Assembly: GCA_041665885.1 (NCBI GenBank)
Contig: JBAYHY010000004.1
Span: 1-50,343 of the forward strand
Reading direction: 5' to 3'
Length of the DNA stretch: 50,343 nucleotides
DNA from: Minisyncoccota bacterium
GTDB taxonomy: Bacteria; Patescibacteriota; Minisyncoccia; Phycocordibacterales; UBA9973
Part shown: positions 1 to 50,343 of the stretch, piece after piece
Numbering within the stretch: the stretch's first letter is position 1
Layout of the letters: each line of letters starts with the position of its first letter
Notes under the pieces: model-generated
Told to the model about the DNA's origin: nothing
Databases searched by the model: none
The model's input: only the letters and a program-made list of their open reading frames with translations
Position numbers and translations under genes: made by a program

Positions 1-47
1 ATTTGATCCATCACATTTTCTGTAATATTTTTTAATTCTTTTGGCAT
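1..47 (-). CDS. 5' fragment of gene downstream of ECF sigma (MPKELKNITENVMDQI...), possible anti-sigma/membrane partner; runs off the window
   Basis: ATG at 47 overlapping the sigma stop; open to window edge; typical position of an anti-sigma gene. Confidence 0.5.
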   Translation of the reverse strand, partial: MPKELKNITENVMDQ

Positions 48-574
48 ATGCTTTTCATTATTTTTTTAGCTCTACTAATACGGGTTGCGACTGTCCCCAT
101 CGGGATTCTCAAGATATCACTTATTTCTTCATAAGATTTTTCATCAATATAATACAGGGTGAGGGGCTCTGAATACAATAACGGAATATCTTTTAGACAT
201 TTTTCAACCCTCTCTTTTGTTTCTTTTTCCTCAAAATCTTTTTCAATATCGTCCTCACTTTTAAAATCCCAATCCTCTAAGAGCGGAGTTTCTTTTTGAT
301 GTTTTTTTGCCAGATTTATCGCTTGATTGTGGGCAATGCGATAAATCCAACTGGAAAATTTCTTTTCAATATTAAAACTATTCAAATTAATATAAGCACT
401 TATAAAAGATTCCTGAACAACGTCTACTGCCTTCTCTTCATCCTTAATCAAATTATTTACATAGCGGATGAGTTTTTTCTGATATCTGTCAACGATAACT
501 GCATAGAGATCTCGGTCTGAAGTTCTCGTTTTTTCTATGATTTCTTCGTCTGTTAATATCTCATTTTCAGCCAT
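32..574 (-). CDS. ECF (sigma-70 family) RNA polymerase sigma factor
   Basis: Region 2 (AVDVVQESFISAY...FSSWIYRIAHN) and region 4 (SYEEISDILRIPMGTVATRISRAK); start reassigned to ATG 574, 6 nt after TG-G-TACTAT. Confidence 0.92.
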   Translation of the reverse strand: MAENEILTDEEIIEKTRTSDRDLYAVIVDRYQKKLIRYVNNLIKDEEKAVDVVQESFISAYINLNSFNIEKKFSSWIYRIAHNQAINLAKKHQKETPLLEDWDFKSEDDIEKDFEEKETKERVEKCLKDIPLLYSEPLTLYYIDEKSYEEISDILRIPMGTVATRISRAKKIMKSICQKN

Positions 575-658
575 ACTAATATAGTACCAGTTTTTCGGAT
601 AATACATCAAACCCCGATTCACTTCGGGGTAAGACGTACTAACCAAATGCAAAAACTA

Positions 659-1051
659 TTAATTCATGCAATTGCCTCTACCCGCTCCATTGCCGAGTCC
701 TCCCATCATTCCTTGCCCTCGGCCATAGAGTCCGAGTTCTTGTCTGATTTTTTGAGCTCCCGCGATATCTCCACTTTCAGCCAAACGATGGGCCTCGGCA
801 AATTTCGCGAAGTTGTCTTGGTTGACGACTTGGGTAACTCTGCCCCTGTTTTGCATAAGCGCTTTCCATGCGCCGTAATCATTCGTGGCAAAAGCTTTTT
901 CCATGGCTGTCTCACGTTCTGCTGAATAGTTCGGACCCTTTACCGCAGGGTCTCCCCTGTATGCATTTGCATTATTGGCGATAATTCCGAAAACTCCCAA
1001 AACGAGCGCCAGCATTCCCAACCCCGCAATTATCTTTTTTGTTTTATTCAT
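659..1051 (-). CDS. Secreted hypothetical protein with Gly-rich C-terminus
   Basis: Basic N-terminus, hydrophobic signal, ANA-Y cleavage-like site; 130 aa. Confidence 0.75.
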   Translation of the reverse strand: MNKTKKIIAGLGMLALVLGVFGIIANNANAYRGDPAVKGPNYSAERETAMEKAFATNDYGAWKALMQNRGRVTQVVNQDNFAKFAEAHRLAESGDIAGAQKIRQELGLYGRGQGMMGGLGNGAGRGNCMN

Positions 1052-1174
1052 TCTGTTTGTTCATTTAATTTATAATATTAAATCGACCCAGTACTATTAA
1101 TACAATACTGGTGATACTTTTCTTTCATTTTACGTAGCCCGAAGAAACTCTCGCACAGATGGAGTTTTAAAAAC

Positions 1175-2101
1175 CTAGTTCTTTACACCAATTGAATTAA
1201 CGTAGTCTTGAATTCCCGCCACCGTCTGTTCAGCCATTTGCTCGAGTGCCTTGTCCCGACTTGTTTTATCCTGTAATACCTTGTCGTATATGTATTCGTA
1301 TTCAATAAGCATCGACGGTTTCGTCAGAGTGTTGGATGCTCCGAGGGCAATCAAGCTTTGATCTTCAAATAAACTATTGTAATAACCCGGCGCCTCGGGA
1401 GAAAGTTTCTTTTTTAATTCATTGTAAATATATTGAGCGACTTCTCGCGAGGTCGCGGCATTTACATTTTGTTTTTGTGGAATATACATGACGAAACCAT
1501 GTCGCGGTCCGGGCAATTTCACATTTTTTCTGGTGCTATTGTTAAAATGTAAATGAATAATCAAATCAACGTCACTTTCATTCGCCCATTTATTTATTCC
1601 ATAAAGCTCGATAGTGGCCGTAGGACCTACCACGGTGTGTTCTCCCATGTCCGGAACAATCTTCTCCTCCCCGGAGGCGACGAGAAGTTTGTAAGTTGCT
1701 TGACGTTCATTTTTAAAATCCAAAATCGCTTGCTTATTATTAATAAAATAATCAGCAAATATTGGATTCCAGACCTGTTTATCTCTAGCCACAATGATTT
1801 TATATTTTGGGTCCCCGCCCAAAAGAGCTGAAATATCGTCAGCCACTTCTACCACTAAATCTCTTTCATAGACACCCTTAAAACTCGCCCCGCCGGTATC
1901 CGTATTGTGGCCAGGGACCAGGAGAATCGTAAGTGGATTTGTGGCGGATGGAATGGCGACGGCGGGTTGGACAATACCAGATTCTGCTTGCTTTTCAACA
2001 GTATTTTTTTGGATCAAAAAATAAAATAAAAAAATGACAACTCCTGTTATCAATAGATATATAAAATATTTTCCGACCAACGCCTTTTTTAATTTAATCA
2101 C
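1175..2101 (-). CDS. N-acetylmuramoyl-L-alanine amidase (Amidase_3) with N-terminal membrane anchor
   Basis: VPGH, ERDL, HLHFN and LIEY motifs supply Zn ligands and catalytic Glu; N-terminal TM; GTG start. Confidence 0.85.
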   Translation of the reverse strand: MIKLKKALVGKYFIYLLITGVVIFLFYFLIQKNTVEKQAESGIVQPAVAIPSATNPLTILLVPGHNTDTGGASFKGVYERDLVVEVADDISALLGGDPKYKIIVARDKQVWNPIFADYFINNKQAILDFKNERQATYKLLVASGEEKIVPDMGEHTVVGPTATIELYGINKWANESDVDLIIHLHFNNSTRKNVKLPGPRHGFVMYIPQKQNVNAATSREVAQYIYNELKKKLSPEAPGYYNSLFEDQSLIALGASNTLTKPSMLIEYEYIYDKVLQDKTSRDKALEQMAEQTVAGIQDYVNSIGVKN

Positions 2102-2149
2102 GAATTTATTATAGCAAATGTTGTTAAAAATACTTCCAGTTTAGTGTCA

Positions 2150-2200
2150 AAATAAAAAGCGCCGTACCCGATGGCCGTGCGCCAAATTTCTCCCTTAGGA
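2150..2200 (-). terminator. Probable intrinsic terminator of the GC-rich orphan
   Basis: GC-rich imperfect stem followed by TTTTTATTTT on the minus strand. Confidence 0.5.
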
Positions 2201-2202
2201 GA

Positions 2203-2538
2203 TCAGTGTCCTGTTTCGGGGTTAACGGTGTCCCAACTTCCGTGATACGCGTCCCCGTCTATGTCATTAGCACCGTTGGGGTCGTAGGTTGACTCCTCGT
2301 GTAAGGCCTGCGACTCGAGCTCTTTCGGAGTGGGGTCCGGGTCACGCCACCCGTTTTGCTTGTCGTGTTCTTCCCGATGGCGCGCCTGTGCCTGACACCA
2401 GGTACATGTGTCGAAATGTGCATTGATAGCAGCCATGTTGTAGGGGTACATTGGCGCCACAGCATCCTTGTCTTTTCTGGTACAGAGCAATACGGTATTG
2501 ATCCTCAGTCGTCTTTCATAACCCTTAAAAGTTTGCAT
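2203..2538 (-). CDS. GC-rich orphan protein, 111 aa (CxxC motif HFDTCTWCQ, acidic C-terminus)
   Basis: AAAGGAGGTG Shine-Dalgarno before ATG; downstream hairpin plus U-tract. Confidence 0.65.
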   Translation of the reverse strand: MQTFKGYERRLRINTVLLCTRKDKDAVAPMYPYNMAAINAHFDTCTWCQAQARHREEHDKQNGWRDPDPTPKELESQALHEESTYDPNGANDIDGDAYHGSWDTVNPETGH

Positions 2539-2648
2539 ATCACACCTCCTTTTTTAAAAGCGCCAAAACGACGCGACGAGTCCACCAAAAGAATAACACA
2601 GATTTTTAATCCGACAAACTGGGGGTCTGACTCGCTCGAAAACCGTGA

Positions 2649-2858
2649 TTAAGATTTATCGTTTAAATACTTGCTGGCGACGCTCAGGGCGAATGAAGGC
2701 AGGATAATAAAAACAGTCGCAAACAAAAGCCTAATCAATATTTCACTTATCCTCGAATCTGGCGTATCCGGCCCGGAAGCGGTTATAACAATTAAAATAC
2801 CAATAATCCCGAAAACGATGGACGCATAAATGAAAACCTTCGCTGCTATTTTTTGCAT
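2649..2858 (-). CDS. Small two-TM membrane protein
   Basis: Two hydrophobic helices; TGCTATAAT 6 nt before ATG. Confidence 0.7.
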   Translation of the reverse strand: MQKIAAKVFIYASIVFGIIGILIVITASGPDTPDSRISEILIRLLFATVFIILPSFALSVASKYLNDKS

Positions 2859-2930
2859 GGTTTTATTATAGCAAATTTACATGTTGAGTGCCTGGTACGA
2901 CGTGTGAGCCTTTTTAATGAAAAATAAAGA

Positions 2931-3389
2931 TTAAATTAGAGTTTTTAACTCAGACAGTGTCTCTATGATGAAAGTCGGCGTGCCCGTTTCCATATTGGGT
3001 AATTCATTAGCAAAGGGTCCGCTTTTGAGCCAAGCTGTTGGATGATCGTTTATATTGCCGTATTTAATACTTTTTACTATCCTGTCATCAACAAATAATA
3101 TTTCTCCCTTTTTTAGATTTAATTTTTTAATTAATTTTTCCAAGATGCTGTCTTTTTCTTTTTCACCGGAAACTTCAAACATATCAATATATTTGCCCAA
3201 CGGTAAAGCTTTTATCTGGTTTTCTCTTTCTTCTATCGTAGTATTAGCCCTTACCAAGGAGGCGACACATATTTTATAACCTTTTTGTTTGCAATACGAC
3301 AAAACATCTTCTGCGTCAGAAATTTCTTTTTTGGTGTCAACATCGTATAAAGTCCTTCCCCAATCGAAAATTATTGCCTTGATGTTCAT
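2931..3389 (-). CDS. HAD-superfamily hydrolase
   Basis: IIFDWGRTLYD motif I, LFVDDR motif IV. Confidence 0.8.
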   Translation of the reverse strand: MNIKAIIFDWGRTLYDVDTKKEISDAEDVLSYCKQKGYKICVASLVRANTTIEERENQIKALPLGKYIDMFEVSGEKEKDSILEKLIKKLNLKKGEILFVDDRIVKSIKYGNINDHPTAWLKSGPFANELPNMETGTPTFIIETLSELKTLI

Positions 3390-3448
3390 AAATTTATTAT
3401 AACAAACTTGCGTGCTGACTGTTTGGAGCAGTATCCGAACGGTATTAG

Positions 3449-3892
3449 TTAATCCTTAATGTATCTAACTTCATCCGAAATAACTTTCCCTCTTTTAAAA
3501 TCTTCTCCAAAACCCCTGGGTAAAACTATGATATTGTCACTTGGATTAACCCAAACTATTTCCGTAATCTCATGAGCATGAGAACGGGTCAATTTTTCTA
3601 GATTATGATACTCGTTTCCGTTTGTTACCTCAAAAAAGAATTCCACATAATGTCTACCATCTTCGTGTGCAAATGTGTTAACGTAAAGTAACTTTCCTAT
3701 TTCTGGTTTTACACCAAGCTCTTCAATTATTTCTCTTGATAAACATTCCTTCGGATCCTCTCCCCACTCCAAGTGGCCACCCGGCAGGGCCACAAGATTT
3801 GCTGGATATCCAGGATGTTTTACTGCCAACAATTTTCCATTATCCAAAATGATCCCCCGACATTTTATAAGAACCTTTTTTTCTTTTTCCAT
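3449..3892 (-). CDS. NUDIX hydrolase
   Basis: Nudix box GGHLEWGEDPKECLSREIIEELG; probable start ATG 3892. Confidence 0.9.
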   Translation of the reverse strand: MEKEKKVLIKCRGIILDNGKLLAVKHPGYPANLVALPGGHLEWGEDPKECLSREIIEELGVKPEIGKLLYVNTFAHEDGRHYVEFFFEVTNGNEYHNLEKLTRSHAHEITEIVWVNPSDNIIVLPRGFGEDFKRGKVISDEVRYIKD

Positions 3893-3899
3893 AAATTTA

Positions 3900-4139
3900 T
3901 TATACAAAAAGTTTTAATTTTTTCTCCCTTCTCCAACGCTTAATTTCTGCTTCTCGTCTTCTTGCTTCCTTTAGTGTTGCAAACCCTTCAGAGTACTTCA
4001 GAATTACTGGTCTACGTATTTTTGTATAGTGTGCGCCGTATTTTGAATTATTGTGTTGCTCTAATCTCCTTTGTAAATTATTGGTACAGCCAACATACAA
4101 GCTTTTGTCTGCGCATTCTAGGATATAAGTGGAATACAT
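3900..4139 (-). CDS. Small GIY-YIG nuclease (UPF0213/YazA-like)
   Basis: TYIL...LYVGCTNNLQRRLEQHN...REAEIK; 79 aa. Confidence 0.9.
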   Translation of the reverse strand: MYSTYILECADKSLYVGCTNNLQRRLEQHNNSKYGAHYTKIRRPVILKYSEGFATLKEARRREAEIKRWRREKKLKLFV

Positions 4140-4149
4140 AGAATAATTA

Positions 4150-4246
4150 TACCTCGCCGCACTTCGCTTCGCTCAGTACTCACTCGGTACCTTCCTTCAG
4201 TTATTTTGTCACGGCCGTAGGCCCTGACGACCGAAGGGAGGAAGGG
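4150..4246. repeat. REP-like hairpin-rich spacer between tRNA-Gln and the GIY-YIG gene
   Basis: gccct...agggc stem (4221-4247), GAGCGAAGCGAAG motif on minus strand, GTAC...GTAC short stem. Confidence 0.55.
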
Positions 4247-4317
4247 CTGGGAGACTAGGATTCGAACCTAGATAAATGGATCCAGAATCCATTGTCCTAC
4301 CATTAGACGATCTCCCA
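4247..4317 (-). tRNA. trnQ: tRNA-Gln(CTG), CCA not encoded
   Basis: TGGGAGA/TCTCCCA acceptor, ATGGA-TTCTGGA-TCCAT anticodon arm, GGTTCGAATCC T arm. Confidence 0.95.
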
Positions 4318-4331
4318 AAATTACTTATCAA

Positions 4332-4373
4332 ACCATTAGATCTGCCTGCGCAGGCAGGCGATCTCCCAAAATT
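4332..4373 (-). repeat. Duplicated 5' end of tRNA-Gln (24 nt) interrupted by an 18-nt palindromic insert
   Basis: accattaga + cgatctcccaaaatt match 4299-4322 exactly; insert tctgcctgcgcaggcagg at 4341-4358. Confidence 0.85.
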
Positions 4374-4424
4374 TCTATTTACTTTGATAGATTACTCCAA
4401 AAAACTATGTTTTACAAGAAAATT

Positions 4425-6119
4425 CTATTTTTTCTTATTAATACAAGCTTTAATAAAAGACGTGAAAAGTGGATGTGGGCGAAGCGGGTGCGCTAAAAAT
4501 TCGGGATGAAATTGAGAACCTAAAAAGAATGGGTGTTTGTTTTTCGGCAATTCCGCTACTTCCATCAAATGCCCATCCGGTGAACGTCCAGAAAAGACTA
4601 AACCCTTGGCCTCAAGATCCCCGATAAATGACGGATTCACTTCATAGCGATGACGGTGCCTTTCAATAATTTCCCCGCCTGCTCCCGAACCACCGTGAGG
4701 GCGGGCAGGTTTTTTCCCATAATAAGCATCATAGGCAACCGTACCTTTTCGCAACATGGCCTTGTAGGCTCCCAGGCGCATCGATCCGCCATATAGATTT
4801 TTCTTCAAGAGTTCCTTTTGAGATTCCATCACATCAATGACTAAATACTTTGAATTCGGGTTTACTTCCCTCGTATTTGCGCCCTTCAGGCCCAAAACAT
4901 TTCTGGCATATTCTATCACCATCATCTGCATCCCGTAGCAAAGGCCGAGATATGGGATTTTGTTTTCTCGGGCAAATTTTACCGAGCTCAAAATTCCTTC
5001 CACTCCCCGCGCCCCGAAGCCTCCCGGCACCACGATGCCATCGTATTTTTTTAATTCTTTTAACTTTGCTGGATTTTTTTCAAAATCGGTGGAATTCAAC
5101 CAGGTTAAAATCGGTTTTCTGTTTTGCGCATAGCTGGAATATTTTATCGCCTCGATGACGGATAAATATGAATCGGACAAAATAAAGTCCCCGGTTTCAA
5201 AATATTTTCCTATCATGGCTATCTTCACCACCTCTTTACCGTTGTGCGCATGGTGCGCAAATTTTTTCCAGGCATTCCAGGATGCAATGTCGGGTTTCTT
5301 GCAAACAATTCCCAAAATACTGCAAAGCTTTTCGGACAATTTTTCTTTTTCAAAATTAATCGGTATATCATAAATACTACTGACGTCCGGCGCAGAAACC
5401 ACTCTATCCGCGGGCATATTACAGAAAAGCGAAAGTTTCTCTTTTCTTTTTTCGTCAAGATCATGTTCCCCCCTGGCTATCAAAATATCAGGCTGAATGC
5501 CGGAAGCATTCAAGGTGCGAACTGCATATTGGGTCGGTTTGGTTTTCATTTCTCCGATTTTTCCCGGTGTCGGCAGATAGGAAACCATCACAAAAGCGAC
5601 GTTTTTCGGATTTTCAATCTTCATCATACGGGCTGCCTCCAAAAACAAAATATTTTGATATTCTCCGATGGTTCCACCTATTTCGATAATGACGATATCC
5701 GCCTTGGCCACTTCCCCTGCTTTTTTGATACGTCCGATAACTTCGAGCGGGATATGCGGGACGACTTCCACACACTTACCTTTGTATTCCAAATTCCTTT
5801 CTTTTTCGATAACCGTCTTATATACTCGCCCGGTCGTCATGTAATTTATCCGCGTCAGATTGAGGTCCAAAAATCTTTCATAATTCCCCATGTCTTGATC
5901 CGTTTCATCTCCATCGGAAAGCACAAAAACTTCTCCGTGTTCGGTCGGATTCATCGTCCCGGCATCCACATTGATATATGGATCAACTTTAATCGCGGTT
6001 ACATTCAGTCCGCGATTTTTTAAAATAAGCCCCAAAGATGAAACGGTGACCCCCTTTCCCACCCCAGAAATAACACCCCCCACCACGAAAATATATTTTA
6101 TTTCTTTTTTTTCCGGCAT
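4425..6119 (-). CDS. pyrG: CTP synthase, with a 12-aa in-frame palindromic insert
   Basis: GGVISGVGKG, KVDPYINVDAGTMNP, GGTIG, GGFG, GLCYGMQ, ERHRHRYEVN, QFHPEF. Confidence 0.98.
   Translation of the reverse strand: MPEKKEIKYIFVVGGVISGVGKGVTVSSLGLILKNRGLNVTAIKVDPYINVDAGTMNPTEHGEVFVLSDGDETDQDMGNYERFLDLNLTRINYMTTGRVYKTVIEKERNLEYKGKCVEVVPHIPLEVIGRIKKAGEVAKADIVIIEIGGTIGEYQNILFLEAARMMKIENPKNVAFVMVSYLPTPGKIGEMKTKPTQYAVRTLNASGIQPDILIARGEHDLDEKRKEKLSLFCNMPADRVVSAPDVSSIYDIPINFEKEKLSEKLCSILGIVCKKPDIASWNAWKKFAHHAHNGKEVVKIAMIGKYFETGDFILSDSYLSVIEAIKYSSYAQNRKPILTWLNSTDFEKNPAKLKELKKYDGIVVPGGFGARGVEGILSSVKFARENKIPYLGLCYGMQMMVIEYARNVLGLKGANTREVNPNSKYLVIDVMESQKELLKKNLYGGSMRLGAYKAMLRKGTVAYDAYYGKKPARPHGGSGAGGEIIERHRHRYEVNPSFIGDLEAKGLVFSGRSPDGHLMEVAELPKNKHPFFLGSQFHPEFLAHPLRPHPLFTSFIKACINKKK
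4674..4709. mobile_element. 36-bp palindromic element inserted in frame in pyrG (encodes PARPHGGSGAGG)
   Basis: Arms cccgcctgc...gcgggcagg identical to those at 41210-41248; interrupts the usual YG..IxERHRHRY segment. Confidence 0.75.
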
Positions 6120-6130
6120 TTTTTTGTTTT

Positions 6131-7054
6131 TTACTTATTCAAATATTTTCTGATTGCCAGAAAACTGGAGAGAACTCCCAAAATCACTCCTGATAATAAA
6201 AGAATTATGAAAATCTGCGCAAAGCTGGAAATAAAATAATCATATAAATTTATCCCGAGAAAATCAGTCATTTTACTGCCGAACCAAGCCGTTATCGGAA
6301 AAAAGAGCACCACAGTAATGATCGTAGCAATAGCACCATAGATAGCCCCTTCTACCATAAAAGGACCTCGAACATGCATTTTTGAAGCTCCGACGAGACG
6401 CATAACCCCTATTTCCTCTTTAGAAATAAAAATAGCCAAACGAATAGTATTGAAGGTAACAACCACTGAGATAAACATTAAAATCAGAGTTACCAAGAAA
6501 CCGAGTGTCTGTGCACCAGAAATTATTGTATTCAATTTATCGATTATTAATTTATTTTGGTGATAATTGACCTTATCGATAATGGATGTTTCCCCGGGCG
6601 CGAGAATATTGTCTGACTTCATGAAATTCGCTATGCTCTCATACTGAGATACTTCTTTCGCTTTGACATTCAAATAGGCCCCGAGCGGATTCTCTCCTAT
6701 TTCATCTAGGGCTTGAATCGTCGGATAATCATTCTGGTGACGATCTCGGAAAAGCTGAAGCGCCTCATCTCGGCTAGTATAAGTGACTTGCGCCACTTCC
6801 GGTAATTTCTCCAGAGAAGATTTTAAATCCAAAATCTTGGTCTCGGTCGCCCCAGTAGTAAAATAAATAGTCACGTCTACTTTATCTTTTATCTGATCAA
6901 GAGAAAAATACAAAACGGCCTGCAGGAGAATGATAAGAGTAATGACCGAAAGAGTAATCGTGACGACGAGCACTGCCGCCCAAGAGACCACTCCTCCCCT
7001 TTTGAAATTCAGGAATCCATTTCTCATTATTCTTTTTAACGCAGTCATGGCCAT
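6131..7054 (-). CDS. ftsX: Cell division permease FtsX
   Basis: TM, extracellular domain, three C-terminal TMs, EIGVMRLVGAS motif; follows ftsE; start likely 7054 or 7048. Confidence 0.92.
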   Translation of the reverse strand: MAMTALKRIMRNGFLNFKRGGVVSWAAVLVVTITLSVITLIILLQAVLYFSLDQIKDKVDVTIYFTTGATETKILDLKSSLEKLPEVAQVTYTSRDEALQLFRDRHQNDYPTIQALDEIGENPLGAYLNVKAKEVSQYESIANFMKSDNILAPGETSIIDKVNYHQNKLIIDKLNTIISGAQTLGFLVTLILMFISVVVTFNTIRLAIFISKEEIGVMRLVGASKMHVRGPFMVEGAIYGAIATIITVVLFFPITAWFGSKMTDFLGINLYDYFISSFAQIFIILLLSGVILGVLSSFLAIRKYLNK

Positions 7055-7067
7055 AAAAAATTTTTGC

Positions 7068-7736
7068 TTATTTATTGTGTTTAGTATCTCTAATAATTTT
7101 ACCATTTTCCATGGTAATTACCCTCTTGCCCAGAGAATCAATCACTCCTTTATTATGAGTAGTTAGGATGACCGTCGTACCGAGGTCGTTTATTTTTCTT
7201 AATATTTGGACAATTTCGTGTGTATTCACCGGATCCAAAGTCCCCGTGGGTTCATCGGCGATGATGAGCTCGGGCTGATTTATGATGGCTCGAGCTATCG
7301 CCAGGCGTTGCTGTTCACCTCCGGACATTTGATTCGGAAAATGTCCGACCCGGTGACTTAAATCAACCAACTCTAAAACATGCGGAACATCGCTGGCGAT
7401 TTCTTCTTCTGTCTTGCCGACAGCTTCCATCGCGAAAGCAATATTTTCATAAGCGGTTTTGTTCGAAAGTAATTTGTAATCCTGAAATACAATTCCGATG
7501 CGACGACGAAGCATTGTTAAGTCGTTATTTTTCGCTTTATTCACGTTGATAGACTCAAAAAAAACCGTTCCCTCAGAGGGATTTTCCTCGGCTAAAATCA
7601 TTTTAGTGAGCGTGGTCTTACCCGCACCCGAGTGTCCGACGATAGAAACGAATTCACCCCCTTCGACGGTAAAAGTCACATCTTCGAGGGCGACCGTGTC
7701 TTTGTAAATTTTTGAAACATTGTTGAAATAAATCAT
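7068..7736 (-). CDS. ftsE: Cell division ATP-binding protein FtsE
   Basis: GHSGAGKTT Walker A, IGIVFQDYKLL, MSGGEQQR, IIADEPTG. Confidence 0.95.
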   Translation of the reverse strand: MIYFNNVSKIYKDTVALEDVTFTVEGGEFVSIVGHSGAGKTTLTKMILAEENPSEGTVFFESINVNKAKNNDLTMLRRRIGIVFQDYKLLSNKTAYENIAFAMEAVGKTEEEIASDVPHVLELVDLSHRVGHFPNQMSGGEQQRLAIARAIINQPELIIADEPTGTLDPVNTHEIVQILRKINDLGTTVILTTHNKGVIDSLGKRVITMENGKIIRDTKHNK

Positions 7737-7750
7737 TCTCTTCTATTATA

Positions 7751-7776
7751 TCATGGTTCGGGTTTCCTCACCATGA
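7751..7776. repeat. Intergenic hairpin tcatggt...accatga between prfB and ftsE
   Basis: 7-bp inverted repeat; shares tggttcggg and cctcac with the loop of the pyrG insert. Confidence 0.5.
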
Positions 7777-7801
7777 CCCTGAATTATTTTTTTATGAAGG
7801 G

Positions 7802-8683
7802 TCACAAATCCCGTTCCGCCTCAATGAAAAGGTCCAAGTCCCCATCCAAGACAGCGTCCGGATTCGAAGTTTCGACACCAGTTCGATGGTCTTTAACCAT
7901 TTTATATGGATGTAATACATATGAACGTATCTGACTGCCCCATTCTATTTCCGTATTTTTGGTCGACTTCATGCTCTCTTCGATACTCTTCTTTTCTTCC
8001 TCCGCTTTTTTGAAAATTTTAGCTCGGAGAATGGACAATGCTTGTTCACGATTTTGTTCCTGAGAACGTTCGTTCGAAGCATGCACGGCAATCCCCGTAG
8101 GAATATGCACCAAGCGCACGGCCGTCTCCCTTTTGTTCACATTTTGGCCGCCGGGACCACCGGAACGAGAATATTCTATTTTTAAATCCGCTTCAGGAAT
8201 AACAAAATCCTTTTCTTCCAACTTGGAAAACTTCGGTAAAATTTCCACCAATGAAAAAGAAGTATGTCGTAATTTTTTTGCGTTAAAAGGTGAAATACGC
8301 ACCAGGCGATGCACCCCAGATTCATTTTTCAATTCCCCATAGGCGCCCTTGCCTTTTATTTCAAAAGAAACATTCCGATACCCGCCATGATCATTTTTAT
8401 GTTCGTGGATAAAAGATATGTCCCATCCTTTTTTAGTCGCATATTTCATATACATGGATAGCAACAATGCAGAAAAATCTTCTGCGTCATCTCCTCCGGC
8501 GCCGGAGATGATGGTCAGAATAGCATTTCCTTTGTCATATTTCCCAATACCTTCTTTTTGGTTTTTCAGAGACTCAAGCTCTTTCAACATAGCCTGCGCT
8601 TTATTTTTATCGTTCCAAAAATCAGAAGTCTGCATCAACGTTTCAATCTTGTCTATTTCTATTTGAATACTTTCTTTATCCAT
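7802..8683 (-). CDS. prfB: Peptide chain release factor 2, shortened domain 1, no programmed frameshift
   Basis: SPF tripeptide (VRISPFN), [23 protein letters not shown]; 293 aa in one frame. Confidence 0.95.
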
Positions 8684-8684
8684 G

Positions 8685-8757
8685 AGCCATCCCCGAGGAT
8701 CGAACTCGGGACCCCGTCTTTACGAAAGACGTGCTCTACCAACTGAGCTAGGATGGC
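8685..8757 (-). tRNA. trnT: tRNA-Thr(CGT), CCA not encoded
   Basis: GCCATCC/GGATGGC acceptor, CGTCT-TTCGTAA-AGACG anticodon arm. Confidence 0.95.
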
Positions 8758-8779
8758 AAACCATTCCGATTAATTATTT

Positions 8780-8889
8780 GAAAGGTGCAAAAGTAGTTTT
8801 AAAATGGCTACGGAGGCCGACGGGCCGAGTCTTGAGCAAAAATTCACCAGAATTTTATGCGGACATTTTAAAATTGCTTTTGCACCTTA
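8780..8889. repeat. Long imperfect inverted repeat between the two tRNA-Thr genes
   Basis: aaggtgcaaaag-tagttttaaaatg ... catttttaaaattg-cttttgcacctt. Confidence 0.7.
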
Positions 8890-8894
8890 TTGCT

Positions 8895-8970
8895 TGGAGC
8901 CGTTGATCGGGATTGAACCGATGACCTCGATATTACCAATATCGTGCTCTACCAACTGAGCTACAACGGC
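8895..8970 (-). tRNA. trnT: tRNA-Thr(GGT) with encoded CCA
   Basis: GCCGTTG/CAACGGC acceptor, CGATA-TTGGTAA-TATCG anticodon arm, ends TCCA. Confidence 0.96.
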
Positions 8971-9033
8971 TTATTTGTTTAAAAAAAATTAAGCCCTTAT
9001 TATATTAGTTTATTTTGACCAATTTTGCAAAAA

Positions 9034-9579
9034 CTAATTTTTTACGGAAACCGTTAAGGAGAATCCACCATCTTCGGCATTAAAAACCATAAACAAATCG
9101 TAAGTTCCATTGTTCATTTGAAGCATATCAATATTCGCATCAGAAAAACTTATATTTTTCCACCCTTTTGATTCTAGCAATGAATGATAGGCATTGAAAT
9201 CATCTTTAGAAACATCTGTAGCCGCGACTTGCCAGCCATTGTTCTCAGAAGAAATCGACGCGGCCATGGTTAATTTTCCGGCAGTAAATTCCGGAATGTC
9301 GCTTGGCATATTAGAAGGCCAACTCGTCGCCTCTCCCGCGCTGAAACTACCCTTATCACTTTGTATCGAAACAGAACCGTCTTTTGAATTTATATTGACA
9401 TTACCGCCCAGCTGTTTTTCCAAAATATTTTCTGCCATCCTTTCTCCTGCTTTTCTGCCCCAGAATCCATTTACCACAAAGCCGACAACCAAAAGGGCAA
9501 TTATAGCAATAATTATAATTTTTTTATTTTTAGATAAACCACAAGCTGTTCCTTCTTTTTTTGTATTTTCTTGATCCAT
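9034..9579 (-). CDS. Membrane-anchored extracellular hypothetical protein
   Basis: N-terminal TM followed by polar domain; 181 aa. Confidence 0.75.
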   Translation of the reverse strand: MDQENTKKEGTACGLSKNKKIIIIAIIALLVVGFVVNGFWGRKAGERMAENILEKQLGGNVNINSKDGSVSIQSDKGSFSAGEATSWPSNMPSDIPEFTAGKLTMAASISSENNGWQVAATDVSKDDFNAYHSLLESKGWKNISFSDANIDMLQMNNGTYDLFMVFNAEDGGFSLTVSVKN

Positions 9580-9611
9580 ATTTTTTATTTAATTACTAAT
9601 AAAAGATTCAT

Positions 9612-10097
9612 CTATTTATTAAGTTCCATCTCTGCCCTTTCTGCTAAATCAATAACAATACCTATTTCTTCGGTTGTTAGTTTTCTTGGTTTGGTATCTT
9701 TTATACAAAAAACGCCGATTGGCTGACCTGTTTTGTGGTCAAAAAGAGCAATTCCTGCGTAAAACCGAATGAATGGAGCACCGATAACCATCGGATTATC
9801 AGCAAAACGTTCGTCCTTTGAGGCGTCTTCAATTATAAAAATATTTGTTGCCAGTAATGCATGACCACAAAATGAGGCGGCGCGAGGGCCTTCCTTTTTG
9901 TCATAACCAATGCAGGATTTGAACCACTCTCGATCAGAATCTAGAATGGTAACCATGGACATCGGAACCTTTAGTCTCTCCACCGCTTCACGAGTGAGCA
10001 CATCAAACCGCTCTTCGGGCTCGGTGTCGAGAATAGCCAGCCTGTGGACCGCTTCGATTCTCTCTTTTTCATTGGCTGGAATTGGTGCTTCTTGCAT
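9612..10097 (-). CDS. Stand-alone GAF-domain protein
   Basis: EKERIEAVHRLAILDTEPEERFD...SFCGHAL...DERFADNPMV...IRFYAG...GVFCIKD. Confidence 0.88.
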   Translation of the reverse strand: MQEAPIPANEKERIEAVHRLAILDTEPEERFDVLTREAVERLKVPMSMVTILDSDREWFKSCIGYDKKEGPRAASFCGHALLATNIFIIEDASKDERFADNPMVIGAPFIRFYAGIALFDHKTGQPIGVFCIKDTKPRKLTTEEIGIVIDLAERAEMELNK

Positions 10098-10157
10098 ATA
10101 TTAATTATATAGATATCTACTCACAAAGCAAGATAGAAACAAAACTCCCCAAATAAA

Positions 10158-10553
10158 CTAGAGTAAATTTAATCTTTCTTTTATCTTTTCCACGATTTCA
10201 TCCATGGTTTTGTCCACCTTTATGAAATAATACGTCGGTTCAAGCTTTGTGATATCTTTATTGCGCTCTTCGTCAGCGCTTGAAAGATTTGTTAAAATAA
10301 TTACCGGCACACCTCTACCCCAAGTGTCTTCTCGCAATTTTTTTAACATCGTCATCCCGTCCATTTTTGGCATTAAAAGGTCGAGTAAAATAAGGTCCGG
10401 ATGCTGACTTTTCGCTAAACTCAACCCTTCCTCACCATCATAAGCCACCAAAACACCAAAGCCCTCGGACAATAATTTCTCCTTTATGGCCTCCACTAAC
10501 ATTTTTTCATCATCAACCACCAACATCAAAACTTTTTTATTCAATTTAGTCAT
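10158..10553 (-). CDS. Single-domain response regulator (receiver only)
   Basis: VVDDE, PDLILLDLLMPKMDG, ILTNL, IK. Confidence 0.92.
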   Translation of the reverse strand: MTKLNKKVLMLVVDDEKMLVEAIKEKLLSEGFGVLVAYDGEEGLSLAKSQHPDLILLDLLMPKMDGMTMLKKLREDTWGRGVPVIILTNLSSADEERNKDITKLEPTYYFIKVDKTMDEIVEKIKERLNLL

Positions 10554-10564
10554 ATTTTATTAAT

Positions 10565-12340
10565 TCATTTTTTAATTATAGTAAAATAAAAAGTGGTTCC
10601 AGATTTGACGCTCGACTTGAGCCAAATAGAACCTCCGTTCGCTTCGATTAATTTCCTTGTAATATAGAGCCCGAGCCCGCTTCCGATAGACCTACAATTA
10701 AGGCCGCTACACCCATGTATAAATTTTTCAAATTTATTTATTTTACCAATGATCAACGGATCGATAGCCCCCTTGCTGTGCACAGAAAACAAAAAATTAT
10801 CTTTCTTTTCCTGAGCTGAAATAGTAATACTTGAAGAACCTGACTCGGAGTGGTTAATCGCATTATCCAGTAGATTTTTTATGGCTTCACTTATCAAGGT
10901 CGGGTCACAATAAATATTTTTTATTCCCGGGGCAATGTTAATTTTTATTGTTTTTTTATTACTTTCACTTGAAATTTTCAAAATATCTACTACTTCATCA
11001 ACTAATTCTTTGATTTTGACCCATTTTTTAATCACCGCAACTTTGCCCGTATCAACACGAGCGACATCCAGCATTTTGTTGACTATATGTATTAATCTCT
11101 CGTTCGATACCGTCAATTTATCAATTTTTTCTTTTTGCTCTTGACTTAAGCTTTTATCCTCACCCATGGTTTCTAGTACCCATTTTGTTCCCGAAAGTGG
11201 AGTCCGCAATTGATGGGAAGCTAAAAATATAAATTCGTTCTTCGCCTGCTCCAATTCCTTACCTGCAGTTATGTCCTGAATGGTGCCAATCATTCTTACT
11301 GGTTTTTTCTTTTTATCCAAATATTCCAATCGCCCTTTCCCATGCACCCAGAGCGTAACGCCATTGTTTTGCTTAACAATCCTATATTCCTTGTCAAAAT
11401 TAAACCCCTTCCCCAATACTTCCTTATAAAAATAATCTTCCATCATTTTTCTATCATCCGGATGTATTACTTTTAACCAACCCATAATTGAGCGAGAATA
11501 TTTCTCTCCAATTCCAAAAATTTTGTCCAAAACTTTTGAACTAGTCCAATAACCACTTTTAATATCTAAAACATAGCTGCCGAAATTCGCAATAACCTGT
11601 GCGTTTTCGAGTAGGCTTTCCTGTTCCTGTATCTCTTTTTCTATTTTTTTTCTTTTGGTTATGTCACGAAAAGACCAAACCCTAGCGACAGGTTTACCAG
11701 AAACACACATCGGGCTCGAAAATCGATCAAAAACCCTTCCGTCTTTAAAACTTATTGAATCATGAATACGCACAGTCGGGTTTTCATAAAGTTTTTTGAC
11801 CTTCTTCATAAACAAAGCAGGTTCAACTAATTGCCCTTGAACAAACTTTAATAACTTCTTGTCGTCTCTGGAGACGAGAATTTTATTCGGAATATGCCAA
11901 AGTCGAACGAATCTTCGATTTGCTTTCAAAACTTTTCCCTTGTGATCAATAACTAGAAAACCGCTATCGCTCGTTTCGACGATAGATTCAGTAAGCGAAG
12001 CCGCTCTTCTTGCTTCCTCTTCATTCTTTTTAAACAACTCACGTCTTCTTTTTTCTTTTTTTTTCGCAACGAGAGCAATCTTCCATGCGATTTTCTCTAG
12101 TTTACGCCTGGCACTTTCTTTTTCTCTAGCAACCAATGCAAGTCTTCTTGCAATTTTTATTAATCTGAGTTTGGCAATTTCTTTTTTTTGAGCAACTAGT
12201 GCTAACTTTTTTCCTTTTTCAATCAACCTCAAAATTACTTGTTCTTTTCGGGCAACGAGTTTTTTTAATTTTAATATTTGTTTTTCTAACACGAACGAAC
12301 CCTTTTTCCTTTTCATGGTTCTAGAAAAACACATATACAC
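10565..12340 (-). CDS. Cytoplasmic PAS-PAS sensor histidine kinase with basic N-terminal coiled coil
   Basis: HisKA ASHQLRTPL, N box NLLDNAINHS, G2 GSGLGL; two PAS-like segments; no TM; exact start uncertain. Confidence 0.88.
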   Translation of the reverse strand: MYMCFSRTMKRKKGSFVLEKQILKLKKLVARKEQVILRLIEKGKKLALVAQKKEIAKLRLIKIARRLALVAREKESARRKLEKIAWKIALVAKKKEKRRRELFKKNEEEARRAASLTESIVETSDSGFLVIDHKGKVLKANRRFVRLWHIPNKILVSRDDKKLLKFVQGQLVEPALFMKKVKKLYENPTVRIHDSISFKDGRVFDRFSSPMCVSGKPVARVWSFRDITKRKKIEKEIQEQESLLENAQVIANFGSYVLDIKSGYWTSSKVLDKIFGIGEKYSRSIMGWLKVIHPDDRKMMEDYFYKEVLGKGFNFDKEYRIVKQNNGVTLWVHGKGRLEYLDKKKKPVRMIGTIQDITAGKELEQAKNEFIFLASHQLRTPLSGTKWVLETMGEDKSLSQEQKEKIDKLTVSNERLIHIVNKMLDVARVDTGKVAVIKKWVKIKELVDEVVDILKISSESNKKTIKINIAPGIKNIYCDPTLISEAIKNLLDNAINHSESGSSSITISAQEKKDNFLFSVHSKGAIDPLIIGKINKFEKFIHGCSGLNCRSIGSGLGLYITRKLIEANGGSIWLKSSVKSGTTFYFTIIKK

Positions 12341-12360
12341 TACTTATACTATTATAAGTA
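12341..12360. promoter_or_regulatory. Perfect 8-4-8 inverted repeat overlapping the kinase -10 element (operator-like)
   Basis: TACTTATA-CTAT-TATAAGTA. Confidence 0.5.
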
Positions 12361-12390
12361 TATCCCAATTAAATCGAAAATTTTACTACT

Positions 12391-12399
12391 TTATCCACA
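12391..12399 (+). promoter_or_regulatory. DnaA-box consensus
   Basis: TTATCCACA, intergenic. Confidence 0.5.
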
Positions 12400-12419
12400 G
12401 TCCCTAATATTTACTGATT

Positions 12420-12770
12420 TTACTGAAAAAGGTGAAAATAAGCAGTAACAGCAATAAAAGCAAGAGCCAACACAAAAAATATGCCCAATCCGAGAATAAT
12501 CGCTTTATGTGGTCCGATTTTAGGAGCTAAGTAAATAATGGCAATCATATACGGTATCCAGGAAACAACGGTGCCCCAAAGGACAAACTTCGCATGCTGA
12601 CTGACTGCGAGTCCTCCTTGAGATTGACCGATAAAAACATAGGAGACCAGAGTAAAGACCGGGACAAGCGTCGCTAGCCCTGACCACAAACGAAAACCGC
12701 TCTCCTCGAGAAAAACAATCAACGCGGTAAATAATCCACCGGTTATAAAATAAATAAGGAGACTCTTCAT
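12420..12770 (-). CDS. Four-TM membrane protein (DUF3147/GlpM-like)
   Basis: Four hydrophobic helices; GL.TLVPVFTLVSY pattern. Confidence 0.6.
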   Translation of the reverse strand: MKSLLIYFITGGLFTALIVFLEESGFRLWSGLATLVPVFTLVSYVFIGQSQGGLAVSQHAKFVLWGTVVSWIPYMIAIIYLAPKIGPHKAIILGLGIFFVLALAFIAVTAYFHLFQ

Positions 12771-12789
12771 AATAATAAAATAATTTTTT

Positions 12790-13017
12790 CTATAGCTGTG
12801 GGTTTTCTGGACTTGAGCTCGTTTCCTTGATAGTACTCATGCCGAATAATTTATATAGACCACAAAATCCGGAAACTCCCGTGAAGAGCATTATAAGGGC
12901 CAACACATAAAATACGGCCTGCCAAATTCCACCGAGCCACCAAAACCCGACGACAAAAAAGACTATCGCCAATATAATTCTTACGATACGATCCAAATTG
13001 CTTTCATTTTTTTTCAT
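12790..13017 (-). CDS. DUF2892 (YgaP-like) membrane protein
   Basis: NESNLDRIVRI...TGVSGFCGLYKLFGMST. Confidence 0.85.
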   Translation of the reverse strand: MKKNESNLDRIVRIILAIVFFVVGFWWLGGIWQAVFYVLALIMLFTGVSGFCGLYKLFGMSTIKETSSSPENPQL

Positions 13018-13112
13018 ATTTTTACTTTTTTATTAATAATAATTCCCCAAAAACCCTCGGCCTAAAACCTACTATTATTTTACCATTAATATCTACAGCA
13101 AGCACCCTAAAA

Positions 13113-13141
13113 AACAAAAATCCCAGGCAAATGCCTGGGGG
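13113..13141 (-). terminator. Intrinsic terminator
   Basis: CCCAGGC-ATTT-GCCTGGG followed by ATTTTTGTTTTTT. Confidence 0.8.
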
Positions 13142-13187
13142 TGGCGAAACATGTTCGCCGATAGCGAGGCCTCTCGGCATCTCCCAC

Positions 13188-13379
13188 CTACCGGGGAGAT
13201 CCTTCGCAGGCCTCTTTGGACTTTTGGTTGAGAAACTCCTCGTTAAGCCGAAGGACCAGATCAGGCTCCTTCAACCCGAACTCCTCGGCAGTTTCTTCCA
13301 AGCTGTTTCTCAATTCCCTGAGGGTGAAGGAACCGAACAAATCTGTGAACAGCACCCGGAGAAAAGCGTTCTTGTCCAT
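13188..13379 (-). CDS. GC-rich orphan acidic peptide, 63 aa
   Basis: AAAGGAGG SD; TTGACA-N16-TATAGT promoter at about 13447-13474; terminator. Confidence 0.65.
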   Translation of the reverse strand: MDKNAFLRVLFTDLFGSFTLRELRNSLEETAEEFGLKEPDLVLRLNEEFLNQKSKEACEGSPR

Positions 13380-13496
13380 TTCGTCAACCCTCCTTTTTGG
13401 TGGTCCTCCTCAGTCCCCAAAAAACATTACAAATAGTTCTTTTATACTATACTACATCTGGTATATATGTCAAACATAATGACTAAAACGAATATT

Positions 13497-13724
13497 CTAA
13501 AAATTTAAAAATAAAATAGCACTTAATACAAAAGCAATAGTAAAAAAAATAGCCCCATAAAAACAAGGAGTGAGAAAAGGATTAACAACCTTATCCCCGT
13601 GCGCACAGCCCGTCGGACATATTTGGTGTTTTCTCCATGCGACAAACTCAACAATAAAATTACCCCAAGCGAATAATGTTCCCAACAATAAAACAAAAAA
13701 CTGATACATTATTATTTTTTCCAT
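13497..13724 (-). CDS. Small two-TM protein with three Cys in the loop
   Basis: QICPTGC...TPCFYGAIFF; leaderless-type promoter. Confidence 0.65.
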   Translation of the reverse strand: MEKIIMYQFFVLLLGTLFAWGNFIVEFVAWRKHQICPTGCAHGDKVVNPFLTPCFYGAIFFTIAFVLSAILFLNF

Positions 13725-13754
13725 ATTTATATTATAGCAATTATTCTATAAACA

Positions 13755-13780
13755 AAAACAACCCCGAACGGGGCTGTTTT
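13755..13780 (-). terminator. Intrinsic terminator after the 35-aa peptide gene
   Basis: AAAACAGCCCC-GTTC-GGGGTTGTTTT. Confidence 0.75.
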
Positions 13781-13786
13781 TAAAAA

Positions 13787-13894
13787 CTACTGAGCTGGAG
13801 TTTCCGGGGTTTCTACTTCCGGGGTTTCTGGAGTCGTAGGAATTTCTACTTCCGGGGTTTCCGGGGTGTTTGGAGTGGTTGTTTCGTCTGACAT
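13787..13894 (-). CDS. 35-aa Thr/Pro/Glu repeat peptide MSDETTTPNTPETPEVEIPTTPETPEVETPETPAQ (not in ORF track)
   Basis: ATG 13894 to TAG 13787; TG-A-TACAAT promoter near 13960; terminator directly after the stop. Confidence 0.6.
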   Translation of the reverse strand: MSDETTTPNTPETPEVEIPTTPETPEVETPETPAQ

Positions 13895-14052
13895 ATTATT
13901 GTTAGATTAATGATAAATACACTAACAAGCCAAGCTGACTAAGCGCTGGCTACTGATTGTATTGTATCACAAATATAAAAATCTTGCGCAACCGAGCGGA
14001 CGAAGTTGGAAGTAGAATAAGGCAGCATAACGACTGTATTTATATACCAGGG

Positions 14053-14562
14053 TTAAGAAATAAAAGTATTGATTTCAATTAATAATACTTCTGGGGTTTT
14101 TACAGTATCTACTACTAACTCTCCTTTTTCTGGTATAACTTCCATATCCTTATAATTTTCCTTCATTTTTTCAAAGTTTGTTATTAGTTGGTTAGGTTTT
14201 GGATTTTTAGTTCGTTCATTAAAACGTTCTGCCCATATTCTTTCATCGCTACAAATAACAAGTATTGAGTTTAATTCAACTTCTTTTTCTCCACACCATT
14301 TTTTGATAATAGAAAAATGTTCAATTGAGTGAAAAGGAAAATCAATAATAAACGAACAATTAGTTTTTATATTACTTTCTAGGATTGCATAAAGCGAACC
14401 ATAAGAGATTTTATTTCTTACCTGATGACTTTCTATAAATTCTGAAACTACATCATAAATATCATCTTTTCTTAAAACGGGAATGCCAGTTTTTTTAGAA
14501 AGAATATTTGAAATTGTGGTTTTGCCTACTCCAGGACGTCCTCTAAACAAAATAATTTTCAT
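14053..14562 (-). CDS. P-loop kinase-like protein (AAA_33-like), AT-rich
   Basis: GRPGVGKTT Walker A, FIIDFP. Confidence 0.8.
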   Translation of the reverse strand: MKIILFRGRPGVGKTTISNILSKKTGIPVLRKDDIYDVVSEFIESHQVRNKISYGSLYAILESNIKTNCSFIIDFPFHSIEHFSIIKKWCGEKEVELNSILVICSDERIWAERFNERTKNPKPNQLITNFEKMKENYKDMEVIPEKGELVVDTVKTPEVLLIEINTFIS

Positions 14563-14604
14563 AAAGTTATAATATCACAGTTCAAACCTAGCCAATTGGC
14601 AAAT

Positions 14605-14859
14605 CTAGATAAGGTAATTTGCTAATTGTTTTTTAAGATATCTCCTTCCCGAACCGCTTTTCAGAAATCTTTCCCTGCCTTCAGCATCTTTTTTGTTTAT
14701 ATATCCTTCGCAGTAAATTACTTTCCAAGTTTTATCACCCGTGGTCGTTTGACAACCGTGACCAGACAAATGCTCTTTCAATCTTTTCTTTAAATCAGAA
14801 GTATAGCCAATATACCAACTTTTATCTTTTTGATTTTCCAAAAGATATGTCCAAAACAT
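14605..14859 (-). CDS. Small GIY-YIG nuclease
   Basis: TYLL...WYIGYTSDLKKRLKEH...DAEGRERFLKSGSGR. Confidence 0.9.
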   Translation of the reverse strand: MFWTYLLENQKDKSWYIGYTSDLKKRLKEHLSGHGCQTTTGDKTWKVIYCEGYINKKDAEGRERFLKSGSGRRYLKKQLANYLI

Positions 14860-14877
14860 ACAGACATTATAGTCCCT

Positions 14878-15010
14878 GTCGCGTAAAAGCTAAAGCTCAC
14901 GCGACGCGCGTAAACAAAAAAAACACCATATGGTGTTTTTTTTGTCACACAGCTTCATCCCTTTTGGGGCGAAGCCGCGTGGCAAATGTTAAGCATTTGC
15001 TTTACGCGGC
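14878..15010. repeat. Four stacked hairpins between tRNA-Asp and the GIY-YIG gene
   Basis: gtcgcgt/acgcgac (14878-14905), perfect 30-bp palindrome (14915-14944), gcttc...gaagc (14952-14975), gccgcgt/acgcggc (14974-15010). Confidence 0.8.
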
Positions 15011-15083
15011 GCGACCGAGCGGATTTGAACCGCCAACCTCCCGCGTGACAGGCGGGTGCTCTAACCAGTTGAGCTACGATCGC
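15010..15083 (-). tRNA. trnD: tRNA-Asp(GTC)
   Basis: GCGATCG/CGGTCGC acceptor, CCCGC-CTGTCAC-GCGGG anticodon arm. Confidence 0.96.
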
Positions 15084-15130
15084 AACATTTCTATTATACA
15101 TAAAATCGTATAATTTCAAAGCTTTTTTTG

Positions 15131-15203
15131 TGTCGGCGGCAGGGAGTGCGCCTGCGACCCCGGGCTTATGAGTCCCGTGCTCTACTAACTGAGCTACGCC
15201 GAC
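15131..15203 (-). tRNA. trnM: tRNA with CAT anticodon (probably elongator Met) with non-canonical D and T loops
   Basis: Fully paired GTCGGCG/CGCCGAC acceptor, CTCATAA loop; T loop CGCACTC, D loop AGTTAGTA. Confidence 0.85.
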
Positions 15204-15245
15204 ATAATAAAGAATATAACAGAAAAGTTATCAAAATAAAAGCTT

Positions 15246-15923
15246 TTAGGTGTTTGATATGTGGTCTATCGCCCCAAGAATCTTGTTTCTAACACACGTG
15301 CCCTTTCTTACTTTCACCCTTAAAATACCTTTGTATTTCCCCATGTCTTTTAAAGAAGCCTTTTTGAGATTTGTTTTTATATAAGTAGTTTTTGAAAATT
15401 GTTCTTTTTTGATATTTAGGAAGTTTATCCAAAACAATTTTATGTTACTTTCTTCCCTCCTGAAAAATTCATTCAAGGTGAGCCGAAAAATCAAAACATC
15501 CTTTTCTATCCTCCACAACTTTAACCATTTAAAGTAAAAACGCATCATGTATGGGTTGCTATTTGTGAAACCGAACTCGCCGTTTTCGTATTTATATCCT
15601 TCTCCCCAATACAAACCAAGGCCAATCATCAAAATATCTCTACTTGACAATTCTCCCACGGCTGTTGCTCCCTCTCGTTTTTGCAAAATATTTCTTGAGA
15701 TCCTCTCTCTTCGCTTCAACTCCGAGTACTTTAAAAGTCCTCTGACAGATTTAATTTTTCCTTTCGTTTTTATTTTTTTTATTGCGGCCCCCGAGAGAAG
15801 GACATCTTTGCACCAAAAACTAAGCGTTGATTTGGCAATGTTTAGTTTTTTGGATATGTCACCCAGGCTTTCGCCGTTTTTCCTCATTTTTATCGTCGTC
15901 TCTTTTATGTGTGGATAGTACAT
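15246..15923 (-). CDS. N-terminal HTH plus LAGLIDADG-like domain protein, free-standing
   Basis: GESLGDISKKLNIAKSTLSFW HTH; GLGLYWGEG.K...FTNSNP motif. Confidence 0.7.
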   Translation of the reverse strand: MYYPHIKETTIKMRKNGESLGDISKKLNIAKSTLSFWCKDVLLSGAAIKKIKTKGKIKSVRGLLKYSELKRRERISRNILQKREGATAVGELSSRDILMIGLGLYWGEGYKYENGEFGFTNSNPYMMRFYFKWLKLWRIEKDVLIFRLTLNEFFRREESNIKLFWINFLNIKKEQFSKTTYIKTNLKKASLKDMGKYKGILRVKVRKGTCVRNKILGAIDHISNT

Positions 15924-15960
15924 AAGGTATATTGTAATCTATGTTCAGTACAATAACAAC

Positions 15961-15989
15961 TTGCATCTTTAATGAAGTTGGTATAAAAT
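15961..15989 (+). promoter_or_regulatory. sigma70 promoter of tRNA-fMet
   Basis: TTGCAT-N17-TAAAAT just upstream of the tRNA. Confidence 0.6.
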
Positions 15990-15998
15990 ACCTTTTAT

Positions 15999-16307
15999 AG
16001 CGGGGTAGAGAAGAGGCATCTCGTAAGGCTCAGCGGTAAATATGGGCCCCCTCTTGGGAAACCTGGAGGTGTGCACTCGTCAAATTCGGAGAAATCCTCC
16101 CTGCCGATTGGCAGAAAGACAATTCCGAGCTAAATTCTCTGAATGATATCAGAGATAAATGTGTAGAGACTAGATGACGGGCTCCTTAATCTATAATTAA
16201 TTTTTTAGAAAGGAGATGGTATAGTCCAGACCACAAACAGAATGGTAGTGAAAACTATAGTGGTAAAGCATAACCTTAAGACCCACGTTCGATTCGTGGC
16301 CCCGCAA
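15999..16307 (+). tRNA. trnfM: Initiator tRNA-fMet(CAT) split by an intron (exons 15999-16030 and 16269-16307)
   Basis: Spliced 71-nt cloverleaf: A1:A72 mismatch, A11:U24, TAAGG-CTCATAA-CCTTA, CCACG-TTCGATT-CGTGG. Confidence 0.92.
16031..16268 (+). ncRNA. Group I self-splicing intron (IC3-like), 238 nt, no ORF
   Basis: 5' exon ends in U33, intron ends in G; IGS UAUG-GGCC (16041-16048) pairs with both exons; P3 CTCGTCA/TGACGGG, P7 GACTA/TAGTC, P4 TTCGGA/TCCGAG. Confidence 0.92.
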
Positions 16308-16312
16308 CAATT

Positions 16313-16906
16313 TTAAATATATCCGTATGGATGAAAAATTTCCTCATATAAAGCGATGATTCTTTTCGCTTCATGCTGGGAAAGTTCAAAAGCCAGTCCC
16401 TCATGCGCTATTCTATTTCTGACCGTATGCACTTCCCAGGCAATGGTAAGTTCCGGAAAAGTATCTTGATTGGCGGATTTTAATTTATCCCCCAGGGTTT
16501 CTCCTTTAAACCCAAGCTGGTCCATAAGACCGTCCAGCATTGAGTCCGCCTCGATAATGGCAAGCTTCCAATCACTCCCGTGTTGAGAAAAAAGATACCC
16601 TAAAACTTTTCCCCAATGTTCATTTTTGGAACCGCCAGATTGTTCATGAAGCCTTTTTTCATATTCGATTTTGTTGTGTGCATATTCCGCTATTTCGTGG
16701 CGCAAATGTTCTTTTTCCTTTTTTCTTATTTCAAAAAGACGCACGATGGTATAACTGATTACAATCAAGAAAAACGTCGCCAAAAAGGACAGAATGGTTT
16801 TGAAAATAATTATTGCCTGATCACTCGTAATATAAGCGAAAAAATCTTTAATGGAGGAGGGCTCGCTACCAAATAAATTGTCCAGATTAAAGTATGATGG
16901 TTCCAT
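16313..16906 (-). CDS. Single-TM protein with C-terminal HEPN/DUF4145-like domain
   Basis: TM near aa 30-58; AIIEAD..LD, RNRIAH (Rx4H) motif. Confidence 0.6.
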   Translation of the reverse strand: MEPSYFNLDNLFGSEPSSIKDFFAYITSDQAIIIFKTILSFLATFFLIVISYTIVRLFEIRKKEKEHLRHEIAEYAHNKIEYEKRLHEQSGGSKNEHWGKVLGYLFSQHGSDWKLAIIEADSMLDGLMDQLGFKGETLGDKLKSANQDTFPELTIAWEVHTVRNRIAHEGLAFELSQHEAKRIIALYEEIFHPYGYI

Positions 16907-16927
16907 AAATAAAATTATAACACAATT

Positions 16928-18346
16928 CTACTCTCCATTTATTTCTTCAAATTTCCTACCGACATCAAAAAGGGCCTCTTCCCCGAAATGCGGAGCCATA
17001 AACTGAATGGAAAAAGGCAGACCGGCAGAAGAAAATCCGGACGGCAGGGCGATGGACGGCACACCCGATAGGTTCGCGGGAGCAGAAAAGATGTCGCTCA
17101 AATACATCGCCACGGGGTCATCTAATTTCTCCCCCAGCTTGAAGGGAAGAACGGGTGCTGTGGGAGTAAGAATATAGTCTACTTTTTCAAAAGCTCCAAT
17201 AATTTCTTCTTTTATTTTTTCCCTTACTTTTATTGCCTTGTTGTAATATGCATCATAATATCCATGAGAAAGCACATATGTGCCGAGGAGAATTCTGCGT
17301 CGAGCTTCTTTGCCGAAACCTTTGCCCCGGCTCTTCATATATACGTCTTTGAGATTTTCACCTTGCTCCGAAAGACCATAACGAATACCGTCAAAACGTG
17401 AAAGGTTCGTAGAGACTTCTGCCGGCATGATAATGTAATACGCAGCGAGAGAATATTTTGAGGTGGGAAGTTCGATGTCCATTATTTCATATCCGGCTTT
17501 CTTTAGTTTTTCCAAGGATGCTTTGAAGTTTTCCAGAATTTCCTCATCTACCCCTTCTTTAAATAAATGCCAGGGTACTCCGATTTTTTTATTTTGTATT
17601 CGCGATTTATTTCGCAACTCTTCGGGAACAGAGGTGCTGTCTTCTTCGTCGTATCTGGAAAGAGCCTTAAAAATTATTTCTGCATCTCGCACGTTTTTAC
17701 CGAAAGGTGAAACTTGGTCCAGCGAGTTCCCCATCGCGATGATTCCTTGCCTTGAGAGTGCGCCATAAGTCGGTTTTAATCCCACCAGTCCGCAAAAAGC
17801 CGAAGGCTCCCGCACGGAACCACACGTCTCCGTGCCTAGAGCCGCTAATGCCATATCTCCGGCAAGCGCTGCCGCTGAACCCCCAGATGAACCACCCGGG
17901 ACTCGGGACGGATCTATGGGATTTCGGGTAACACCGTAGGCAGAAGTTTCCGTGGAAGAACCCATAGCAAACTCATCCATATTCGTACGACCCAAGAAAA
18001 CAGCTCCGACTTTTTTCAAATCTTTTATAACCGTAGCGTCATAAACTGCTTTGTAATTTTCTAAAATTTTCGAACTGGCAGAAACCTTCCGTCCCTTAAT
18101 CAAAATATTATCTTTAATCGCAAAAGGGATTCCCGTTAATTCCGTGGCAATGCCGTCGATAAATTTTTTCTGCGCCTCTTCCGCTTGCAGAAAGACATCA
18201 TCATAAATCTCAAGATAAGCATTCAATTCGCCATTTTTCTCTGTAATATTTTTCAAATATTCTTCAGCTAATTCTCGACAACTAAAATCGCCTCGGGTGA
18301 GGGCTTCGTGCGCTTTTTCAATTGTTAAATTTTTTAAATCAATCAT
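16928..18346 (-). CDS. gatA: Asp/Glu-tRNA amidotransferase subunit A
   Basis: PFAIKDNI, GRTNMDEFAMGSS, PGGSSGGSAAA, SNLSRFDG-like segment. Confidence 0.97.
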   Translation of the reverse strand: MIDLKNLTIEKAHEALTRGDFSCRELAEEYLKNITEKNGELNAYLEIYDDVFLQAEEAQKKFIDGIATELTGIPFAIKDNILIKGRKVSASSKILENYKAVYDATVIKDLKKVGAVFLGRTNMDEFAMGSSTETSAYGVTRNPIDPSRVPGGSSGGSAAALAGDMALAALGTETCGSVREPSAFCGLVGLKPTYGALSRQGIIAMGNSLDQVSPFGKNVRDAEIIFKALSRYDEEDSTSVPEELRNKSRIQNKKIGVPWHLFKEGVDEEILENFKASLEKLKKAGYEIMDIELPTSKYSLAAYYIIMPAEVSTNLSRFDGIRYGLSEQGENLKDVYMKSRGKGFGKEARRRILLGTYVLSHGYYDAYYNKAIKVREKIKEEIIGAFEKVDYILTPTAPVLPFKLGEKLDDPVAMYLSDIFSAPANLSGVPSIALPSGFSSAGLPFSIQFMAPHFGEEALFDVGRKFEEINGE

Positions 18347-18390
18347 ATCTTATATATACAAAAATTAAAAAATTTAAAGAGTCGTGGGTC

Positions 18391-18415
18391 CCCTGTCTTT
18401 CTGTCTCCGAGGGCG
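18391..18415 (+). repeat. Intergenic motif shared with the 23S-5S spacer
   Basis: 21/25 identity to 50068-50092, both followed by an AAAATT...AAT stem. Confidence 0.6.
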
Positions 18416-18452
18416 AAGGCTCCAAAATTTTTTGAATTTTTGTTATTTATCA

Positions 18453-18725
18453 TCATAAAATTTTCTTTACCTTCAAAAAATCATCTTGCGCGTCGGGAAA
18501 TTGTTCCTTTATTAATTCCTTTGAGAAATCACGCTCTTCTATTTTATCCTCCCGCCAAATATTTCTGAGATTGCGCGCGGGCTCAACCTCCCCGATCTTG
18601 GCTTCTTTGATTTGGTCTACATACTCCAAAATACCCCCTATGTCCTTAAGGAGAGCCGTCTTTTCCTCGAGAGATAACTCGATTCTCGCCAATTCAGCCA
18701 AATTTTCTACGTCTTTAATATTCAC
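18453..18725 (-). CDS. gatC: Asp/Glu-tRNA amidotransferase subunit C
   Basis: DVENLAELARIEL...ILEYVDQI...WRED; upstream of gatA. Confidence 0.93.
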   Translation of the reverse strand: MNIKDVENLAELARIELSLEEKTALLKDIGGILEYVDQIKEAKIGEVEPARNLRNIWREDKIEERDFSKELIKEQFPDAQDDFLKVKKIL

Positions 18726-18794
18726 CCTAGAAGTATAACAAAAAAAGGTGTTTCAAAACAGGTACCTGCCACCCAAGAAATTTATCTTTGTGAA

Positions 18795-21700
18795 CTATGG
18801 TGTGGGGGTTGGGGTCGAACCATCAGCGACCGGAACGGGTGCGGCTGGCGCAGGATCGACGCAAGTATTATCCACCAAGGTTTGTGGCGAAGGACACACC
18901 GGAGGAGCTGGAGGAGTATCACCCGTAGCAACACCAGTTGAATCACCACCGAGGGAATCCACACAAACATTATCAACTAAAATCTGCGAAGCGGTACAAG
19001 TCATGGGTTCTGAACCCGTCGAGGAATCGGGAGTTGTGGACACTGTGCTTCCTCCGCCGGAAGCGGCAGTTCCGGCGAGAAGATTATCAAGCTCTGTTCG
19101 GGTGATACACGTCTCACCGGCAAGATCTGTCACACAAAGCTCCTTGGTGTGCACGCGGTTTGCAAAAAAGTCTCCTATTCCATTCGTCGTGTCTGCCATC
19201 CAAGCATCCATCCTATCAAAGAAAGCAACCACAAAAGATTCTGCCGGTGAACCCGGGAGCGGAATGACGGTACCGGTAATACTTTCTAAATTCAAATCTA
19301 AATCTTGTACTGATTTGACGAGAAGCGGAGTAAGTTTGGAATAATCAACCATCCAAGGCGTCTCTCCAGGCGACAATGGATCTATCCCATTATCCCCATT
19401 CGTAGTCACCGCTTCCGGATAAATATTATTTAACTCTTGAGCAATAAAACCGGTCATCCTTTGTTTGCTCGGGTCGCTAACAAAAGCAAAATCTGCAACA
19501 TTAATTTTCATCAAATCTGATAACCCAAGAGCAGTCGGCGCAATGTCTTCTTTAATACGCATATCAGAAGAAGTATTGAAAGCAACTGTCGTGGCAGCAT
19601 TTTGAGAAACACTTCCGATTACCGTGGCATCTGTTCTCTGAAAAGTAATCAATTGAGAAGCGGCCACTCCGGTATTGTTTCCCCCTAGAATTAATAATCC
19701 GTTGTTTTGAGTTGTTCCTCCGAGGGTATTGGCAATTCTAGCTGTCGGCGTACCCGCTGCTGGAGTTCCAGTAACATGAAAAATATTGGAAGGTGACGTC
19801 GCGCCGATGCCGACATTGCCACTTCCTAATATTGTCATCTTCTCCGACAATGTTTGAAGGGTGGTACCCGAGGCGAGCGTCGTTCCGGTAAGGAATGAAA
19901 TACTACTTGCCCCCGTACCCGTTCCAGCACCTGAAGTAAGGATTAAATTACCCCCAACAATATTAGTTCCTCCCGCAACCGTTCCCCCGGCGGCTACAGT
20001 CAAAGCTCTACCCATGGTTCCTGAGGCAGTGTTTTCTATCCAAATCTTTTGTGCAACACCGTTTCCTAAGCTTAAAATATTTGTAGGACTCGTAGTTCCG
20101 ATTCCGACTTTTCCACCACCAGTAGCAATAAGTACGCTACCATAGGCCGCCAATCCTATATTTGCCCCGCCGCTTAAATAAAGATTTCCTCCCGGAGTAC
20201 CGGATGACCCATACGACCCGGCAACGATTTTTAAATCATAAGAATTAGCCATATTATCAACGTCTAGTTTTATGCTTTGCGCGGTAGCAGAATTACTATA
20301 AAGTGCGATATTCCCGGCCACTTCTAGTTTTTCTCCTGGAGTAATTGTCCCAATTCCAACCCTATGATTGGCAGAATCCACAAAAAGAGAGTTGGTGTCT
20401 ACGGTAAGATTATGAATTCCCAAATCTACATTTGACGTTCCGCCAGTGTAAGGAATGTAACCAGAAAGAGAAGGAATGTCGCTCAACAAGGCAAGGGTTC
20501 CGGTGGTGGAAGGCATTGTAATAATATTATTCCCCGTATAACCAACTGCTGGGACTAATCGTAAATATGCCCCCATTGTTCCATTTGTGAAAATCATACC
20601 ATCTGGGGTCACGGACACCTCCCGTCTTGCTCCAATCGATGGCGTGATTCCACTATAAAGACCACTATATCCGAATCCAGAAAAATAGGAATCTGTCCCG
20701 TCGTCAAAACTCGTTGTTGCTCCATAAGAATTCCAACTTGCGATGCTAGTATCATCGTCGTTGCTTGAATTAATGCCAGTTGTATCTATAACAGTATGCT
20801 CTGATGTACCATTTACAGAATCCACTGCATAGACAGTCAATGCAGAAGTGGCGTTTCCTAAAAGGGAAATTTGAGAGGCCAACAAACCACCGTTTGCATT
20901 CGCCGCACCATCGCCGATCTGCAAAACTCCTGCGGCGTTGCGAGAAAGAGAAACGTCATTACTCCCACTTCGTGCATCTACTGTGCTTCTCCAAGTATTT
21001 AACATGCCACTACCATGTTCCAACCCCAAAGTATCAAGCCTTAAAACCACATCGTTTGTTCCGTTTTTTACCTGATATTCTCCGACAGGGGAAGATTTTG
21101 TAGTAAAATTATTTGCTGTCACAACACCACTATTGTCTATATTAAATTTAGTAGCTCCTCCCACCTGTGCGTCAATCAAATACTGCGCTCCACTACCGAC
21201 TGCTGTTTCTGTGCGGTTGATGAGGAGGTCGGTGTTGGCGGCGGTAGAAGCGACTTGATTGTAGGTAGGTTTGATAGCAAGGGTTGCGCCAGTGCCCGCG
21301 GTATTTGTGAAATTCCTAGCAAACAACGCATTGGTATAGGAAGCAGTAGACCCGACAGATTCACCCGAAAAAGCAATTCCAACGTCAGCGTTACTTACAG
21401 AATAACTATACATGGCTAGCCCCCTACCAGCGGCATCTGGCGTAGTGTAACTACTTCCCGAAAAAGAAAACAAATACGGCGACACGGTAGCCGCGCTACC
21501 AAGTCTGAAACCAAGTCCGGTAGTGGTAATGCCCGCATTCGTCACGCTAAACTTACTAACCCCTCCCACTTGTGCGTCTATCAAATTCCCACTTGTTTTT
21601 GCGGTTGGGTTAATTAAGAAATCTGTGAGAGCGGAAGAGTCGGCTTTGGCAAGAGATATTTGTGACGCCAACAAGCTCCCATTGGCATTCGCCGCACCAT

Positions 21701-24700
21701 CACCGATCTGCAAAACTCCGGCAGCATTTCGAGAAAGAGAAGTATCCATGTTTGTATTACCCGCCACGCCCGGCTCCCAACCAATGATAGAGGTATTGCT
21801 GCTTGATAACTTTGCCGCAGGAAGGAATTGACCATTTGAGGAATATCTTGCCTGTACTGTGCCACCTGCGACAAAATCGATAATGTTATTACTACTAGAA
21901 AAGATACCTGTGTTCGTTCCGCCACCACTGAAAGTTATGCTAGGGGCAGAAACTAAACCACTAGATAATAAAAGTCTTCCATTTGCATTCGCTCCGCCGT
22001 CGCCGATTTGGACTATCCCTGCGGCGTTGCGGGAAAGAGATAGGTCGGGAGTGCCATATGCGGAAGTAGTGGACGACCACTTCCGCATATTAGCCGCTGG
22101 CATCTCTTCATCGCCAGCTATGTAACTACTTCCCAAGATGTAGGCCGCCCCGCCAACATTGGAGTATAGGGTGTATCCAGCCACCTTGAAACCTACAGCA
22201 GAGTTGATATATCCATCCTTGTCCACACTAGCCTTCACGGCTCCCGTACTATCCTGCCATTCTTGAAGATTTGCAGTTTGTCCTGCGTAACCCTTAATGA
22301 TTGCACCTTTGTCGGTTATTGCACCAGAGTTAATTTGAAGTTTCGCACCTGGCGTCGTCGTCCCGATGCCGACGGAACCAGAGAAATAAGCACCGCCTGA
22401 AGTGTTGATAGAAGCAAGCTCTGACCCCGATGTCCCAGAAGAAACGTAAAGTGAACTAACTTTTATTTGTCGAAATGTTGTACCTGCTGCATTTGCAAAA
22501 GTGTAAGCATTGCCGCTGTCGTTCACGGCTGGCGTACCATAAAATAGAAGATCTTTAGATGATAAGTAGAATGAGTTGCCTGCTTGAACATTTACTGACG
22601 CATATATATTTCCTGTTACTTCTAATTTGTTACCTGGATTGGTATTCCCTATCCCGACGTTGCCGCTTACAATTAACCCATTAGAAGGAGCTGCGGTACC
22701 TGCATAACTGCCGAAGGCTGCATTGCCTTCTATGTCAAGAGTGTTCACGGCAGTACTTCCTGAAGTTCCGTATCGTAATCCAGTGTCGGTAAGTCTCATC
22801 CATTGCGTAACCGCTGTGCCAGTTATTCTGCCGAAGTATGAAGTACTACCAGACTGCACCATAGAAAATGCATTGTTTGCCGCACTACCAATCACAAAAC
22901 CCGTACCAGACCAGCCAGTTTGGCTTATTTGCCCAAGAGCTGCTGTTGCAGACGGGATACTGGTAAATGTACCGCCAGTGTTGGCTACTTGTATTCCACC
23001 AACTGTAGGACTCGTCGTCCCGATGCCGACACGATGATTCGTCGCATCAACAAAAAGAGAATTAGTATCTACCGTAAGATTATGAATTCCTAAATCTACA
23101 TTTGACGTTCCGCCGGTGTATGGAATGTAACCAGTGGTTAAATCGCTTACTAAAGCTAAGGTTCCTGTAGTGGCTGGCAGGGTTAAAGTTGGAGTGCCGG
23201 CTGCTGCCGCGACTTGGATAATTGCTTTGCCGGAAGTTGCCCCCGCCAAGGAGAGAACTCCAGCTGTTGTTCCGGCGGTGCCAAGGGTTAATAGTTCTCC
23301 GGGAGCAGAGTTACCAATACCGATTTTACCATTCTTGTCTATTACTGTTAGTGCCGTACCTGATGAATTTATCCATTGTTGCAAGTCTGCCGTCTGGGAA
23401 GCAGCGCCGCGAATCTTCAACCCAGTAGTTGCCGCAGTGGCCGCAGTTATGTTTATTGCGTCCGAACCTCCTGACTGAATGTTTGCACCATTGGTTGCAT
23501 AACCAGTGACTACGTATTTACCACTTATCAAAAACCCTGAACCATTAGCGGAAATATAACCGGCATTTGATGTAATTGCATTGAATGCCGTGTTCCAGTT
23601 ACCGGCACCAGCCTTCTCTGAATACCAAATATAACTCCCATCCATATAGTGAGCATCAATCCAATAATTGTCATACCCAGGAAAGTTAAATACTCTGTGC
23701 GTATAGGTATGCTTGGTGGGCACACCCGCATTCCAGGCATAAAATTCTTGATTTATATCTCTTGAATATCCACCATCACCAATAGCCGCGGGGATAGCGG
23801 TAGCACCCAGTGTTAGATTGCCAGCACTTGTTATTTTAGACAACACAGTCCCCGTACTATCCTGCCACTGTTGCAAATCTCCGGTCTGCCCTGCGTAACC
23901 CTTAATGATTGCACCGATGTCTGTTGTGACACCAGAGTTAACTTGAAATTTCGCCCCCGGCGCCGTTGTTCCGATTCCAACGTTGCCACTCGTTGGAAGA
24001 ATTATTATTCCCTGACTTCCAATTGATGCGTTGTAACCAATAAAGCCATATGTACCGCCTCCGCCAGAACCCAAATTCAAAAACGAACCAGCGGCAGCAG
24101 AATCACGAACAACCGCACCGAAGGTAGAACTACCATACACATCTAATTTTGCTCCTGGGCTCGTTGTCCCCACTCCCACTCGATGATTTGTCGCATCCAC
24201 AAAAAGAGAATTGGTATCTACGGTGAGATTGTGAAGTCCTAAATCAACATTTGAAGTTCCACCAGTATAAGGAATGTAGCCAGTAGTTAAATCACTTACC
24301 AAGGCTAAAGTTCCTGTGGTCGTCGGTAAGGTCAAAGTCGGAGTGCCTGCGGCAGCTGCTACTTGGATAATTGCTTTGCCGGAAGTGGCTCCTGCCAAAG
24401 AAAGGACTCCGGCTGTTGTTCCGGCGGTACCGAGGGTTAGTAATTCTCCCGGGGCGGCATTTTTGATACCAATTTTGCCCGTGGGAAATAGCACGTTGCC
24501 AGCAGAAGTATAATTAACATCCTGATAAACAGTGGTGCCGGCCTTATTTCTTATCATAAACCCATTGGCATCAAAACTTCCTATGTTGTTAACAATAAAC
24601 CTTCCGTTGCCAGTCCCCTCGTCTTTTAAATTAACCCAATTACTTGCTCCAAAATAGGCATCTCCGGCTACTTGAAACATAGCACTCGGAGAAACCGTTC

Positions 24701-25292
24701 CGATGCCAACATTGCCGCCCTTAAAATAGATCCCGGCTGTTGATGACGGCCCAATCCATGATTCTGCGAGAGTGGTTAGAGGATTAATGAGGGTAAACGA
24801 GTTTGCCGCGTTGGTATAAACTCCACTCACGACCGTAAGCGCACTATCTGCCACCATCGCAGCCGGAACTGCTCCGAGTTTTTTACGCGACACCATTTCT
24901 CCATCCCACCCAGGTGTCCCAGTACCTCCGATATTTACTCCGAGATAAAGTGTTTGATTAAAATCAACTCCAGTCAAAGGGGTAACCCCTCCGAGGAGAA
25001 CGCTAAAAAGTCCATTCGTCACCTGCACCTTGTCCGTATTTATTCTCGTCTCTGTCCAAATAGCAGTACCACCAGTCGGAACTGTGTACAAAGCAAACTC
25101 CATATTGTAAGTACCGTTGGCGACGGCTACTCCGGCCGAAGTGGTAAGTTTTCCTTGATAATTCATTTGCTTGTTTATCGCAGACTCTACGTCTCCGGTC
25201 GGAAAAAATATTATTACCAAAAAGACAAAAAGCGAAATAATATTTTTTACATTTTTTCTACTTGTTAACTTTTGTGAAAATAATATTCTCAT
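18795..25292 (-). CDS. Giant secreted tail-fibre/tailspike-like adhesin with peptidase S74 intramolecular chaperone
   Basis: Signal peptide; MNYQGKL...GLFSVLLG N-domain; many GIGTTxP repeats; SDMRIKEDI...GFIAQEL...VDYSKLTPLLVKSVQDL. Confidence 0.85.
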   Translation of the reverse strand: MRILFSQKLTSRKNVKNIISLFVFLVIIFFPTGDVESAINKQMNYQGKLTTSAGVAVANGTYNMEFALYTVPTGGTAIWTETRINTDKVQVTNGLFSVLLGGVTPLTGVDFNQTLYLGVNIGGTGTPGWDGEMVSRKKLGAVPAAMVADSALTVVSGVYTNAANSFTLINPLTTLAESWIGPSSTAGIYFKGGNVGIGTVSPSAMFQVAGDAYFGASNWVNLKDEGTGNGRFIVNNIGSFDANGFMIRNKAGTTVYQDVNYTSAGNVLFPTGKIGIKNAAPGELLTLGTAGTTAGVLSLAGATSGKAIIQVAAAAGTPTLTLPTTTGTLALVSDLTTGYIPYTGGTSNVDLGLHNLTVDTNSLFVDATNHRVGVGTTSPGAKLDVYGSSTFGAVVRDSAAAGSFLNLGSGGGGTYGFIGYNASIGSQGIIILPTSGNVGIGTTAPGAKFQVNSGVTTDIGAIIKGYAGQTGDLQQWQDSTGTVLSKITSAGNLTLGATAIPAAIGDGGYSRDINQEFYAWNAGVPTKHTYTHRVFNFPGYDNYWIDAHYMDGSYIWYSEKAGAGNWNTAFNAITSNAGYISANGSGFLISGKYVVTGYATNGANIQSGGSDAINITAATAATTGLKIRGAASQTADLQQWINSSGTALTVIDKNGKIGIGNSAPGELLTLGTAGTTAGVLSLAGATSGKAIIQVAAAAGTPTLTLPATTGTLALVSDLTTGYIPYTGGTSNVDLGIHNLTVDTNSLFVDATNHRVGIGTTSPTVGGIQVANTGGTFTSIPSATAALGQISQTGWSGTGFVIGSAANNAFSMVQSGSTSYFGRITGTAVTQWMRLTDTGLRYGTSGSTAVNTLDIEGNAAFGSYAGTAAPSNGLIVSGNVGIGNTNPGNKLEVTGNIYASVNVQAGNSFYLSSKDLLFYGTPAVNDSGNAYTFANAAGTTFRQIKVSSLYVSSGTSGSELASINTSGGAYFSGSVGIGTTTPGAKLQINSGAITDKGAIIKGYAGQTANLQEWQDSTGAVKASVDKDGYINSAVGFKVAGYTLYSNVGGAAYILGSSYIAGDEEMPAANMRKWSSTTSAYGTPDLSLSRNAAGIVQIGDGGANANGRLLLSSGLVSAPSITFSGGGTNTGIFSSSNNIIDFVAGGTVQARYSSNGQFLPAAKLSSSNTSIIGWEPGVAGNTNMDTSLSRNAAGVLQIGDGAANANGSLLASQISLAKADSSALTDFLINPTAKTSGNLIDAQVGGVSKFSVTNAGITTTGLGFRLGSAATVSPYLFSFSGSSYTTPDAAGRGLAMYSYSVSNADVGIAFSGESVGSTASYTNALFARNFTNTAGTGATLAIKPTYNQVASTAANTDLLINRTETAVGSGAQYLIDAQVGGATKFNIDNSGVVTANNFTTKSSPVGEYQVKNGTNDVVLRLDTLGLEHGSGMLNTWRSTVDARSGSNDVSLSRNAAGVLQIGDGAANANGGLLASQISLLGNATSALTVYAVDSVNGTSEHTVIDTTGINSSNDDDTSIASWNSYGATTSFDDGTDSYFSGFGYSGLYSGITPSIGARREVSVTPDGMIFTNGTMGAYLRLVPAVGYTGNNIITMPSTTGTLALLSDIPSLSGYIPYTGGTSNVDLGIHNLTVDTNSLFVDSANHRVGIGTITPGEKLEVAGNIALYSNSATAQSIKLDVDNMANSYDLKIVAGSYGSSGTPGGNLYLSGGANIGLAAYGSVLIATGGGKVGIGTTSPTNILSLGNGVAQKIWIENTASGTMGRALTVAAGGTVAGGTNIVGGNLILTSGAGTGTGASSISFLTGTTLASGTTLQTLSEKMTILGSGNVGIGATSPSNIFHVTGTPAAGTPTARIANTLGGTTQNNGLLILGGNNTGVAASQLITFQRTDATVIGSVSQNAATTVAFNTSSDMRIKEDIAPTALGLSDLMKINVADFAFVSDPSKQRMTGFIAQELNNIYPEAVTTNGDNGIDPLSPGETPWMVDYSKLTPLLVKSVQDLDLNLESITGTVIPLPGSPAESFVVAFFDRMDAWMADTTNGIGDFFANRVHTKELCVTDLAGETCITRTELDNLLAGTAASGGGSTVSTTPDSSTGSEPMTCTASQILVDNVCVDSLGGDSTGVATGDTPPAPPVCPSPQTLVDNTCVDPAPAAPVPVADGSTPTPTP

Positions 25293-25295
25293 TTT

Positions 25296-25655
25296 CTAGT
25301 TTATTGTCTCCACCTCGGAGGAAAGAGTTTTTTTACCTTCCCCTAAATCTGTTTTATTGTTCTTTCCATAAAAATAAATACTAAAAACAAGAATGCCCAG
25401 AAAAAGTATCCCGGAAATAATAAAAATATTTTGAGTTCTTCTTTGGGATAAGAAATCCCCAATGGCAAACTTATCGTGACGGATTTTTTGCTTAAAAATG
25501 TAATTCTTTATTTCCTCTTCGGTGGTAAACCAATTCCCTCCAATTTTCTCCCCTTTCATCTCTCCTTTGCGAATCAGGGCGCTCAAATAATCTGAATGGT
25601 ATCCAGAAATCTTTGATGCTTGGCTTAATGATATGACTTTTTTTAGATTTTCCAT
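25296..25655 (-). CDS. HTH_17/excisionase-like DNA-binding domain fused to a C-terminal TM helix
   Basis: ISLSQASKISGYHSDYLSALIRKGEMKGEKIGGNWFT; TM IFIISGILFLGILVFSIYF. Confidence 0.75.
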   Translation of the reverse strand: MENLKKVISLSQASKISGYHSDYLSALIRKGEMKGEKIGGNWFTTEEEIKNYIFKQKIRHDKFAIGDFLSQRRTQNIFIISGILFLGILVFSIYFYGKNNKTDLGEGKKTLSSEVETIN

Positions 25656-25763
25656 TATATGAAGATATATAATAGTTTCTCGGATAGACGAGATATCAAA
25701 AAACGGCGTCTCGGCTAAACGATATTTATTTATACCCTTATATTATAATAGGAAATCCCCTCT

Positions 25764-25783
25764 ATATCCACTAGTTATCCACA
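25764..25783 (+). promoter_or_regulatory. DnaA-box pair upstream of the HTH-S74 operon
   Basis: ATATCCACT (25764) and TTATCCACA (25775). Confidence 0.5.
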
Positions 25784-25807
25784 GTTTTTATTAAACATAA
25801 AAAAAGC

Positions 25808-27094
25808 TTATATTTGTTGAGTTTTTTTCTTGCGTTTCAGCAAAATACGCAATAAAAATAAGGCAAATATCGTTGCAATTATTAAAATTAGATAGAGGTA
25901 TGCGTTGCTTGAAGAATCGCTTTCTCCTGGGACTAAATTCTCCTTAACCAACAGCGCCCCCTCGCCTATTATAGTTGAGATATTATCCTTGTATCGATGA
26001 ATTTTTATATGATAGATGCCGGCATTTGGGAGTGAAGGAATTACACTTTGATAACGCTTGCTGTCTGCATTATATGAAAATAAATATTGCCCAATAACCA
26101 CCCCTTCCCCATCCACAACTTCCATCCAATCGTCAGGAAGAGTTTTTATATTCGTATCGATGATTGTGCTTTTGTTATTTTCAATCGTGATTACTTTTGT
26201 GCTCGTAAGTATTTCCGCTTGTTGATTGTATTGATATACAAAAAAGTTTTCTGGGATAAAAACTTCTGGGGGAATCTCTGTTCCCGGGGCCGGAGGCAAA
26301 GAAGAATAAGCAGATTGAGAAATTCCTGTGCCTGTTGAAAAATTTCCATTTATGTCTCTCGAAAATAATACATAAAAATATTTTTTTCCTTCTGTCACAT
26401 TTTTATCCAAAAATTTTTCTCCATTTCCTTCATAAATTAATTTCCCCAAGAATGGGTCTCCCCTGAAACGATCTTCATGTCTCATGATACGAATATAAGA
26501 AAAATTATTGTCCAGCGGATTCTGCCAGGTGATAGTGATACCGGAAACATCAGCAGACGTTTTCACATTTAGCGGACCCGAAGGGAGGGTGGTATCTTTT
26601 AAAAATTTTGTAAAAAAATAAGTCGATGGATGTATGCTATTTTTTCCATTAATGTCCTGACTTTCAATCGTAAAATAATACATTGTGCCAGCCTTTAGAT
26701 TCAATATTTCCATCCTGTGTTCTCTGGCAAAAACAACACTACGAAGGATGCCCTCTTTCGCTTCCATGGTCACTCCCCATTTTATGGTACTTATGGTGCT
26801 GACAGAAGTGTCCCAGCTGATAATTGCATTAACAAAATTTGCCTGAATAGACAAATTATAAATAGGGATATTCTCTCTAATTTTACTCCCGCTACTGGTG
26901 GAGGGTGGCGGGACCACGATTGCACAATCTACGGGACAAGAAACAACGGTCTCGCCGACTTCACATATGCCGTTATTATTACAACCATCAACTCCTAGAT
27001 TAACCTTAATTCCATCTGCCCCAGTATAAGCAAAAGCAGCATTATGCTGCAACAAAAATAAGACAATTATTAAAAAAACTAGTCGCTTTCCCAT
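25808..27094 (-). CDS. Secreted fibronectin type III-like protein with Cys-rich N-terminus and C-terminal TM anchor
   Basis: CNNNGICEVGETVVSCPVDC; LKAGTMYYFTI and ITITWQNP FN3-like segments; C-terminal TM plus basic tail. Confidence 0.7.
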   Translation of the reverse strand: MGKRLVFLIIVLFLLQHNAAFAYTGADGIKVNLGVDGCNNNGICEVGETVVSCPVDCAIVVPPPSTSSGSKIRENIPIYNLSIQANFVNAIISWDTSVSTISTIKWGVTMEAKEGILRSVVFAREHRMEILNLKAGTMYYFTIESQDINGKNSIHPSTYFFTKFLKDTTLPSGPLNVKTSADVSGITITWQNPLDNNFSYIRIMRHEDRFRGDPFLGKLIYEGNGEKFLDKNVTEGKKYFYVLFSRDINGNFSTGTGISQSAYSSLPPAPGTEIPPEVFIPENFFVYQYNQQAEILTSTKVITIENNKSTIIDTNIKTLPDDWMEVVDGEGVVIGQYLFSYNADSKRYQSVIPSLPNAGIYHIKIHRYKDNISTIIGEGALLVKENLVPGESDSSSNAYLYLILIIATIFALFLLRILLKRKKKTQQI

Positions 27095-27103
27095 ATAAAA
27101 TTA

Positions 27104-27877
27104 TTATAACACCAAAGCAGTGACGACGATCGAAGCAGAATAACTGCCAGAAGTTTGGATATGCGCCGAACCTGACTCAGCGCGAAAACGCACATTTACC
27201 GCGCTGCCCGTAGGCTGATTGCTGCCCCCCTTGCCGGCAATTGTCTTGGGCGAAGTGGAAAGCCCATCCCAACATTTACCACTAACCTCTCCCGTGCCAG
27301 TATTGCATATCAAACCATTGTCTTTAAAACGTGCATTTGTATCGACACCCTCTGGCGAAAAACCAAAAGCTGAAGTGGAAGAAAGAATAGAAAAATTATA
27401 ATCTGGGTCTGTCCCGGCCGGGGTATAATCAGAAAATGAATCATCAGCAGATCGAAGAGCTGGAATAGTTGTCGTTTTAATATCCATAACATAACCGGCA
27501 GTGTTATCTGTCACAATTTGCCAAGACATTGTCCCTTCTGTCGTTTCCCCATTTATCCCTCCGATATGAGTCAGGGCTAAGTCTGCGGGGGTAGAAATAG
27601 ATATATAGCTTTCCTGCATCTGCCAAAAACCCGCATGCAGATAATAATTGTTGCTATTTGAATCCCCCGTACCCACTTCCCCCAAAGTATCGTCAAGACT
27701 ATAGGTAGTACTCGTAGAAGCTTCTCCCCCGACATTGATACTGTCAGAGGTAATACGATAGGTATTACTTTGCATCGATTCCGCAAAAATCGTGTATAGA
27801 GGTATAAATAATAAAGAAATAAAGAAAAAAACCATAGCACTTCTTTTCTTAAGAAAAGATGTAATATTTTTTTTCAT
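27104..27877 (-). CDS. Secreted two-domain protein; C-terminal domain paralogous to the WxL/fimbrial-like subunits
   Basis: Signal peptide; W.IVTDNTAGY...PAL....DSFSDYT...FGFS; ends GSYSASIVVTAL. Confidence 0.6.
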   Translation of the reverse strand: MKKNITSFLKKRSAMVFFFISLLFIPLYTIFAESMQSNTYRITSDSINVGGEASTSTTYSLDDTLGEVGTGDSNSNNYYLHAGFWQMQESYISISTPADLALTHIGGINGETTEGTMSWQIVTDNTAGYVMDIKTTTIPALRSADDSFSDYTPAGTDPDYNFSILSSTSAFGFSPEGVDTNARFKDNGLICNTGTGEVSGKCWDGLSTSPKTIAGKGGSNQPTGSAVNVRFRAESGSAHIQTSGSYSASIVVTALVL

Positions 27878-27884
27878 TTCGTGA

Positions 27885-28862
27885 TTATTTTTTTCTTAAT
27901 TCAAAACGAGTCAAAATATAATAGAAGGACACAACCAGAAGCAGAATTACTGCAAACACGGGAACAAGTATTTTCCATGGAATTATCCAAAAGGACAACT
28001 TGGCATCAGCATATTCATTGTTATAACCTTTGTACAAAGAAAGATTTGCGGTGTAGCGCCCCAAACTAAAACCATTGGTCCAGTTTACCTCTCTGTATCT
28101 TATGGAATCTGGAAGAACAAAATACGCATCGACGGGTAACGTGCCGACGGTCTGACCAAATATGTTTTTTATAGTGATAGTTCCATAGGGCACAAGGTGA
28201 ACATTCCCCGTATTTTTGTATGCGATTTCAAACCCAGCCGGCCGGCTACTATAAAACATTTGAGTCGGCCCTATTGTCTTAAAATTTTCAATATTTCCTT
28301 CTTCTTTCCCCTCTCCGTTAATTCTTAACAAGAAAAGAGACCCGATTCTGGAAATAATACGAGTTTTGCCTTCAACCTCGCTTGTCCCGTCAGTCCCCAG
28401 CTTGTCAGGGTCATTTGATACAATTAACGCGCCGTAATAACCTCTAGGCTCAGCATCCTTGGGCACCGATACAGTGACCGGAATAGTGATTTTCTCTCCG
28501 AACTCTAAACTAAATTCTGTAATTTCAGGAATGATAAAATCCTTAAGTGAATAGGGACTGTTTGCATCCCCGAGAAGCACGACTGGCTGCTTCGCATCAT
28601 TTGAACCGATGAAATCCTCCGTGCTTAATTTGAATTTAACCGTCTTGTTTACTCTGTTGGTTATCGAAATGTTCTTAACCATGTTTTCTCCAGGATTTAG
28701 AAAAACTTCTGTCTTTCCTGGCTCTACCACGAAGTCATTTTGCGCAGTTACGTCAACATTGATCTTCGTATATGCTTCTGCCTGTAAGGGCAATGAAGAA
28801 ATACCTACAAATACAGAAATGATTGTTACACTATATATTATTTTTTTTATTGAAAAAATCAT
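27885..28862 (-). CDS. DUF916/DUF3324-like (WxL-interacting-protein-like) membrane-anchored protein
   Basis: Signal peptide, two predicted beta-sandwiches (ISITNR...ITIPVTVSVP..GYYGALIV; YKNTGNVHLVP.G.I.I), IIPW before C-terminal TM. Confidence 0.65.
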   Translation of the reverse strand: MIFSIKKIIYSVTIISVFVGISSLPLQAEAYTKINVDVTAQNDFVVEPGKTEVFLNPGENMVKNISITNRVNKTVKFKLSTEDFIGSNDAKQPVVLLGDANSPYSLKDFIIPEITEFSLEFGEKITIPVTVSVPKDAEPRGYYGALIVSNDPDKLGTDGTSEVEGKTRIISRIGSLFLLRINGEGKEEGNIENFKTIGPTQMFYSSRPAGFEIAYKNTGNVHLVPYGTITIKNIFGQTVGTLPVDAYFVLPDSIRYREVNWTNGFSLGRYTANLSLYKGYNNEYADAKLSFWIIPWKILVPVFAVILLLVVSFYYILTRFELRKK

Positions 28863-28878
28863 TTTTAAATTTTATTTT

Positions 28879-29508
28879 TTATAATGTAACAGCCGTACCA
28901 GTAATGGTGGCAGTATATGTCCCAGCGGCCGCAAAGACAGCATTTTGTTGAGCGGCAAAACAAATCGTCGTGGTAATACCGGCGACTGGGGTGGTGGTAG
29001 CCCTTGTGGCAATTATTTTGTCTGACGTGGAAAATCCAACATATTTTTGAGCGGCAGCGGGTACACCAGCTGCACCGCAAGATGCAGATGTCCCCCATGT
29101 GCCAGTGGCCGTGTCAGTACCATAAGCCGAATATCCAAATTCTTTTGCTCCGCTACCGACACTCCATAACTCAGGAGTCCCTCCGGCTGTCTCCGTATAA
29201 TCAGCAAATGAATTACCACCGCTTACCAATGCCGGGGAAGCAGAAGCCTTCACCGCCAAAGAATACCCGGCTGCTCCGTTAGTTATTACCAGCCAAGAAG
29301 AACTGCCGATAGATCCATTGGCAGACACACCGATATGCGGAGCCATGGTGACGGCGGCCCCATCTGAAATAGTAATACCAGAATCGACATCCAAGGTCAC
29401 GACCACTTGGTCTGTGACAGCGAAGGCATATTCCGTCAAAGAATAAAATTGAACAAAAAGAAAAAGAATCAGAAAACTTATTACAAATTTCTTATTTATT
29501 TTTTTCAT
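28879..29508 (-). CDS. Secreted WxL/fimbrial-subunit-like protein, paralog A
   Basis: Signal peptide, DQVVVTLDV first strand, C-terminal GTYTATITGTAVTL. Confidence 0.6.
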   Translation of the reverse strand: MKKINKKFVISFLILFLFVQFYSLTEYAFAVTDQVVVTLDVDSGITISDGAAVTMAPHIGVSANGSIGSSSWLVITNGAAGYSLAVKASASPALVSGGNSFADYTETAGGTPELWSVGSGAKEFGYSAYGTDTATGTWGTSASCGAAGVPAAAQKYVGFSTSDKIIATRATTTPVAGITTTICFAAQQNAVFAAAGTYTATITGTAVTL

Positions 29509-29579
29509 AAAAACTAAATCAAATGTTAATTTCTTTTATATACACGCACTCTCCTCTTCAAAAAACGAAACCGTATAAA

Positions 29580-30206
29580 TTATAATGTAACAGCCGTACC
29601 AGTAATAGTGGCAGTATATGTCCCAGCGGCCGCAAAAACCGTGTCCTGTTCAGCGGCAAAACAGATTGTGGTGGTTATGCCCGTGGTAGGAGTGACAGTC
29701 GCCCTTGTGGCAATTATTTTATCCGTTGGGGTCGCTGCAAATCCTACATATTTTTGAGTTCCGGTCGGAGCACCCGCTGAGCCACAAGAAGTCCCCGTCC
29801 CCCAAGTGGCTGTACTTGTGTCTGTCCCATATGCTGAATATCCAAATTCCTTGCTCGCCGCAGGCACACTCCACACTTCAGGAGTTCCGGGTGTCGCTTC
29901 GGTATAATTAGCAAAAGAATCCGTGGCACTCTTCAACGCCGGATCAGTCGAATCATGTACCGATAAACTATAACCACTTGCTCCGTTCGTTATTACCGTC
30001 CAAGTAGAACTACCGATAGAACCATTCGCAGTGATGCTAATGTGTGGGGCCATGGTGACGGCGGCCCCATCTGAAATAGTAATACCAGAATCGACATCCA
30101 GGGTCACGACCACTTGGTCTGTGACACCGAAGGCATATTCCGTCAAAGAATAAAATTGAACAAAAAGAAAAAGAATCAGAAAACTTATTACAAATTTCTT
30201 ATTCAT
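29580..30206 (-). CDS. Secreted WxL/fimbrial-subunit-like protein, paralog B
   Basis: As paralog A; start reassigned to ATG 30206 by alignment. Confidence 0.6.
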   Translation of the reverse strand: MNKKFVISFLILFLFVQFYSLTEYAFGVTDQVVVTLDVDSGITISDGAAVTMAPHISITANGSIGSSTWTVITNGASGYSLSVHDSTDPALKSATDSFANYTEATPGTPEVWSVPAASKEFGYSAYGTDTSTATWGTGTSCGSAGAPTGTQKYVGFAATPTDKIIATRATVTPTTGITTTICFAAEQDTVFAAAGTYTATITGTAVTL

Positions 30207-30276
30207 GTTTATAATAAAATTAAAAACTAATAGATATTGCAAGTATATTGTTTTTTTTCAAAAAAAGAAAGCACAG

Positions 30277-30294
30277 TTATCCACCTTATCCACA
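30277..30294 (+). promoter_or_regulatory. Two abutting DnaA boxes upstream of the subunit genes
   Basis: TTATCCACC-TTATCCACA. Confidence 0.55.
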
Positions 30295-30312
30295 GTACTT
30301 GAATTTTATGAT

Positions 30313-31203
30313 TTATATTTTTTCCCCGACTAAAGCTTTAATTCTTTCTTCCACGGGTGGATGAGTGGCAAAAAGTCCGGTAATTTTTTTACCTAGTTTT
30401 GAACCCTTCGGGTCGGCGATGTATAGATGCGCTATCACACTCGATTGATGCGCCATGGGTTGACTATATTCAGAAATTTTTCGAAGCGCGTTCGCCAGTC
30501 CTTCCGGATAACGGGTAAGTAGTGCCCCGGATGCATCTGCTAGAAATTCACGTTTTCTGGAAATCGCTAATTGAATCAAAATTGCAAAAAGTGGCGCAAG
30601 AATCGAAAGAATAATTCCAACAAGCATAAACAAACCACCTCCCCCTTCACCGTCTCTCCTTCTGCCAAAAAATAAATTTCTCCTGAAGACATCTGCGGCA
30701 ATGGTGACGAAACCGACAAGGACTACGACGACAGTAGAGAGCAACATATCTCTGTTGCCCACGTGTGAAAGTTCATGCGCGATTACTCCTTCCAGTTCGG
30801 TCTTGTCCAAAATGGCAAGTAGGCCGGTCGTGGCGCAAACGACGGCATGCTTTTTATCTCTACCCGTAGCAAAAGCGTTCGGGGCCCTGTCCTCTACCAC
30901 GTACACTCTCGGCATCGGCAAACCAGCCGTGATAGAAAGATTCTCCACGCTCGTGTATAAATCAAAATATTCTTCCCTTTTGGCTTCTTTGGCACCGGCA
31001 AGCTTGAGCACGATTTTATCTGAAAACCAGTAAGAAAAAACGTTCATCAAAATACTGAAAATAACAAAAAAATAAAGAATATCGGGGCTACCGTAATAAA
31101 TACTGAAAAACCAGCCGATTCCAATGACTATCACAAAAAATGCTGACATTAAAACCCAGGTTTTCGTAACATTTTTTGTTTGTTCGGTATATAACGTAGC
31201 CAT
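30313..31203 (-). CDS. htpX: Zinc metalloprotease HtpX (M48)
   Basis: PNAFATG, GVIAHELSHV, SRKREFLADA, FATHPP. Confidence 0.95.
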   Translation of the reverse strand: MATLYTEQTKNVTKTWVLMSAFFVIVIGIGWFFSIYYGSPDILYFFVIFSILMNVFSYWFSDKIVLKLAGAKEAKREEYFDLYTSVENLSITAGLPMPRVYVVEDRAPNAFATGRDKKHAVVCATTGLLAILDKTELEGVIAHELSHVGNRDMLLSTVVVVLVGFVTIAADVFRRNLFFGRRRDGEGGGGLFMLVGIILSILAPLFAILIQLAISRKREFLADASGALLTRYPEGLANALRKISEYSQPMAHQSSVIAHLYIADPKGSKLGKKITGLFATHPPVEERIKALVGEKI

Positions 31204-31700
31204 TATTCTATGGTAATGGGAATTAAAATGCTTTTATCGTTCTCTGGAAGCCCAGAAGCGTTATCGTTGTGAACTTCAATATAAGCTGGCCCCTTTGGCA
31301 GTGTCGAAAAATCAATGGTGGTCTTGAAGGAAACGGGCCCCGCGGTCATCCATTCACTCGTAGCATTGCCATTGCCAGCCTGAAGTAAATTTTTGTCTTT
31401 ACCCAAAACATTTATTAAAATATTTCCTTCAAAAAAATAACCCCCTTTGACAGAACCGGTGATTTCTACCACGCCTCTGACTTTTTGATTTGGCAGAACG
31501 GAAAGAAAAACTAAGTCGTCTTTATTCCCGAAAACTTGTAGCTCATTTTCGTTCGACGTTTTTCCCTCCTGATTTTGACTCCAAAAAGGAAAATACGTTT
31601 CTTTGTTCTCGAACATCACCAAAAGGGCGACTATCATCAGAATAATCAGAATAAATAATAGCGCAGTATTTAATTTCGAACCAAAAAAATTATTTTGCAT
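31203..31700 (-). CDS. Membrane-anchored Gmad2-like Ig-fold protein
   Basis: ITGSVKGGYFFEG, WMTAGPVSF, DNASGLPEND; start reassigned to ATG 31700. Confidence 0.7.
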   Translation of the reverse strand: MQNNFFGSKLNTALLFILIILMIVALLVMFENKETYFPFWSQNQEGKTSNENELQVFGNKDDLVFLSVLPNQKVRGVVEITGSVKGGYFFEGNILINVLGKDKNLLQAGNGNATSEWMTAGPVSFKTTIDFSTLPKGPAYIEVHNDNASGLPENDKSILIPITIE

Positions 31701-31740
31701 ACCTATATCGTACACAAAAATATGCTAAAAATCAATTCAA

Positions 31741-33450
31741 TTATAGATCTCCTTCCTCAATGCTCTCGAGTCTTTTCGCAAAATACTTTTCTGCTTCCTC
31801 CACATCCCTGGACAATGTATTCATCGTTTCTTTGTCATTCTCTGTAAGCTTGTCTTTTATTTCATCATTTTTAAATATTTTTATACTTTGTTTTATATCC
31901 TCATTTAATATCTTGAATATCTTATGGGCTTCACTTTCTGTTTGATCAAGATCTGTCAAAAGTTTTCTTCTCATTTTCTTCAACCGATGATAGAAATGAT
32001 ATGCGAGGTACAACAAGATGACCAAGAGCAACAGAACCGGGATAGCGACAGACAATATCTCAATTGCCAGCAAACTTAATTTGATAAACGCGGGTTTGTT
32101 TATGACAACGAAGTATTTATAAGAAGGTGGGCTAATCACCTCCGCCGATCTTACCGCCTCAGCATAAAAGGACACTAAGCCAGCATTGTTCGTAAAATCA
32201 CTCGTGAAAGTAAAACTGCCGTCTTCCAATGATCTGGTAATATAACTTTTTTCATCGAGATTTTCTTCTTTTAACCAAATACGAACATCCGTATTTGGAT
32301 ACGAGGTCCCCATAATTTCTATTTTTTCTCCTTTTTCAATTGATTCAGAATATTTGATAATTTGTGGAGACTTGTTCTCCGGAAAAACAGTTGTTAAAAC
32401 TTTTTCGCTTAAGTTGCCCGCCCTATCGTAAGCAATAATACTTAGATCATGTCTACCGGGCGCCACTGGTGGTAGTGTTATTTTTGTTAAACCATCACTT
32501 CCCCCCACCTCCGAGATCACCCCACCCTCAAGCAAAATTTTATATTTATTTATCCCAGAGGTGGCGTCCGTACTTTCAACCTGAAGCAAAACGAGGTCGT
32601 CCCCGGAGGCAGAACTGGTAATACTCGTAATAACTGGAGCCGTAGTATCGGTCTTAAATTTAAAGTGGGTGGTCTTACTCCAGCCCGCACCATTTTTAAA
32701 CCTTATATGAAGATAGTGAATTCCGTCACCTAAATCCTTAAGTGTTTTTTCTTTAATGGGTGGAGAATATGTAATGGAAGGAATTGAAGTTGGAGAGGAG
32801 TTTAGTAATGTTTGCACGGTAGAAACACCCGATGACAAATCCCAAGAAAAAGTAATCTTATTGAGTGAATACCAATCTTCATAAGACGCTATTTCCGAAG
32901 AAACGACAACGGGAGACGTCGGAAGTTTTTCTGACTCCATCGCTTGTTCTATTGTTTCAGCCCCTTGATATGAAATAATGTTTACTGCAATTCCCCTTTT
33001 AGAAGAGGCGACGTTTGTCCCCAGTCCATCGTTTGCGTAAATGCTTGCGGAATTAAATAAAATTTGAGCATTTCCAGCCTTTTTTGCTTTAAACAACACA
33101 CTGATTACTTTTCCACTTGTTCCCCTAAACCCCGGATTTGGAACACCCCCATTGAAAGAAATAGTTCCATTGATATTCGAAAACGTCGGTTGCTCAACCC
33201 ACATAGAAAACACCGAACCACTGCTACTTATAGAATCAACACTCAATAAATCAACCGGAAAAGAAATTAAACCTTCAATACTATTTATATATATTCCGGC
33301 GGTGTCTGTATTCACAGTCACGGTGAACGTTTGGTTTTCTGTTACAGTTTGGTTATTACTAGTACAAAAAATATCCGCCGCATTCACGGTTCTAAAAACA
33401 AACAGCGAAACTAGTATAAAAACAATTTTTAAATAAAAATTATTCTTCAT
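31741..33450 (-). CDS. Cohesin-domain protein with Ig-like domains, TM anchor and cytoplasmic coiled coil
   Basis: INSIEGLISFP..LL.V.SI...SVF.MWVEQP......ISF.GG.P cohesin-like pattern. Confidence 0.75.
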   Translation of the reverse strand: MKNNFYLKIVFILVSLFVFRTVNAADIFCTSNNQTVTENQTFTVTVNTDTAGIYINSIEGLISFPVDLLSVDSISSSGSVFSMWVEQPTFSNINGTISFNGGVPNPGFRGTSGKVISVLFKAKKAGNAQILFNSASIYANDGLGTNVASSKRGIAVNIISYQGAETIEQAMESEKLPTSPVVVSSEIASYEDWYSLNKITFSWDLSSGVSTVQTLLNSSPTSIPSITYSPPIKEKTLKDLGDGIHYLHIRFKNGAGWSKTTHFKFKTDTTAPVITSITSSASGDDLVLLQVESTDATSGINKYKILLEGGVISEVGGSDGLTKITLPPVAPGRHDLSIIAYDRAGNLSEKVLTTVFPENKSPQIIKYSESIEKGEKIEIMGTSYPNTDVRIWLKEENLDEKSYITRSLEDGSFTFTSDFTNNAGLVSFYAEAVRSAEVISPPSYKYFVVINKPAFIKLSLLAIEILSVAIPVLLLLVILLYLAYHFYHRLKKMRRKLLTDLDQTESEAHKIFKILNEDIKQSIKIFKNDEIKDKLTENDKETMNTLSRDVEEAEKYFAKRLESIEEGDL

Positions 33451-34012
33451 TTTTTCTTTTTTTGAGAATTCGATAAAAATAGAAAATTACCAGAATAATT
33501 ATTATACCGAAAAAGAACCAATTGTTTTTAATCTCCTCTTTCTCTTTCACGAGAATTTTATAATTCACCGGGGCAGACAATACCTCCGTGCCGAAACTAT
33601 CATTTAAATACGCAGCCATGTTTTGAGATGAAAAAGAAATGGTTCCCGCTGATCTTGGAATGATCGAAAGATCAAACACCCTTAGATCTTTTCCGAAAAC
33701 TCCTCCCGGCGTCCCTCCCGTAAATGAAATTTTTTGTCCTGAAATGCTGGGTTCATTCGGCCACATGCTAAATATCGACTTTTCTATACTTACACCGACA
33801 ATATCCAACGAACCCCCTATTTCCAGGCTTCCTTCTAAAACATTTATTTCATTGTCTCCCGTGTCAACATATATTTTGAACATCGCTGGCTCACCGACAA
33901 TAATCCTGGTGGGTTCTTTTATGTAAACATTTAAAGTATTAGCAAAAGATATTTTTGGTAATAAACTAATTGTTATAATAAATATAAATGCAAAAAAGAA
34001 AAATTTTTTCAT
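33440..34012 (-). CDS. Single cohesin-domain protein with C-terminal TM anchor
   Basis: INVLEGSL...SIFSMWPNEP...ISFTGGTP; C-terminal TM. Confidence 0.72.
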   Translation of the reverse strand: MKKFFFFAFIFIITISLLPKISFANTLNVYIKEPTRIIVGEPAMFKIYVDTGDNEINVLEGSLEIGGSLDIVGVSIEKSIFSMWPNEPSISGQKISFTGGTPGGVFGKDLRVFDLSIIPRSAGTISFSSQNMAAYLNDSFGTEVLSAPVNYKILVKEKEEIKNNWFFFGIIIILVIFYFYRILKKRKNEE

Positions 34013-34025
34013 ATATTATTCAAAA

Positions 34026-35720
34026 TTAATTAGAAACTGCTCCTACCTTTCCCCATTGTGAAAGTAAAATTGAGAAATCGACCGAATTAACCTTCAAATC
34101 TTTGTTTATATCCACATTTGGGTTTGAAAAGGGTGGATTTGTCTTCCAAAAAGCCAAAAGAATTGAAAAATCTACTGAATTGACCTTTCCATCACCACTG
34201 AAGTCAGCGACGTTGCGGGCACCATTGTTCACTGGTGGAAAATTCGTAGTTCCATCACCACCTCCACCACCTCCTCCGCCCCCACCTCCGGGAGTTGAAG
34301 AAATAGCCACAAATGACCTTGAAGCACCGGATTTTTCAGTACCATAATTTACTGCCACCTTAAAATAATAACTTCCCGGAGCAACAACCGTAGAAGACAA
34401 AATCGTGTCAAAATTTTCACCCGGATTAATTAATTTTGAAGCTGAAGAATAATAAGTGTCATCTCCACCACCACAATCGTTGCTCAAATTTGTGACCACA
34501 CACCATTCATAATAATATTCAAAACCAGTGAAACCTTCATTGGTAATACGAACATTCGCAGTTATATTCGGAACAGTAAGATCTTCCATGCTGGTGATTA
34601 TCACCTGTGGCGGAGCAGAAGTAGTCAGGGAGCGAACGGAATAATTCCACACATCCGCTACTAAAGTACCGAAGGTGGTGAGAGAGCGGGCGGAATATCC
34701 CCAGGTGTTGAGCGGAATACTTGCAATGTCTGCCCAGTTAATCGTATCTGTCTTGGCCTGGATGGCGGCGGCTGTCGTCCCCAGGGTGCCAATGTCACCC
34801 CAAGCGATAGTGTCAGTCTTCGTCTTGATGCCGGTCACATCTGCCCAAGCGATGGTATCGGTCTTCGTCTTGATGCCGGTCACATCTGCCCAAGCAAGGG
34901 TGTCCGTCTTGGCTTTAATGTCTCCAGCCGTGGTGACCAGTCCGGTTACATTACCCCAAGCGATGGTATCGGTCTTCGTTTTGATACCGGTAATATTTCC
35001 TGTGCCCACTTCGGTAATCAAAGTAGCCACATTTCCTTTAATCGCAGTTACATCTGTCCAATCGAGAGTATCCGTCTTGGCTTTAATGGCAGTGACATCG
35101 GATTCAACTGTACCGCCAAGAGAAGTTAAGGTTCTGGTGGTATTGCCCCACACATCCGCTACTAAAGTACCGAAGGTGGTGAGACTCCTCGTCGTAGAAC
35201 CCCAGATATCAGCCACGAGTGTTCCAAAAGTAGTCAGAGACCTGGTAGTATTGCCCCAAACATCAGAGACCAAACTTCCGAAAGTCGTAAGAGAGCGCGT
35301 TCCGGAACCCCACACAGATGAAGCAATGTCATTATTTAGCGAAGCCACCGTCGGCACAACAACGAATGTTTTATCCACCACGATTAAGTCCCCTCCACCA
35401 CCACTTCCACAAGACATAGCGGTAGACCAACTTCCCGTAGATTCTCCTCCACCCACAGCATAATCATAATAATGCCAACCAGTGGCAATAGTAGTCATAG
35501 CTCCAGCATTTACTTTTAAGGTTCCAACAGGGTCATTGATGGTTATCGTGCAAGCAGTGACCGACGGCGTATAATCATCGTTATAAACAAATTCACCAAT
35601 TCTGATAGTATCTCCAAGCGAGACTTTTTGATATTCTGCGTTCGCAATATTGGGAGAGGCAAAAATAATCCAAAAAATGGGCAGGAATAAAAAATGAATT
35701 AATAACGTTTGTTTGTTCAT
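34026..35720 (-). CDS. Secreted repeat-stalk fibre protein with poly-Gly linker and C-terminal dockerin
   Basis: Signal peptide; 16-aa and 15-aa repeats; duplicated loops DFSGDGKVNSVDFS and DINKDLKVNSVDFS. Confidence 0.78.
   Translation of the reverse strand: MNKQTLLIHFLFLPIFWIIFASPNIANAEYQKVSLGDTIRIGEFVYNDDYTPSVTACTITINDPVGTLKVNAGAMTTIATGWHYYDYAVGGGESTGSWSTAMSCGSGGGGDLIVVDKTFVVVPTVASLNNDIASSVWGSGTRSLTTFGSLVSDVWGNTTRSLTTFGTLVADIWGSTTRSLTTFGTLVADVWGNTTRTLTSLGGTVESDVTAIKAKTDTLDWTDVTAIKGNVATLITEVGTGNITGIKTKTDTIAWGNVTGLVTTAGDIKAKTDTLAWADVTGIKTKTDTIAWADVTGIKTKTDTIAWGDIGTLGTTAAAIQAKTDTINWADIASIPLNTWGYSARSLTTFGTLVADVWNYSVRSLTTSAPPQVIITSMEDLTVPNITANVRITNEGFTGFEYYYEWCVVTNLSNDCGGGDDTYYSSASKLINPGENFDTILSSTVVAPGSYYFKVAVNYGTEKSGASRSFVAISSTPGGGGGGGGGGGDGTTNFPPVNNGARNVADFSGDGKVNSVDFSILLAFWKTNPPFSNPNVDINKDLKVNSVDFSILLSQWGKVGAVSN
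34620..35330. repeat. Intragenic 45-bp and 48-bp repeat arrays
   Basis: tcttcgtcttgatgccggtcacatctgcccaagc in tandem with 45-bp period; ccacacatccgctactaaagtaccgaaggtggtgaga at about 34647 and 35148. Confidence 0.85.
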
Positions 35721-35768
35721 TTTTGTTATAATTATAATACATGAAATCTTTATTAATATCCATAAAAG

Positions 35769-35777
35769 TTATCAACA
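35769..35777 (+). promoter_or_regulatory. DnaA-box-like site in the divergent promoter region
   Basis: TTATCAACA. Confidence 0.4.
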
Positions 35778-35827
35778 GTTTTCTTTTATACGCCTTATTT
35801 CTATGTTAAAATAAAATCACAAACACA

Positions 35828-36445
35828 ATGATAAAGTTTTTACCAAATAAAAATTCTTTTAAGCTAGTCTCAAAGAAGGATGCATATAAGAAGGTCGAAA
35901 CTTTTGACGACTCACCCCTCGAAGAATTGACAGAAAATGTTAAAAATTTTGATAAGCGAGCTTTTCTAAAAGTATTGGGTATTGCAGGGCTTGGATTATT
36001 CGCTAGTTCACTTTTTCCAAAGAAAACCGACGCTTATGTTGTGGGAAGTACTCCGACTTCAAATGTCGTCGGAATAAAAGATTCCTCAAACACCAGAATA
36101 AACCCAGCCACAGACGACACCCTGAGTTCCCTCATCTCTGGGCAGGGAGTGAGCAAGCTTTCCACAAGCCTCTCTGCTTCTGGGGCAATTCATGCTCCCG
36201 CCTCTGGTAAAAAAATACGAGTCTACGCATCTCGTTTTTCCTTGACGGCAGATGCCACCTCCGTTTCATTTCGTTTTACTCCGAGTGGGACCGACCATGA
36301 AAAATACATATCTCCAAAAACTGGTGGCCTCTATGGAGCGAACAATCATCCGAACTATATTGAAGGAGGGGTGGATCAAGTGTTATACTGTGCGATAGTG
36401 GGGACCACAAGTGTGCAAATTAATATAGATTATTTAGAGGTCTAA
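35828..36445 (+). CDS. Putative Tat substrate with KR-type twin-arginine signal
   Basis: DKRAFLK (35951-35971), h-region VLGIAGLGLFASSLF, TDA-Y cleavage-like site; same operon as tatC. Confidence 0.65.
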   Translation: MIKFLPNKNSFKLVSKKDAYKKVETFDDSPLEELTENVKNFDKRAFLKVLGIAGLGLFASSLFPKKTDAYVVGSTPTSNVVGIKDSSNTRINPATDDTLSSLISGQGVSKLSTSLSASGAIHAPASGKKIRVYASRFSLTADATSVSFRFTPSGTDHEKYISPKTGGLYGANNHPNYIEGGVDQVLYCAIVGTTSVQINIDYLEV

Positions 36446-36460
36446 TTTTTAATAATAATT

Positions 36461-38590
36461 ATGACAAGAATATCAAAAGAATTATTGGTGACCAGTCCCG
36501 GAACTTTCAATTATCTGAGCGAGAGCGCATATGATTATACGAAATGGAATTTAGGCAAAGGGATTATTTATAACGCCGGGGCAACCGCAGTAGAAAAATA
36601 CATCGCCCCCTGTTTTGATGCTATTCGACCCCTCGAAGAAAGCACCGGCTTTGCTGTGGCCCAGGTGTTTGCTTACAATTTTAGCCCTACTTATGATTAT
36701 TTATTTGGAATTGAAAACTTGGCCACCGCCGTGGCGACAAGGCGTGTGCATTTATGGAAAATAAACAAAAAAGACGGCACACGAAGCTGGAATGGTTTTA
36801 TCACCATGACTCTTCTCACCGCCACGGCTCACACGGTTCGTGATTTTAAAATTGATGTAAAAAATGAATCGACGGGAACAGTCGGAGTGTCCGGTACTGC
36901 AGTTACCGGTAGTGGCACTCTTTTTGCAACCAATAAAGTCGCCGTAGGGGCCAGAATCGGCTTTGGTTCGAATGACCCAACGCAAATTACTACTTGGTAC
37001 AGAATTGCCACGAGAACATCAGACACCGCTTTGGTTTTAAACGTAACGGCCGGGACAATTGCCTCGGGGACATCTTATGTTATTCAAGAATTTAGACCCA
37101 TCTATGTGGCGACAAATGCTACTACGACCAACGGAGGCATCCACTACGGTAAGGGAATCAGCTTAGAAGATTTCACTGTCACGGGTACGACGATTCCCGT
37201 TGCTGTCGCCACCGATGACCAAAAAGCAATGTATTGGCTTAAGGATGCCTCTACTCAAACAAACCTAGTCGCCGCCGGTGCTGCCGCAGATTGGAGCACC
37301 ACCACACCTACCACCCTTGATTTTTATGTGTTGGACTTGGTGTCGGCGGGTAATTATAAAGTTTTTAAATATAACATTAGGGCCCCCCTCACCGTAGCCT
37401 CCGGCAATTCTGTTTCTGCCTTTTTGTTTGCGACAGGAAACAATGCTTTCACCGGCACGGGCTCTCAGCTCGCAAATCTTACTTTGGCTACCGCAAACCA
37501 TGGACCCCAGTCTGGGATACCTGCTTTATACTTTATATCCACGACCAGATTTATGGCCGCCCCTCTTTCTGCAATAGTAATCTCCTCGACTACTTGGATT
37601 ACAAACGTCATCGCAGAAATACCTACAGGAGGAATAACGACATACACCGTCACTGGAGCACTCGCTTCAATAGAATATATTGATGAAATTGACAGCTTTC
37701 TTCTAATGACTTCTTCTATCTATAATTACCTCACGCAATTCGTTTCAAGCGGTATTGCTTTTGATAGTGTCTGGGGCAGAAATGTATCCGCCCTAGAACA
37801 ATCTACGAAAGACGACGGCTGTCCAAAACAATATTCCATAAACGCAGTCGCCGGGATTGCCCACAACCGGGATGCTTCAGCCAGAACATATATAGTGAAA
37901 CAATCCACCACCGTAGGAATAGCGGTCGTGTATGTGATGGCGGCAGGTACTCAGTGGGGAGGCAATAACTATCTCGTAAGCCCGGAGATAGTCACACCAA
38001 ATGTTTTACACTACTACAGAGCATTTATAAACTCAGTTAACAGGGTCGGTAGTGAAGCACTCGGTAGGCCGGTAGAACCAGTAAAGCTTTTTATTCGTAG
38101 CACAAACATAACTAGCGATATAACGAGTGGCTGGACGGAAGTGGTAGAGGATAATAATATTTCAGGATTCTCTGGGGCAAGCTCTGTGCAGTTTAAAATT
38201 GAATTTAAAATATTTGGAGATAGTTGTATCCCCGCTCGTGTTTTAGGAATAAATCTCTCCTACGAAGACAACACTTCCGACTCTCACTTCTCGCTCTCTG
38301 TAGAAAAGTCCTCGGCTACAAGCAAAATATTTGCTTGGTGGTTTGATAATGATTTTGGTACAGTTGTACCGCCACTCACCGTCAAGCTTTATGACGCCGA
38401 CACGGGTGGACTTTTGCTTACAGATGATACTGTCCTGTCTGCTAACGGACTTTGGGAAAAAACCACCGACGGTACGAGCTGGGCACCCTATGACACGGTA
38501 GATAGAGGAAACAACACAACCTGGATACGATATACCCCATCATCACTAGCAGACAATGTAAAAGTCGAAGCATATTTACAGCAATCATAA
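36461..38590 (+). CDS. 709-aa beta-rich, virion-structural-like protein without signal peptide
   Basis: GTVGVSGTAVTGSGTLF...VGARIG...YRIATRTSDTAL module reminiscent of phage tail proteins. Confidence 0.55.
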   Translation: MTRISKELLVTSPGTFNYLSESAYDYTKWNLGKGIIYNAGATAVEKYIAPCFDAIRPLEESTGFAVAQVFAYNFSPTYDYLFGIENLATAVATRRVHLWKINKKDGTRSWNGFITMTLLTATAHTVRDFKIDVKNESTGTVGVSGTAVTGSGTLFATNKVAVGARIGFGSNDPTQITTWYRIATRTSDTALVLNVTAGTIASGTSYVIQEFRPIYVATNATTTNGGIHYGKGISLEDFTVTGTTIPVAVATDDQKAMYWLKDASTQTNLVAAGAAADWSTTTPTTLDFYVLDLVSAGNYKVFKYNIRAPLTVASGNSVSAFLFATGNNAFTGTGSQLANLTLATANHGPQSGIPALYFISTTRFMAAPLSAIVISSTTWITNVIAEIPTGGITTYTVTGALASIEYIDEIDSFLLMTSSIYNYLTQFVSSGIAFDSVWGRNVSALEQSTKDDGCPKQYSINAVAGIAHNRDASARTYIVKQSTTVGIAVVYVMAAGTQWGGNNYLVSPEIVTPNVLHYYRAFINSVNRVGSEALGRPVEPVKLFIRSTNITSDITSGWTEVVEDNNISGFSGASSVQFKIEFKIFGDSCIPARVLGINLSYEDNTSDSHFSLSVEKSSATSKIFAWWFDNDFGTVVPPLTVKLYDADTGGLLLTDDTVLSANGLWEKTTDGTSWAPYDTVDRGNNTTWIRYTPSSLADNVKVEAYLQQS

Positions 38591-38596
38591 AAATAT

Positions 38597-38767
38597 ATGG
38601 CATTAACCTCAATACAACCACCACCACAAAATAAAGCCGTGATTTACTTTGAAAGAGGAAATGTCGGAACCGTGGAAGATATTCAGGCCAAGGGGGAAAA
38701 CGAGCTCCAAATTCCTCTAATTGTGGCTGGGGGTGGAGGAGGAAATATTTTTATTATGTCAGAATAA
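38597..38767 (+). CDS. 56-aa protein MALTSIQPPP...VAGGGGGNIFIMSE (not in ORF track)
   Basis: ATG 6 nt after the upstream stop, TAA 11 nt before the next ATG. Confidence 0.7.
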   Translation: MALTSIQPPPQNKAVIYFERGNVGTVEDIQAKGENELQIPLIVAGGGGGNIFIMSE

Positions 38768-38778
38768 TTTTAAAATAC

Positions 38779-39384
38779 ATGATTCACATCGAAAAAGACC
38801 AGCTAGTACCAGAATATGAAAACCTAAGGACCCTTTCAGACTCCGGTGATTATAACGATGACGACATTATTGAATGCTACAACCCCGATGATTCAAGTAT
38901 TGCTATTTGTGGTTTTACTTCCTCTTTCATAAAATACGGGGGACTCATGTATCGGTTCAATGACCCGGCAGAGCTGGGAGCGGAAATTTTAAAAATTGAC
39001 CCTGAATCAACCCACTCAGCCGCCTCTTTCGTCAGGATGAAGGAAGAGCTGTCAAAAAAAATGGACGAGGGTTCGCTCGAGCCGGAATCATTGCAACAAG
39101 CACTCAAAGAGGAACAAACTATGATGGAGGAAAAAATAAATGAACCTGACCCTGAGATAGATACAGAAGAAATACCGGAAGAAGAAGTTCCTCCTGAAAC
39201 AGAACCAGAAATTATTCCCGATTCTGAGACAGAAATTATTCCAGATCCTGAGACAGAGCCTGAGATTATCCCTGAACCTGAGCCACCCATCGAAACGGAA
39301 CCAGAGCCAATCATTGAACCTGAACCTACCACCCCCGACCCGACAGTAAGCACCCTGTCTCGCAAGGGTAAAAAATTTTTTTAA
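38779..39384 (+). CDS. Acidic protein with Pro/Glu repeat tail and basic C-terminus
   Basis: (E/D)PE(T/I)E repeats in aa 130-190; ends RKGKKFF. Confidence 0.7.
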   Translation: MIHIEKDQLVPEYENLRTLSDSGDYNDDDIIECYNPDDSSIAICGFTSSFIKYGGLMYRFNDPAELGAEILKIDPESTHSAASFVRMKEELSKKMDEGSLEPESLQQALKEEQTMMEEKINEPDPEIDTEEIPEEEVPPETEPEIIPDSETEIIPDPETEPEIIPEPEPPIETEPEPIIEPEPTTPDPTVSTLSRKGKKFF

Positions 39385-39425
39385 CTATCTGAAGCAGGTA
39401 TAATCCCTTTAACCTTCGAAAATAA

Positions 39426-40175
39426 TTGATTAATGATTTGCTTGAAAATATAAAAAAATTCCTTCCATTTATAGAGGAGCTGAGGCGCAGACTTTATACT
39501 TCTGCCGTAGTTTTTGCTTTTGTTTTTATCGGTGGGTTTTTTTCCACCGGCCTAGTCATCAAGCATTTCGTTTCAACTTTTCACATTGAGGGGGTAACCA
39601 TTACGACCACTTCTCCTTTCCAGCTCACCGACCTAGCCGTAGACCTGGGGATATTTTTTGCTTTGATTGTCACTATTCCGTTGGCCATATTCCAGATATA
39701 TTCTTTTATCTTCCCGGGATTAAACAAAAGAGAACAAAAATTATTGTTATTGTCTATCCCCATATGTCTTCTCTTGTTTGTGTTTGGCTTTATTTTTGGC
39801 GCTGCTATTCTCTTTTTCGCTTTTAAAATTATCGCAAAGATTAATGAAAGTTTGGGTATTTTAAATATTTGGGACATTAGCTCCTACCTTTCTCAGATTT
39901 TTATTACTTCTGCGCTGTTGGGACTATTATTCCAATTCCCACTAATTTTAACGGGACTTATTAAGCTAGGTTTATTTGGTGTTTCCGCTCTCAAAAAAAA
40001 GAGGCACTTCGCCTGGCTTGTTGTTTTTATTATTACCTCTCTTCTTCCTCCCACCGACGGGTTATCCCTAATCGCAATGTCTTTACCCATGATATTCCTA
40101 TATGAAATAACAATATTCGTCAATCGAAAACCGGTGTTCCTCCCCGTGGAAATAAAAATGGACAAACCAGAATAA
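39426..40175 (+). CDS. tatC: Twin-arginine translocase subunit TatC
   Basis: EELRRRL, FQIYSFIFPGLNKRE, PPTD..S....PM..LYE; six TMs; TTG start. Confidence 0.9.
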   Translation: MINDLLENIKKFLPFIEELRRRLYTSAVVFAFVFIGGFFSTGLVIKHFVSTFHIEGVTITTTSPFQLTDLAVDLGIFFALIVTIPLAIFQIYSFIFPGLNKREQKLLLLSIPICLLLFVFGFIFGAAILFFAFKIIAKINESLGILNIWDISSYLSQIFITSALLGLLFQFPLILTGLIKLGLFGVSALKKKRHFAWLVVFIITSLLPPTDGLSLIAMSLPMIFLYEITIFVNRKPVFLPVEIKMDKPE

Positions 40176-40300
40176 TCGCGATTCAAAAAGGATTGTGCCT
40201 CTTTACTTCCATTCCCCAATGGTCTATCATTATGTGAGTGGCAGAGCCACTGGTCGTACTTTGTAGAGTATTAATATTTATAAAAATAACTAACAAAACC

Positions 40301-40483
40301 ATGTTTGGATTAGGAACTAAAGAAATAATAATTATAGCAGTAATCGCGATTCTTCTTTTTGGTTCAAAAAAGATTCCAGAGCTTGCGAAAAGTTTAGTGG
40401 AGGCTATCCGCCACATAACCGGAGCATTCAGGAATGTTGACGAAACAGCTTCTCGCTCAGATAACAATAAAAAGAAGTCTTAA
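40301..40483 (+). CDS. tatA: Twin-arginine translocase subunit TatA/E
   Basis: MFGLGTKEIIIIAVIAILLFGSKKIPELAKSL; start reassigned to ATG 40301. Confidence 0.92.
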   Translation: MFGLGTKEIIIIAVIAILLFGSKKIPELAKSLVEAIRHITGAFRNVDETASRSDNNKKKS

Positions 40484-40551
40484 TGTTTTTTAATACTCAC
40501 AAAGAATTTTGTAATACTTTTTGAGTTTGTTTTGTTGTTTTTAAAAATTCA

Positions 40552-40587
40552 AATAAAAAAACCAGCATTTTTGCTGGTTTTTTTATT
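40552..40587. terminator. Bidirectional terminator between tatA and lemA
   Basis: aataaaaaaccagca-tttt-tgctggtttttttatt. Confidence 0.85.
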
Positions 40588-40608
40588 CTCTGAAATTAAT
40601 TATTCAAC

Positions 40609-41163
40609 TTAATTAAATTTAACTTCCACCGGATTTTGAGCAACGTCATTGTCGGCAAGATCAAAGAACTCCATTTTAGCGAAATTAAACATCTTGGCGA
40701 TTATGTTGCCAGGAAAACTTTCAATCGCGGTATTCAGGTCACGAACATTCGCATTATAAAATCTGCGAGCTGCCTGGATCTTGTTTTCCGTATCGGAAAG
40801 TTCTCCTTGTAATGCTAGGAAATTTTGATTCGCCTTTAATTCCGGATACGCCTCGGCGATAGCAAACACTGACTTCAGCGCGCCGGTTAACATATTCTCC
40901 GCTCCGGCCTTATCTGCTAAATTACCCCCTGCGCCCATGGCCGCCGAGCGGGCTTTGGTAACATTTTCAAAAGCAGAACTCTCGTGCGTAGCATAACCCT
41001 TTACTGTGTTTACCAAATTCGGGATGAGGTCATATCTTCTTTTTAATTGAACTTCAATATCCGCCCAAGCCTCTTTGGTACGATTACGACGAGTGACAAA
41101 ACTATTAAAAGCAAAAATTACTAATAAAATTAGAACCCCTAAAACAATTAAAGCATACATCAT
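40609..41163 (-). CDS. lemA: LemA family protein
   Basis: AWADIEVQLKRRYDLIPNLV, AEAYPELKAN, ARRFYN, FPGNIIA. Confidence 0.96.
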   Translation of the reverse strand: MMYALIVLGVLILLVIFAFNSFVTRRNRTKEAWADIEVQLKRRYDLIPNLVNTVKGYATHESSAFENVTKARSAAMGAGGNLADKAGAENMLTGALKSVFAIAEAYPELKANQNFLALQGELSDTENKIQAARRFYNANVRDLNTAIESFPGNIIAKMFNFAKMEFFDLADNDVAQNPVEVKFN

Positions 41164-41209
41164 AATACTGATGATTATATCACAAAAATATCAAAGATAA
41201 AATCTATTT

Positions 41210-41248
41210 CCCGCCTGCAAAAGCTATGCTTTAGCCATTGCGGGCAGG
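41210..41248. mobile_element. 39-bp palindromic element forming the secF C-terminus and stop
   Basis: cccgcctgc-aaaagctatgctttagccatt-gcgggcagg; arms identical to the pyrG insert. Confidence 0.75.
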
Positions 41249-42145
41249 TTTCTTTTGGTGTTCCTGCACGAGAACCAGGAGTGGCGAAGCAAGGAAAATT
41301 GAAGAATATGTTCCAAAAAACATTCCGGCAGTAAGCATAAGGGCAAAATATCTTGTAGAAACTGGCCCAAAGAAGAAAAGCGCCAAAAGTACGAGAATGA
41401 CAGTCATGGAAGTAGAGATGGAGCGTACGAAGGACTGCTCCAGACTCTTCCCCACTATTTCACCGAAATCTATTTTGGACACATTCGCTTGATTCCTTAA
41501 ATTCTCACGAATTCTGTCGAAAATAACGATGGTATCTGAAACAGAAAGCCCCAGAATAGTAAGTACTGCCACCACGAAGAGAGTATCTACCTCCGCTCCA
41601 AAATAGTGAGACAAAATGACAAACAGACCGACAGGGATAGCGACGTCGTGCAGAAGGGTGACAATTGCGATAATCCCATACTTCCAAGAAGAAACCGGTT
41701 TAGAAACTTTGCGAAAAGCAAAAGCAATAAATAAAATAATCGCCAAAGAAACTAAAATGATTGCTAGAATGGCCTTTCTGGCAAGTTCCGCTCCCACCGT
41801 TGGGCCGACAGAAGTAAAGCTCATTTCAGTAAGCGCGTCTTTATTGTCCCCGGAAAGAGTTGTCAAAAGCAGGGCATGCTCTCTGTCACTTAGGTCACGA
41901 GTCTTCACAATATAACCCAAGTCCCCCGTAGGCTGAAGAAGAATAGATCCCAAATTAAGGACTTCGAGAGATTTTTCTATTGTTGCCTGGGCTGGACGCT
42001 CAGTGGTGTAAACAACCTCGGTAAGCGCCCCTCCCTTAAAATCAATACCGAAATTCAATCCGAAAACAAATAAGGAAATAAAAGAGAGAACCACCAAGGC
42101 TATCGATATACTAATAAATATTTTTTTGTGTTTGATTATAAACAT
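41231..42145 (-). CDS. secF: Protein translocase subunit SecF
   Basis: GIDFKGG, VGPTVGAEL, TLLHDV, SVSDTIVIFDRIRE, GTYSSIFLASP. Confidence 0.96.
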   Translation of the reverse strand: MFIIKHKKIFISISIALVVLSFISLFVFGLNFGIDFKGGALTEVVYTTERPAQATIEKSLEVLNLGSILLQPTGDLGYIVKTRDLSDREHALLLTTLSGDNKDALTEMSFTSVGPTVGAELARKAILAIILVSLAIILFIAFAFRKVSKPVSSWKYGIIAIVTLLHDVAIPVGLFVILSHYFGAEVDTLFVVAVLTILGLSVSDTIVIFDRIRENLRNQANVSKIDFGEIVGKSLEQSFVRSISTSMTVILVLLALFFFGPVSTRYFALMLTAGMFFGTYSSIFLASPLLVLVQEHQKKPARNG

Positions 42146-42151
42146 AATTTT

Positions 42152-43546
42152 TTATTCTTTTTGTTTTGACACGCCACTCGAAAGACCACTAGAAAACAAA
42201 AACCTCGATACTTTACCTTCTTTTATAAAACCAAGGGTTGAAAGAAAAATCCTGGTAACAGTAATCGCGCTAAACATGGAAACTATAATACCCATGCCGA
42301 GGGTCAAGGCGAAACCTTTAATCAAGGATGTGCCAAACCAAAAAAGAATAAGGGCGGTGATAAAACTAGAAATATTCGAATCTCGAATCGAAAACCAGGC
42401 CCGAGAAAAGCCCGCGGATATCGAGTCAGAAATACTTTTACCGGAGCGCAACTCCTCTTTCACGCGTTCGAAAATAAGCACATTCGCATCGACGGCTATA
42501 CCTATAGAAATAATAAACCCGGCGATACCAGCGGCGGTAAGGGTAACGGGCATTAATTTGAAGAGGGCTAAAATTATTACAATAAAAATACAAAGGGAAA
42601 TCGTGGCGATAAGCCCCGGCAGGCGGTACAAAAGAATGAGGAAAAGAGCCACCAAGAGAAATCCGAAAATTGCCGCCTTCACTCCGGCGTTGACCGCGCT
42701 GTCCCCCAAGATCGCACCGATGGTATTGGTGGAAAGAATGGATATCGGTACCGGCAACGCCCCAGAATTAAGTCTACCCACCAATGTCTTTGCTTCTGTC
42801 GGAGTAAAGCTACCCGAAATTACCGCCTGCCCATTCGGAATTTCTTCCCGAACAACAGGGGTTGAAATAGGAGCGCCATCTAGAAAGATCGCAACAGTTT
42901 TTCCAATATTATCTTTTGTAATTTGAGCAAAGAGTTTCGTCCCGGCGTCATCAAATTGCAAACTCACCTTTGGCTCACGAGTATTTTGATCAAACTCCAG
43001 AGTCGCTTTCTGTAAATATCGTCCCGTAAGTTCAGTGGAAACATATTGAGGAGACAAATCTACTGCCCCCAAATCCACCTTTCCATCTTTGCCGACAGTT
43101 ACGTTTTGAGGAGCATTTTTGGGCCCTTCTATTTTAAATTCAAGAAGCGGGGTAAGGCCTATCATCTCTTTCGCTTTTTCAACATCCGTTACCCCCGGAA
43201 GATCGACAATTAATTGCTCTCCGGCACCAGAAACGAAACCGGCATGTTGTACTTGCACTACCGGCTCGGAAACTCCAAAAAGATTTATGCGACGTTCTAT
43301 CACATCACGAAGAGCGTTCATCGAATCATTCACCTGCCCCGCTGGAACCAAAGAAGTATCCGCCTTGTATATCAAATGACTACCTCCAGAGAGGTCCAGT
43401 CCGAGCCTAAAAGGAAATTTGGACAAGCCGGTGGCACTCACACCCGGAGCTAAGTGTCGGTAGTTGGCCTCTGATTTATAAACAAAAAAGCCAATCCCAG
43501 CACCCAATAAGAGTATAAATATTGATAAAATTATTTTCTTAATCAT
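42152..43546 (-). CDS. secD: Protein translocase subunit SecD
   Basis: LGLDLSGG, RINLFGVSEP, LNSGALPVP, GIAVDANVLIFERVKEE; start likely ATG 43546. Confidence 0.96.
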   Translation of the reverse strand: MIKKIILSIFILLLGAGIGFFVYKSEANYRHLAPGVSATGLSKFPFRLGLDLSGGSHLIYKADTSLVPAGQVNDSMNALRDVIERRINLFGVSEPVVQVQHAGFVSGAGEQLIVDLPGVTDVEKAKEMIGLTPLLEFKIEGPKNAPQNVTVGKDGKVDLGAVDLSPQYVSTELTGRYLQKATLEFDQNTREPKVSLQFDDAGTKLFAQITKDNIGKTVAIFLDGAPISTPVVREEIPNGQAVISGSFTPTEAKTLVGRLNSGALPVPISILSTNTIGAILGDSAVNAGVKAAIFGFLLVALFLILLYRLPGLIATISLCIFIVIILALFKLMPVTLTAAGIAGFIISIGIAVDANVLIFERVKEELRSGKSISDSISAGFSRAWFSIRDSNISSFITALILFWFGTSLIKGFALTLGMGIIVSMFSAITVTRIFLSTLGFIKEGKVSRFLFSSGLSSGVSKQKE

Positions 43547-43557
43547 GATTTTCCACA

Positions 43558-43576
43558 CCTGTCCGCCTCCGGCGGA
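43558..43576. repeat. Short palindrome upstream of secD
   Basis: cctg-tccgcc-tcc-ggcgga. Confidence 0.6.
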
Positions 43577-43636
43577 TAAATATATGGGTATTCTATCTGT
43601 TTTTATACCAAAAAGCAAATTTAAAAAGAAAGAAAA

Positions 43637-44218
43637 TTACTTGTTTTTCCTCTTCAATATTTCAGAGAAAAACGGCGCCAAAGACAAGAGTATGATGAGA
43701 ACAGTTATAGGTAAAACATATTGATCAATATTTTTTATCGAATTCCCGAGAAAGTACCCGGCAAAAATTATTACCAGGGTCCACAAGAAACCACCAAGTA
43801 TATTATAAAAAATAAAATTTTTATATTTCATATTTCCCACTCCCGCCAAAATCGGAGCGAAGGTCCGCACAATGGGCACAAAACGAGCAAGCACGATGGT
43901 CTTTTTGCCATACTTATCGTAAAAATTAGTCGTCTTGTCAATATTCTTCTTGCTGAAAAAAAATGACTCCGGTTTGGAAAAAATTCTAGGGCCGAGTTTT
44001 TTCCCCGTCCAGTACCCTACGCTATCCCCCAAGACCGCGCAAATAAAAGAACCTAAAAATAAATAATATATATTAAAATGGTGCGCGGCGGCCAAAAGGC
44101 CAGCGCTAAATAAAAGAGAATCTCCGGGAAAAAAGAAGCCAAAAAAAAGTCCGGACTCGGCAAAAACAACAGCAAATATTCCCAAAAGTCCCAGGCCCTC
44201 AATAAAAGATAAAATCAT
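43637..44218 (-). CDS. dedA: DedA family membrane protein
   Basis: FAESGLFFGFFFPGDSLL, LARFVPIVRTFAP..AG. Confidence 0.93.
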   Translation of the reverse strand: MILSFIEGLGLLGIFAVVFAESGLFFGFFFPGDSLLFSAGLLAAAHHFNIYYLFLGSFICAVLGDSVGYWTGKKLGPRIFSKPESFFFSKKNIDKTTNFYDKYGKKTIVLARFVPIVRTFAPILAGVGNMKYKNFIFYNILGGFLWTLVIIFAGYFLGNSIKNIDQYVLPITVLIILLSLAPFFSEILKRKNK

Positions 44219-44767
44219 TTATAAAATTCGTGAATATTTTTTTAAAAAATAATCAAAAGTAAAACTAACAATAAAACCGAGAATATATCCACCCAAAATA
44301 TCAAAAGGAAAATGCACCCCGGCGGTGATGCGCGCGAGCCCTATCAACAAAGCAAAAAACATGAAAGCATACCCGGCCTTTTTGTGCAAAAAGAAAATCG
44401 AGAAAGCGAGGGCTGAATAGAAGGTCGCATGCCCAGAGGGGAAAGCAAAACCAGATTCAGCAAAAAGAGAAGTGACATTATTAAAAGTTAAAAAGGGACG
44501 TGGGCTTCCAATTAAATTTTTTAAAACAAAAGCTATGGCCCAAGCACCAACCCCGGGCAACAAAACCGTGAGTATTTCTCTTTTTTTCTCCCAAAGGACC
44601 CGCGCCGGACTCTCTGCTCTTAGAACTTCATGATGAAAAAGCAGGAATAACCCCGCAAGAATAACCACAATGTATGGAAAATAGACAGCAAAGAAAATTA
44701 TTAAATAATCAATCAATTTCGATTGATGAGCTAAATTATAAAAAAAGAAAAAGATTTGATTGTTCAT
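44219..44767 (-). CDS. PAP2-family phosphatase (undecaprenyl-PP phosphatase-like)
   Basis: K....PRP, FPSGHA, ARITAGVHFPFD. Confidence 0.9.
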   Translation of the reverse strand: MNNQIFFFFYNLAHQSKLIDYLIIFFAVYFPYIVVILAGLFLLFHHEVLRAESPARVLWEKKREILTVLLPGVGAWAIAFVLKNLIGSPRPFLTFNNVTSLFAESGFAFPSGHATFYSALAFSIFFLHKKAGYAFMFFALLIGLARITAGVHFPFDILGGYILGFIVSFTFDYFLKKYSRIL

Positions 44768-44810
44768 ATAATATTTTTAATCATAATACATATTAACAAA
44801 AATGCATAAT

Positions 44811-44836
44811 CCCCCATTTACGCCATGGCTTAAATG
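44811..44836. repeat. Palindromic direct repeat, copy 1
   Basis: cccccatttacgccatggcttaaatg, identical at 45215-45240. Confidence 0.9.
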
Positions 44837-45195
44837 TGGGTATTATAGGGTTTAGCCAGTTTAAAAGTTTTAAAGTCGTCCTTTATTCTTATCCTCTCTA
44901 AATAATCCAAGAAATCTTTTGGCAAAGGTGATGGGCCAACCCAGACACTTTTTTGAATCATAACATAGCCAAACTTAACTAGCTGGCGACGAAACCAGTC
45001 TCGTTCCTTCTTTAAGTTATGTGGAATATCATACATCACAATAAGATTTTTAGGTGCGTCTTTTTTGAAGGGTGAAATAAAAACAGAATTATAAAAAGCC
45101 TTTTTTCTTCCTTCTATTTTTGCGCGACTTTTTCTATCTCTTGAAAAAAGAGGAATGCCGAAGGAATTAACTCTCATGCCTTTATACGTAGCCAT
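44830..45195 (-). CDS. Stand-alone Cas2-like (PaaX central-domain-like) protein
   Basis: IVMYDIP, FRRQL..FGY..IQKSVWV; no other cas genes in the window. Confidence 0.75.
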   Translation of the reverse strand: MATYKGMRVNSFGIPLFSRDRKSRAKIEGRKKAFYNSVFISPFKKDAPKNLIVMYDIPHNLKKERDWFRRQLVKFGYVMIQKSVWVGPSPLPKDFLDYLERIRIKDDFKTFKLAKPYNTHI

Positions 45196-45214
45196 ATCTT
45201 AAGTATACATCATG

Positions 45215-45240
45215 CCCCCATTTACGCCATGGCTTAAATG
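45215..45240. repeat. Palindromic direct repeat, copy 2
   Basis: Identical 26-mer 404 bp from copy 1; CCCCATTTA-C-GCCATGGC-T-TAAATGGGG palindrome (45216-45243). Confidence 0.9.
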
Positions 45241-45258
45241 GGGATTATTATGAATTCA

Positions 45259-45777
45259 TTAAAATTTAGAGAAAATTTCACCAACAACATCTTCCATGGA
45301 TCTTTCGGCATCAACGGGAATAGCTCCCTCTTCCTGTAATTCCTTTTCAAAATTTTTATACCAACTTAAAACATTCTCTTGATCTAAAATATGTTTACCA
45401 AAATTATGGTTATCTCTTTCTATTAACCTTTTAATAAAAATATCTTCTGGGCAACGCAAAAGAAAAACCTTGTCAAACAAACCCCATAATTCCGAACGAT
45501 TATTAAACAACCCCGCGACAGCTATGGTTTTTTCTGGATTATTTTTTATTAAATTATTTAATTTTTCTTTATCACAAACATACTGATGTTTTTTGTACCA
45601 ACCCTCACTCATTCCTGGATTCCATGCTGATTTTTCTTTTGTTCTTTTGTCTATCCAGTAAGTCAAACCATTAACTGAATCGGCATCTATTGAAAAAATC
45701 CCTTTTTTAACTAACTTTTTTACAACACTTGATTTTCCTGTTCCGGGCATTCCTGTTATAAAAAATACTTTTTTCAT
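45259..45777 (-). CDS. P-loop nucleotide kinase-like protein (AAA_18-like)
   Basis: ITGMPGTGKSS, IDAD, R...RD lid-like segment. Confidence 0.8.
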   Translation of the reverse strand: MKKVFFITGMPGTGKSSVVKKLVKKGIFSIDADSVNGLTYWIDKRTKEKSAWNPGMSEGWYKKHQYVCDKEKLNNLIKNNPEKTIAVAGLFNNRSELWGLFDKVFLLRCPEDIFIKRLIERDNHNFGKHILDQENVLSWYKNFEKELQEEGAIPVDAERSMEDVVGEIFSKF

Positions 45778-46604
45778 TTTTTACTTTTCGCTACTGTTAA
45801 TACATTATTAAGAAGCATAGCGACGGTGACCGGGCCCACTCCGCCGGGCACGGGTGATAAATATCCAGCAACTTCTTTCACCGATTCCGAATCAACATCT
45901 CCGATTATCCCTCCCTCTGATTCAGAAGTCCCGGCGTCGATCAATATCGCGCCTTTTTTAATCATATCACCGGTAAGGTATTTGCCCTTCCCCATTCCTG
46001 AAATCACGACATCTGCTTGTTTGATAATCTCTTCTTTGTTTAACGTTTCGTTGGTAATTATTTCCGGTGATAAATTCCTCGCGCGAAGCAAGGCGGCAAC
46101 CGGCCGACCCACCAACATTCCTTGCCCCAGGATAACTATATTTTTTTCTTTCAAATCCACGCCGATAGAATCAAGCAGAGCCATACAAGAAAATGCCGCC
46201 GGAAAACTTATATCGTTTTCTCCTTCGTAAAATTTTCGACTGGCAATAGCCCCCAAACAATCAACATCAAGACGTGAATCAATGCTATCTAATACTTTTT
46301 GTTTATCTAAATGCTCCGGAAGAGGAAGCTGAACAATAATTCCGCACATATTGGGAACTTTATTTAAGTCTTTTATTTCTTCAATCAATTTTTCTGTATT
46401 TATCTCTCGCGGAAAGCTCGTAGGATAAAATGAAATACCGACAGCCTCAGCCATTCGTTCTTTTATTTTTACATACTGCACAGAAGCTGGATCATCCCCC
46501 ACCAGGACATCGCAAAAAATCGGCACGAATGAAAGTTTCCCCACTTCGTCTTTTACTTTAGCCAAAATTTCATCTCGAATTTTTCTCCCATCAATAATTA
46601 TCAT
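45774..46604 (-). CDS. folD: Methylenetetrahydrofolate dehydrogenase/cyclohydrolase
   Basis: GIIVQLPLP, LVGRP, LIDAG, SPVPGGVGPVTVAMLL. Confidence 0.95.
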   Translation of the reverse strand: MIIIDGRKIRDEILAKVKDEVGKLSFVPIFCDVLVGDDPASVQYVKIKERMAEAVGISFYPTSFPREINTEKLIEEIKDLNKVPNMCGIIVQLPLPEHLDKQKVLDSIDSRLDVDCLGAIASRKFYEGENDISFPAAFSCMALLDSIGVDLKEKNIVILGQGMLVGRPVAALLRARNLSPEIITNETLNKEEIIKQADVVISGMGKGKYLTGDMIKKGAILIDAGTSESEGGIIGDVDSESVKEVAGYLSPVPGGVGPVTVAMLLNNVLTVAKSKK

Positions 46605-46609
46605 TTGTG

Positions 46610-47749
46610 CTAAATACCCAAAAACTCATTTTTAATATCATCTCGGTGTGCTGACCTCTCATACCGACGCATGCCCATTAAAATACCCAATCCCATAAAT
46701 TCAGCCAAAAGGTGTGAACCCCCATAACTCATAAAGGGAAGCGGAATACCGGTAACGGGCATAATTCCTAAATTCATACCGACATTGATAAGAATATGCC
46801 CCATAAAGAAAATCGCAATACCCAAACCAAAAAGTATCTCAAAATTTGACGCCCCCAAATACGCAGTATGGAGAATCCTCCAAATTACCAAACTAAACAA
46901 CAAAAGAATCAAAACTGAACCGACAAAACCCCACTCCTCGGCAAAAGCGGCAAAAATGAAATCAGACTGCGGAACCGGCAGGAATTTTAATCGGGATTGT
47001 GTCCCAAAGCCCAAGCCCTTACCGAGGATCTGACCAGAACCGACGGCGATAGTTGACTGAAAAACATTATAGCCGGTTTTCTGAACATCGGTAAGCGGAT
47101 TTAAAAAATTATAAATACGTGCTTTCTGATACGGTTTAAAAGCAAAAACCCAAAGCAAAGTAAAAATTAATATTCCGGAAGCCATAACCAAAAAAAGGTG
47201 AGTTTTAGAAATTCCAGAAACTAAAACCATCCCTAGCCAAATAAAAAGTATAATCATAGCCGAACCAAAGTCGGGCTGGAGTAAAACCAAAATAAGCGGA
47301 ACCAAGGCATAAAAACCAGAAATAAAAATGTGCTTGATATCTCTAATCTCCACGTGCCGACGAGAAAAATATTTAGCTAAAACTAAAATCAATATCAGTT
47401 TCATCATGTCTACCGGCTGAAAGGAAAAAAAACCAAAATCAAACCAACTTTTCGCTCCATGAGAAATTTTCCCCAAAACCACCAAAAAAAGTAAAATAAA
47501 AGAAAAAAATAAAAATAAAAAAACTAAAACATCAGTCCGCTTTAAAAATCGAAAATCAATAAGAGAAAAAACAAAAAAAACAAAAAAAGAAATTGCTACC
47601 CAAATAATCTGCTTTCCAAAAAAATCAGCCGTGCTCTCAGCCGGAGTAAAAGACTTCATCGTCACCAGTCCCGCCAAGACTATCGGGGCGACAAAAGCCA
47701 CCAGCAACCAATCTACTCCGTTAGAGATTTTTTTTACTGAATTTGGCAT
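46610..47749 (-). CDS. rodA: SEDS peptidoglycan polymerase, RodA-type
   Basis: GAKSWF..GFFSFQP, LLQPDFGS, GTQSRLKFLP..QSDFIF, PLPFMSYGGS. Confidence 0.88.
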   Translation of the reverse strand: MPNSVKKISNGVDWLLVAFVAPIVLAGLVTMKSFTPAESTADFFGKQIIWVAISFFVFFVFSLIDFRFLKRTDVLVFLFLFFSFILLFLVVLGKISHGAKSWFDFGFFSFQPVDMMKLILILVLAKYFSRRHVEIRDIKHIFISGFYALVPLILVLLQPDFGSAMIILFIWLGMVLVSGISKTHLFLVMASGILIFTLLWVFAFKPYQKARIYNFLNPLTDVQKTGYNVFQSTIAVGSGQILGKGLGFGTQSRLKFLPVPQSDFIFAAFAEEWGFVGSVLILLLFSLVIWRILHTAYLGASNFEILFGLGIAIFFMGHILINVGMNLGIMPVTGIPLPFMSYGGSHLLAEFMGLGILMGMRRYERSAHRDDIKNEFLGI

Positions 47750-47760
47750 AATTTCGTTGA

Positions 47761-48552
47761 TTATTGCAGTTTAGCAGAAAAAATATTGAACATCGGAATT
47801 ATTTCTTTTTGTACCACGTCGCCCGGCAACGGCCCTGGCCAGGTAAAATTGACATCCGAATTTTGCAGGGGCCCCAATTGTTCGAAATATGTCCGGCTGG
47901 TAGAAACTGCATTCCCCATCGCATCGTATAAAATCGCCACTACGTCTACGTTCGGAATGGTGAAAAGTGAACTGTTTTTTATCGTGGCAGAAAGTCTCGG
48001 GCTTGTTTTTTCGTCTGTGAGTTGAATATTAGAAATAAAAACTTTCAATTGATTTATTTTCTCCGTAGAAACCTGTAGCCAGACAGGCTCCTCGGTAAAT
48101 TCAAAAGAAACATAAACAGGGACAGCGCTTCCAATGTCTATCGCCGGCTCAAAGACGGCGAAGTTACCACCCGGGGGTACAAAAGTGCTCCCTTCCCGTT
48201 TTCCGACATACACATTGTTCACGTCGGCAAAACGAAATCGATAAGTTATGTTTTCTATGGCTTCATTTTGATTGTGGTTCGTAAGATAGGCGACAGCGTT
48301 ATAACGTCCGGGCACCACCTCAAAAGTTCGCGCCCATAGAATCGAGACCTGGTCCACTTGAAAAACACAAGCTTTCGGGCAAGATCCCCCACAATCTACT
48401 CCAGCTTCGTCTCCATTTTGTTTATTATCCGTGCAAGTGGGTGCTTTATTTAAATTGGGATAAATTATCAAAAATCCAAGTATTGAAATGAATAAAACCA
48501 AAATGGTTATATATATAATTTGACGCTTGAGCGCCCAAGTCATGATTACCAT
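47761..48552 (-). CDS. Membrane-anchored protein with CxDxxxNGDExGVDCGGxC motif and two Ig-like domains
   Basis: TM then CTDNKQNGDEAGVDCGGSC; start reassigned to ATG 48552. Confidence 0.7.
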   Translation of the reverse strand: MVIMTWALKRQIIYITILVLFISILGFLIIYPNLNKAPTCTDNKQNGDEAGVDCGGSCPKACVFQVDQVSILWARTFEVVPGRYNAVAYLTNHNQNEAIENITYRFRFADVNNVYVGKREGSTFVPPGGNFAVFEPAIDIGSAVPVYVSFEFTEEPVWLQVSTEKINQLKVFISNIQLTDEKTSPRLSATIKNSSLFTIPNVDVVAILYDAMGNAVSTSRTYFEQLGPLQNSDVNFTWPGPLPGDVVQKEIIPMFNIFSAKLQ

Positions 48553-48600
48553 AGACGTATAATAGCATTTAAGGGCCAAAAAATAAACGCCCAAAAATGA

Positions 48601-48638
48601 AAAGGCCCGGACACCGTCATGGAGACGGGCCGGACCTG
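48601..48638 (-). terminator. Terminator of the GC-rich two-gene cassette
   Basis: AGGTCCGG...CCGGGCCT-TTT. Confidence 0.65.
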
Positions 48639-48648
48639 AATATCTGAT

Positions 48649-48837
48649 TTACCAGTGGCAATAACTTCGTTGCCACTTGAGCAACCGGTTCCTGAACCTC
48701 CGGGGAACCGGGAATTTCTTCACCAGCTCCCCTGGACACAGAGCAATCGCCAGGAGCATGACGGCAATCGCGAGGGTAGCAATATACCCGATGTATATAC
48801 ACAGGCACAAAAGAACAACCAAAACCTTTTCTAACAT
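48649..48837 (-). CDS. GC-rich small single-TM protein, 62 aa (MLEKVLVVLL...)
   Basis: G-rich SD AAAGGGGGGT before ATG 48837; TM plus basic tail. Confidence 0.55.
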   Translation of the reverse strand: MLEKVLVVLLCLCIYIGYIATLAIAVMLLAIALCPGELVKKFPVPRRFRNRLLKWQRSYCHW

Positions 48838-48850
48838 TAAGCACCCCCCT

Positions 48851-49069
48851 TTAGTTTGTACTTGTCCTTTTTCGTCCGAAGACGATCGCCATGATCGCCT
48901 CATCTATCCTGAACGTGGCGGCAACCGACATCGCCGTAAAAACGATAATGGCAATGACTTCCGTCGTGGTGTAATCCCGCATGGGGATCTCACCACAACT
49001 CGCAGTCAAGAAAGCCCCCACAAGAAACAGACCAGCAAAGACGACCCTAAGGCCCGAAATCTCTCTCAT
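48851..49069 (-). CDS. GC-rich small two-TM protein, 72 aa
   Basis: GGAGGTG SD; TTGACT-N18-TATAAT promoter at 49088-49117. Confidence 0.6.
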   Translation of the reverse strand: MREISGLRVVFAGLFLVGAFLTASCGEIPMRDYTTTEVIAIIVFTAMSVAATFRIDEAIMAIVFGRKRTSTN

Positions 49070-49122
49070 TTGTCACCTCCATTTTCTATTATATCACACG
49101 AAGTATGAAAAAGTCAAGTAGC

Positions 49123-49150
49123 AAAAAAGCCATATAAATATGGCTTTTTT
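49123..49150. terminator. Terminator after the DUF975 gene
   Basis: aaaaaagccata-taaa-tatggctttttt. Confidence 0.8.
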
Positions 49151-49171
49151 GGTTAAAATGAACTTTTATGC

Positions 49172-49780
49172 TTATTGAGCCGGTGCAGGATTCGGAGCTA
49201 CCATTTTACCGGAAATATCATCATAAAACTTCGCCATCGTTATCTGCACGTAGGGTATAAGCCACAGAAATCCTATTCCCAAGGTTAAGATACTTAACAA
49301 TGCCCACCCCAAAAATCTTAAACAGAGAAAAAATAATTTCTTCTTGTTGCCATACATCATTGCTTTACTTTTCTTTATCGCTTCTCCCCCGCTAATCGTT
49401 TTATCTTCTGCGAGAATATAAAATGTTTGGGAATATGACAGAGCTGCGATAATCCCGGGGACTATCAGAAGGAGCGCCCAGAGAAGAATAAAAAGTATCC
49501 TCAAAAAATAAGCTACGAAAGTTCTTCCGAATTCATTGAACCCGAGAAACAATTGAGAAACAGAGGCTTCTTGTTTTCTGGAAAAAGCCAAAGAAAAAGT
49601 CGCTAGTCCAAAAAGCATGGGACCGCCAATCACCAAACCGAAGAGCGACCCGATTTTACGCGGAGATTGTACGACGATCGTTATTAACATGTATAAAAAA
49701 CAAAATCCTATCGCAAGCCCCCACCTCCCCGCGAGAGTTTCTCTCGCTTCCTTCATTAAAAGTGCATTATCCTTTTTCAT
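49172..49780 (-). CDS. DUF975 family membrane protein
   Basis: AR..L.GRW, LWALLLIVPGII..LSYSQT.YIL, S..MM.GNK..LF.L. Confidence 0.88.
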   Translation of the reverse strand: MKKDNALLMKEARETLAGRWGLAIGFCFLYMLITIVVQSPRKIGSLFGLVIGGPMLFGLATFSLAFSRKQEASVSQLFLGFNEFGRTFVAYFLRILFILLWALLLIVPGIIAALSYSQTFYILAEDKTISGGEAIKKSKAMMYGNKKKLFFLCLRFLGWALLSILTLGIGFLWLIPYVQITMAKFYDDISGKMVAPNPAPAQ

Positions 49781-49843
49781 AAAATTTTATTTAACTAATA
49801 AATTTATAACCCTTTAATTATACAACTATTAAAAACACAACAC

Positions 49844-49872
49844 AAAAACCAGTAATTTTATTACTGGTTTTT
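49844..49872 (-). terminator. rRNA operon terminator
   Basis: aaaaaccagtaa-tttta-ttactggttttt. Confidence 0.8.
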
Positions 49873-49888
49873 TTAGAATCAAGTACTC

Positions 49889-50000
49889 GGTGTTGGCGAC
49901 AGCCTACTTTTCCCATGAAGAGTATCATCGGCTCAACAAGGCTTAACTTCTCTGTTCGGAATGGAAAGAGGTGTTTCCCTTGCGACAAATCACCAACACT
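49889..50000 (-). rRNA. rrf: 5S rRNA
   Basis: Terminal helix GTGTTGGTGA/TCGCCAACAC; CCATTCCGAAC and GAAGTTAAG conserved loops. Confidence 0.95.
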
Positions 50001-50175
50001 GAAAACTTGATTACAAAATTCTTCACAAAGAATTTTTAAAAAACGTGTACCTCCCTGCTAAAGCAGGCCCAGTCCTTTTGACTCCGAGGGCGCAGTTTTA
50101 AGAAAATTCTTTGCGAAGAATAATATTTTAATTGTCCCTGTCGCTCGCGAGCGACAGGGTGTGGTTTACAAATTT

Positions 50176-50343
50176 CTTAACAGGAATCGAAACATTAGTA
50201 CTTCTCAGCTCAACGCATTGCTGCGCTTACACTTAAAGCCTATCAACGTGATCATCTCTCACGGTTCTTAACGATTCCTAATCTTGAAGCTGGCTTCCCT
50301 CTTAGATGCTTTCAGAGGTTATCCATTCCCGACATAGCTACCG
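50176..50343 (-). rRNA. rrl: 3' end of 23S rRNA (partial; 3' boundary approximate)
   Basis: Plus strand cattagtac, cgcttacac...cctatcaacgt, cttagatgctttcag match conserved 23S domain VI. Confidence 0.96.

Follow-up and report, generated by a model that had tools for sequence, protein, structure and literature searches.

The 22-kb region between gatC and lemA in the analysed window (the whole stretch of 50,343 nucleotides) probably consists, with a probability of around 0.7, of two independent surface systems lying side by side. One is an usher-less pilus of the Pam type (system 1, positions 18795-30242) and the other a phage-derived cassette with Tat and cohesin-dockerin genes (system 2, 31741-40483), the genes of HtpX and of a Gmad2 protein (30313-31715) being placed between them (Table 1). 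This reading is grounded in the observed gene families, folds, synteny, distribution, and phage homology of the two systems. The Pam pilus of CPR bacteria is an adhesive pilus type that was described only recently, and the combination of phage tail-fibre genes, a private Tat exporter, and cohesin-dockerin anchors is apparently unpublished.

Table 1. Features of the region and its flanks, in window positions
Feature	Positions	Strand	Basis
gatC (flank)	18453-18725		Pfam GatC 5.6e-12
Giant tail-fibre-like surface protein, 2165 aa	18795..25292	-	Peptidase_S74, PHROG matches
S74 intramolecular chaperone domain of giant protein, aa 1909-1963, motif SSDMRIKEDIAP	19404..19568	-	Peptidase_S74 match
N-terminal module of giant protein, aa 38-150	24843..25181	-	Alignment A2, 26 proteins
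HTH_17/excisionase-like N-terminal domain and one TM, 119 aa	25296..25655	-	Weak Pfam and NCBIfam matches
Fn3 protein, signal peptide and C-terminal TM	25808..27094	-	Pfam fn3 4.4e-5; TM prediction; conserved position
PamT-like subunit, conserved N-terminal extension and pilin domain (aa 90-257)	27104..27877	-	NF058579; hhalign
Membrane-anchored two-domain Ig-like chaperone, 325 aa, secreted, C-terminal TM	27885..28862	-	PamC/D-, WxLIP-, ElrE-like
Single-domain pilin, paralogue 1, 209 aa	28879..29508	-	AF2 model (pLDDT 90); PDB matches; hhalign
Single-domain pilin, paralogue 2, 208 aa from ATG 30206	29580..30206	-	77.5% identical to paralogue 1
HtpX, M48 membrane protease	30313..31203	-	Pfam Peptidase_M48 7.9e-32
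Gmad2 Ig-like TM protein	31203..31715	-	Pfam Gmad2 8.6e-7
Cohesin-like domain, Ig-like domains, TM and cytoplasmic tail, 569 aa	31741..33450	-	Family-level cohesin evidence; Big_13/DUF7743 matches
Short cohesin-like TM protein, 190 aa	33440..34012	-	N-terminal domain in common with 569-aa protein; family-level cohesin evidence
Secreted repeat fibre, poly-Gly stretch and terminal type I dockerin, 564 aa	34026..35720	-	Pfam Dockerin_1 2e-9
Carrier, KRxFLK Tat-type signal, Gly/Ala-rich hydrophobic region, AxA site, 205 aa	35828..36445	+	Alignment A6
709-aa protein without signal, probable tail-fibre-region origin	36461..38590	+	IMG/VR relatives; phrog_1591
Acidic protein without signal, 201 aa	38779..39384	+	Alignment A8
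TatC	39426..40175	+	Pfam TatC 1.1e-35
TatA, 60 aa from M22 (ORF opens at 40238)	40301..40483	+	Pfam TatA_B_E 1.1e-12
Terminator-like hairpin, 17-bp stem, between convergent TatA and lemA genes	40551..40588	.
lemA (flank)	40609-41163		Pfam LemA 2.3e-59

The window comes from an ultra-small, Nomurabacteria-type bacterium. The interval between gatC and lemA contains 17 genes, and a crude hydropathy test found a hydrophobic segment (signal peptide or TM) in 15 of them, against 41% of the 660 ORFs of the genome (binomial P = 8e-5). Only 7 of the 644 sliding 17-gene windows of the genome reach this count. The earlier note, whose gene content and coordinates hold, was thus right in stating that nearly every gene of the interval is secreted or membrane-anchored. 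The membrane scaffolds that it described can be recognised in the cohesin-TM proteins, the Fn3-TM protein, and the TM-anchored chaperone, and its phage-fibre-derived parts in the giant protein and the 709-aa protein, for which phage matches are given below. Since there are tail-fibre-like genes in both blocks, one may think of a decayed prophage with surviving tail genes. We consider this very improbable. As the same note had claimed, none of the 17 genes matches capsid, terminase, portal, or integrase families. Every frame is intact, and both blocks are fixed gene sets with cellular export and anchoring genes, kept across many families. The three cargo genes of system 2 are all that phage contigs have in common with the genome.

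The region had also been proposed to encode one multi-module apparatus. We favour two independent blocks over a single machine because the test of module co-occurrence splits the region. The expected co-occurrence was found within each block: the giant fibre and fimbrial-like genes were always together in relatives, and the cohesin-dockerin and Tat genes were together in 8 of 8 genomes. It was not found between blocks, as systems 1 and 2 occurred independently of each other in 201 genomes (Fisher p=0.27 and 0.35). Six genomes have both systems, and these are adjacent only in the genome studied here; in the five others they are separated by at least ~90 kb or lie on different contigs. Half of the cassette genomes (4/8) lack any chaperone homologue. 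Conversely, the nearest relative (~75% nucleotide identity) has system 1 and no system 2: it is collinear on either side and lacks window positions 31695-40615, and with them exactly the second block.

These distributions make it unlikely that the pilus, the giant fibre, the cohesin-dockerin anchors, and the Tat-exported phage parts form a single host-attachment organelle in which adjacency is functional, and any role of either system in host attachment is one that we infer. Some observations do point towards such an integrated apparatus. The genes from 35720 to 18795 are all on one strand with short gaps, although HtpX and Gmad2 separate the blocks. Elsewhere in the order, 9 of 12 loci have a second type of TatC immediately behind the giant gene, a hint of cross-talk at the level of the lineage, and in one case (G122) TatC-TatA directly follow a full pilus operon. 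However, the TatC adjoining giant genes is a different and distant type, only 26-30% identical. Cohesin-dockerin sets are also found inside or beside Pam-type operons (G027, G049, G025, L072, L076), and in G027, a genome of the same genus, a dockerin protein and two cohesin-TM proteins come directly after the chaperone gene of the operon.

System 1 is probably a divergent form of the Pam pilus of CPR bacteria (Troman 2026), with pilins of a single domain. The same gene order recurs in ~25 Paceibacteria loci of different genera and families: the pilin(s) are followed by the membrane-anchored chaperone, the PamT-like subunit, the Fn3+TM anchor, the small HTH+TM protein, and finally the giant S74 protein. 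One to three single-domain pilin genes are found ahead of the chaperone gene in relatives, and in a genome of the same genus the chaperone homologue adjoins pilins scoring above the cut-off of NCBIfam Pam_pilin_C. The pilins of the window fail this model and, in contrast to PamA/B, have a single domain, without the N-terminal one. The best PDB matches to the model of paralogue 1 are pilin domains of chaperone-usher systems, albeit weak (E 0.02 or higher), and its comparison with the C-domains of Pam-type pilins (hhalign probability 84.5, E 7e-6) reveals remote homology. The most likely start of the second pilin is the ATG at 30206, not the TTG at 30242. The PamT-like subunit matches NCBIfam NF058579 (CPR_pilus_PamT) at 1.3e-13 with 51 bits, far under the 240-bit cut-off, and hhalign relates it both to the window's pilins (probability 99.8) and to Pam-type pilins (96.2). 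Three small secreted proteins of the region are paralogous to one another.

The chaperone of system 1 is related to the WxLIP/ElrE proteins of Firmicutes. Its family profile matches WxLIP of E. faecium (9i25/9i1y) at 3.6e-7, and members of the gene family from 8 of 14 genomes match Pfam WxLIP_PGBD. A Foldseek search with its AF2 model (pLDDT 85) gave WxLIP as the top match (7.6e-14), then CfaA, CsuC, FimC, PapD, and Caf1M. In the assembly that we infer, including the polymerisation and the order of subunits, the Sec pathway would export the two small pilins, the PamT-like subunit, and the Fn3 protein with its membrane anchor. The chaperone would hold each pilin by supplying the part that its Ig fold lacks, and then pass it to the strand of the next subunit. 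The Fn3-TM protein, a candidate PamR-like terminator and anchor by analogy with PamR (PMC13278184), would terminate the fibre and keep it in the membrane. Donor-strand polymerisation was demonstrated for Pam pili (PMC13278184), and chaperone-driven donor-strand assembly was proven by experiment for the related Elr/WxL system (bioRxiv 10.64898/2026.10.17.759780).

Both precedents weigh against regarding system 1 as a non-polymerising surface complex of the Csc/WxL type, where the two-domain TM protein would, as an anchor or receptor, keep the giant adhesin and the small secreted proteins at the membrane and no pilus would be built. The weak fold matches of the pilin model and the absence of the Pam-type N-terminal domain would fit such a complex, as would the first description of WxLIP as a WxL-binding, host-binding surface protein (PMC10599100). 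Yet the chaperone model matches chaperones of chaperone-usher systems, and in the pilins an N-terminal strand-like segment, which the monomer model leaves unstructured, is conserved together with a C-terminal strand. We regard the absence of a pilus as quite improbable.

The giant gene is always the final one of the operon in relatives. In its product, a signal/anchor segment and a conserved module near the N-terminus are combined with long repeats rich in Gly, Thr, and Ala, an S74 domain (Pfam Peptidase_S74, 7.9e-9), and a Cys/Pro-rich tail, and the protein matches the tail fiber families phrog_9942/1980/18345 (8.6e-26 to 7e-15). In characterised phage fibres the S74 domain drives trimer folding and then self-cleaves off. 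The giant protein would similarly be a trimeric phage-type fibre, folded by a C-terminal S74 domain that then cleaves itself off, with the variable body acting as adhesin. The N-terminal module is a candidate attachment module because it is the sole part conserved across relatives (alignment A2), being present in 24 of 66 chaperone loci, and it may link the protein to the pilus or to the cell surface. Since the module has no detectable pilin link (it matched neither the pilin profile nor PDB or Pfam), attachment to the pilus is a guess. According to the Pam preprint, a tail-fibre-like protein is encoded together with pam operons (PMC13278184). The 119-aa HTH-TM gene is kept between the Fn3 and giant genes in at least 15 loci, and in two other genomes giant proteins carry its HTH_17/excisionase-like domain as a fusion.

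System 2 has eight genes: two cohesin anchors, the dockerin fibre, the carrier with its KR-type Tat signal, the 709-aa protein, the acidic protein, TatC, and TatA. All 8 genomes that carry it, from 8 different families (including all 7 other genomes with the 709-aa gene), have these genes side by side, and it is probably a mobile cassette. The genes of the 569-aa cohesin-like protein and of the dockerin fibre are present in all 8 cassettes. The N-terminal domain of the two TM proteins is a putative cohesin, judged from its family: Pfam Cohesin is matched by 5 of the 13 members (best 1.4e-10), and the profile of the family matches the scaffoldin cohesins 5aoz/5m2s at ~1e-3, while the window's own two copies have no Pfam Cohesin match. 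The repeat fibre, exported by Sec, would dock through its dockerin into one or both of the membrane-anchored cohesins. The only tie of the Tat-exported proteins to this trio is fixed synteny.

The carrier, 709-aa, and acidic genes appear, from their phage homologues, to have been taken from a phage tail-fibre region. Full-length relatives of the 709-aa protein were found in 148 IMG/VR contigs (33-63% identity), neighboured by tail-fibre, tail, virion, and portal genes. The tail fiber family phrog_1591 is matched by 6 of 10 members of its family (best 2.6e-19), the window's copy reaching only 0.045. In 3 phage contigs, the C-domain of the carrier stands alone upstream of the 709-aa homologue. 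The acidic protein is conserved over its N-terminal 55-110 aa (alignment A8), and in 7 phage contigs a counterpart of its first 55 aa comes immediately after the 709-aa homologue. The order is thus that of the cassette, and the phage contigs with these homologues contain no Tat signal, Tat genes, or cohesins. All 8 carriers have kept the KRxFLK signal, and their mature domain is 55-72% identical across the 8 families (alignment A6). The signal, which also occurs in four more cassettes with different cargo, would have been gained by the carrier.

The carrier, the 709-aa protein, and their small acidic partner would fold in the cytoplasm, and the complex, or at least the carrier, would exit through the TatAC that the cassette itself encodes. 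The genome has no Tat system besides this one, and no second TatC copy was found in it. TatA most likely starts at M22 (40301), its homologues beginning at MFGLGTKE. Such hitchhiking of signal-less partners on Tat is established for hydrogenase-2 and DmsAB of E. coli, and this precedent favours export of the complex. It is less likely that the carrier alone is exported, the two other proteins remaining in the cytoplasm (e.g., as chaperone or regulator of the carrier) or being freed only by lysis. In favour of this reading, neither of them has a signal peptide or TM, and transport by a minimal TatAC of a 709-aa, possibly oligomeric, passenger is unproven. Furthermore, cassettes of 4 other families keep the carrier and have different cargo between its gene and TatC. 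Against this, the genes have strictly kept their order with respect to the carrier, and in phages all three proteins are encoded in virion/tail-fibre regions and therefore act outside the cell.

HtpX and Gmad2 are conserved with neither system in the loci examined. HtpX normally adjoins lemA, and in two relatives (L040 and G057) the two genes are adjacent or split only by a 42-aa remnant of Gmad2, which is present as a stub of this length in L040.

The ultra-small CPR bacteria spend their lives attached to other microbes, and little is known of how they recognise a host and keep hold of it. The genome analyzed here (643 kb in 16 contigs, of which the window is one entire 50-kb contig) has nearest public relatives labelled Candidatus Nomurabacteria or Paceibacterota. 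It encodes 17 genes between gatC and lemA (see table). The earlier note had described almost all of them as secreted or membrane proteins and export machinery free of phage hallmark genes, and this content is confirmed: 15 of the 17 genes have a hydrophobic segment, compared with 41% genome-wide (P = 8e-5), and family scans gave no match to capsid, terminase, portal or integrase families among them. The pilins, the chaperone, the 205-aa carrier, the 709-aa protein and the acidic 201-aa protein matched nothing in single-sequence scans of Pfam, NCBIfam and PHROG, and family alignments were needed for them.

Features of the gatC-lemA region and of the related loci discussed in the text, with their coordinates
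Feature	Coordinates	Description
gatC	18453-18725	
System 1	18795-30242	
Giant protein (2165 aa)		Peptidase_S74 domain and PHROG tail-fibre matches
Small HTH+TM protein (119 aa)	25296-25655	
Fn3 protein		C-terminal TM segment
Three small secreted paralogues and 325-aa secreted protein		C-terminal TM segment in the 325-aa protein
Pilin paralogues	28879-30206	
HtpX; Gmad2 TM protein	30313-31715	between systems 1 and 2
System 2 (cassette)	31741-40483	
Two TM proteins		common N-terminal domain
One dockerin protein		
205-aa protein (carrier)		Tat-like signal
709-aa and 201-aa proteins		both without signal
TatC and TatA		
AT-rich hairpin	40551-40588	17-bp stem, between convergent TatA and lemA genes; probably a bidirectional terminator
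lemA	40609-41163	
Window collinear with L040	25807-31223; from 40616 onward	
Window segment missing from L040	31695-40615	entire cassette and most of Gmad2
L040, Gmad2 stub	7512-7650	42-aa TM peptide gene between lemA and htpX
Own genome, paralogue of giant protein	C1:62805-66053 (-)	1082 aa, secreted, stand-alone
L058	3784-9192	both pilin types in one locus
L136 (G204)	3187-7710	HTH_17-like fusion beside TatC
L139 (G144)	5975-9607	HTH_17-like fusion beside TatC
L128 (G095:C4)	10256-18185	three tandem 709-aa paralogues within one cassette
L134 (G122:C1:398901-418900)	778-10667	second TatC type
L036; L037 (G027:C3)	7674-19868; 6-3848	different Pam-type locus

The same note had proposed a single multi-module apparatus, which is not borne out. 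The nearest relative, locus L040, has a chaperone 90% identical to that of the window and DNA about 75% identical, is collinear with it on both sides of the cassette, and lacks the cassette itself. Its shortened Gmad2 gene marks the site of this absence. HtpX adjoins lemA directly in genome G057, and in L040 the stub alone intervenes. The chaperone family of system 1 is present in 64 of the 201 genomes of the order. It is found in 4 of the 8 genomes with the cassette (Fisher p=0.27, 201 genomes), or in 6 of 13 once cassettes of other cargo are added (p=0.35), and the five other genomes with both systems have them at least about 90 kb from each other or on separate contigs. Judged from these sequences, systems 1 and 2 are independent and the region is not one machine. 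It is best annotated and tested as two units, i.e., as two candidate attachment devices in one 643-kb genome.

Two types of pili are relevant to system 1. In the Pam pilus of Ca. Mycosynbacter amalyticus (PamA/B/E/T/C/D/R; Troman et al. 2026, PMC13278184), Sec-exported pilins, called exclusive to CPR, are linked by donor-strand exchange. The same preprint describes PamT as the tip subunit, PamR as an anchor of Fn3+TM type, the chaperones as PapD-like and fixed in the membrane, and a gene for a tail-fibre-like protein as co-localised with the operon. In the Elr/WxL pilus of Enterococcus faecalis, a membrane chaperone was shown experimentally to prime and polymerise pilins, and the system is stated to be confined to Bacillota (bioRxiv 10.64898/2026.10.17.759780). 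WxL-WxLIP (Csc) clusters of Bacilli are described in PMC10599100, and structures of WxLIP are available (PDB 9i1y, 9i25). The Elr preprint makes no mention of CPR, nor does the Pam preprint mention WxL.

The chaperone of system 1 resembles those of both pili. A profile of 16 homologues matches the WxLIP of E. faecium (PDB 9i25/9i1y) at 3.6e-7. In the AF2 model (pLDDT 85), two beta domains precede a C-terminal helix (aa 296-324), and the best Foldseek match of the model is again WxLIP (7.6e-14), followed by the chaperone-usher chaperones CfaA, CsuC, FimC, PapD, and Caf1M (1e-9 to 1e-7). The PF06030 profile (WxLIP_PGBD, DUF916) matches the gene family in 8 of 14 genomes, with a best value of 2.2e-6, at the cut-off, and only 0.036 for the window's own protein; PF11797 (DUF3324, WxLIP_HBD) has no match on this family. 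As modelled, the protein is a two-domain chaperone of PapD/FimC type, anchored in the membrane by a TM helix at its C-terminus, like PamC/D of Pam. In G027, a genome of the same genus, two proteins of 350 aa, both above the NCBIfam cut-off for Pam_pilin_C, are encoded ahead of the chaperone homologue.

The relation of the pilins to Pam is remote. The two small pilins (209 and 208 aa) share 77.5% identity, and their domain recurs as the C-terminal two-thirds of the PamT-like protein. The AF2 model of a pilin (pLDDT 90) shows one folded domain, for which chaperone-usher pilin domains rank first, weakly, in the fold search, and the pilins have no significant match in the PDB profile search. Neither matches NF058581 (Pam_pilin_C, the truncated Ig-like acceptor domain), even at E <= 10. 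Profile-profile comparisons with Pam-type pilins gave a probability of 84.5 (E 7e-6) for the pilins and of 96.2 (E 2.6e-9) for the PamT-like protein. The latter (257 aa) matches NF058579 (CPR_pilus_PamT) with 51 bits (E 1.3e-13, profile positions 3-129 of 241), far below the equivalog cut-off of 240 bits. The Fn3 protein scores 4.4e-5 and 24 bits with Pfam fn3, just under the cut-off of 25. It resembles PamR in having a signal peptide, a C-terminal TM segment, and a conserved position in the operon, and is a candidate anchor.

Because of the homology of the chaperone, pilins, and PamT-like protein, and of the link in G027 to Pam_pilin_C proteins, we regard system 1 as a Pam-type pilus operon, a remote relative of Pam that is predicted to work like a Pam pilus. 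It shares with Pam the Sec-exported pilins, whose domain is remotely profile-homologous to Pam-type pilin C-domains, the absence of usher and ATPase, and the co-localised tail-fibre-like gene. It lacks one defining feature of Pam, since its pilins are single-domain (about 180 aa when mature), without the two-domain architecture of PamA/B/E (nine-strand N-terminal sandwich, linker donor strand, C-terminal domain); other loci do have Pam-type pilins with two domains (350-400 aa), but that of the window has none. System 1 also has one chaperone gene whereas Pam has two, its operon includes, as constant members, a small HTH+TM gene and a giant protein whose N-terminal module is lineage-specific, and its hosts are Paceibacteria/Nomurabacteria, which are not named among the main carriers in the preprint (PMC13278184). 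System 1 would extend the Pam pilus, described in 2026, to Nomurabacteria, in a pared-down form whose pilins have one domain each.

As regards Elr/WxL, the chaperone is a relative of WxLIP/ElrE in sequence and fold (DUF916 N-domain, two Ig-like domains, C-terminal TM), the operon likewise encodes a small pilin along with a large modular adhesin and a terminator/anchor, and the adhesins of both join an invariant attachment module to a variable payload. In contrast to Elr/WxL, DUF3324 is undetected on the chaperone gene family, and the WxL domain (PF13731) was found in 0 of 14 genomes at E <= 0.05, with a control Lactococcus genome matching. Judged from its sequences, the operon encodes no LPxTG protein; a TM-anchored Fn3 protein stands in place of the LPxTG/sortase anchor. 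The conserved module of the giant protein is N-terminal, unlike that of Elr/WxL, and system 1 occurs in CPR whereas Elr is reported to be confined to Bacillota (bioRxiv 10.64898/2026.10.17.759780). The chaperone would link Pam pili to the WxL/Elr pili of Gram-positive bacteria.

The pilin paralogues of the window have near-identical signal peptides and C-terminal strands and diverged cores, a pattern that suits gene conversion or surface variation; relatives hold one to three copies. Locus L058 carries both pilin types: a single-domain pilin, a chaperone, and a 258-aa protein joining a PamT-like N-terminus to a Pam-type C-domain come first, and after them a Pam-type pilin of 362 aa with another chaperone and another PamT-like gene. 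The locus may stand between the two operon variants as an intermediate.

We assign the giant protein to system 1 from an operon order shared by around 25 loci of several genera and families: pilin (1-3 copies), chaperone, PamT-like, Fn3-TM, HTH-TM, and giant protein. Its conservation is limited to the first 150-210 residues, the remainder being variable in length and content, with repeats visible in the sequence at about aa 283-395, 668-780, and 1600-1670. The conserved N-terminal module is also encoded downstream of distant chaperone homologues (24 of 66 loci). It has no match to the pilin profile, a PDB entry, or a Pfam family. We rejected its identification as a pilin domain, since hhalign aligned only the signal peptides and the PDB and Pfam searches were empty. 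We read it as a candidate attachment module carrying a variable adhesive payload, an arrangement that resembles the modular WxL tip adhesins. At the C-terminus, the S74 domain would drive folding of the trimer and cleave itself off afterwards.

The same genome encodes a stand-alone paralogue elsewhere, between ABC-transporter-like and MurJ-like genes and with no pilus genes nearby, whose C-terminal part is 38% identical to aa 1819-2156 of the giant protein (S74 domain and Cys/Pro tail). In G204 and G144, an HTH_17-like domain is fused N-terminally to fibre-like proteins of 1200-1500 aa. These fusions question a purely regulatory role of the 119-aa protein.

System 2 is a cassette of its own. 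The 709-aa gene is found in only 8 of the 201 genomes of the order, each of a different family. The seven other carriers all have the same eight genes contiguous (7/7), arranged divergently or collinearly: two cohesin-like TM proteins, dockerin fibre, carrier, 709-aa protein (1-3 copies), acidic protein, TatC, and TatA. TatC and TatA match Pfam TatC (1.1e-35) and TatA_B_E (1.1e-12) and are the sole Tat system of this genome. In 8 of 8 orthologues the carrier has a KRxFLK signal with a Gly/Ala-rich h-region and AxA, and four more cassettes share the motif. Relative to the Tat motif S/T-R-R-x-F-L-K, Lys replaces the first Arg (K-R-x-F-L-K). The mature domain of the carrier is 55-72% identical across families. 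The dockerin is of type I (PF00404, 2e-9, 37.9 bits for a cut-off of 22.9, aa 505-552). The window's two cohesin-like proteins have no match to PF00963, and their putative cohesin identity comes from the family, in which 5 of 13 members match this model (best 1.4e-10) and whose profile finds scaffoldin cohesins (about 1e-3). PDB profile searches gave nothing significant for the carrier and for the 709-aa protein, and our literature search found no published description of the cassette.

Most homologues of the 709-aa protein are longer (800-950 aa), owing to three to four repeats of a 75-aa segment. This segment corresponds to aa 137-210 of the window's protein, the part matching phrog_1591. 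Four cassettes (L143 in G155, L147 in G161, L148 in G108, L149 in G229) share the carrier, TatC, and dockerin fibre; L143 and L149 also show both cohesin genes, and the stretches examined of L147 and L148 end early. Since no 709-aa homologue was detected, at the thresholds used, in the 3-8 kb between carrier and TatC of these four, the cargo of the cassette appears to be swappable.

Minimal TatAC systems dedicated to one substrate are known (PhoD-TatAdCd of B. subtilis), as is Tat hitchhiker export (HybOC and DmsAB of E. coli). The cassette is similar to them in having a TatA-TatC pair beside a presumed single signal-bearing substrate, with signal-less partner genes adjacent. It differs in its cargo, a module also found in phage tail-fibre regions instead of a cofactor enzyme, in its KR signal, instead of RR, in every member, and in the cohesin-dockerin trio that is always part of it. 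This trio in turn recalls cellulosomal type I anchoring (PDB 5aoz, 5m2s), with Dockerin_1 at the C-terminus of a secreted protein and cohesin-family domains on cell-bound proteins encoded beside it. Unlike the cellulosome, the cassette has no enzyme and no carbohydrate-binding module, its cohesins are anchored by their own TM helix instead of SLH or sortase, and the pairing of the dockerin is putative, the two window cohesins being recognised through their family only.

The cargo has relatives in phages. Full-length relatives of the 709-aa protein (33-63% identity) are found in 148 IMG/VR contigs, where their neighbours are tail-fibre, tail, virion, and portal genes, and 6 of 10 members of the family match the tail fiber phrog_1591. 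The C-domain of the carrier, without the Tat signal, lies directly upstream of the relative in 3 contigs, and the N-terminal 55 aa of the acidic protein directly downstream in 7. No further genes of this genome are consistently shared with these contigs, and no Tat, cohesin, dockerin, pilin, or chaperone genes were found within 8 kb in the 80 of 148 contigs examined. INPHARED records of cultured phages gave no match to the carrier or the 709-aa protein; the matches were all to IMG/VR metagenomic phage contigs.

The most economical mechanism for system 2 is capture plus Tat export. A trio from a phage tail-fibre region would have been captured, and its first gene would have acquired a Tat signal. 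The private TatAC would export the complex in folded form, including the large 709-aa protein, and the Sec-exported dockerin fibre would plug into the cohesin anchors; contact between the Tat-exported and the cohesin-dockerin halves is presumed. If this mechanism holds, it represents a new use of the Tat pathway, the export of pre-folded phage-type binding proteins, and a non-cellulosomal use of cohesin-dockerin. More tentatively, with a probability of roughly 0.3, system 2 could be an undescribed surface organelle of Paceibacteria. A phage receptor-binding complex would fold in the cytoplasm, as it does during phage assembly, and exit ready-made through the private TatAC, riding a carrier that acquired a KR-type Tat signal, to be displayed beside the dockerin fibre plugged into membrane cohesins. 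Lineages would swap cargo among themselves and trade it with their phages. More widely in the lineage, giant-fibre and Pam-type pilus operons would draw on Tat exporters and cohesin-dockerin anchors as exchangeable accessories, and the neighbourhood seen in the window would reflect a shared modular surface toolkit.

We rejected a restriction of Tat to the cassette: TatC is found in 25 of 201 genomes, about half of which have a different TatC type beside giant-protein genes. This second type, 26-30% identical to the window's TatC, has a strong Pfam TatC match and, in 9 of 12 loci, immediately follows a giant or N-module gene, with TatA next where detected (L134; also L062, L135, L139, L140, L145, L146). 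In G122 it follows a complete operon (pilin, chaperone, PamT-like, Fn3, giant protein). The proteins surrounding it include no convincing candidate substrate with a twin-arginine (RR) signal. Cohesin-dockerin sets are found beside Pam-type operons in G027, G049, G025, L072, and L076, but in only 3 of 66 chaperone loci overall. Because of these two associations, parts of both systems may belong to a lineage-wide toolkit, though the region is not one machine. The G027:C3 locus encodes a 3210-aa beta-helix-like giant protein and two 350-aa Pam_pilin_C pilins, followed by a homologue of the chaperone, a dockerin protein of 303 aa, and a pair of cohesin-TM proteins. In this locus, the Fn3+TM anchor seems to be replaced by cohesin-dockerin.

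What the first reader, a model, noticed from the sequence alone, without database searches (positions are those of the whole stretch)
25808..30206. WxL/fimbrial-like cluster: three paralogous subunits, a DUF916-like partner and an FN3 anchor
Two small secreted paralogs and a two-domain third share W.(V/I).TN..GY.L...PAL...F.(D/N)YT and end in G.Y.A.I..TA. The mature N-terminus DQVVVTLDV alternates hydrophobic residues like a donor strand. A DUF916/DUF3324-like protein lies between them, as in Firmicute WxL (csc) clusters (established layout). An usher-less, sortase-less polymerising fibre in a monoderm CPR cell is inference.
Basis: partly seen in the sequence, partly recalled or inferred. Interest (0 to 1): 0.65.

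Follow-up and report, generated by a model that had tools for sequence, protein, structure and literature searches.

The report
Compact chaperone-built pilus operon in CPR
This five-gene cluster in an ultra-small Nomurabacteria (CPR) genome most likely builds a thin surface fibre whose subunits lock together strand-into-groove, with help from a membrane-anchored chaperone. It is a stripped-down, so far unannotated relative of two pilus systems first described in 2026 preprints.

Summary
On the minus strand of 25808-30206 lie two 79%-identical secreted paralogs, a 325-aa two-domain protein with a C-terminal membrane helix, a 257-aa protein whose C-terminal 170 residues are paralogous to them, and a 428-aa membrane-anchored protein with a marginal FN3 match.

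- **Chaperone:** it matches the chaperone of a canonical pam operon (BLASTP 4e-26). Its best fold match is Enterococcus WxLIP (DUF916/DUF3324; 1.6e-12), followed by chaperone-usher chaperones.
- **Pilins:** their profile aligns to the donated linker strand plus C-terminal domain of Pam pilins (hhalign 94.5%).
- **Division of labour:** the pilins carry a near-invariant V-x-V-x-L-x-V N-terminal strand. The anchor starts with I-x-V-x-L-x-V. The tip lacks the strand.
- **Conservation:** the gene order is kept in about 50 of 64 related loci.

It differs from published Pam operons: class Paceibacteria, single-domain pilins, and no hit to NCBI's Pam pilin or PamR models.

A profile of the CPR chaperones hits WxLIP by sequence (1.8e-11). 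This links the Pam and WxL pili, which neither preprint mentions. Polymerisation itself was not tested.

The parts
29580..30206 (-). Pilin A (208 aa): signal peptide, N-terminal donor strand, and a single beta-sandwich domain with a conserved Cys141-Cys182 pair
   Evidence: ORF. AF2 mean pLDDT is 93.4. The best Foldseek hits are chaperone-usher pilins, TasA and Csu, but all are weak (E>=0.03). hhalign of the family against two-domain Pam pilins gives prob 94.5%, E=7.5e-8.
30093..30119 (-). Putative donor strand of pilin A (D30-V38, DQVVVTLDV)
   Evidence: D30, V32, V34, L36 and V38 are invariant in 52 homologues. The alternating hydrophobicity is quantified. The strand aligns to the donated linker strand of Pam pilins.
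28879..29508 (-). Pilin B (209 aa), paralog of A
   Evidence: 79% identical to A. DNA identity is 97-100% over about 150 nt of the 5' coding region and 93-97% over the last ~60 nt, against 60-83% in the middle.
29386..29412 (-). Putative donor strand of pilin B (D33-V41)
   Evidence: Identical in sequence to that of pilin A.
27885..28862 (-). Membrane-anchored two-Ig-domain chaperone (325 aa), PamC/D-like and WxLIP-like
   Evidence: BLASTP E=4e-26 to the chaperone of a canonical pam operon. AF2 shows two beta domains plus helix 296-324. Foldseek gives WxLIP at 1.6e-12 and CfaA, CsuC, FimC and Caf1M at 1e-8 to 1e-6. The family profile hits the WxLIP1 sequence at 1.8e-11. There is one copy in the genome.
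28320..28352 (-). Candidate chaperone donor (G1-like) strand S171-I181 (SRIGSLFLLRI), following a disordered loop at 156-167
   Evidence: S171, R172, I173, G174, S175 and F177 are invariant. AF2 predicts a strand at 171-181 after a low-pLDDT loop. It aligns with the WxLIP1 hairpin. The assignment as a donor strand is inference.
27891..27977 (-). C-terminal transmembrane helix of the chaperone (residues 296-324)
   Evidence: AF2 helix and hydropathy scan.
27104..27877 (-). Tip-type subunit (257 aa), PamT-like: three S-x-N-Y-x-L repeats followed by a pilin-type C-terminal domain, with no donor strand
   Evidence: NCBIfam NF058579 PamT gives E=1.3e-13 and 51 bits (cut-off 240), covering model positions 3-129 only. 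hhalign of the family against canonical PamT gives prob 98.1%, E=6.6e-14. The C-terminal domain is paralogous to the pilins.
25808..27094 (-). Membrane anchor / terminator (428 aa): signal peptide, donor-strand-like N-terminus, 4-Cys knot, FN3-type stalk, C-terminal TM helix and basic tail
   Evidence: Pfam fn3 at 4.4e-5. TM at 395-421. The N-terminus is conserved in 46 homologues. LPxTG is not conserved (4 of 46). NCBIfam PamR gives no match.
26990..27010 (-). Donor-strand-like segment of the anchor (I29-V35, IKVNLGV)
   Evidence: I-x-V-x-L-x-V has hydrophobic fractions of 0.85, 0.98, 0.98 and 0.98 across 46 homologues. This is the same V-x-L-x-V core as in the pilins.
25296..25655 (-). 119-aa HTH plus TM protein, found next to the cluster in related genomes
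   Evidence: Pfam HTH_17 is weak. It is found directly downstream of the anchor in 36 of 64 related loci. Its role is unknown.
18795..25292 (-). 2165-aa tail-fibre-like surface protein, found next to the cluster in related genomes
   Evidence: Peptidase_S74 at residues 1909-1963, E=7.9e-9. Homologues of its N-terminus lie downstream in 42 of 64 loci. The Pam preprint reports a tail-fibre-like neighbour of pam operons.

Best explanation
The cluster is a compact Pam-type pilus operon of a Candidatus Nomurabacteria (class Paceibacteria, CPR) cell. [quoted passage not shown]

**Proposed pathway**
1. All five proteins are exported by Sec. This is read from their N-terminal signal sequences.
2. The 325-aa protein stays in the membrane through its C-terminal helix. 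Outside the cell it acts like a PapD/FimC or ElrE chaperone, completing the unfinished Ig-like fold of each new subunit with one of its own strands. This is inferred from homology and fold.
3. The 257-aa PamT-like protein has the acceptor domain but no donor strand, so it starts the fibre as its distal tip.
4. Pilins A and B each insert their N-terminal strand (D-x-V-x-V-T-L-x-V) into the groove of the previous subunit, next to its C-terminal G-x-Y-x-A-x-I strand. This extends the fibre.
5. The 428-aa protein has the same kind of strand (I-x-V-x-L-x-V) at its mature N-terminus but no acceptor domain. It caps the last pilin and ties the fibre to the membrane through a Cys-knot, an FN3-type stalk and a TM helix.

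**Shown here:** the gene anatomy, the homologies, the predicted folds, the motif conservation and the synteny.

**Inferred:** strand insertion, subunit order and filament formation.

**Function (inference):** probably reach and attachment to a host cell.
For: **Chaperone**
- BLASTP E=4e-26 (28% identity over 270 aa) to the chaperone gene of a canonical pam operon. That operon's PamT (295.5 bits against a cut-off of 240) and PamR (355.7 bits against 300) pass NCBI's equivalog cut-offs.
- Foldseek top hits are WxLIP (1.6e-12), then CfaA, CsuC, FimC and Caf1M.
- The CPR chaperone profile hits the WxLIP1 sequence at 1.8e-11.
- It has a C-terminal TM helix.

**Pilins**
- hhalign against 32 two-domain Pam pilins gives prob 94.5%, E=7.5e-8. 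The pilin N-terminal strand lies over the Pam linker strand, which cryo-EM shows is the donated strand (paper).
- The strand is invariant and alternating.
- Foldseek ranks chaperone-usher pilins first, although weakly.

**Tip**
- NCBIfam PamT E=1.3e-13 and hhalign prob 98.1% to canonical PamT.
- Its homology to the pilins begins only after the donor strand.

**Anchor**
- Its conserved N-terminus I-x-V-x-L-x-V mimics the pilin strand.
- It has a TM helix and basic tail, and no conserved LPxTG.

**Genome and synteny**
- No usher is present in the genome.
- The order pilin-chaperone-tip-anchor is kept in about 50 of 64 loci.

**Experimental precedent**
- Pam pili: PMC13278184.
- Elr pili: 10.64898/2026.10.17.759780.
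Against: - No multimer model or experiment was possible, so strand insertion is untested.
- The AF2 monomer of pilin A is confident (pLDDT 93). DSSP assigns no strand to residues 24-41, so it is unknown whether the groove is open.
- Fold matches of the pilin to known pilins are weak: best E=0.03, TM 0.33-0.49, none at or below 1e-3.
- NCBI's Pam pilin C-domain and PamR models find nothing in this genome even at E<=10.
- The PamT model matches only its N-terminal half, at 51 of the 240 bits required.
- The pilins are single-domain, unlike PamA, PamB and PamE.
- The anchor resembles PamR in architecture only.
Confidence: 0.8

Rival explanations
1. A non-polymerising surface complex. The membrane-anchored WxLIP-like protein simply holds small secreted beta-sandwich proteins at the cell surface as monomeric adhesins or wall-binding proteins. 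This was the older model for WxL clusters, before they were shown to build pili.
For: The AF2 monomer is confident and could be a complete fold. Fold similarity of the pilin to polymerising pilins is weak. The 2023 WxLIP paper (PMC10599100; title and start of the abstract seen) describes DUF916/DUF3324 proteins as binding WxL and linking bacterial and host surfaces.
Against: - This model does not explain the invariant alternating N-terminal strand on the pilins.
- It does not explain the same strand on the anchor or its absence from the tip.
- It does not explain the profile alignment of that strand to the donated Pam linker strand.
- Both related systems have since been shown to polymerise.
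Confidence: 0.1
2. A chaperone-independent self-assembling fibre of the TasA or archaeal thread/cannula type. In this reading the 325-aa protein has another role, for example wall or host binding.
For: The TasA fibre (8aur_A, E=0.035) and the cannulae fibre (9h8b, E=0.28) are among the weak Foldseek hits of the pilin. Those fibres also use donor strands.
Against: - The 325-aa gene is always adjacent to the pilins.
- It is homologous to the Pam chaperone and to WxLIP, the DUF916/DUF3324 family to which ElrE belongs. The Elr preprint reports that ElrE is needed for ElrD polymers.
- Its fold matches chaperone-usher chaperones at 1e-8 to 1e-6.
Confidence: 0.06
3. A true member of the Firmicute WxL/csc (Elr) system, acquired by horizontal transfer.
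For: The layout resembles csc/elr clusters, and the chaperone's best fold and sequence hit in the PDB is WxLIP.
Against: - There is no WxL domain.
- There is no DUF3324 match, and DUF916 is sub-threshold.
- There is no LPxTG anchor.
- The chaperone family is present in 203 of 401 sampled Patescibacteria genomes, so it is native to the phylum.
Confidence: 0.03

Closest known systems
Pam pilus of Candidatus Mycosynbacter amalyticus (Saccharimonadia): PamA/B/E pilins, PamC/D chaperones, PamT tip, PamR anchor. Troman et al., bioRxiv 2026 (PMC13278184). NCBIfam NF058578, NF058579, NF058581.
   Same: - A CPR host and Sec-exported parts.
- A PapD-like chaperone with a C-terminal TM helix. Our protein has clear sequence homology (E=4e-26) to the chaperone gene of a reference operon that NCBI's PamT and PamR models identify as a canonical pam operon.
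- A PamT-like tip.
- A pilin C-terminal domain with the G-x-Y...A-T C-terminal strand and a paired-Cys motif.
- A TM-anchored terminator with an N-terminal strand.
- A tail-fibre-like giant gene next door.
- No usher.
   Different: - The class is Paceibacteria. The preprint reports mainly Saccharimonadia and Microgenomatia and never mentions Paceibacteria.
- The pilins are single-domain (~180 aa mature): a donor strand at the extreme N-terminus plus the C-terminal domain, with no nine-strand N-terminal domain.
- There is one chaperone instead of two.
- The gene order is pilin-chaperone-tip-anchor, against tip-pilins-chaperone-anchor.
- The anchor has a Cys-knot plus an FN3-type stalk and does not match the PamR model.
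- The pilins do not match the Pam_pilin_C model.
Elr / WxL pilus of Enterococcus faecalis (ElrD/ElrC pilins, ElrE DUF916/DUF3324 chaperone, ElrA tip, ElrB LPxTG base; Sleutel et al., bioRxiv Oct 2026), and E. faecium WxLIP structures 9i1y and 9i25.
   Same: - A monoderm cell.
- A membrane-anchored two-domain chaperone that is the best fold hit (1.6e-12) and a sequence-profile hit (1.8e-11) for ours.
- Pilins built as an N-terminal donor strand plus one incomplete Ig-like domain.
- A tip without a donor strand and a terminator with one.
- No usher.
   Different: - There is no WxL domain in the subunits.
- There is no DUF3324 HMM match.
- The base is a TM protein, not a sortase-linked LPxTG protein.
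- The donor-strand consensus differs: V-x-V-x-L-x-V here, against [S/T]-x-[G/A]-x-[V/I]-x-F in Elr.
- The host phylum is Patescibacteria, whereas the preprint states that the system is confined to Bacillota.
Classical and archaic chaperone-usher pili of Gram-negative bacteria (Fim, Pap, Csu, CFA/I, Caf1).
   Same: - The chaperone fold is the same (Foldseek 2.6e-8 to 1e-6 against CfaA, CsuC, FimC and Caf1M).
- Pilin fold hits rank these pilins first.
- The logic is the same: an N-terminal extension, an acceptor groove and a C-terminal F strand.
   Different: - There is no usher and no outer membrane.
- The chaperone is tethered to the membrane rather than soluble.
- There is no sequence similarity to the PapD family.
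- The fibre is anchored by a TM protein.
TasA fibres, archaeal threads and cannulae (chaperone-free donor-strand fibres).
   Same: Donor-strand-linked beta-sandwich subunits on cells without an outer membrane. There are weak fold hits.
   Different: Those systems have no dedicated chaperone, tip or anchor genes. Here all three are conserved next to the pilins in related genomes.

Membership tests
CPR Pam pilus system | PamT tip protein (NCBIfam NF058579 equivalog, cut-off 240 bits) | tested here: not met
   51 bits, E=1.3e-13, model positions 3-129 only. Remote homology is nevertheless supported by hhalign: prob 98.1%, E=6.6e-14 against nine canonical PamT sequences.
CPR Pam pilus system | [quoted passage not shown] | tested here: not met
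   No match at E<=1 for the proteins or at E<=10 for the whole genome. Profile-profile comparison does link them: prob 94.5%, E=7.5e-8 over 159 columns, including the linker strand.
CPR Pam pilus system | Two-domain pilins (nine-strand N-terminal beta-sandwich, linker strand, C-terminal domain) | tested here: not met
   The mature pilins are ~180 aa and align only to the linker plus C-terminal domain. AF2 shows one beta domain.
CPR Pam pilus system | PapD/FimC-like chaperone with a C-terminal transmembrane helix (PamC/PamD) | tested here: met
   BLASTP E=4e-26 to the chaperone of a canonical pam operon. Our family HMM hits chaperone ORFs in most of the loci fetched around PamT-model matches, at E from 1e-14 to 1e-43.
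CPR Pam pilus system | PamR anchor (NF058578, cut-off 300 bits): RbmA-like tandem FnIII, N-terminal strand, C-terminal TM | tested here: inconclusive
   There is no HMM match and BLASTP is not significant. The architecture matches, however: a conserved N-terminal strand, one marginal fn3 match and a C-terminal TM.
CPR Pam pilus system | Filament held together by donor-strand exchange | not testable with these tools
The support is indirect.
Firmicute WxL / Elr (csc) pilus | WxL domain in the subunits (Pfam PF13731) | tested here: not met
   No Pfam hit at E<=1. No genome-wide match at E<=10. The pilin profile finds no PDB sequence.
Firmicute WxL / Elr (csc) pilus | DUF916 / WxLIP_PGBD domain (PF06030, cut-off 27.3 bits) | tested here: inconclusive
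   Sub-threshold at 13.2 bits, E=0.036, but this is the only match in the genome and it lies inside the chaperone gene. In the reverse direction, the CPR profile hits EfmWxLIP1 at E=1.8e-11 over its N-terminal domain. Foldseek gives 1.6e-12.
Firmicute WxL / Elr (csc) pilus | DUF3324 / WxLIP_HBD domain (PF11797) | tested here: not met
   No match at E<=10. The structural alignment to WxLIP spans ~275 columns, which covers both domains.
Firmicute WxL / Elr (csc) pilus | LPxTG base subunit anchored by sortase | tested here: not met
   There is no sorting signal in the five proteins. LPxTG-like strings occur in only 4 of 46 anchor homologues. The genome's one sortase is on another contig.
Chaperone-usher pili | Outer-membrane usher (PF00577) | tested here: not met
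   No match in the genome.
Chaperone-usher pili | PapD-family periplasmic chaperone by sequence | tested here: not met
   There are no Pfam or PDB sequence hits to PapD-like chaperones. The similarity is in fold only.

The most novel reading that the evidence does not exclude
The CPR Pam pili and the Bacillota WxL/Elr pili are two branches of one ancient pilus superfamily of monoderm bacteria, built without an usher by chaperone-guided donor-strand exchange. They share a homologous membrane-tethered chaperone (DUF916-type N-terminal domain). In this reading, the Paceibacteria form seen here is the minimal version and bridges the two architectures, because its pilins are just an N-terminal donor strand plus one incomplete Ig domain, as in ElrD. 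Such systems would then be present in roughly half of Patescibacteria, far more than reported, and not confined to Bacillota.
Probability: 0.55. Interest if true: 0.72.

Novelty: new variant of a known kind. Interest (0 to 1): 0.58.

Why it matters
**Host attachment in CPR bacteria.** These bacteria live attached to other cells, and how they reach and hold their hosts is largely unknown. The Pam pilus was discovered only in 2026, in one Saccharimonadia species.

**A simpler, overlooked version.** This locus shows a simpler version of that machine in a different and very large CPR class. The homologues that carry a source name in the searches here are all labelled "hypothetical protein", and NCBI's Pam pilin and PamR models do not detect these genes.

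**How widespread it is.** The chaperone at its core occurs in about half of the sampled Patescibacteria genomes.

**A link between two discoveries.** The same chaperone is a sequence-detectable relative of the Enterococcus WxLIP/ElrE chaperone. This ties together two discoveries that were published independently. It also argues that pilus assembly by donor-strand exchange without an usher is an old and widespread solution in single-membrane bacteria.

**A practical model.** The small single-domain pilins should be easy to use for biochemical reconstitution.

Tried and rejected
**Searches that found nothing**
- Pfam and NCBIfam on the five proteins gave no DUF916, DUF3324, WxL, PapD, Pam_pilin_C or PamR hit at E<=1. 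The only hits were fn3 (marginal) and PamT (partial).
- phmmer of pilin A, the chaperone and the tip against PDB sequences gave nothing meaningful.
- The pilin family profile against PDB sequences gave nothing.
- Pairwise BLASTP was not significant for pilin against a Pam pilin (E=0.089) or for anchor against PamR (E=0.11). Only profile-profile comparison links the pilins.
- The second and third domains of the anchor were scanned separately against Pfam. No FN3 was detected.

**Weak or uninformative results**
- Foldseek of the pilin model gave only weak pilin-like hits, and no WxL chain appeared in the top 50.
- The consensus promoter and terminator scan did not exceed shuffled expectation and was not used.

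**Discarded analyses**
- A first hhalign against a "PamT" set was discarded because my filter had kept only two sequences, one of them a close relative of the query. It was redone with nine canonical PamT sequences.
- I checked whether homogenised paralog ends are general. They are seen only in this genome, its closest relative and, partly, one other, so the pattern is lineage-specific.

**Readings rejected**
- Sortase-dependent pilus.
- Usher-dependent pilus.
- Horizontal acquisition from Firmicutes.

Full report
**1. What is there**

Five co-directional minus-strand genes occupy exactly the stated interval:
- pilin-like A, 29580-30206 (208 aa);
- pilin-like B, 28879-29508 (209 aa);
- a 325-aa protein, 27885-28862;
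- a 257-aa protein, 27104-27877;
- a 428-aa protein, 25808-27094.

A and B are 79% identical. The 257-aa protein shares 29% identity with A over its last ~170 residues.

All five begin with a hydrophobic signal-type helix. The 325-aa and 428-aa proteins also end in a transmembrane helix followed by basic residues.

The segment DQVVVTLDV follows the predicted signal-peptide cleavage site (AFG/AFA).

**2. Which organism**

Homologues of the pilin and of the 325-aa protein come from metagenome-assembled Candidatus Nomurabacteria, Paceibacterota and Patescibacteria genomes. Every source name given for them is "hypothetical protein". The genome is 643 kb in 16 contigs and 97% complete.

**3. The key lead**

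NCBIfam matched the 257-aa protein to NF058579, "CPR-type pilus protein PamT". The match was E=1.3e-13 but only 51 bits against a cut-off of 240, and it covered model positions 3-129 only.

That led to Troman et al. (PMC13278184). Cryo-EM of Candidatus Mycosynbacter amalyticus filaments showed the following:
- PamA and PamB are two-domain pilins joined by donor-strand exchange. A linker strand is donated into the truncated Ig-like C-terminal domain of the neighbouring subunit.
- The operon also encodes PamC and PamD, which are FimC/PapD-like chaperones with a C-terminal TM helix.
- PamT is a tip protein with the C-terminal domain but no linker strand.
- PamR is RbmA-like, with FnIII domains, an N-terminal strand and a C-terminal TM helix. 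It is proposed to be the terminator and anchor.
- A tail-fibre-like gene is a consistent neighbour.

**4. Direct comparison with a canonical pam operon**

Scanning 401 Patescibacteria genomes with the PamT model found eight above the cut-off. I fetched one such operon (L014). NCBI's models call its PamT (295.5 bits), its PamR (355.7 bits) and the C-domains of its pilins.

- **Chaperone.** Our 325-aa protein matches the chaperone gene of that operon at BLASTP E=4e-26 (28% identity over 270 aa). An HMM of our chaperone family hits a chaperone-like ORF in most of the loci I fetched around PamT-model matches.
- **Tip.** Our tip matches PamT in the N-terminal S-x-N-Y-x-L repeat region (E=2e-7). At family level, hhalign gives prob 98.1%, E=6.6e-14.
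- **Pilins.** Pairwise BLAST finds nothing significant, and NCBI's Pam_pilin_C model finds nothing. Profile-profile comparison with 32 two-domain Pam pilins gives prob 94.5%, E=7.5e-8 over 159 columns (first run 88.7%). That alignment places our N-terminal strand on the Pam linker strand and the rest on the C-terminal domain. Our pilins are therefore "linker plus C-terminal domain" with no N-terminal domain.
- **Anchor.** It has no detectable sequence relation to PamR.

**5. Folds**

- **Pilin A.** The AF2 model is confident (pLDDT 93.4): a single beta domain with a C-terminal strand at 201-207. DSSP assigns no strand to residues 24-41. Foldseek against the PDB ranks these first: the PapG pilin domain in complex with PapD, a subunit chain of the FimD-tip complex (9fy9_F), the Csu pilus, PapE and the TasA fibre. 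All are weak (best E=0.03, TM 0.33-0.49).
- **The 325-aa protein.** The AF2 model (pLDDT 79.6) has two beta domains, a disordered loop at 156-167 and helix 296-324. Its Foldseek top hits are E. faecium WxLIP (9i1y_B at 1.6e-12; 9i25_C, "bound to long WxL", at 5e-12). Next come the chaperone-usher chaperones CfaA, CsuC, FimC, Caf1M and DraB at 1e-8 to 1e-6.

**6. The WxL connection**

- A profile of 78 diverse CPR homologues hits the EfmWxLIP1 sequence at E=1.8e-11 over its N-terminal domain.
- Pfam PF06030 (WxLIP_PGBD) has a single match in the whole genome. It lies inside this gene but is sub-threshold, at 13.2 bits against 27.3.
- PF11797 (DUF3324) and PF13731 (WxL) find nothing.

Sleutel et al. 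(10.64898/2026.10.17.759780) showed three things about the E. faecalis elr WxL operon:
[quoted passage not shown] - An LPxTG protein linked to the wall by sortase forms the base.

They state that the system is confined to Bacillota. Neither preprint mentions the other system.

**7. Division of labour read from the sequences**

- **Pilins.** In 64 pilin homologues the mature N-terminus reads D-x-V-(V)-V-T-L-x-V-x-x-G-I-x-I. Hydrophobic occupancy at the alternating positions is 0.95-1.0.
- **Anchor.** In 46 anchor homologues the mature N-terminus reads (D/N)-(G/S)-I-x-V-x-L-x-V-x-G-C, with occupancy 0.85-0.98. A 4-Cys motif, C-N-N-N-G-I-C-E-x-G-E-x4-C-P-x-D-C, follows it.
- **Tip.** Its homology to the pilins starts only after that strand.

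This gives three classes: groove only (tip), strand plus groove (pilins), and strand only plus a membrane anchor (terminator). This is the logic proposed for PamT, PamA/B/E and PamR, and for ElrA, ElrD and ElrB.

Also consistent with this model:
- No conserved LPxTG exists in the anchors.
- The genome has no usher.
- The genome has one sortase, on another contig.

**8. Conservation and spread**

- The order pilin(1-3)-chaperone-tip-anchor is kept in about 50 of 64 related loci.
- The 119-aa HTH-TM gene lies downstream in 36 of the 64 loci. The N-terminus of the 2165-aa Peptidase_S74 protein lies downstream in 42 of them. Many loci are truncated, so these are lower bounds.
- The genome has one chaperone copy.
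- The chaperone profile finds matches in 203 of 401 sampled Patescibacteria genomes and 163 of 319 genera. There are 5469 cluster representatives at E<=1e-3 in the 1.84-billion-protein library.

**9. Verdict**

This is a compact Pam-type pilus operon that works by chaperone-guided donor-strand exchange, in a Paceibacteria genome. It is a new variant of a kind described in 2026, for four reasons:
- its pilins are single-domain;
- it has one chaperone;
- its anchor is different;
- the current Pam models miss it.

The homology between the chaperones of the Pam and WxL systems is, as far as the two preprints show, unreported.

The central mechanistic step, strand insertion and polymerisation, remains inferred. 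It needs multimer modelling or reconstitution.

Noticed in passing
window 28879-30206 (-): The two pilin genes are 97-100% identical at the DNA level over about 150 nt of the 5' coding region (signal peptide, donor strand, first strand). They are 93-97% identical over the last ~60 nt (C-terminal strand) but only 60-83% in between. This looks like gene conversion keeping the interacting elements interchangeable while the exposed middle diverges. The pattern recurs in the closest relative (L036) but not generally.
   Followed up: partly
window 25296-25655 (-) and 18795-25292 (-): A 119-aa HTH_17-like protein with a TM helix and a 2165-aa Peptidase_S74 (tail-fibre-like) protein follow the anchor. 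Both are found in the same position in related genomes (36 and 42 of 64 loci). Whether the giant protein is displayed on the pilus or works with it is unknown.
   Followed up: partly
window 26925-26981 (-), anchor residues 38-57: A conserved 4-Cys motif, C-N-N-N-G-I-C-E-x-G-E-x4-C-P-x-D-C, directly follows the anchor's donor-like strand in almost all 46 homologues. It has no Pfam match.
   Followed up: no
table; for example G197:C1:112548-113036 and five other places in G197: Several Patescibacteria genomes encode 800-1100-aa proteins whose C-terminus matches the C-terminal half of the PamT model. They may be modular tip adhesins carrying a Pam-type attachment domain, analogous to the WxL tip adhesins.
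   Followed up: no
L013 and L018 (179-aa ORFs); L011 and L017 (185-aa ORFs): Saccharimonadia-type pam loci also carry short ~180-aa pilin-like ORFs ending in ...AGNYT(T/S)x(I/V)VYTAVP. The 179-aa ORFs are weakly hit by our pilin HMM (E=6e-4). Short pilins may therefore exist beside the two-domain ones.
   Followed up: no
loci L041, L064, L079, L086, L098: Contigs carrying this CPR operon are labelled Burkholderiales, Bdellovibrionales, Saccharofermentanales, "uncultured archaeon" or Gammaproteobacteria in their records. These are probably binning or labelling errors in the MAGs.
   Followed up: no
G000 contig C6:13054-13473 (-): The genome encodes one sortase (Pfam PF04203, 79.7 bits), far from the pilus cluster. 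Its substrates were not sought.
   Followed up: no
window 30313-31203, 31203-31715, 31741-35720: Upstream neighbours are an HtpX-type M48 protease, a Gmad2 Ig-like protein, a Big_13/TM protein and a dockerin protein. They are not found next to the pilus genes in related genomes.
   Followed up: partly

Follow-up and report, generated by a model that had tools for sequence, protein, structure and literature searches.

Analysis of a 50,343-nucleotide stretch of a Minisyncoccota genome (the window) suggests that three adjacent genes quite probably form a self-contained, non-cellulosomal cohesin-dockerin cassette for mounting a surface fibre. Our best reading is a non-covalent, calcium-dependent mount for a probably oligomeric coiled-coil fibre, whose binding, oligomeric state and target we infer; such a cassette probably represents a conserved way of fastening appendages to the cell surface, and the fibre itself may be adhesive. 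The block at 31741-35720, delimited in the first-pass annotation, consists of three tightly packed minus-strand open reading frames: Doc (34026-35720, 564 amino acids), a secreted, non-enzymatic repeat-stalk protein with a C-terminal dockerin, recognized from its reading frame and homologues; CohS (33440-34012, 190 amino acids), a small type I membrane protein recognized by AlphaFold2 (AF2) modelling, Foldseek and the family profile A2; and CohL (31741-33450, 569 amino acids), a large type I membrane protein recognized by BLASTP, profile A2 and its orthologues. The packing is operon-like, with a gap of 13 nt between Doc and CohS and an overlap of 11 nt between CohS and CohL. The genome (643 kb, 97% complete) belongs to an ultra-small bacterium of the Patescibacteria/CPR.

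A promoter-like site 5' of Doc (35734-35762, minus strand), found by consensus scan only, has 9 of 12 consensus matches in a region where the count of such sites is close to that of shuffled sequence, and a terminator scan of the region returned sites no more numerous than in shuffled sequence. A divergent spacer of 107 bp, in which the promoter-like site lies, separates Doc from a gene of a Tat cluster that begins at 35828. A reading frame of the same length as Doc (4425-6119, 564 amino acids), considered as a possible paralogue, encodes CTP synthase, and the equal length is coincidental.

The dockerin-ending stalk protein

All features of the three proteins lie on the minus strand. Doc begins with a signal peptide of the Sec/SPI type (residues 1-28; 35637-35720) that by sequence reading has a cleavage site between ANA and EY and neither an RR motif nor a lipobox; AF2 models a helix at residues 3-21. 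The head that follows (residues 29-124; 35349-35636) is an MG2-like beta-sandwich modelled with pLDDT > 90, and the same domain of the orthologue P0006 matches Pfam MG2 with E 7.5e-7, a score short of the cut-off. Cysteines C57 and C104 of the head are nearly invariant among the Doc family, and its mean conservation of 0.53 makes it fairly conserved, which would be unusual for the tip of a host-specific adhesin.

The stalk is built of two kinds of repeat, delimited by regular-expression listing: four copies of an 18-residue unit, W-G-x-T-T-R-S-L-T-T-F-G-T-L-V-A-D-V (residues 129-205; 35106-35336); about seven copies of a 15-residue unit, T-G-I-K-T-K-T-D-T-I-A-W-A-D-V (residues 206-340; 34701-35105), in which TRF also detects a 45-bp tandem unit at 34799-34910; and two more 18-residue copies (residues 341-370; 34611-34700). 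Copy numbers among Doc homologues range from 0 to 12 for the 18-residue unit and from 0 to 23 for the 15-residue unit. The strongest hydrophobic periods are 3.6 for the 18-residue repeats and 3.75 for the 15-residue repeats (consensus built from 78 units), values that are suggestive only, because each is a harmonic of its repeat length; the array of P0006, which is longer, shows a tie between periods of 2.0 and 3.75. Beta-solenoid and triple beta-spiral folds were weighed for the 15-residue unit, given its T-x-T-x-T pattern and glycine; the hydrophobic spectrum of Doc favours 3.75 and 3.6. As a monomer, the stalk is modelled by AF2 with pLDDT < 50, the 18-residue repeats as short helices, and phmmer finds no match of the stalk repeats in the PDB. 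The stalk is probably an oligomeric, non-heptad coiled coil of variable length. A phage origin of the stalk was rejected after searches of PHROGs and of 50,697 phage records (tblastn) gave no match.

Beyond the stalk lie an Ig-like beta-sandwich (residues 371-473; 34302-34610; pLDDT > 90) with the motif NEG..YEY.YEWCVV..CGGGDD and a mean conservation of 0.66, and a flexible linker (residues 474-500; 34221-34301; pLDDT < 50) whose sequence includes a run of 11 glycines. Of the 120 best homologues, 102 have the Ig-like domain, and 102 likewise have a run of at least five glycines.

Doc ends in a type I dockerin (residues 501-557; 34050-34220) that scores 37.9 bits on PF00404 against a cut-off of 22.9 (E 2e-9; 34.7 bits in the whole-genome scan) and is matched by the PDB dockerins 4fl4, 2y3n, 2mte and 1daq at E 1e-3 to 8e-3. 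It has the two segments of about 22 residues that define a dockerin, each an EF-hand-like loop with D, N/S, D, N and D at positions 1, 3, 5, 9 and 12 followed by a helix: the tandem segments are identical at 14 of 20 residues, both calcium ligand sets are intact (D506-S508-D510-N514-D517 and D537-N539-D541-N545-D548), and each loop leads into the helix SVDFSILL. Across 30 members of the Doc family, the ligand positions vary little or not at all; the helix is almost invariant, and the dockerin as a whole has the highest conservation of any part of Doc (0.76).

Sequence, AF2 and Pfam evidence thus agrees with the layout first described for Doc (N-terminal domain, two repeat types, Ig-like domain, polyglycine hinge, dockerin), and the claim that it has no recognizable catalytic domain stands: Pfam, NCBIfam and PHROGs yield no catalytic family, and Foldseek no catalytic fold. 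Against the PDB, the Doc model recovers generic Ig/FN3 sandwiches only; against viral models it gives long alignments with rmsd of 30-70 Å and TM of about 0.13, which were discounted. We judge the Foldseek matches of this model to be meaningless because its stalk part is poor. Doc has more than 465 homologues, most of them with PF00404, and those with a named source all come from CPR lineages except for one Omnitrophota record.

Two membrane-anchored cohesins

CohS consists of a signal peptide, a cohesin (residues 25-157; 33542-33940), a transmembrane helix (residues 165-183; 33464-33520) and a basic tail, and has 1842 representative homologues. CohL consists of a signal peptide, a cohesin (residues 25-160; 32971-33378), three Ig-like domains (residues 181-452), a transmembrane segment (residues 455-487; 31990-32088) and a conserved helical cytoplasmic tail (residues 488-569; 31744-31989). 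Neither protein carries a detectable SLH domain, and an LPXTG-type model aligns with a cohesin anchor at E 0.052 only, over the transmembrane helix and basic tail; the predicted anchor is accordingly a C-terminal transmembrane helix, neither SLH nor sortase.

Neither CohS nor CohL matches the Pfam Cohesin family (PF00963) at E up to 0.1, and deeper tests of cohesin identity were therefore needed. The AF2 model of the CohS domain (pLDDT 95) has about 9-10 strands, in line with the nine-stranded cohesin beta jelly-roll, and a Foldseek comparison of the model with the PDB places a cohesin at each of the first 13 ranks (E 3e-8 to 3e-5); the target TM is 0.61-0.77 for stand-alone cohesins versus 0.48 for 2w1n, a double module of cohesin and FN3. 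Profile A2 matches the Ruminococcus flavefaciens ScaB cohesin (5aoz/5m2o) at E 1.3e-4. CohL is related to CohS by BLASTP (E 6e-6) and matches profile A2 at E 1.8e-38; its full-length profile A1 finds adhesin Ig repeats only, and no cohesins, in the PDB. PF00963 is matched by 14 of 35 CohL orthologues (best E 4.5e-8) and by 2 of 40 CohS relatives (best E 1.8e-7), Big_13 is matched by 32 of the 35 CohL orthologues, and one orthologue carries the NCBI name 'cohesin domain-containing protein'. Both cohesin families share the signature N57, S79, W84, P88, F97, GG and DGxGT. The fold, the family profile, the orthologues and the two transmembrane segments bear out the earlier proposal that the two genes following Doc encode membrane-anchored cohesins; the identities of both kinds of module hold up, with a dockerin that matches PF00404 and a CohS model whose 13 best PDB ranks are solved cohesins.

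Exclusivity, gene order and the Tat linkage

A whole-genome scan found exactly one dockerin and two cohesins, all in these three adjacent genes. Among 61 genomes surveyed (60 relatives and the window's own), 24 bear cohesins; PF00404 is found 20-150 bp upstream of the cohesins, on the same strand, in 16 of these, four of four 'cohesin-only' genomes inspected have a dockerin-ending gene directly upstream, and such a gene directly precedes the cohesin pair in 20 of the 24, which is every relative checked. The order dockerin protein, small anchor, large anchor recurs on five public contigs, three of them assigned by source name or BLASTP to Yonathbacteria, Doudnabacteria and a Paceibacteria-type lineage. 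The exclusivity and the recurrent gene order are what a dedicated plug-and-socket mount predicts. The cargo borne by the dockerin gene differs between genomes; judged from these sequences, the trio is a general cassette in which the cargo can be exchanged. Within the genus, it is present patchily, in about half of the genomes, and is therefore accessory; it is absent from about 80% of the phylum sample, and some genomes have a single small cohesin protein only.

Each of the seven repeat-stalk loci whose flanks are resolved, namely those of the window, L001 and L005-L009, has TatC within 5 kb; TatC and the trio run in one direction in L001, L005-L007 and L009, and TatA and Tat-cluster genes are also upstream in L001 and L005-L007. 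The repeat-stalk class usually adjoins a TatAC cluster, and the fibre may therefore be a tether for other proteins. One such reading, which we consider possible but unlikely, is that Doc is not the adhesin and instead acts as an adaptor between the membrane cohesins and the phage-like, Tat-exported proteins of the cluster at 35828-40483, which it would tether, about eight genes making one organelle. The proximity of TatC in all seven loci speaks for it, as do the rarity of TatC (6 of the 61 genomes, with 4 of the 6 having it less than 8 kb from the trio), the fairly conserved Doc head, which would suit a constant partner, and a JGI gene call (P0112) that fuses a Doc homologue with TatC. However, TatC is undetected in about 20 trio-bearing relatives, and at least four relatives that lack it (G001, G016, G017 and G028) have the same Ig-polyglycine-dockerin module, a finding that led us to reject a strict rule of co-occurrence between repeat stalk and Tat; in these four, the contigs stop inside or beside the dockerin gene. 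Furthermore, the Doc and Tat blocks are divergent in the window and in L008 and therefore belong to separate transcripts, and the linkage could reflect a shared island of surface-protein genes.

The mounting model, its rivals and known systems

In the mounting model, Doc would be exported by Sec, as its signal peptide indicates, and sequence and fold predict that CohS and CohL each cross the membrane once and expose their cohesins on the outer side, that of CohS about 10 residues from the membrane and that of CohL at the tip of three Ig-like domains, with its helical tail in the cytoplasm. The calcium-loaded dockerin would plug into the cohesins, as family knowledge, exclusivity and synteny suggest; the Gly11 hinge would let the plug reach its socket, and the 18- and 15-residue stalk would carry the MG2-like heads away from the cell. 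The product would be a non-covalently attached surface fibre, most likely for contact with host cells or other surfaces or for holding surface proteins. A more elaborate version is speculative and rather doubtful: Paceibacteria-type CPR would have a modular host-contact organelle whose constant base is the trio, with a trimeric fibre, three symmetric dockerins each gripped by both cohesins, a conserved CohL tail that couples inward, and heads that hold folded, phage-derived proteins exported by the private TatAC system next door. In such an organelle, the dockerins would hang on glycine tethers, gripped by CohS close to the membrane and by CohL higher up, beyond the wall.

That the complex is instead a structural element of the envelope, either a spacer or strut from membrane to wall or S-layer or a transmembrane link with one dockerin gripped by both cohesins, seems improbable. 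Two paralogous cohesins at different heights facing a dockerin with near-identical halves (14/20), a CohL tail about as conserved as the Ig domains (0.41 versus 0.43-0.52) and a dockerin interface constant across lineages would suit it; absence from over half of the genus and about 80% of the phylum sample is a poor fit for a core part, a stalk that varies in length and a cargo that can be exchanged resemble a display system, and some genomes show a single small cohesin protein only. In the transmembrane variant, the CohL tail would couple to something inside the cell. It is very unlikely that the cohesin-like domains are generic Ig/MG sandwiches and that the dockerin binds a glycan or another protein or only stabilizes Doc through calcium: the failure of both window proteins to match Pfam Cohesin and the presence of integrin and complement MG domains in the CohS Foldseek list from E 4e-5 are outweighed by the cohesins that fill ranks 1-13 (target TM of at least 0.61 except for 2w1n) and by the family profile and orthologue matches, and strict adjacency with one-to-two exclusivity would be a coincidence. 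A minimal cellulosome-like enzyme display, suggested by the presence of cohesin and dockerin modules only, can practically be dismissed, as the sole dockerin of the genome is on a protein without catalytic or carbohydrate-binding (CBM) domains, none of the three proteins gave a match to a CBM or GH family, and the genome has two single-cohesin proteins and no multi-cohesin scaffoldin.

The mounting model has known counterparts. Anchoring scaffoldins of Clostridium (Acetivibrio) thermocellum (SdbA, OlpB, Orf2p and OlpA/OlpC) are bound to the S-layer or wall through SLH domains and carry the enzyme scaffold; as they would in the trio, cell-bound cohesins receive a dockerin-bearing structural protein, whereas the trio lacks SLH domains, enzymes and a scaffoldin. 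Trimeric autotransporter adhesins such as YadA have stalks of 15-residue coiled-coil repeats that are likewise non-heptad, variable in length and of period 3.75 and that hold a head off the cell, a functional likeness only: Doc has no Pfam or NCBIfam match to a YadA-type head, neck or beta-barrel anchor, and its attachment would be non-covalent, via the dockerin. The closest structural matches of CohS are modules of C. perfringens (2vo8, 2jh2, 2o4e, 2w1n) and Archaeoglobus fulgidus (2xdh), which resemble the trio as pairs outside cellulose degradation with few copies per genome; those of C. perfringens glycosidases join secreted enzymes to each other, in contrast to the trio, which has a fixed order of three genes and would join a non-enzymatic fibre to anchors in the membrane. 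Non-cellulosomal cohesin-dockerin modules were surveyed by Peer et al. (2009), as cited in PMC10066038.

Mounting by a non-enzymatic dockerin has a precedent in R. flavefaciens, in which CttA, through its X-dockerin, docks on the ScaE cohesin (PMC4266597). CttA is fastened, as Doc would be, as a non-enzymatic, dockerin-ending protein to its own cell surface by a single-cohesin anchor encoded in the same gene cluster, with a joint that bears mechanical load. The two systems differ in that ScaE is sortase-linked to the wall whereas the trio anchors are C-terminal transmembrane helices, and in that CttA has CBMs and a rigid X-module with a type III dockerin whereas Doc has an MG2-like head, non-heptad repeats, a Gly11 hinge and a symmetric, type I-like dockerin; the trio also has two paralogous anchors per plug, no surrounding cellulosome and a CPR host. 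The membrane-anchored CPR trio appears to be unpublished, and we found no published description of it.

Patescibacteria account for a large part of bacterial diversity and apparently live on other cells, to which they attach by a mechanism that is largely obscure, with type IV pili as the usual suspects. If the model is correct, a small, recognizable cassette that mounts exchangeable non-enzymatic fibres on the membrane without a covalent bond is a candidate contact apparatus, and cohesin-dockerin biology comes to include sockets anchored in the membrane, a layout of one plug and two sockets, and genomes of about 0.6 Mb without polysaccharide-degrading machinery. In a Saccharibacterium in culture, a dockerin protein is reported to be essential (PMC10633639), a hint that the trio may be relevant. 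The dockerin helix is near-invariant across lineages, and the pair could serve as an orthogonal tag-and-catcher set.

Architecture of the dockerin protein and its locus

Three minus-strand ORFs occupy positions 31741-35720 of the window with hardly any spacing: Doc (34026-35720, 564 aa), a repeat-stalk protein ending in a dockerin; CohS (33440-34012, 190 aa), the smaller of two membrane cohesin proteins, 13 nt from Doc; and CohL (31741-33450, 569 aa), the larger, which overlaps CohS by 11 nt. A 107-bp spacer with one weak promoter-like site inside separates Doc from a divergent gene at 35828; promoter-like sites found by consensus scan are about as numerous in the region as in shuffled sequence, and terminator-like sites are no more frequent than in shuffles. 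A 262-aa plus-strand ORF antisense to the Doc repeats (34675-35463) is most likely not a gene but a by-product of the codon composition of the repeats, which leaves that frame free of stops. On the other side, a membrane protein of 170 aa (31203-31715), whose Ig-like domain matches Gmad2 (E 8.6e-7), begins 25 nt downstream of the CohL stop codon, and its own stop overlaps the htpX start at 31203; at another locus (L006), a 461-aa Gmad2 protein lies 2.5 kb past the three genes (BLASTP E 5.5e-11).

The first-pass annotation described Doc as an N-domain, two types of repeat, an Ig-like domain, poly-Gly and a dockerin without any recognisable catalytic domain, and reading of the sequence bears out this order: a Sec-type signal peptide (residues 1-28, ANA|EY) with neither RR nor a lipobox; a beta-sandwich head (residues 29-124); four 18-residue repeats (W-G-x-T-T-R-S-L-T-T-F-G-T-L-V-A-D-V) and two more at residues 341-370; about seven 15-residue repeats (consensus [TGS][GAD]IK[TA]KTDTI[AD]W[TSG]D[VI], derived from 78 units), with a 45-bp DNA unit detected by TRF at 34799-34910; an Ig-like domain (residues 371-473); and a run of 11 Gly leading to the dockerin (residues 501-557). 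Neither a catalytic nor a carbohydrate-binding family was found in Doc with Pfam, NCBIfam or PHROGs. The dockerin scores above the Pfam cut-off (37.9 versus 22.9 bits) and also matches solved type I dockerins in the PDB; both of its loops possess the expected calcium ligands, which are invariant or nearly so among 30 family members, and its two segments have 14 of 20 residues in common. An AlphaFold2 (AF2) model built on a 30-sequence alignment resolves the head and the Ig-like domain as confident sandwiches (pLDDT above 90), with a moderately modelled dockerin (70-83) and repeats below 50; Foldseek searches with this model returned generic Ig/FN3 domains and nothing more specific. The head is MG2-like, because the equivalent domain of the orthologue P0006 matches Pfam MG2 (E 7.5e-7, below the cut-off).

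In hydrophobicity spectra the 18-mers have their maximum at a period of 3.6 residues (18/5) and the 15-mers at 3.75 (15/4), and in the AF2 model short helices fall on the FGTLVADVW segments within repeats of pLDDT below 50. These features would fit a non-heptad coiled coil requiring partner chains, from which the poor monomer model of the repeats would follow. Both maxima are harmonics of the repeat lengths, and in the longer array of P0006 a period of 2.0 is level with 3.75; the fold and oligomer state of the stalk are therefore something that we infer. No relatives of the stalk were found in the PDB or in phage collections.

Identification of CohS and CohL as cohesins

Because CohS and CohL match neither Pfam Cohesin nor, in single-sequence searches, any cohesin chain in the PDB, the cohesin assignment was tested four ways. 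An earlier reading of the two genes as TM-anchored cohesins is supported by the family profile, the fold of CohS, matches of orthologues to the Pfam cohesin family PF00963 and the C-terminal TM helices. An exhaustive HMMER search recovered 1842 representative relatives of CohS, most of which share one layout: a signal peptide and the cohesin-like domain, in some cases with a single Ig domain added, precede a C-terminal TM helix and a basic tail. A profile built from 40 of these relatives matches the third ScaB cohesin of R. flavefaciens (5aoz, 5m2o; E 1.3e-4), and two of the 40 match PF00963 directly. The AF2 model of CohS, built on the 40-relative alignment, has a pLDDT of 95, and in a Foldseek search of the PDB its ranks 1-13 are exclusively cohesins (2vo8, 2jh2, 5n5p, 2w1n, 6kgd, 2xdh, 5m2s, 2o4e, 5m2o and 5aoz; E 3e-8 to 3e-5), with target TM scores of 0.61-0.77, or 0.48 for the double-module construct 2w1n, followed by integrin and complement MG domains.

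The N-terminal domain of CohL is similar to CohS (BLASTP E 6e-6; CohS-family profile E 1.8e-38), and PF00963 is matched by 14 of 35 full-length CohL orthologues (best E 4.5e-8), one of which is named "cohesin domain-containing protein" by NCBI. The two families have in common a signature of N57, S79, W84, P88, F97, G99-G100 and D138-G-x-G-T142. Beyond its cohesin, CohL comprises three Ig-like domains (Big_13; their PDB matches are adhesin repeats), a TM helix (residues 455-487) and a helical cytoplasmic tail of 82 residues whose conservation is similar to that of the Ig domains. Among the representative CohS relatives, outside the window, a 5434-aa protein (P0328) contains 22 separate stretches that match the cohesin of CohS with identities of up to 44%, and appears to be a giant multi-cohesin "scaffoldin" akin to these CPR cohesins.

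Distribution of the trio and its exchangeable cargo

The genome from which the window derives (643 kb, 97% complete) encodes exactly one dockerin and exactly two cohesin-like domains, all adjacent. Among 61 genomes (60 relatives and the window's own), 24 possess the cohesin pair, and 16 of these carry a same-strand type I dockerin (PF00404) 20-150 bp upstream of it. Of the eight "cohesin-only" genomes, four were inspected, and in each the pair is immediately preceded by an ORF ending in a dockerin that falls below the Pfam threshold. Five public contigs, three of them assigned by source name or BLASTP to Yonathbacteria, Doudnabacteria and Paceibacteria-type lineages, have the same trio order and sizes (Doc 713-957 aa, CohS-type 193-316 aa, CohL-type 481-578 aa). 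Across a sample spread evenly over the phylum, the cohesin family is present in 32 of 151 genomes and 30 of 130 genera, often as adjacent pairs, and within the genus of the window's genome the trio is missing from about half of the genomes. Thus, the trio is widespread yet accessory. Homologues with a source name come from CPR/Patescibacteria (Paceibacterota, Yonath-, Magasanik-, Nomura- and Doudnabacteria), the sole exception being one Omnitrophota record.

More than 465 proteins of 311-957 aa belong to the repeat-stalk family; their 18-mers number 0-12 and their 15-mers 0-23, and the Ig-like domain, poly-Gly run and dockerin are kept. Within Doc, conservation is highest in the dockerin (0.76), followed by the head (0.53) and the repeats (about 0.37). 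Three inspected relatives have other cargo of 341-447 aa ahead of the same cohesin pair (L010:3173-4516, L012:3256-4584, L011:4532-5557); these proteins combine FN3/Ig-type domains with a mid-protein poly-Gly run and a dockerin whose helix reads LVDFSIAAFWY, and the one at L011 starts with a Cys/Asp-rich motif, CNDGIDNDGDNLIDYLGDPGCD. In G055 (C10:205108-206659), the dockerin terminates a 5198-aa ORF and the cohesin pair follows. Together, these features form the pattern of an unchanging socket and plug that take variable payloads. The same contig of G055 carries a second, weaker dockerin-plus-cohesin pair 23 kb away (C10:182432-182989).

Cohesin-dockerin pairs are known outside cellulosomes. 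The CttA-ScaE system is a precedent, in which an adhesion protein without enzymatic function docks on a cohesin bound to the cell (PMC4266597). The trio does not show the hallmarks of a cellulosome, nor those of scaffoldins anchored by SLH domains or sortase. In the searchable literature, dockerins of CPR and Omnitrophota receive only passing mentions as possible adhesins or an essential envelope protein (PMC10633639, PMC10066038), and no description of the membrane-anchored trio was found. The trio is a recurring and, it appears, unpublished system, of which the window contains a clean instance.

Proposed docking and surface-protein neighbours

To the observed module identities, topology signals, exclusivity, synteny and conservation pattern we add a proposed mechanism. 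From what is known of the two families, the dockerin would dock on the cohesins in a calcium-dependent manner, possibly in two orientations because its halves are nearly identical. CohS and CohL would hold their cohesins at different heights, the Gly hinge would serve as a tether, the stalk may oligomerise as a coiled coil, and the trio would serve contact or display.

A live alternative is that Doc tethers cargo of the Tat cluster (35828-40483), which is divergent from Doc. Each of the seven repeat-stalk loci whose flanks are resolved has TatC within 5 kb, and at five of these TatC and the trio run in one direction: the gene order is T1-T2-T3 (Tat-cluster genes)-TatC-TatA-Doc-CohS-CohL at L001 and L005-L007, and at L009 TatC alone is confirmed upstream of the trio. 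TatC (39426-40175 in the window) is rare in this order, being encoded by six of the 61 genomes searched; where it occurs it is mostly a neighbour of a trio, and in four of the six it is within 8 kb of one. About 20 trio-bearing relatives are without detectable TatC, including four with the class-specific Ig-dockerin module, at which their contigs break. We conclude that the trio is an autonomous unit and Tat a frequent, dispensable neighbour.

In G051, the gene directly before the trio (L011:3606-4532) encodes a protein homologous, with 31% identity (E 1e-36), to a 325-aa DUF916/DUF3324-like protein of the window's WxL-like cluster (27885-28862); thus, the WxL-like set and the trio adjoin in at least two genomes. 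At two other loci a very large protein of the Peptidase_S74 (tailspike-chaperone) type lies beside the trio, 1568 aa long at L005:13688-18808, where a second dockerin protein follows, and longer than 1322 aa at L010:5031-8999; the window encodes its own Peptidase_S74-type protein of 2165 aa (18795-25292), 6.4 kb from the trio.

Follow-up and report, generated by a model that had tools for sequence, protein, structure and literature searches.

A small, probably mobile hairpin repeat inserted at the 3' end of secF in a patescibacterial genome

The window, by which the whole analysed stretch of 50,343 nucleotides is meant (contig JBAYHY010000004.1 of the Minisyncoccota assembly GCA_041665885.1), carries on its minus strand the gene secF (41231-42145; 304 aa), followed by a lemA-like gene with its ATG at 41163. 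The last codons of secF lie within a GC-rich hairpin element of 39 nt (41210-41248, read on the minus strand from 41248 to 41210), which has the layout CCTGCCCGC-N21-GCAGGCGGG and the sequence CCTGCCCGC AATGGCTAAAGCATAGCTTTT GCAGGCGGG; it represents a stop-bearing sub-type, here termed B. Its 5' terminal 9-mer CCTGCCCGC (41240-41248, minus strand) forms the codons Pro-Ala-Arg and is the same in the copies in pyrG and gyrA described below, whereas the 3' terminal 9-mer GCAGGCGGG (41210-41218, minus strand), which encodes Ala-Gly-Gly in open copies, is untranslated at secF. The coding strand reads ...CAC CAA AAG AAA CCT GCC CGC AAT GGC TAA, then AGCATAGCTTTTGCAGGCGGG AAA TAG ATTTT...; the element gives secF its last five codons and, as its own sixth codon, the present stop TAA (41231-41233, minus strand), as the preliminary description had pointed out. 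The protein accordingly ends in ...QEHQKK-PARNG, while translation of the entire element in frame 0 gives PARNG-stop-SIAFAGG. The AAA TAG that follows (41204-41209, minus strand) represents the Lys codon and stop with which secF ended ancestrally and with which it ends in the nearest relatives; it is still in frame 39 nt downstream of its former position and is no longer read.

The element had been described as palindromic, and it does fold: the secF copy reaches -22.4 kcal/mol versus -11.9 +/- 2.4 for shuffled sequences (z = -4.3; 0 of 200 shuffles as good). The palindrome is imperfect, however: CCTGCC at one end and GGCGGG at the other pair with a single G.T wobble, beyond which C stands opposite A as a mismatch. 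The fold of the pyrG copy by itself is not significant (z = -0.9). A strand-specific hairpin, in which the sense strand alone would fold via the G.U pair, was considered and dropped, since a single wobble and a single C.A mismatch are found on either strand.

Homologues of secF were located in 40 of 41 genomes of the genus. The element is absent from all 29 SecF genes of the genus that were compared and from 79 of 80 further SecF genes of a species-level genome collection, and none of these roughly 110 relatives has the PARNG end, with or without a palindrome. In the closest relatives (L186, L187 and L188; 82-85% identity) SecF ends in LVLVQE(W/R)QKKK; removal of the 39 nt from the window gene yields ...LVLVQEHQKKK, matching this empty-allele ending, and AAA TAG is followed in the nearest relatives by the same downstream sequence as in the window. 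Alignment of the DNA of four close relatives displays a single clean 39-nt gap exactly at the element, on either side of which the sequences remain collinear (...AAGAAA ^ AAATAG ATTTT..., the caret marking the point of insertion) through a TGTGATATAAT box to the ATG of the next gene. At the junction, AAG AAA ^ element ^ AAA TAG, no flanking base has been duplicated or lost. The alignments thus establish the 39 nt as an insertion rather than as ancestral sequence, in agreement with the preliminary description, which had regarded the gene as altered by an element. The opposite reading, that the PARNG end is ancestral, that the similarity of the window copies is due to chance, or that the assembly is at fault, has in its favour solely that the window genome is metagenome-assembled; the clean gap in the relatives, the absence of matches in a control search and the same element at the same secF site in an independent assembly (L210, see below) leave it practically no room.

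The insertion left both the old AAA TAG and the promoter region of the lemA-like gene intact. The extended -10-like box TGTGATATAAT (41174-41184, minus strand), approximately 10 nt ahead of the ATG, is untouched and collinear with the same box in L186 and L188; it presumably serves the lemA-like gene as a -10-like promoter element, and a simple two-hexamer promoter scan did not call it. Since the length of the element is divisible by three, the old AAA TAG stayed in frame, and since the inserted sub-type has an in-frame TAA as its sixth codon, the C-terminus changed from a Lys followed by the stop to PARNG followed by the stop. One Lys is hereby exchanged for Pro-Ala-Arg-Asn-Gly in the short tail past the last SecF membrane helix, a tail that varies freely in length and sequence among relatives; no effect of the insert on SecF is expected. 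Longer SecF tails, encoded by GC-richer DNA, are found in the relatives L036/L204 (…QKSAQGGSVSGGKNNHE, stop) and L033/L198 (…QKSRSVSRGKK, stop), and these may represent other small inserts at the same permissive tail.

The second copy in the window resides in pyrG, the gene of CTP synthase (4425-6119, minus strand). It belongs to an open, 36-nt sub-type termed P (4674-4709, minus strand; CCTGCCCGC CCTCACGGTGGTTCGGGA GCAGGCGGG, that is CCTGCCCGC-N18-GCAGGCGGG), lies in frame and reads KK-PARPHGGSGAGG-E. The likeness of the two copies noted in the preliminary description is confirmed: the copies agree in both 9-nt ends, are each preceded by an A-run and read KK-PAR, and they share orientation and frame at a distance of 36.5 kb. 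Because their interiors differ (21 versus 18 nt), the copies represent two sub-families of one family. The pyrG insert is missing in 28 of 29 relatives at ...AYG KK ^ E(I/V)xERHRHRYE; it is shared with one genome, G062, where it occurs in a diverged form of 33 nt with one arm mismatch. As G062 is without the secF copy, the pyrG copy is the older of the two.

A third copy is located in gyrA on contig C12, again in frame, reading EK-PARPHDSSGAGG-G. At the corresponding site, ...K(S/D)xxK ^ GAFLTMS, no extra residues are present at the insertion point in 26 of 29 relatives; L094 and L110 carry short unrelated extra residues, and L095 has extra residues a few positions upstream. Compared with the relatives, the pyrG and gyrA copies are seamless 36-nt additions, and target duplications are lacking at all three solved sites (secF, pyrG and gyrA). 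A MITE of the DDE type, with terminal inverted repeats of 15-30 bp and a target-site duplication, was excluded on account of these three sites with empty alleles and without duplication, and of a size below 70-300 bp. A different 36-nt palindrome, CCTGCC(T/C)CCTGCCAG(T/C)GCAGGCGGGGCGCAG(G/A)CAGG, reading (G)LPPASAGGAQ(A/T)G, is present in G062, at the exact site of the window's gyrA element (L093) and again in pyrG, seven codons ahead of the PAR element (L078); the same loop positions thus seem to be used repeatedly.

Searches with a pattern of the two ends found three exact matches in the 643-kb window genome (the copies in secF, pyrG and gyrA); an intergenic site (C6:7980-8017) holds a fourth, degenerate copy. 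Of 61 relatives, 22 carry the pattern, with more than 100 occurrences in all; the family was detected in 66 of 401 genomes and 55 of 223 genera of an order-level sample and in 37 of 301 genomes and 33 of 247 genera of a phylum-level sample, with up to 36 copies in one genome. The reversed pattern, used as a control, gave 0 matches in every genome searched. Because of the many copies in relatives and the empty control, the family is, on these counts, real rather than a chance repeat, and spread across Patescibacteria; the single family proposed in the preliminary description thus extends well beyond the two genes of the window. Copies are 24-63 nt long, mostly 36 or 39. The ends CCTGCCCGC and GCAGGCGGG are present in all copies retrieved, the start CCTGCCCGC being identical in every copy that the two-end pattern retrieves, and they are conserved across the phylum sample. 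The interiors define sub-families: AATGCTTCGCATAGCGAT (36 nt in total), AATGCTTTCAGCATAGCTGAT (39 nt), CCTCACGATGGTTCGGGA (36 nt, the pyrG/gyrA type), CCGAAGCCTCGGC (30 nt), CCATTGGCTGAAGCCGCAGGCGATG (42 nt) and further ones, whose interiors are quite different yet all self-complementary. Pairing in the proposed stem of the 39-nt class extends to 94% of cells, versus 34-46% when the 3' partners are slid, and compensatory changes at two stem positions amount to 12 cells versus 4.2 +/- 1.7 after shuffling. Tandem in-frame dimers of the 39-nt element and copies nested in the loop of another copy (L181 among the examples) also occur (G346:C16:6743-6820, G332:C52:19188-19239 and G286:C9:31734-31796).

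The conservation of the ends across the phylum could also be read as that of a recognition motif (for DNA uptake, for instance, or for the binding of a protein) built up by mutation and biased recombination in the manner of USS or DUS. CPR bacteria carry uptake genes of the ComEC type, ComEC is present in the window genome, and USS-like motifs show reading-frame preferences in coding regions. This reading is nevertheless highly improbable: at the three solved sites the motif is 36-39 nt of extra DNA compared with orthologues and not a converted stretch, nested and tandem copies exist (G332, G286 and G346), and the interior is variable but palindromic.

Further small palindromes populate the same genome (G000). 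An 18-nt perfect palindrome, CCTGCCTGCGCAGGCAGG, forms a second, related family with the same arms, CCTGCC/GGCAGG; it is represented in the window by TCTGCCTGCGCAGGCAGG (4341-4358, no strand assigned) and elsewhere at C5:493, C5:7977, C2:23208, C2:85994, C9:619, C9:17090 and C12:19424. Within long ORFs it reads (G)LPAQAG in frame, for instance in ComEC (C9:17090), in a 403-aa ORF (C9:619) and in a 223-aa ORF (C12:19424). A 24-nt palindrome family, CCC(C/T)GTCGCTCGCGAGCGAC(G/A)GGG, has four copies (window 50136-50159; C1:74295, C13:16505 and C13:16553), one of them in frame in a 317-aa ORF, and two identical 27-nt palindromes, GGCCGGCCTGCAACACGCAGGCCGGCC, lie 292 nt apart (C1:17057-17083 and C1:17349-17375). 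Two GC-rich, partly palindromic stretches, read in frame as LSPPSQKLGGASRQK in an fpg/mutM-like gene (C2:11955-11996) and as DLLASGENEANPPKAG in a murE-like gene (C14:3212-3256), both genes of conserved enzymes, probably belong to related families as degenerate or composite copies.

Gene context was assessed for 98 distinct copies with flanks from about 20 genomes, copies within ORFs of at least 150 aa being counted as genic; copies in orthologous genes of related genomes (L014/L031, perhaps L016/L122) are not independent, so some of the counts that follow are inflated and the p-values optimistic. Such ORFs harbour 71 of the 98 copies (72%). Among these 71, 58 are in sense frame 0 (PAR...AGG), 8 in sense frame 2 (LPA...QAG) and 5 antisense, and the length is divisible by three in 70; the same is true of 80 of the 86 listed genus copies (93%). 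Over the 86 listed copies, the three sense frames are interrupted by stops in 10, 33 and 56 copies and the antisense frames in 3, 20 and 31; read by eye, the most frequent 36-nt consensus copy has stops in only one of its six frames. Copies that would disrupt frame 0, by a stop or a length not divisible by three, are never gene-internal (0 of 12), compared with 62 of 86 non-disruptive copies (Fisher p = 1.5e-6); three of the 12 lie in the last codons of a gene and nine are intergenic or in short ORFs. Intergenic copies between co-directional genes show an orientation ratio of 6:5.

The preliminary description had taken the shared orientation and frame as a sign of targeted insertion. This argument is not supported, since intergenic copies are oriented 6:5, disruptive copies are never internal, and one frame is used though others are stop-free; the simplest reading of these counts is that frame and orientation reflect selection after insertion and not targeting. 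The 3n lengths and the distribution of stops also suggest that the inserts are translated in the PAR...AGG frame; open copies would then yield peptides of the PARNASHSDAGG type joined to the host protein, and SecF would end in ...QEHQKKPARNG. That the insertion machinery itself sets orientation and frame, coupled to transcription, translation or the replication strand, is rather improbable. The predominance of sense frame 0 (58 of 71 genic copies), even though 83 of 86 copies have no stop in antisense frame 0, and the strong A^RAA preference at codon boundaries would fit such a coupling, but the balanced intergenic orientation and the copies in sense frame 2 (8) and antisense (5) within long ORFs do not, and the lack of disruptive copies in gene interiors is a signature of selection. 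The rarity of antisense copies can be explained by selection as well, the antisense frame-0 peptide PACIAMRSIAGR being hydrophobic and containing Cys.

What does stand of the targeting claim is a preference for certain sites, from which a target consensus, A^RAA, could be derived. Among frame-0 genic copies the preceding base is A in 66% and the next two bases are R-A in 72%. The combination A^RA flanks 50% of them versus 10.9% of the codon boundaries of the same ORFs (4.6-fold, p ~1e-13); among all other copies, that is in other frames, antisense or intergenic, it is found in 20% versus 7.3% (2.7-fold, p = 0.008), and ^RAA in 25% versus 7.7%. The preference is real at the DNA level; it is not strict, the base at -1 being A in only 47-66% of copies. 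The K/E-rich flanks could in part stem from tolerant surface loops instead of targeting.

The same preference is apparent at the ends of genes. Exactly one codon ahead of the stop lie six copies (window secF, L210, L016, L122, L127 and L139), bounded on the right by AAA TAA/TAG in five cases and by AGG TAA in one. L210 (DASZPN010000037; 70.6% SecF identity; GC-richer flanks) is itself a secF gene and contains a 38-nt B element at the junction AAC AAG ^ AAA TAA, the protein ending in ...GNK-PARNAKA. In a tree of 110 SecF sequences, L210 and the window gene fall into different well-supported clades, and 0 of 200 bootstrap trees allow a single origin of the two copies, which indicates two independent insertions of the same sub-type at one codon boundary of secF. 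The B consensus, AATG(G)CT(T)AAAGCATAGCTTTT, includes the window secF copy; other B members sit intergenic or at gene ends, for instance in L127 (...KNK-PARNAKA, stop) and L139 (...AKK-PARNA, stop). The preference for A^RAA, the copies just ahead of stop codons and the double hit in secF are thus the part of the targeting claim that holds.

The position of the B copies raises the question of whether the secF element has been co-opted as RNA structure, as a 3' stem-loop stabilising the secDF transcript or as a partial terminator insulating the lemA-like gene, a role that an origin by insertion would not preclude. On the mRNA strand the element forms a stable hairpin (-22.4 kcal/mol, z = -4.3), and it is situated right at the end of the secDF unit, ahead of the -10-like box of the next gene; B-type copies recur at gene ends and between genes, and REPs are mostly downstream of ORFs, with GTAG REPs often supplying the stop codon (PMC3733652). 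The hairpin is followed, however, by AAATAGATTTTATC rather than by a U-tract, and a terminator scan calls nothing. Sister copies lie in the middle of pyrG and of gyrA, where a terminator would be lethal, some 110 relatives do without the element, and it has no match in Rfam; in the stretch as a whole, Rfam 15 gave only a sub-threshold chance match, bxd_4, at another place. Such a role is therefore unlikely.

Taken together, the 39 nt in secF are very probably an inserted copy of a small, non-autonomous, REP-like hairpin repeat, whose distribution is shaped by the A^RAA preference and by selection. The element entered secF in an A-rich stretch, between its last two codons (AAG AAA ^ AAA TAG), in an insertion step that would be blind to orientation and favour A^RAA sites. 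Selection would then purge every copy that breaks a protein: inside genes, the survivors would be sense copies of 3n length without stops, adding a PAR...AGG loop, while stop-bearing or non-3n copies would persist solely between genes or in last codons, as in secF. The short, Lys-rich cytoplasmic tail of SecF would be both a preferred target and a harmless place, and for this reason another lineage may have gained the same sub-type at the same spot. A further step, held with considerably less confidence, is that the family is mobile DNA adapted to intragenic life, its 3n length, the stop-free Pro-Ala-Arg...Ala-Gly-Gly frame and the A^RAA target being intrinsic and not merely those of survivors. 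An A^RAA target would match the Lys/Glu codons of surface loops and Lys-rich C-termini, and machinery working without duplication would place the same element at the same codon boundary across lineages, as in secF.

How the inserted hairpin repeat is moved can be put forward only tentatively: it may be mobilised in trans as a single-stranded hairpin by an HUH/Y1 enzyme (RAYT- or IS200-like) or by another enzyme that leaves no duplication. Enzymes acting on hairpins in this way would fit the seamless insertion, the conserved and slightly asymmetric ends, the conserved hairpin, the nested and tandem copies and the A^RAA preference. A Pfam search for Y1_Tnp found Y1_Tnp/RAYT-like genes in 17 of the 20 genomes tested, up to 11 per genome. 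Across these 20 genomes copy number does not track Y1 genes: they are abundant in copy-free genomes, and none was found in G032 (10 copies) or G013 (6 copies). Hairpins of the CCTGCCCGC family were not present at the four Y1 loci inspected. The only Y1/RAYT-like gene of the window genome (C6:6057-6716; 219 aa, HUH motif HFH) scores 37 bits against the model of REP-associated tyrosine transposases NF047646, below the cut-off of 80. Three copies of a perfect 20-nt palindrome, GCGTTAGGTCTTGCCTAACG, surround it (C6:6043-6062, 6742-6761 and 7339-7358), and the genome holds no others; gene and palindromes make up a separate REPtron-like unit. A link of the family to RAYT or IS200 genes was consequently rejected, given the lack of a copy-number correlation, the RAYT-like gene's own palindrome and the hairpin-free Y1 loci. 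The degenerate B-type copy at C6:7980-8017 lies 1.3 kb from the RAYT-like gene, a proximity that was set aside as a post hoc coincidence (chance roughly estimated at ~2%).

In six genomes of the genus a gene with a Y1_Tnp domain adjoins gyrA (G007:C1:86322, G026:C1:5581, G008:C1:14089, G003:C13:10098, G017:C2:56826 and G006:C15:243934), at 190-210 bp from the gyrA match in five and ~1.2 kb in G006; the window genome has no such neighbour. As it stands beside gyrA in all six, this gene looks like a syntenic, vertically inherited one rather than a mobile transposase. Viral contigs gave at least 118 matches to the two-end pattern, of which ~100 are expected by chance (a rough estimate from 18 fixed bases and a variable gap), and most of these matches were dismissed as chance in GC-rich DNA. 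A few IMG/VR contigs (48-54% GC) have 3-5 clear members CCTGCCCGCAATGCTTCGCAACGCGAGGCAGGCGGG, often flanked on both sides by TCTGTGTCC, as if within a longer repeat unit (L281/L301 in IMGVR_UViG_3300022846_000081, L282/L343, L292/L323, L314 and L336).

Among known systems, those nearest to the family are the palindromic elements of Rickettsia and intragenic REPs. The rickettsial elements are ~100-150 bp long and confined to that genus. Both they and the present family are selfish palindromes that sit in frame in housekeeping genes, within a genome that has undergone reduction; they have a preferred frame and are tolerated as extra loops that leave the genes functional. In-frame insertion is seen here in pyrG, gyrA and secF, and one preferred frame in 58 of 71 genic copies. 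The patescibacterial family is 3-4 times shorter (24-63 nt), and it is by this length that it is set apart; it also differs in spanning a phylum of free-living or epibiotic ultra-small bacteria and in having a stop-bearing sub-type confined to gene ends. The rickettsial elements comprise RPE-1 to RPE-10 (Ogata et al. 2000, 2002, as cited in PMC3733652 and PMC10969869). Di Nocera et al. (2013, PMC3733652) report REPs that lie within ORFs, as well as GTAG REPs from which the gene upstream takes its stop codon. With REPs the family shares the form of a short, GC-rich, multi-copy imperfect palindrome, a hairpin of 20-40 nt with G.T pairs. Its copies have no GTAG or CGTC tag, however, but the ends CCTGCCCGC and GCAGGCGGG; long ORFs contain 72% of them, and a 3n length is found in 93% of those of the genus, whereas REPs are mainly extragenic. 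Unlike in a REPtron, no cognate RAYT gene flanks or co-occurs with the family copies.

IS200/IS605 elements resemble the family in inserting without target duplication beside a short sequence and in relying on hairpins whose imperfections are conserved, and the genomes of the family-bearing group often contain Y1/HUH genes. They have, however, two distinct subterminal hairpins and a strict 5' target word of 4-5 nt, as opposed to a single hairpin, a statistical A^RAA preference and no orientation bias (6:5). In AT-rich mitochondria, mobile GC clusters (as in yeast var1) are short GC-rich palindromes that sometimes lie in frame in protein genes. Like the family, they spread in an AT-rich, compact genome, but this genome is that of an organelle and not of a bacterium, and the sequences are unrelated; to our knowledge, neither a 3n rule nor a shared peptide frame has been described for them. 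Double-hairpin and palindromic repeats of mitochondrial genomes (PMC4524435, PMC7218506), MITEs of Coxiella burnetii (PMC5896051) and small mobile sequences of the RU/ERIC type in enterobacterial genes (PMC2759123) served as further comparisons. The latter two groups are also small, non-autonomous repeats that occasionally extend or alter proteins, but they measure 70-300 bp, have terminal inverted repeats, generate target duplications and are mostly intergenic. A description of the CCTGCCCGC...GCAGGCGGG family for CPR/Patescibacteria was not found in the literature searched.

Intragenic selfish DNA has so far been described mainly from Rickettsia, with scattered intragenic REPs in addition. 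The family would represent the same phenomenon in a much smaller form, of 12-13 codons, and phylum-wide in ultra-small bacteria. Its signatures are clean (the 3n rule, one preferred frame, stop-bearing copies at gene ends, seamless insertion and repeated hits at codon boundaries) and make it a countable case of mobile DNA remodelling essential proteins in minimal genomes. In annotation, the inserts may be mistaken for lineage-specific loops or altered C-termini, and in marker genes such as gyrA, pyrG and secF they can mislead alignments and phylogenies. A defined search problem also arises, that of an enzyme moving a 36-nt hairpin without target duplication. If the family is indeed intrinsically adapted to life inside genes, it would quite generally supply proteins throughout Patescibacteria with new loops and C-termini.

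Follow-up and report, generated by a model that had tools for sequence, protein, structure and literature searches.

What does a lone Cas2-like gene do when it lies between two copies of one palindromic repeat? The question is raised by a locus in the window, by which we mean the whole 50,343-nt stretch of DNA analyzed here, from a Minisyncoccota bacterium, an ultra-small member of the CPR (Paceibacteria), whose genome is available as a 643-kb draft in 16 contigs. A repeat search of the window revealed a 29-nt near-palindrome at 44811-44839 and again at 45215-45243, with one mismatch between the copies, the first 26 nt identical and the arms of each copy 14 nt long and 93% complementary. The direct repeat reads CCCCCATTTACGCCATGGCTTAAATG[T/G]GG, with a start-to-start distance of 404 bp, and the pattern was seen in 0 of 100 dinucleotide shuffles of the window. 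The features of the locus are as follows.

44219-44767, minus strand: PAP2-family phosphatase gene, downstream neighbour, outside the module; directly after folD in most relatives that lack the module
44811-44839 (core 44816-44835), no strand: downstream palindrome copy, which includes the stop codon of the bracketed gene
44830-45195, minus strand: gene for a 121-aa PaaX_M/Cas2-fold protein (Pfam matches, ortholog alignment, AlphaFold model)
45202-45209, minus strand: predicted extended −10 box (TG-TATACT), read from the sequence; orthologs have a TATAAT-type box at an equal distance
45215-45243 (core 45220-45239), no strand: upstream palindrome copy, its core reading ATTTAAGCCATGGCGTAAAT on the gene strand and flanked by CCCC/GGGG(G); candidate operator with its centre at about −35 of the predicted promoter of the bracketed gene
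45259-45777, minus strand: P-loop kinase-like gene (AAA_18), upstream neighbour, outside the module

A Cas2-fold gene bracketed by a palindrome

The two palindromes bracket the 121-aa gene, one on either side. On the minus strand the upstream copy runs into GGGGGCATGA-TG-TATACT-TAAGAT-ATG; with 6 nt between the predicted extended −10 box and the ATG, the dyad would be centred at about −35, and the same spacing predicts a leaderless mRNA. At the other end, the stop codon (44830-44832) falls within the 20-nt core of the downstream copy. In most orthologs this copy codes for Ile-Ser-Ala-Met-Ala-stop; here a TCA to TAA change makes the protein 4 residues shorter than most of its orthologs. The derived A (ATTTAAGCC) is common to both copies of the window and absent from the nearest relatives. 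An earlier note on this DNA, made from the sequence alone, had reported an exact 26-bp repeat in two near-perfect palindromes 404 bp apart, with the stop codon in copy 1 and the −35 region under copy 2, and our analysis agrees on each of these points.

The 121-aa protein matched PaaX_M (PF20803; E = 6.3e-15, 55.5 bits, cut-off 24) and, at lower scores, the Cas2 families CRISPR_Cas2 (PF09827; 2.6e-6, 27.9 bits, cut-off 23.8) and TIGR01573 (29.7 bits, cut-off 24.5). A Pfam search of the protein identified no wHTH family and no PaaX_C (PF08223), and the NCBIfam PaaX model TIGR02277 scored 20.1 bits against a cut-off of 264.55. In the AlphaFold model, residues 1-48 form a basic N-terminal arm that is largely unstructured and probably disordered, and residues 49-117 form a ferredoxin-type core of beta-alpha-beta-beta-alpha-beta order (pLDDT about 85). 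The motif Tyr55-Asp56-Ile57-Pro58 is invariant, with Asp56 constant across the 47 sequences aligned. The closest structural matches were Cas2 and VapD (Foldseek E-values ~0.02). The nearest longer relatives, of 160 aa, share the N-terminal YKGxxVNxFGIP motif and carry an inserted wHTH-like segment that is absent from the 121-aa protein.

The protein resembles two known families. With Cas2 (PF09827, TIGR01573) it shares the ferredoxin-type fold, a conserved Asp at the end of strand 1 and the best PDB sequence and fold matches; it differs in having a 48-residue basic N-terminal extension and one specific palindrome around its own gene, and in lacking Cas1 or an array. PaaX_M, its only strong family match, is a domain of the PaaX repressors of E. 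coli and Pseudomonas (PF07848 wHTH, PF20803 PaaX_M and PF08223 PaaX_C), and the palindromic site over the gene's own predicted promoter suggests a PaaX-like repression. However, the short protein has neither the wHTH nor PaaX_C, is 121 aa long compared with about 300, and belongs to a module with no link to phenylacetate genes. A literature search retrieved no description of a Cas2-like gene with flanking palindromes and no work on PaaX together with Cas2 or Cas2-like proteins; the papers combining Cas2, CPR and 'palindrom' concerned CRISPR proper throughout.

Conserved layout and scattered copies of the dyad

Of 63 orthologous loci, drawn from genome and metagenome collections, about 60 had the dyad on both sides of the gene, which answers in the affirmative the earlier note's question of whether other Cas2-like genes have flanking palindromes. 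Two spacings are held at the promoter end, namely 12-13 nt from the end of the upstream dyad core to the −10 box (26/37 loci) and 6-8 nt from the −10 box to the ATG; the two flanking sites lie a median of 416 bp apart. The palindrome word is kept across a whole class-level group. In the source genome there are three paralogs, each between its own variant of the palindrome; with 57-60% identity, they are old.

The source genome also contains about 10 solo copies, giving approximately 16 copies in all, or about 1 site per 40 kb. Five of the ~16 lie within ORFs (rsmI, miaA, comFC, rnhA and a DGR-type reverse-transcriptase gene); the other solo copies are found at gene ends, between or beside paralogous Zn-ribbon genes, and before rsmA and a SpoU-type methylase gene. 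Sites in relatives touch truB and tsaD, so the module reaches rRNA and tRNA modification (rsmA, rsmI, miaA, SpoU methylase; truB and tsaD in relatives). It also reaches DNA maintenance, with sites near uvrC, uvrD, recA, recR, rnhA and comFC, and a large family of Zn-ribbon proteins; those with sites at their gene ends had no Pfam, NCBIfam or PDB relative. The solo sites recur at the same positions across species in rsmI, miaA, comFC, folA, the reverse-transcriptase gene and the ends of the Zn-ribbon genes. The earlier note had named, as evidence against its ideas, a repeat scattered apart from Cas2-like genes together with homologs lacking flanking copies; the repeat is indeed scattered, but the homologs keep their flanking copies.

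The miaA and rsmI orthologs that have the site are as long as those that lack it, and ordinary coding sequence has been replaced by the palindrome. Insertion of a mobile palindromic element into these ORFs was ruled out by the equal lengths, and replacement in place without a change of length argues that selection has favoured the DNA word at the expense of the protein sequence. Beyond uptake sequences and parS-type sites, it is rare for a DNA word to take precedence over the protein sequence of essential genes. The DNA uptake sequences of Neisseria and Haemophilus offer a parallel, as they too occupy tolerated frames of coding regions without indels, are often paired as terminator-like inverted repeats and lie near genome-maintenance genes. 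They differ in density, at about 1 per kb compared with about 1 per 40 kb here, and the word studied here co-varies with a cytoplasmic Cas2-fold protein.

Site number followed the gene. Among genomes of the same genus, copy number spans 0 to 16, with a median of 5 sites (mean 8) in genomes with the short protein versus a median of 1 in genomes without it (Mann-Whitney P = 1.7e-4), and many genomes lack both. Four genomes are exceptions (G003, G007, G013 and G022), holding 1-5 good sites with no short protein seen.

Residue-base covariation and a proposed reader of the dyad

Two protein residues co-vary with two positions of the site. Residue 59 (His versus Asp/Glu) pairs with the dyad centre (CCATGG versus CTATAG): Asp/Glu was found in 11/12 loci whose centre is of the CTATAG type and in 0/39 CCATGG loci (Fisher P = 2.5e-10, phylogeny ignored). 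Residue 34 (Lys versus Arg) pairs with the outer dyad position 3/18, with Arg in 33/33 ATAT sites and Lys in 16/18 ATTT/ATCT sites; the switches at this residue include one locus (L033) set against its near-identical sisters (L031 and L036). Residue 59 switches at no fewer than 6 separate places on a weakly resolved 115-column tree with only 6 well-supported branches, too few to give a strict independent-pairs test any power; the argument relies on repeated switches between near relatives, judged by eye. Dyad positions 5-6 (AC versus CA) had no clean partner among the protein columns. The same correspondence extends genome-wide, since site type follows the resident protein: a genome whose protein has Glu (G017) holds CTATAG at 5/5 sites, another (G019) holds CCATGG at 3/3, and the source genome, with one His and two Glu proteins, holds both types. 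The flanking copies in homologs, together with the two residues co-varying with two site positions, point to the dyad sites belonging with the protein encoded between them.

We therefore favour, at a probability of roughly 0.55, a reading in which the 121-aa Cas2-fold protein recognises the base sequence of the 20-bp dyad AT(T/A/C)T(A/C)(C/A)GC(C/T)AT(G/A)GCGTA(A/T/G)AT lying on both sides of its gene, represses its own expression and also acts at the remaining copies. The protein would bind duplex DNA as a dimer, with the Cas2 core over the dyad centre, residue 59 beside the invariant Asp56, and the basic N-terminal arms, including residue 34, reaching the outer positions. Binding at the upstream copy, in the −35 region of the predicted leaderless extended −10 promoter, would shut off the gene's own transcription. 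Some 400 bp away, the copy over the stop codon would supply a second site, which may allow looping or form a block isolating the gene from its neighbours. The ~10 other copies would be further targets, at which bound protein may block initiation or elongation. Two properties expected of an autoregulated repressor were found, a site overlapping the predicted promoter at a fixed position and, on the poorly resolved tree, residue-base co-evolution. Of the three options in the earlier note, operators for a related PaaX/Cas2-like regulator came closest; the sites are tied more specifically to the protein encoded between them.

The proposed arrangement has familiar elements. The lac O1-O2 arrangement, with the operators about 400 bp apart, also pairs a promoter site with a second site at a distance similar to the 416-bp median, and the roadblock repressors CcpA, PurR and CodY likewise have further sites within coding regions; in contrast to the lac type, the second site here is locked to the stop codon of the gene itself. 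Counting against the reading, the 121-aa protein has no recognised DNA-binding domain: PaaX binds DNA through its wHTH, its Cas2-like part being the middle domain according to the Pfam description, whereas the covariation points to the Cas2-like core and the basic arm. If the reading is correct, the Cas2 fold gains a mode of DNA reading with a two-position residue-base code (residue 59 His or Asp/Glu; residue 34 Lys or Arg). Thousands of CPR genes labelled 'CRISPR-associated endonuclease Cas2' are part of a self-contained module of protein plus palindrome and not CRISPR genes. CPR bacteria have very few regulators, and the module may rank among their main control circuits.

Alternative readings

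The most serious rival is that the protein recognises a folded hairpin or cruciform, as RNA or single-stranded DNA, and that the elements serve, at gene ends and within mRNAs, either as terminators that depend on the protein or as signals for processing or stability; the copies flanking the gene would insulate its transcript and feed back on it. We consider this unlikely overall, but it draws on several observations. In 18 of 62 sites in relatives the flanks add 5-14 nt of perfect complementarity, arbitrary in sequence and found even within ORFs; perfect palindromes of 34-38 nt result in miaA and comFC, and of 36 nt between genes. Flank pairing is 0.5-0.66 at sites compared with 0.25 in controls, about two-fold. 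Such variable complementarity is not explained by a plain duplex operator and points to a folded form or to a palindrome-making process. Intergenic asymmetric sites are also oriented relative to gene direction (18:3), which counts against a symmetric dimer on duplex DNA, as such a dimer predicts no orientation. Some intergenic copies between convergent genes have an A-run before and a T-run after them, resembling two-way terminators (L110, L113, L118 and L124). Paired symmetric changes are seen, as from CCATGG to CTATAG or, at positions 7/14, from GC to AT. Folding energies of the window copies are −12 to −15 kcal/mol, and the Cas2 fold is RRM-like, with some Cas2 and VapD proteins titled as RNases in the PDB.

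Other results count against this rival. The upstream copy stands at a fixed 12-13 nt before the predicted −10 box; lying 5' of that box it would not be part of the transcript of the gene, and such phasing suits a promoter element. The downstream copies are the most conserved and yet poor hairpins, with three mismatched pairs and with pairs 5/16 and 6/15 forming in at most 10%, which favours reading of the duplex. The window copies reach folding z-scores of only about −2. CTATGG and CCATAG intermediates both occur, so that the strand-specific G-U signature of an RNA hairpin was not found, and no known Rfam family matched positions 44000-46000 at E ≤ 1 or positions 10400-12500 of contig C13.

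There are also two enzymatic readings. In the first, which we hold to be improbable, the Cas2-fold dimer alone is a base-specific palindrome reader and possibly a cutter or nicker, with the catalytic-type Asp56 pair and residue 59 on the dyad centre and the outer bases read by the basic arm; through its action palindrome copies would arise, lengthen and become uniform, also inside essential genes. The second, slightly more doubtful still, is a system like REP/RAYT built on a Cas2-fold enzyme: the protein, which retains the catalytic-type Asp, would nick or cut the dyad, and the palindromes would then be spread, lengthened and made uniform by repair, fold-back synthesis or gene conversion; the scattered copies would be products of the protein's activity and not regulatory targets. 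Like a REPtron (REP plus RAYT gene), the module has a single gene between two palindrome copies, with others dispersed mostly at gene ends, and its copy number differs among close relatives in step with the gene. Asp56 never varies, and three positions further on lies a residue that co-varies with the central bases; the derived A is in both window copies, as gene conversion would give; same-length overwriting and arbitrary palindrome extension fit templated repair better than stepwise mutation; and most genomes of the genus lack the module at the folD-PAP2 junction. If the protein does cut or write, a free-living Cas2 relative would handle short palindromic repeats without Cas1, which bears on how Cas2 and the CRISPR repeat were first paired. 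A lone Cas2 relative tied to short palindromic repeats is of interest for ideas on how CRISPR adaptation began.

Against the REP/RAYT comparison, RAYT is a relative of the HUH/Tyr (IS200/IS605-type) transposases and the protein here matched only PaaX_M, Cas2 and VapD. REP copies number in the hundreds and are extragenic insertions, whereas the module has 3-16 copies, often in ORFs at conserved positions without insertion or target duplication, and its upstream copy is phased with the promoter. Recurrence of solo copies at the same gene positions across species indicates vertical retention and not ongoing spread; the paralogs are old and the module keeps its contexts over long distances. In many members of the Cas2 family, nuclease activity is weak or missing.

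Two further readings are both very unlikely. The palindromes could be parS-, matS- or Noc/SlmA-type sites of chromosome architecture, which the protein would bind for segregation, nucleoid organisation or replication control, with the copies at the gene serving only autoregulation. Many in-ORF, indel-free copies are typical of such sites, which matches the 5-16 copies per genome, many inside ORFs and written in place, as does the conservation of the word across the class-level group. The many same-genus genomes that have neither protein nor sites would be odd for a core segregation function, however, and three paralogs with different words in one genome, together with the recurrence of sites with particular gene families such as the Zn-ribbon paralogs, also speak against it. 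Alternatively, another factor may bind the palindromes, such as the wHTH-PaaX_M protein on contig C11 or a general hairpin-binding protein, with the short gene as the most constant member of its regulon. The four genomes with good sites and no short protein fit this idea, as does the missing DNA-binding domain, and a site adjoins a wHTH PaaX-like gene in one of the four (G003) and lies 400 bp from one in the source genome. The two co-varying residues and the match between genome-wide site type and resident protein are against it, and binding by the wHTH long forms was rejected, as the closest 160-aa relatives (L097-L099) are flanked by no palindrome with arms of at least 9 nt.

The earlier note's option of a minimal mobile cassette excisable between the repeats is weakly supported. 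The module is absent from the equivalent folD-PAP2 junction in most genomes of the genus, as this option would have it; on the other side, the module occurs in few contexts, these conserved over long distances, its paralogs have only 57-60% identity, and no recombinase or target duplication was seen at the module. At the present locus the AAA_18 kinase-like gene sits between folD and the module, and it is not found there in the closest relative (L005).

The remaining option, that the locus is a CRISPR remnant or a proto-array of two repeats whose spacer is the gene, has next to no chance of being right: it draws solely on repeat size and symmetry and on Cas2 homology, and it was ruled out by the lack of any cas1 (PF01867; 0 matches in the whole 643-kb genome, with control searches matching in 7/14 genomes) and of any array (a k-mer spacing scan of the genome gave one unrelated candidate on contig C1, the palindrome copies being isolated). 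The earlier note had likewise reported no cas1, array or wHTH domain. The supposed spacer is a highly conserved gene, with 65-92% identity across hundreds of relatives, and the repeats lie at fixed functional positions, one in the −35 region and one at the stop codon.

The window locus

A repeat search of the window identified two 29-nt sequences that lie 404 bp apart, differ by one mismatch and are identical over their first 26 nt; none of 100 shuffled versions of the window contained this pattern. Both copies are near-palindromic (14-nt arms, 93% complementary), and the pair flanks a short Cas2-like gene:

44811-44839, palindrome copy 1 (downstream), CCCCCATTTACGCCATGGCTTAAATG[T/G]GG
44830..45195, minus strand, short Cas2-like gene (121 aa), the ORF between both copies
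45215-45243, palindrome copy 2 (upstream), CCCCCATTTACGCCATGGCTTAAATG[T/G]GG

The protein (P1) matched Pfam PaaX_M (6e-15), CRISPR_Cas2 (2.6e-6) and NCBIfam cas2 (29.7 bits). No wHTH was detected in P1 by Pfam and NCBIfam family searches, and neither Cas1 nor a CRISPR-like array was identified in the source genome G000 (643 kb, 16 contigs, 40% G+C; the window is contig C4). The copy 1 core contains the stop codon. On the gene strand, the sequence 3' of copy 2 reads GGGGGCATGA-TG-TATACT-TAAGAT-ATG; read from this sequence, a predicted extended -10 box stands 6 nt ahead of the start codon with the dyad centre near -35, implying a predicted leaderless mRNA. The earlier note had described the Cas2-like gene between palindromes, with the stop codon in copy 1 and copy 2 at the -35 region, and the lack of cas1, array and wHTH; its observations were confirmed.

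In the window a Ser codon has changed from TCA to TAA, and the last four residues are therefore missing from P1. Both copies also have a derived A in common (ATTTAAGCC), where the nearest relatives carry ACGCC upstream and CAGCC or CAGTC downstream; this is why they appeared identical in the earlier note. Such a match would follow from gene conversion between the two, or from both having been adjusted in parallel.

Palindromes and covariation across the protein family

In a large protein collection P1 had 1840 relatives, many of which bear the annotation 'Cas2' or 'PaaX'. Most are 115-135 aa in length with identities of 65-92%, and their hosts are Paceibacteria-type CPR bacteria, among them Nomurabacteria and Zambryskibacteria. 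Loci were retrieved from genomes (26) and metagenomes (66), and the gene could be delimited in 63. The same 20-nt dyad, with the consensus AT(A/T/C)T(A/C)(C/A)GC(C/T)AT(G/A)GCGTA(A/T/G)AT, flanks the gene on both sides in approximately 60 of these 63 loci, with a median start-to-start spacing of 416 bp (range 388-476). The two-sided layout is a family-wide trait. The core of the downstream copy usually reaches 2 nt beyond the stop codon and encodes Ile-Ser-Ala-Met/Ile-Ala-stop. Of the 37 loci that could be scored upstream, 26 have 12-13 nt between the end of the core and a TATAAT-type box, and this box lies 6-8 nt ahead of the ATG. Three 160-aa relatives (loci L097-L099, from G015, G018 and G019) have the N-terminal YKGxxVNxFGIP motif in common and a Cas2-like core 60-70% identical, but differ from the short form by an inserted wHTH-like segment and by the lack of flanking palindromes with arms of 9 nt or more; the short form thus has the look of a derivative without the wHTH that gained palindromes.

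Covariation was analyzed in an alignment of 51 distinct proteins paired with their own upstream sites. Residue 59 directly follows the invariant Tyr55-Asp56-Ile57-Pro58, in which Asp56 occupies the position of the Cas2 catalytic Asp. His is the usual residue 59 at sites with a CCATGG centre, with Tyr, Phe or Asn as rare alternatives and Ala or Ser in two further genomes; at CTATAG or CTATGG centres the residue is Asp or Glu. Asp/Glu was present in 11/12 proteins with CTATAG-type sites versus 0/39 with CCATGG (Fisher P = 2.5e-10, a statistic that ignores phylogeny). The residue switched at no fewer than six separate positions in a weakly resolved tree, for example at L038 in the window's own clade and at L017 beside L046; because of the weak resolution, a strict independent-contrast test was without power. 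Residue 34, in the basic N-terminal arm (RK-[K/R]xFY), is Arg in 33/33 cases with ATAT sites and Lys in 16/18 with ATTT or ATCT sites, and L033 (Arg, ATAT) differs in this way from its near-identical sisters L031 and L036 (Lys, ATTT). Site type also tracked the resident protein genome-wide: 5/5 sites were CTATAG in G017 (Glu) and 3/3 were CCATGG in G019, and G000, whose three paralogs have His, Glu and Glu, carries both types.

The AlphaFold model has a confident Cas2-type core (residues 49-117, pLDDT ~85) and a poorly ordered basic arm; the best PDB matches, Cas2 and VapD, were weak. The two Asp residues of a Cas2 dimer are close to its two-fold axis, so a residue three positions on could read bases beside the dyad centre, and such a role for residue 59 is geometrically sensible. 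P1 is likely to recognise the palindromes around its own gene, whichever form they take.

Further sites in the source genome and its relatives

Searches by tblastn revealed two further short paralogs in G000, and each of the three is bracketed by its own palindrome variant:

P1, C4 (window), flanking word ATTT..CCATGG..AAAT
P2, C3:29570-29947, between rpsG and fusA, flanking word ATTT..CTATAG..AAAT
P3, C9:25490-25828, 3' of an arginyl-tRNA-synthetase-like gene, flanking word ATCT..CTATAG..AGAT; two perfect copies 406 bp apart

The genome contains approximately 16 pattern matches, compared with 0 for a reversed control pattern. About ten are solo copies, away from such genes, in three kinds of place:

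Immediately 5' of a SpoU-type methylase gene (past uvrC) and of rsmA (past uvrD)
At four Cys-rich Zn-ribbon paralogs outside the window (554-585 aa, ~560 each; C10:1540-3204, C11:7581-9251 (-), C15:2366-4102, C13:10625-12382): 5 nt past the stop codon in three, and at the start codon of the fourth (the central ATG of CCATGG)
Inside ORFs: rnhA, rsmI, miaA, comFC and a DGR-type reverse-transcriptase gene

The Zn-ribbon proteins had no relative in Pfam, NCBIfam or PDB. In relatives their genes occur in tandem with the palindrome between them, and no other non-self gene accompanies the site as constantly. By inspection, hosts of non-self sites in G000 and relatives are rich in rRNA/tRNA modification enzymes (rsmA, rsmI, SpoU methylase, miaA, truB, tsaD); DNA-maintenance genes are also frequent (rnhA, comFC, folA, uvrC, with uvrD, recA and recR adjacent).

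Across 40 related genomes the site count ranged from 0 to 16. Same-genus genomes with the short protein had a median of 5 sites (mean 8), compared with a median of 1 in those without it (Mann-Whitney P = 1.7e-4). Solo positions that recur in other species are inside rsmI, miaA, comFC, folA and the reverse-transcriptase gene, between tandem Zn-ribbon paralogs and 3' of efp; single cases were found inside truB, tsaD and uvrC. In an alignment of MiaA from 26 genomes, the distance from the P-loop to the GGTGFY motif was 100 residues in 23, including all five site-bearing orthologs matched in full, and the longer cases differ outside the site. Here AEEKIKEI is replaced by AIYAIAEI, ISAMAEI and similar sequences where the site is present. 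The RsmI variable loop (EHLSHSVDV versus ERFENEVEV) has 16 residues in both forms. Given these equal lengths, the ORF sites were written in place, not inserted, and they keep to the variant of the other sites in their genome. At L101 (G003 miaA), L116 (G006 comFC), L108 (G027) and L110 (G029) the 20-nt core is extended to a perfect palindrome of 34-48 nt, in two cases within a reading frame; the extra arms are arbitrary in sequence, as though the reverse complement of one flank had been copied over the opposite one.

Duplex operator, folded palindrome or mobile element

Of the three options in the earlier note, operators gained partial support from the two-sided layout and the covariation. In the most probable mechanism, the Cas2-fold protein would read the palindromes flanking its own gene and regulate itself, with the small set of further sites as additional targets. 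We give binding and autoregulation on duplex DNA a probability of about 0.55. The main rival is recognition of the palindrome as a folded nucleic acid. Pairing beyond the core points to folding: flank positions 11-16 of upstream copies are complementary in 50-66% (controls ~25%), with varying paired sequences (CCCC/GGGG, CAC/GTG and others), and in relatives perfect pairing continues for another 5-14 nt at 18 of 62 sites. Among these 18 are palindromes of 34-38 nt inside miaA and comFC and terminator-like copies (A-run plus T-run) between convergent genes. At asymmetric intergenic sites the variant (CA) half is 5' relative to gene direction by 18:3 (13:1 without self-flanking copies). Against this, the upstream copy is in fixed phasing to the -10 box, and the downstream copies contain three mismatched pairs (5/16 and 6/15 pair in ≤10%) although no other copies are as well conserved. 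Both points were counted for duplex DNA, and we favour duplex binding at the promoter.

In mode of working, this putative regulator most closely resembles an autoregulated repressor with a cognate operator. P1 is homologous to the PaaX middle domain but falls outside PaaX, as it lacks both wHTH and PaaX_C and scores 20 bits where the cut-off is 265. The genomic pattern is like that of REP/RAYT; however, the fold of P1 differs from RAYT and the ORF copies are not insertions. A literature search found no published description of the module.

Contexts of the module (gene plus palindromes) were surveyed over 65 loci:

folD upstream, 24 loci, 13 of them also with PAP2 downstream
Between rpsG and fusA (str operon, as for P2), about 10 loci from other genomes
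Before lepA, 4 loci

In most same-genus genomes the PAP2 gene directly follows folD, with no palindrome; the module occupies this junction in G000, G011 and about a dozen fetched loci. An active mobile cassette is unlikely: the G000 paralogs are old (just 57-60% identical to each other), no recombinase, target duplication or solo 'scar' was seen, and the history of the module looks like old, rare relocation and loss. The proto-array option, with Cas2 in the CRISPR sense, fell with the lack of Cas1 and array in G000.

Two minor features adjoin the window module. In a consensus scan, a -10-like TATTAT (44768-44796, minus strand) abuts the annotated ATG of the PAP2 gene, so the true PAP2 start or promoter may not coincide with the ORF call. 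A P-loop kinase-like gene (AAA_18; 45259-45777, minus strand) lies between folD and the module in G000 only; small kinase genes of similar type adjoin sites in G019 (L138) and G029 (L110), which may be coincidence.
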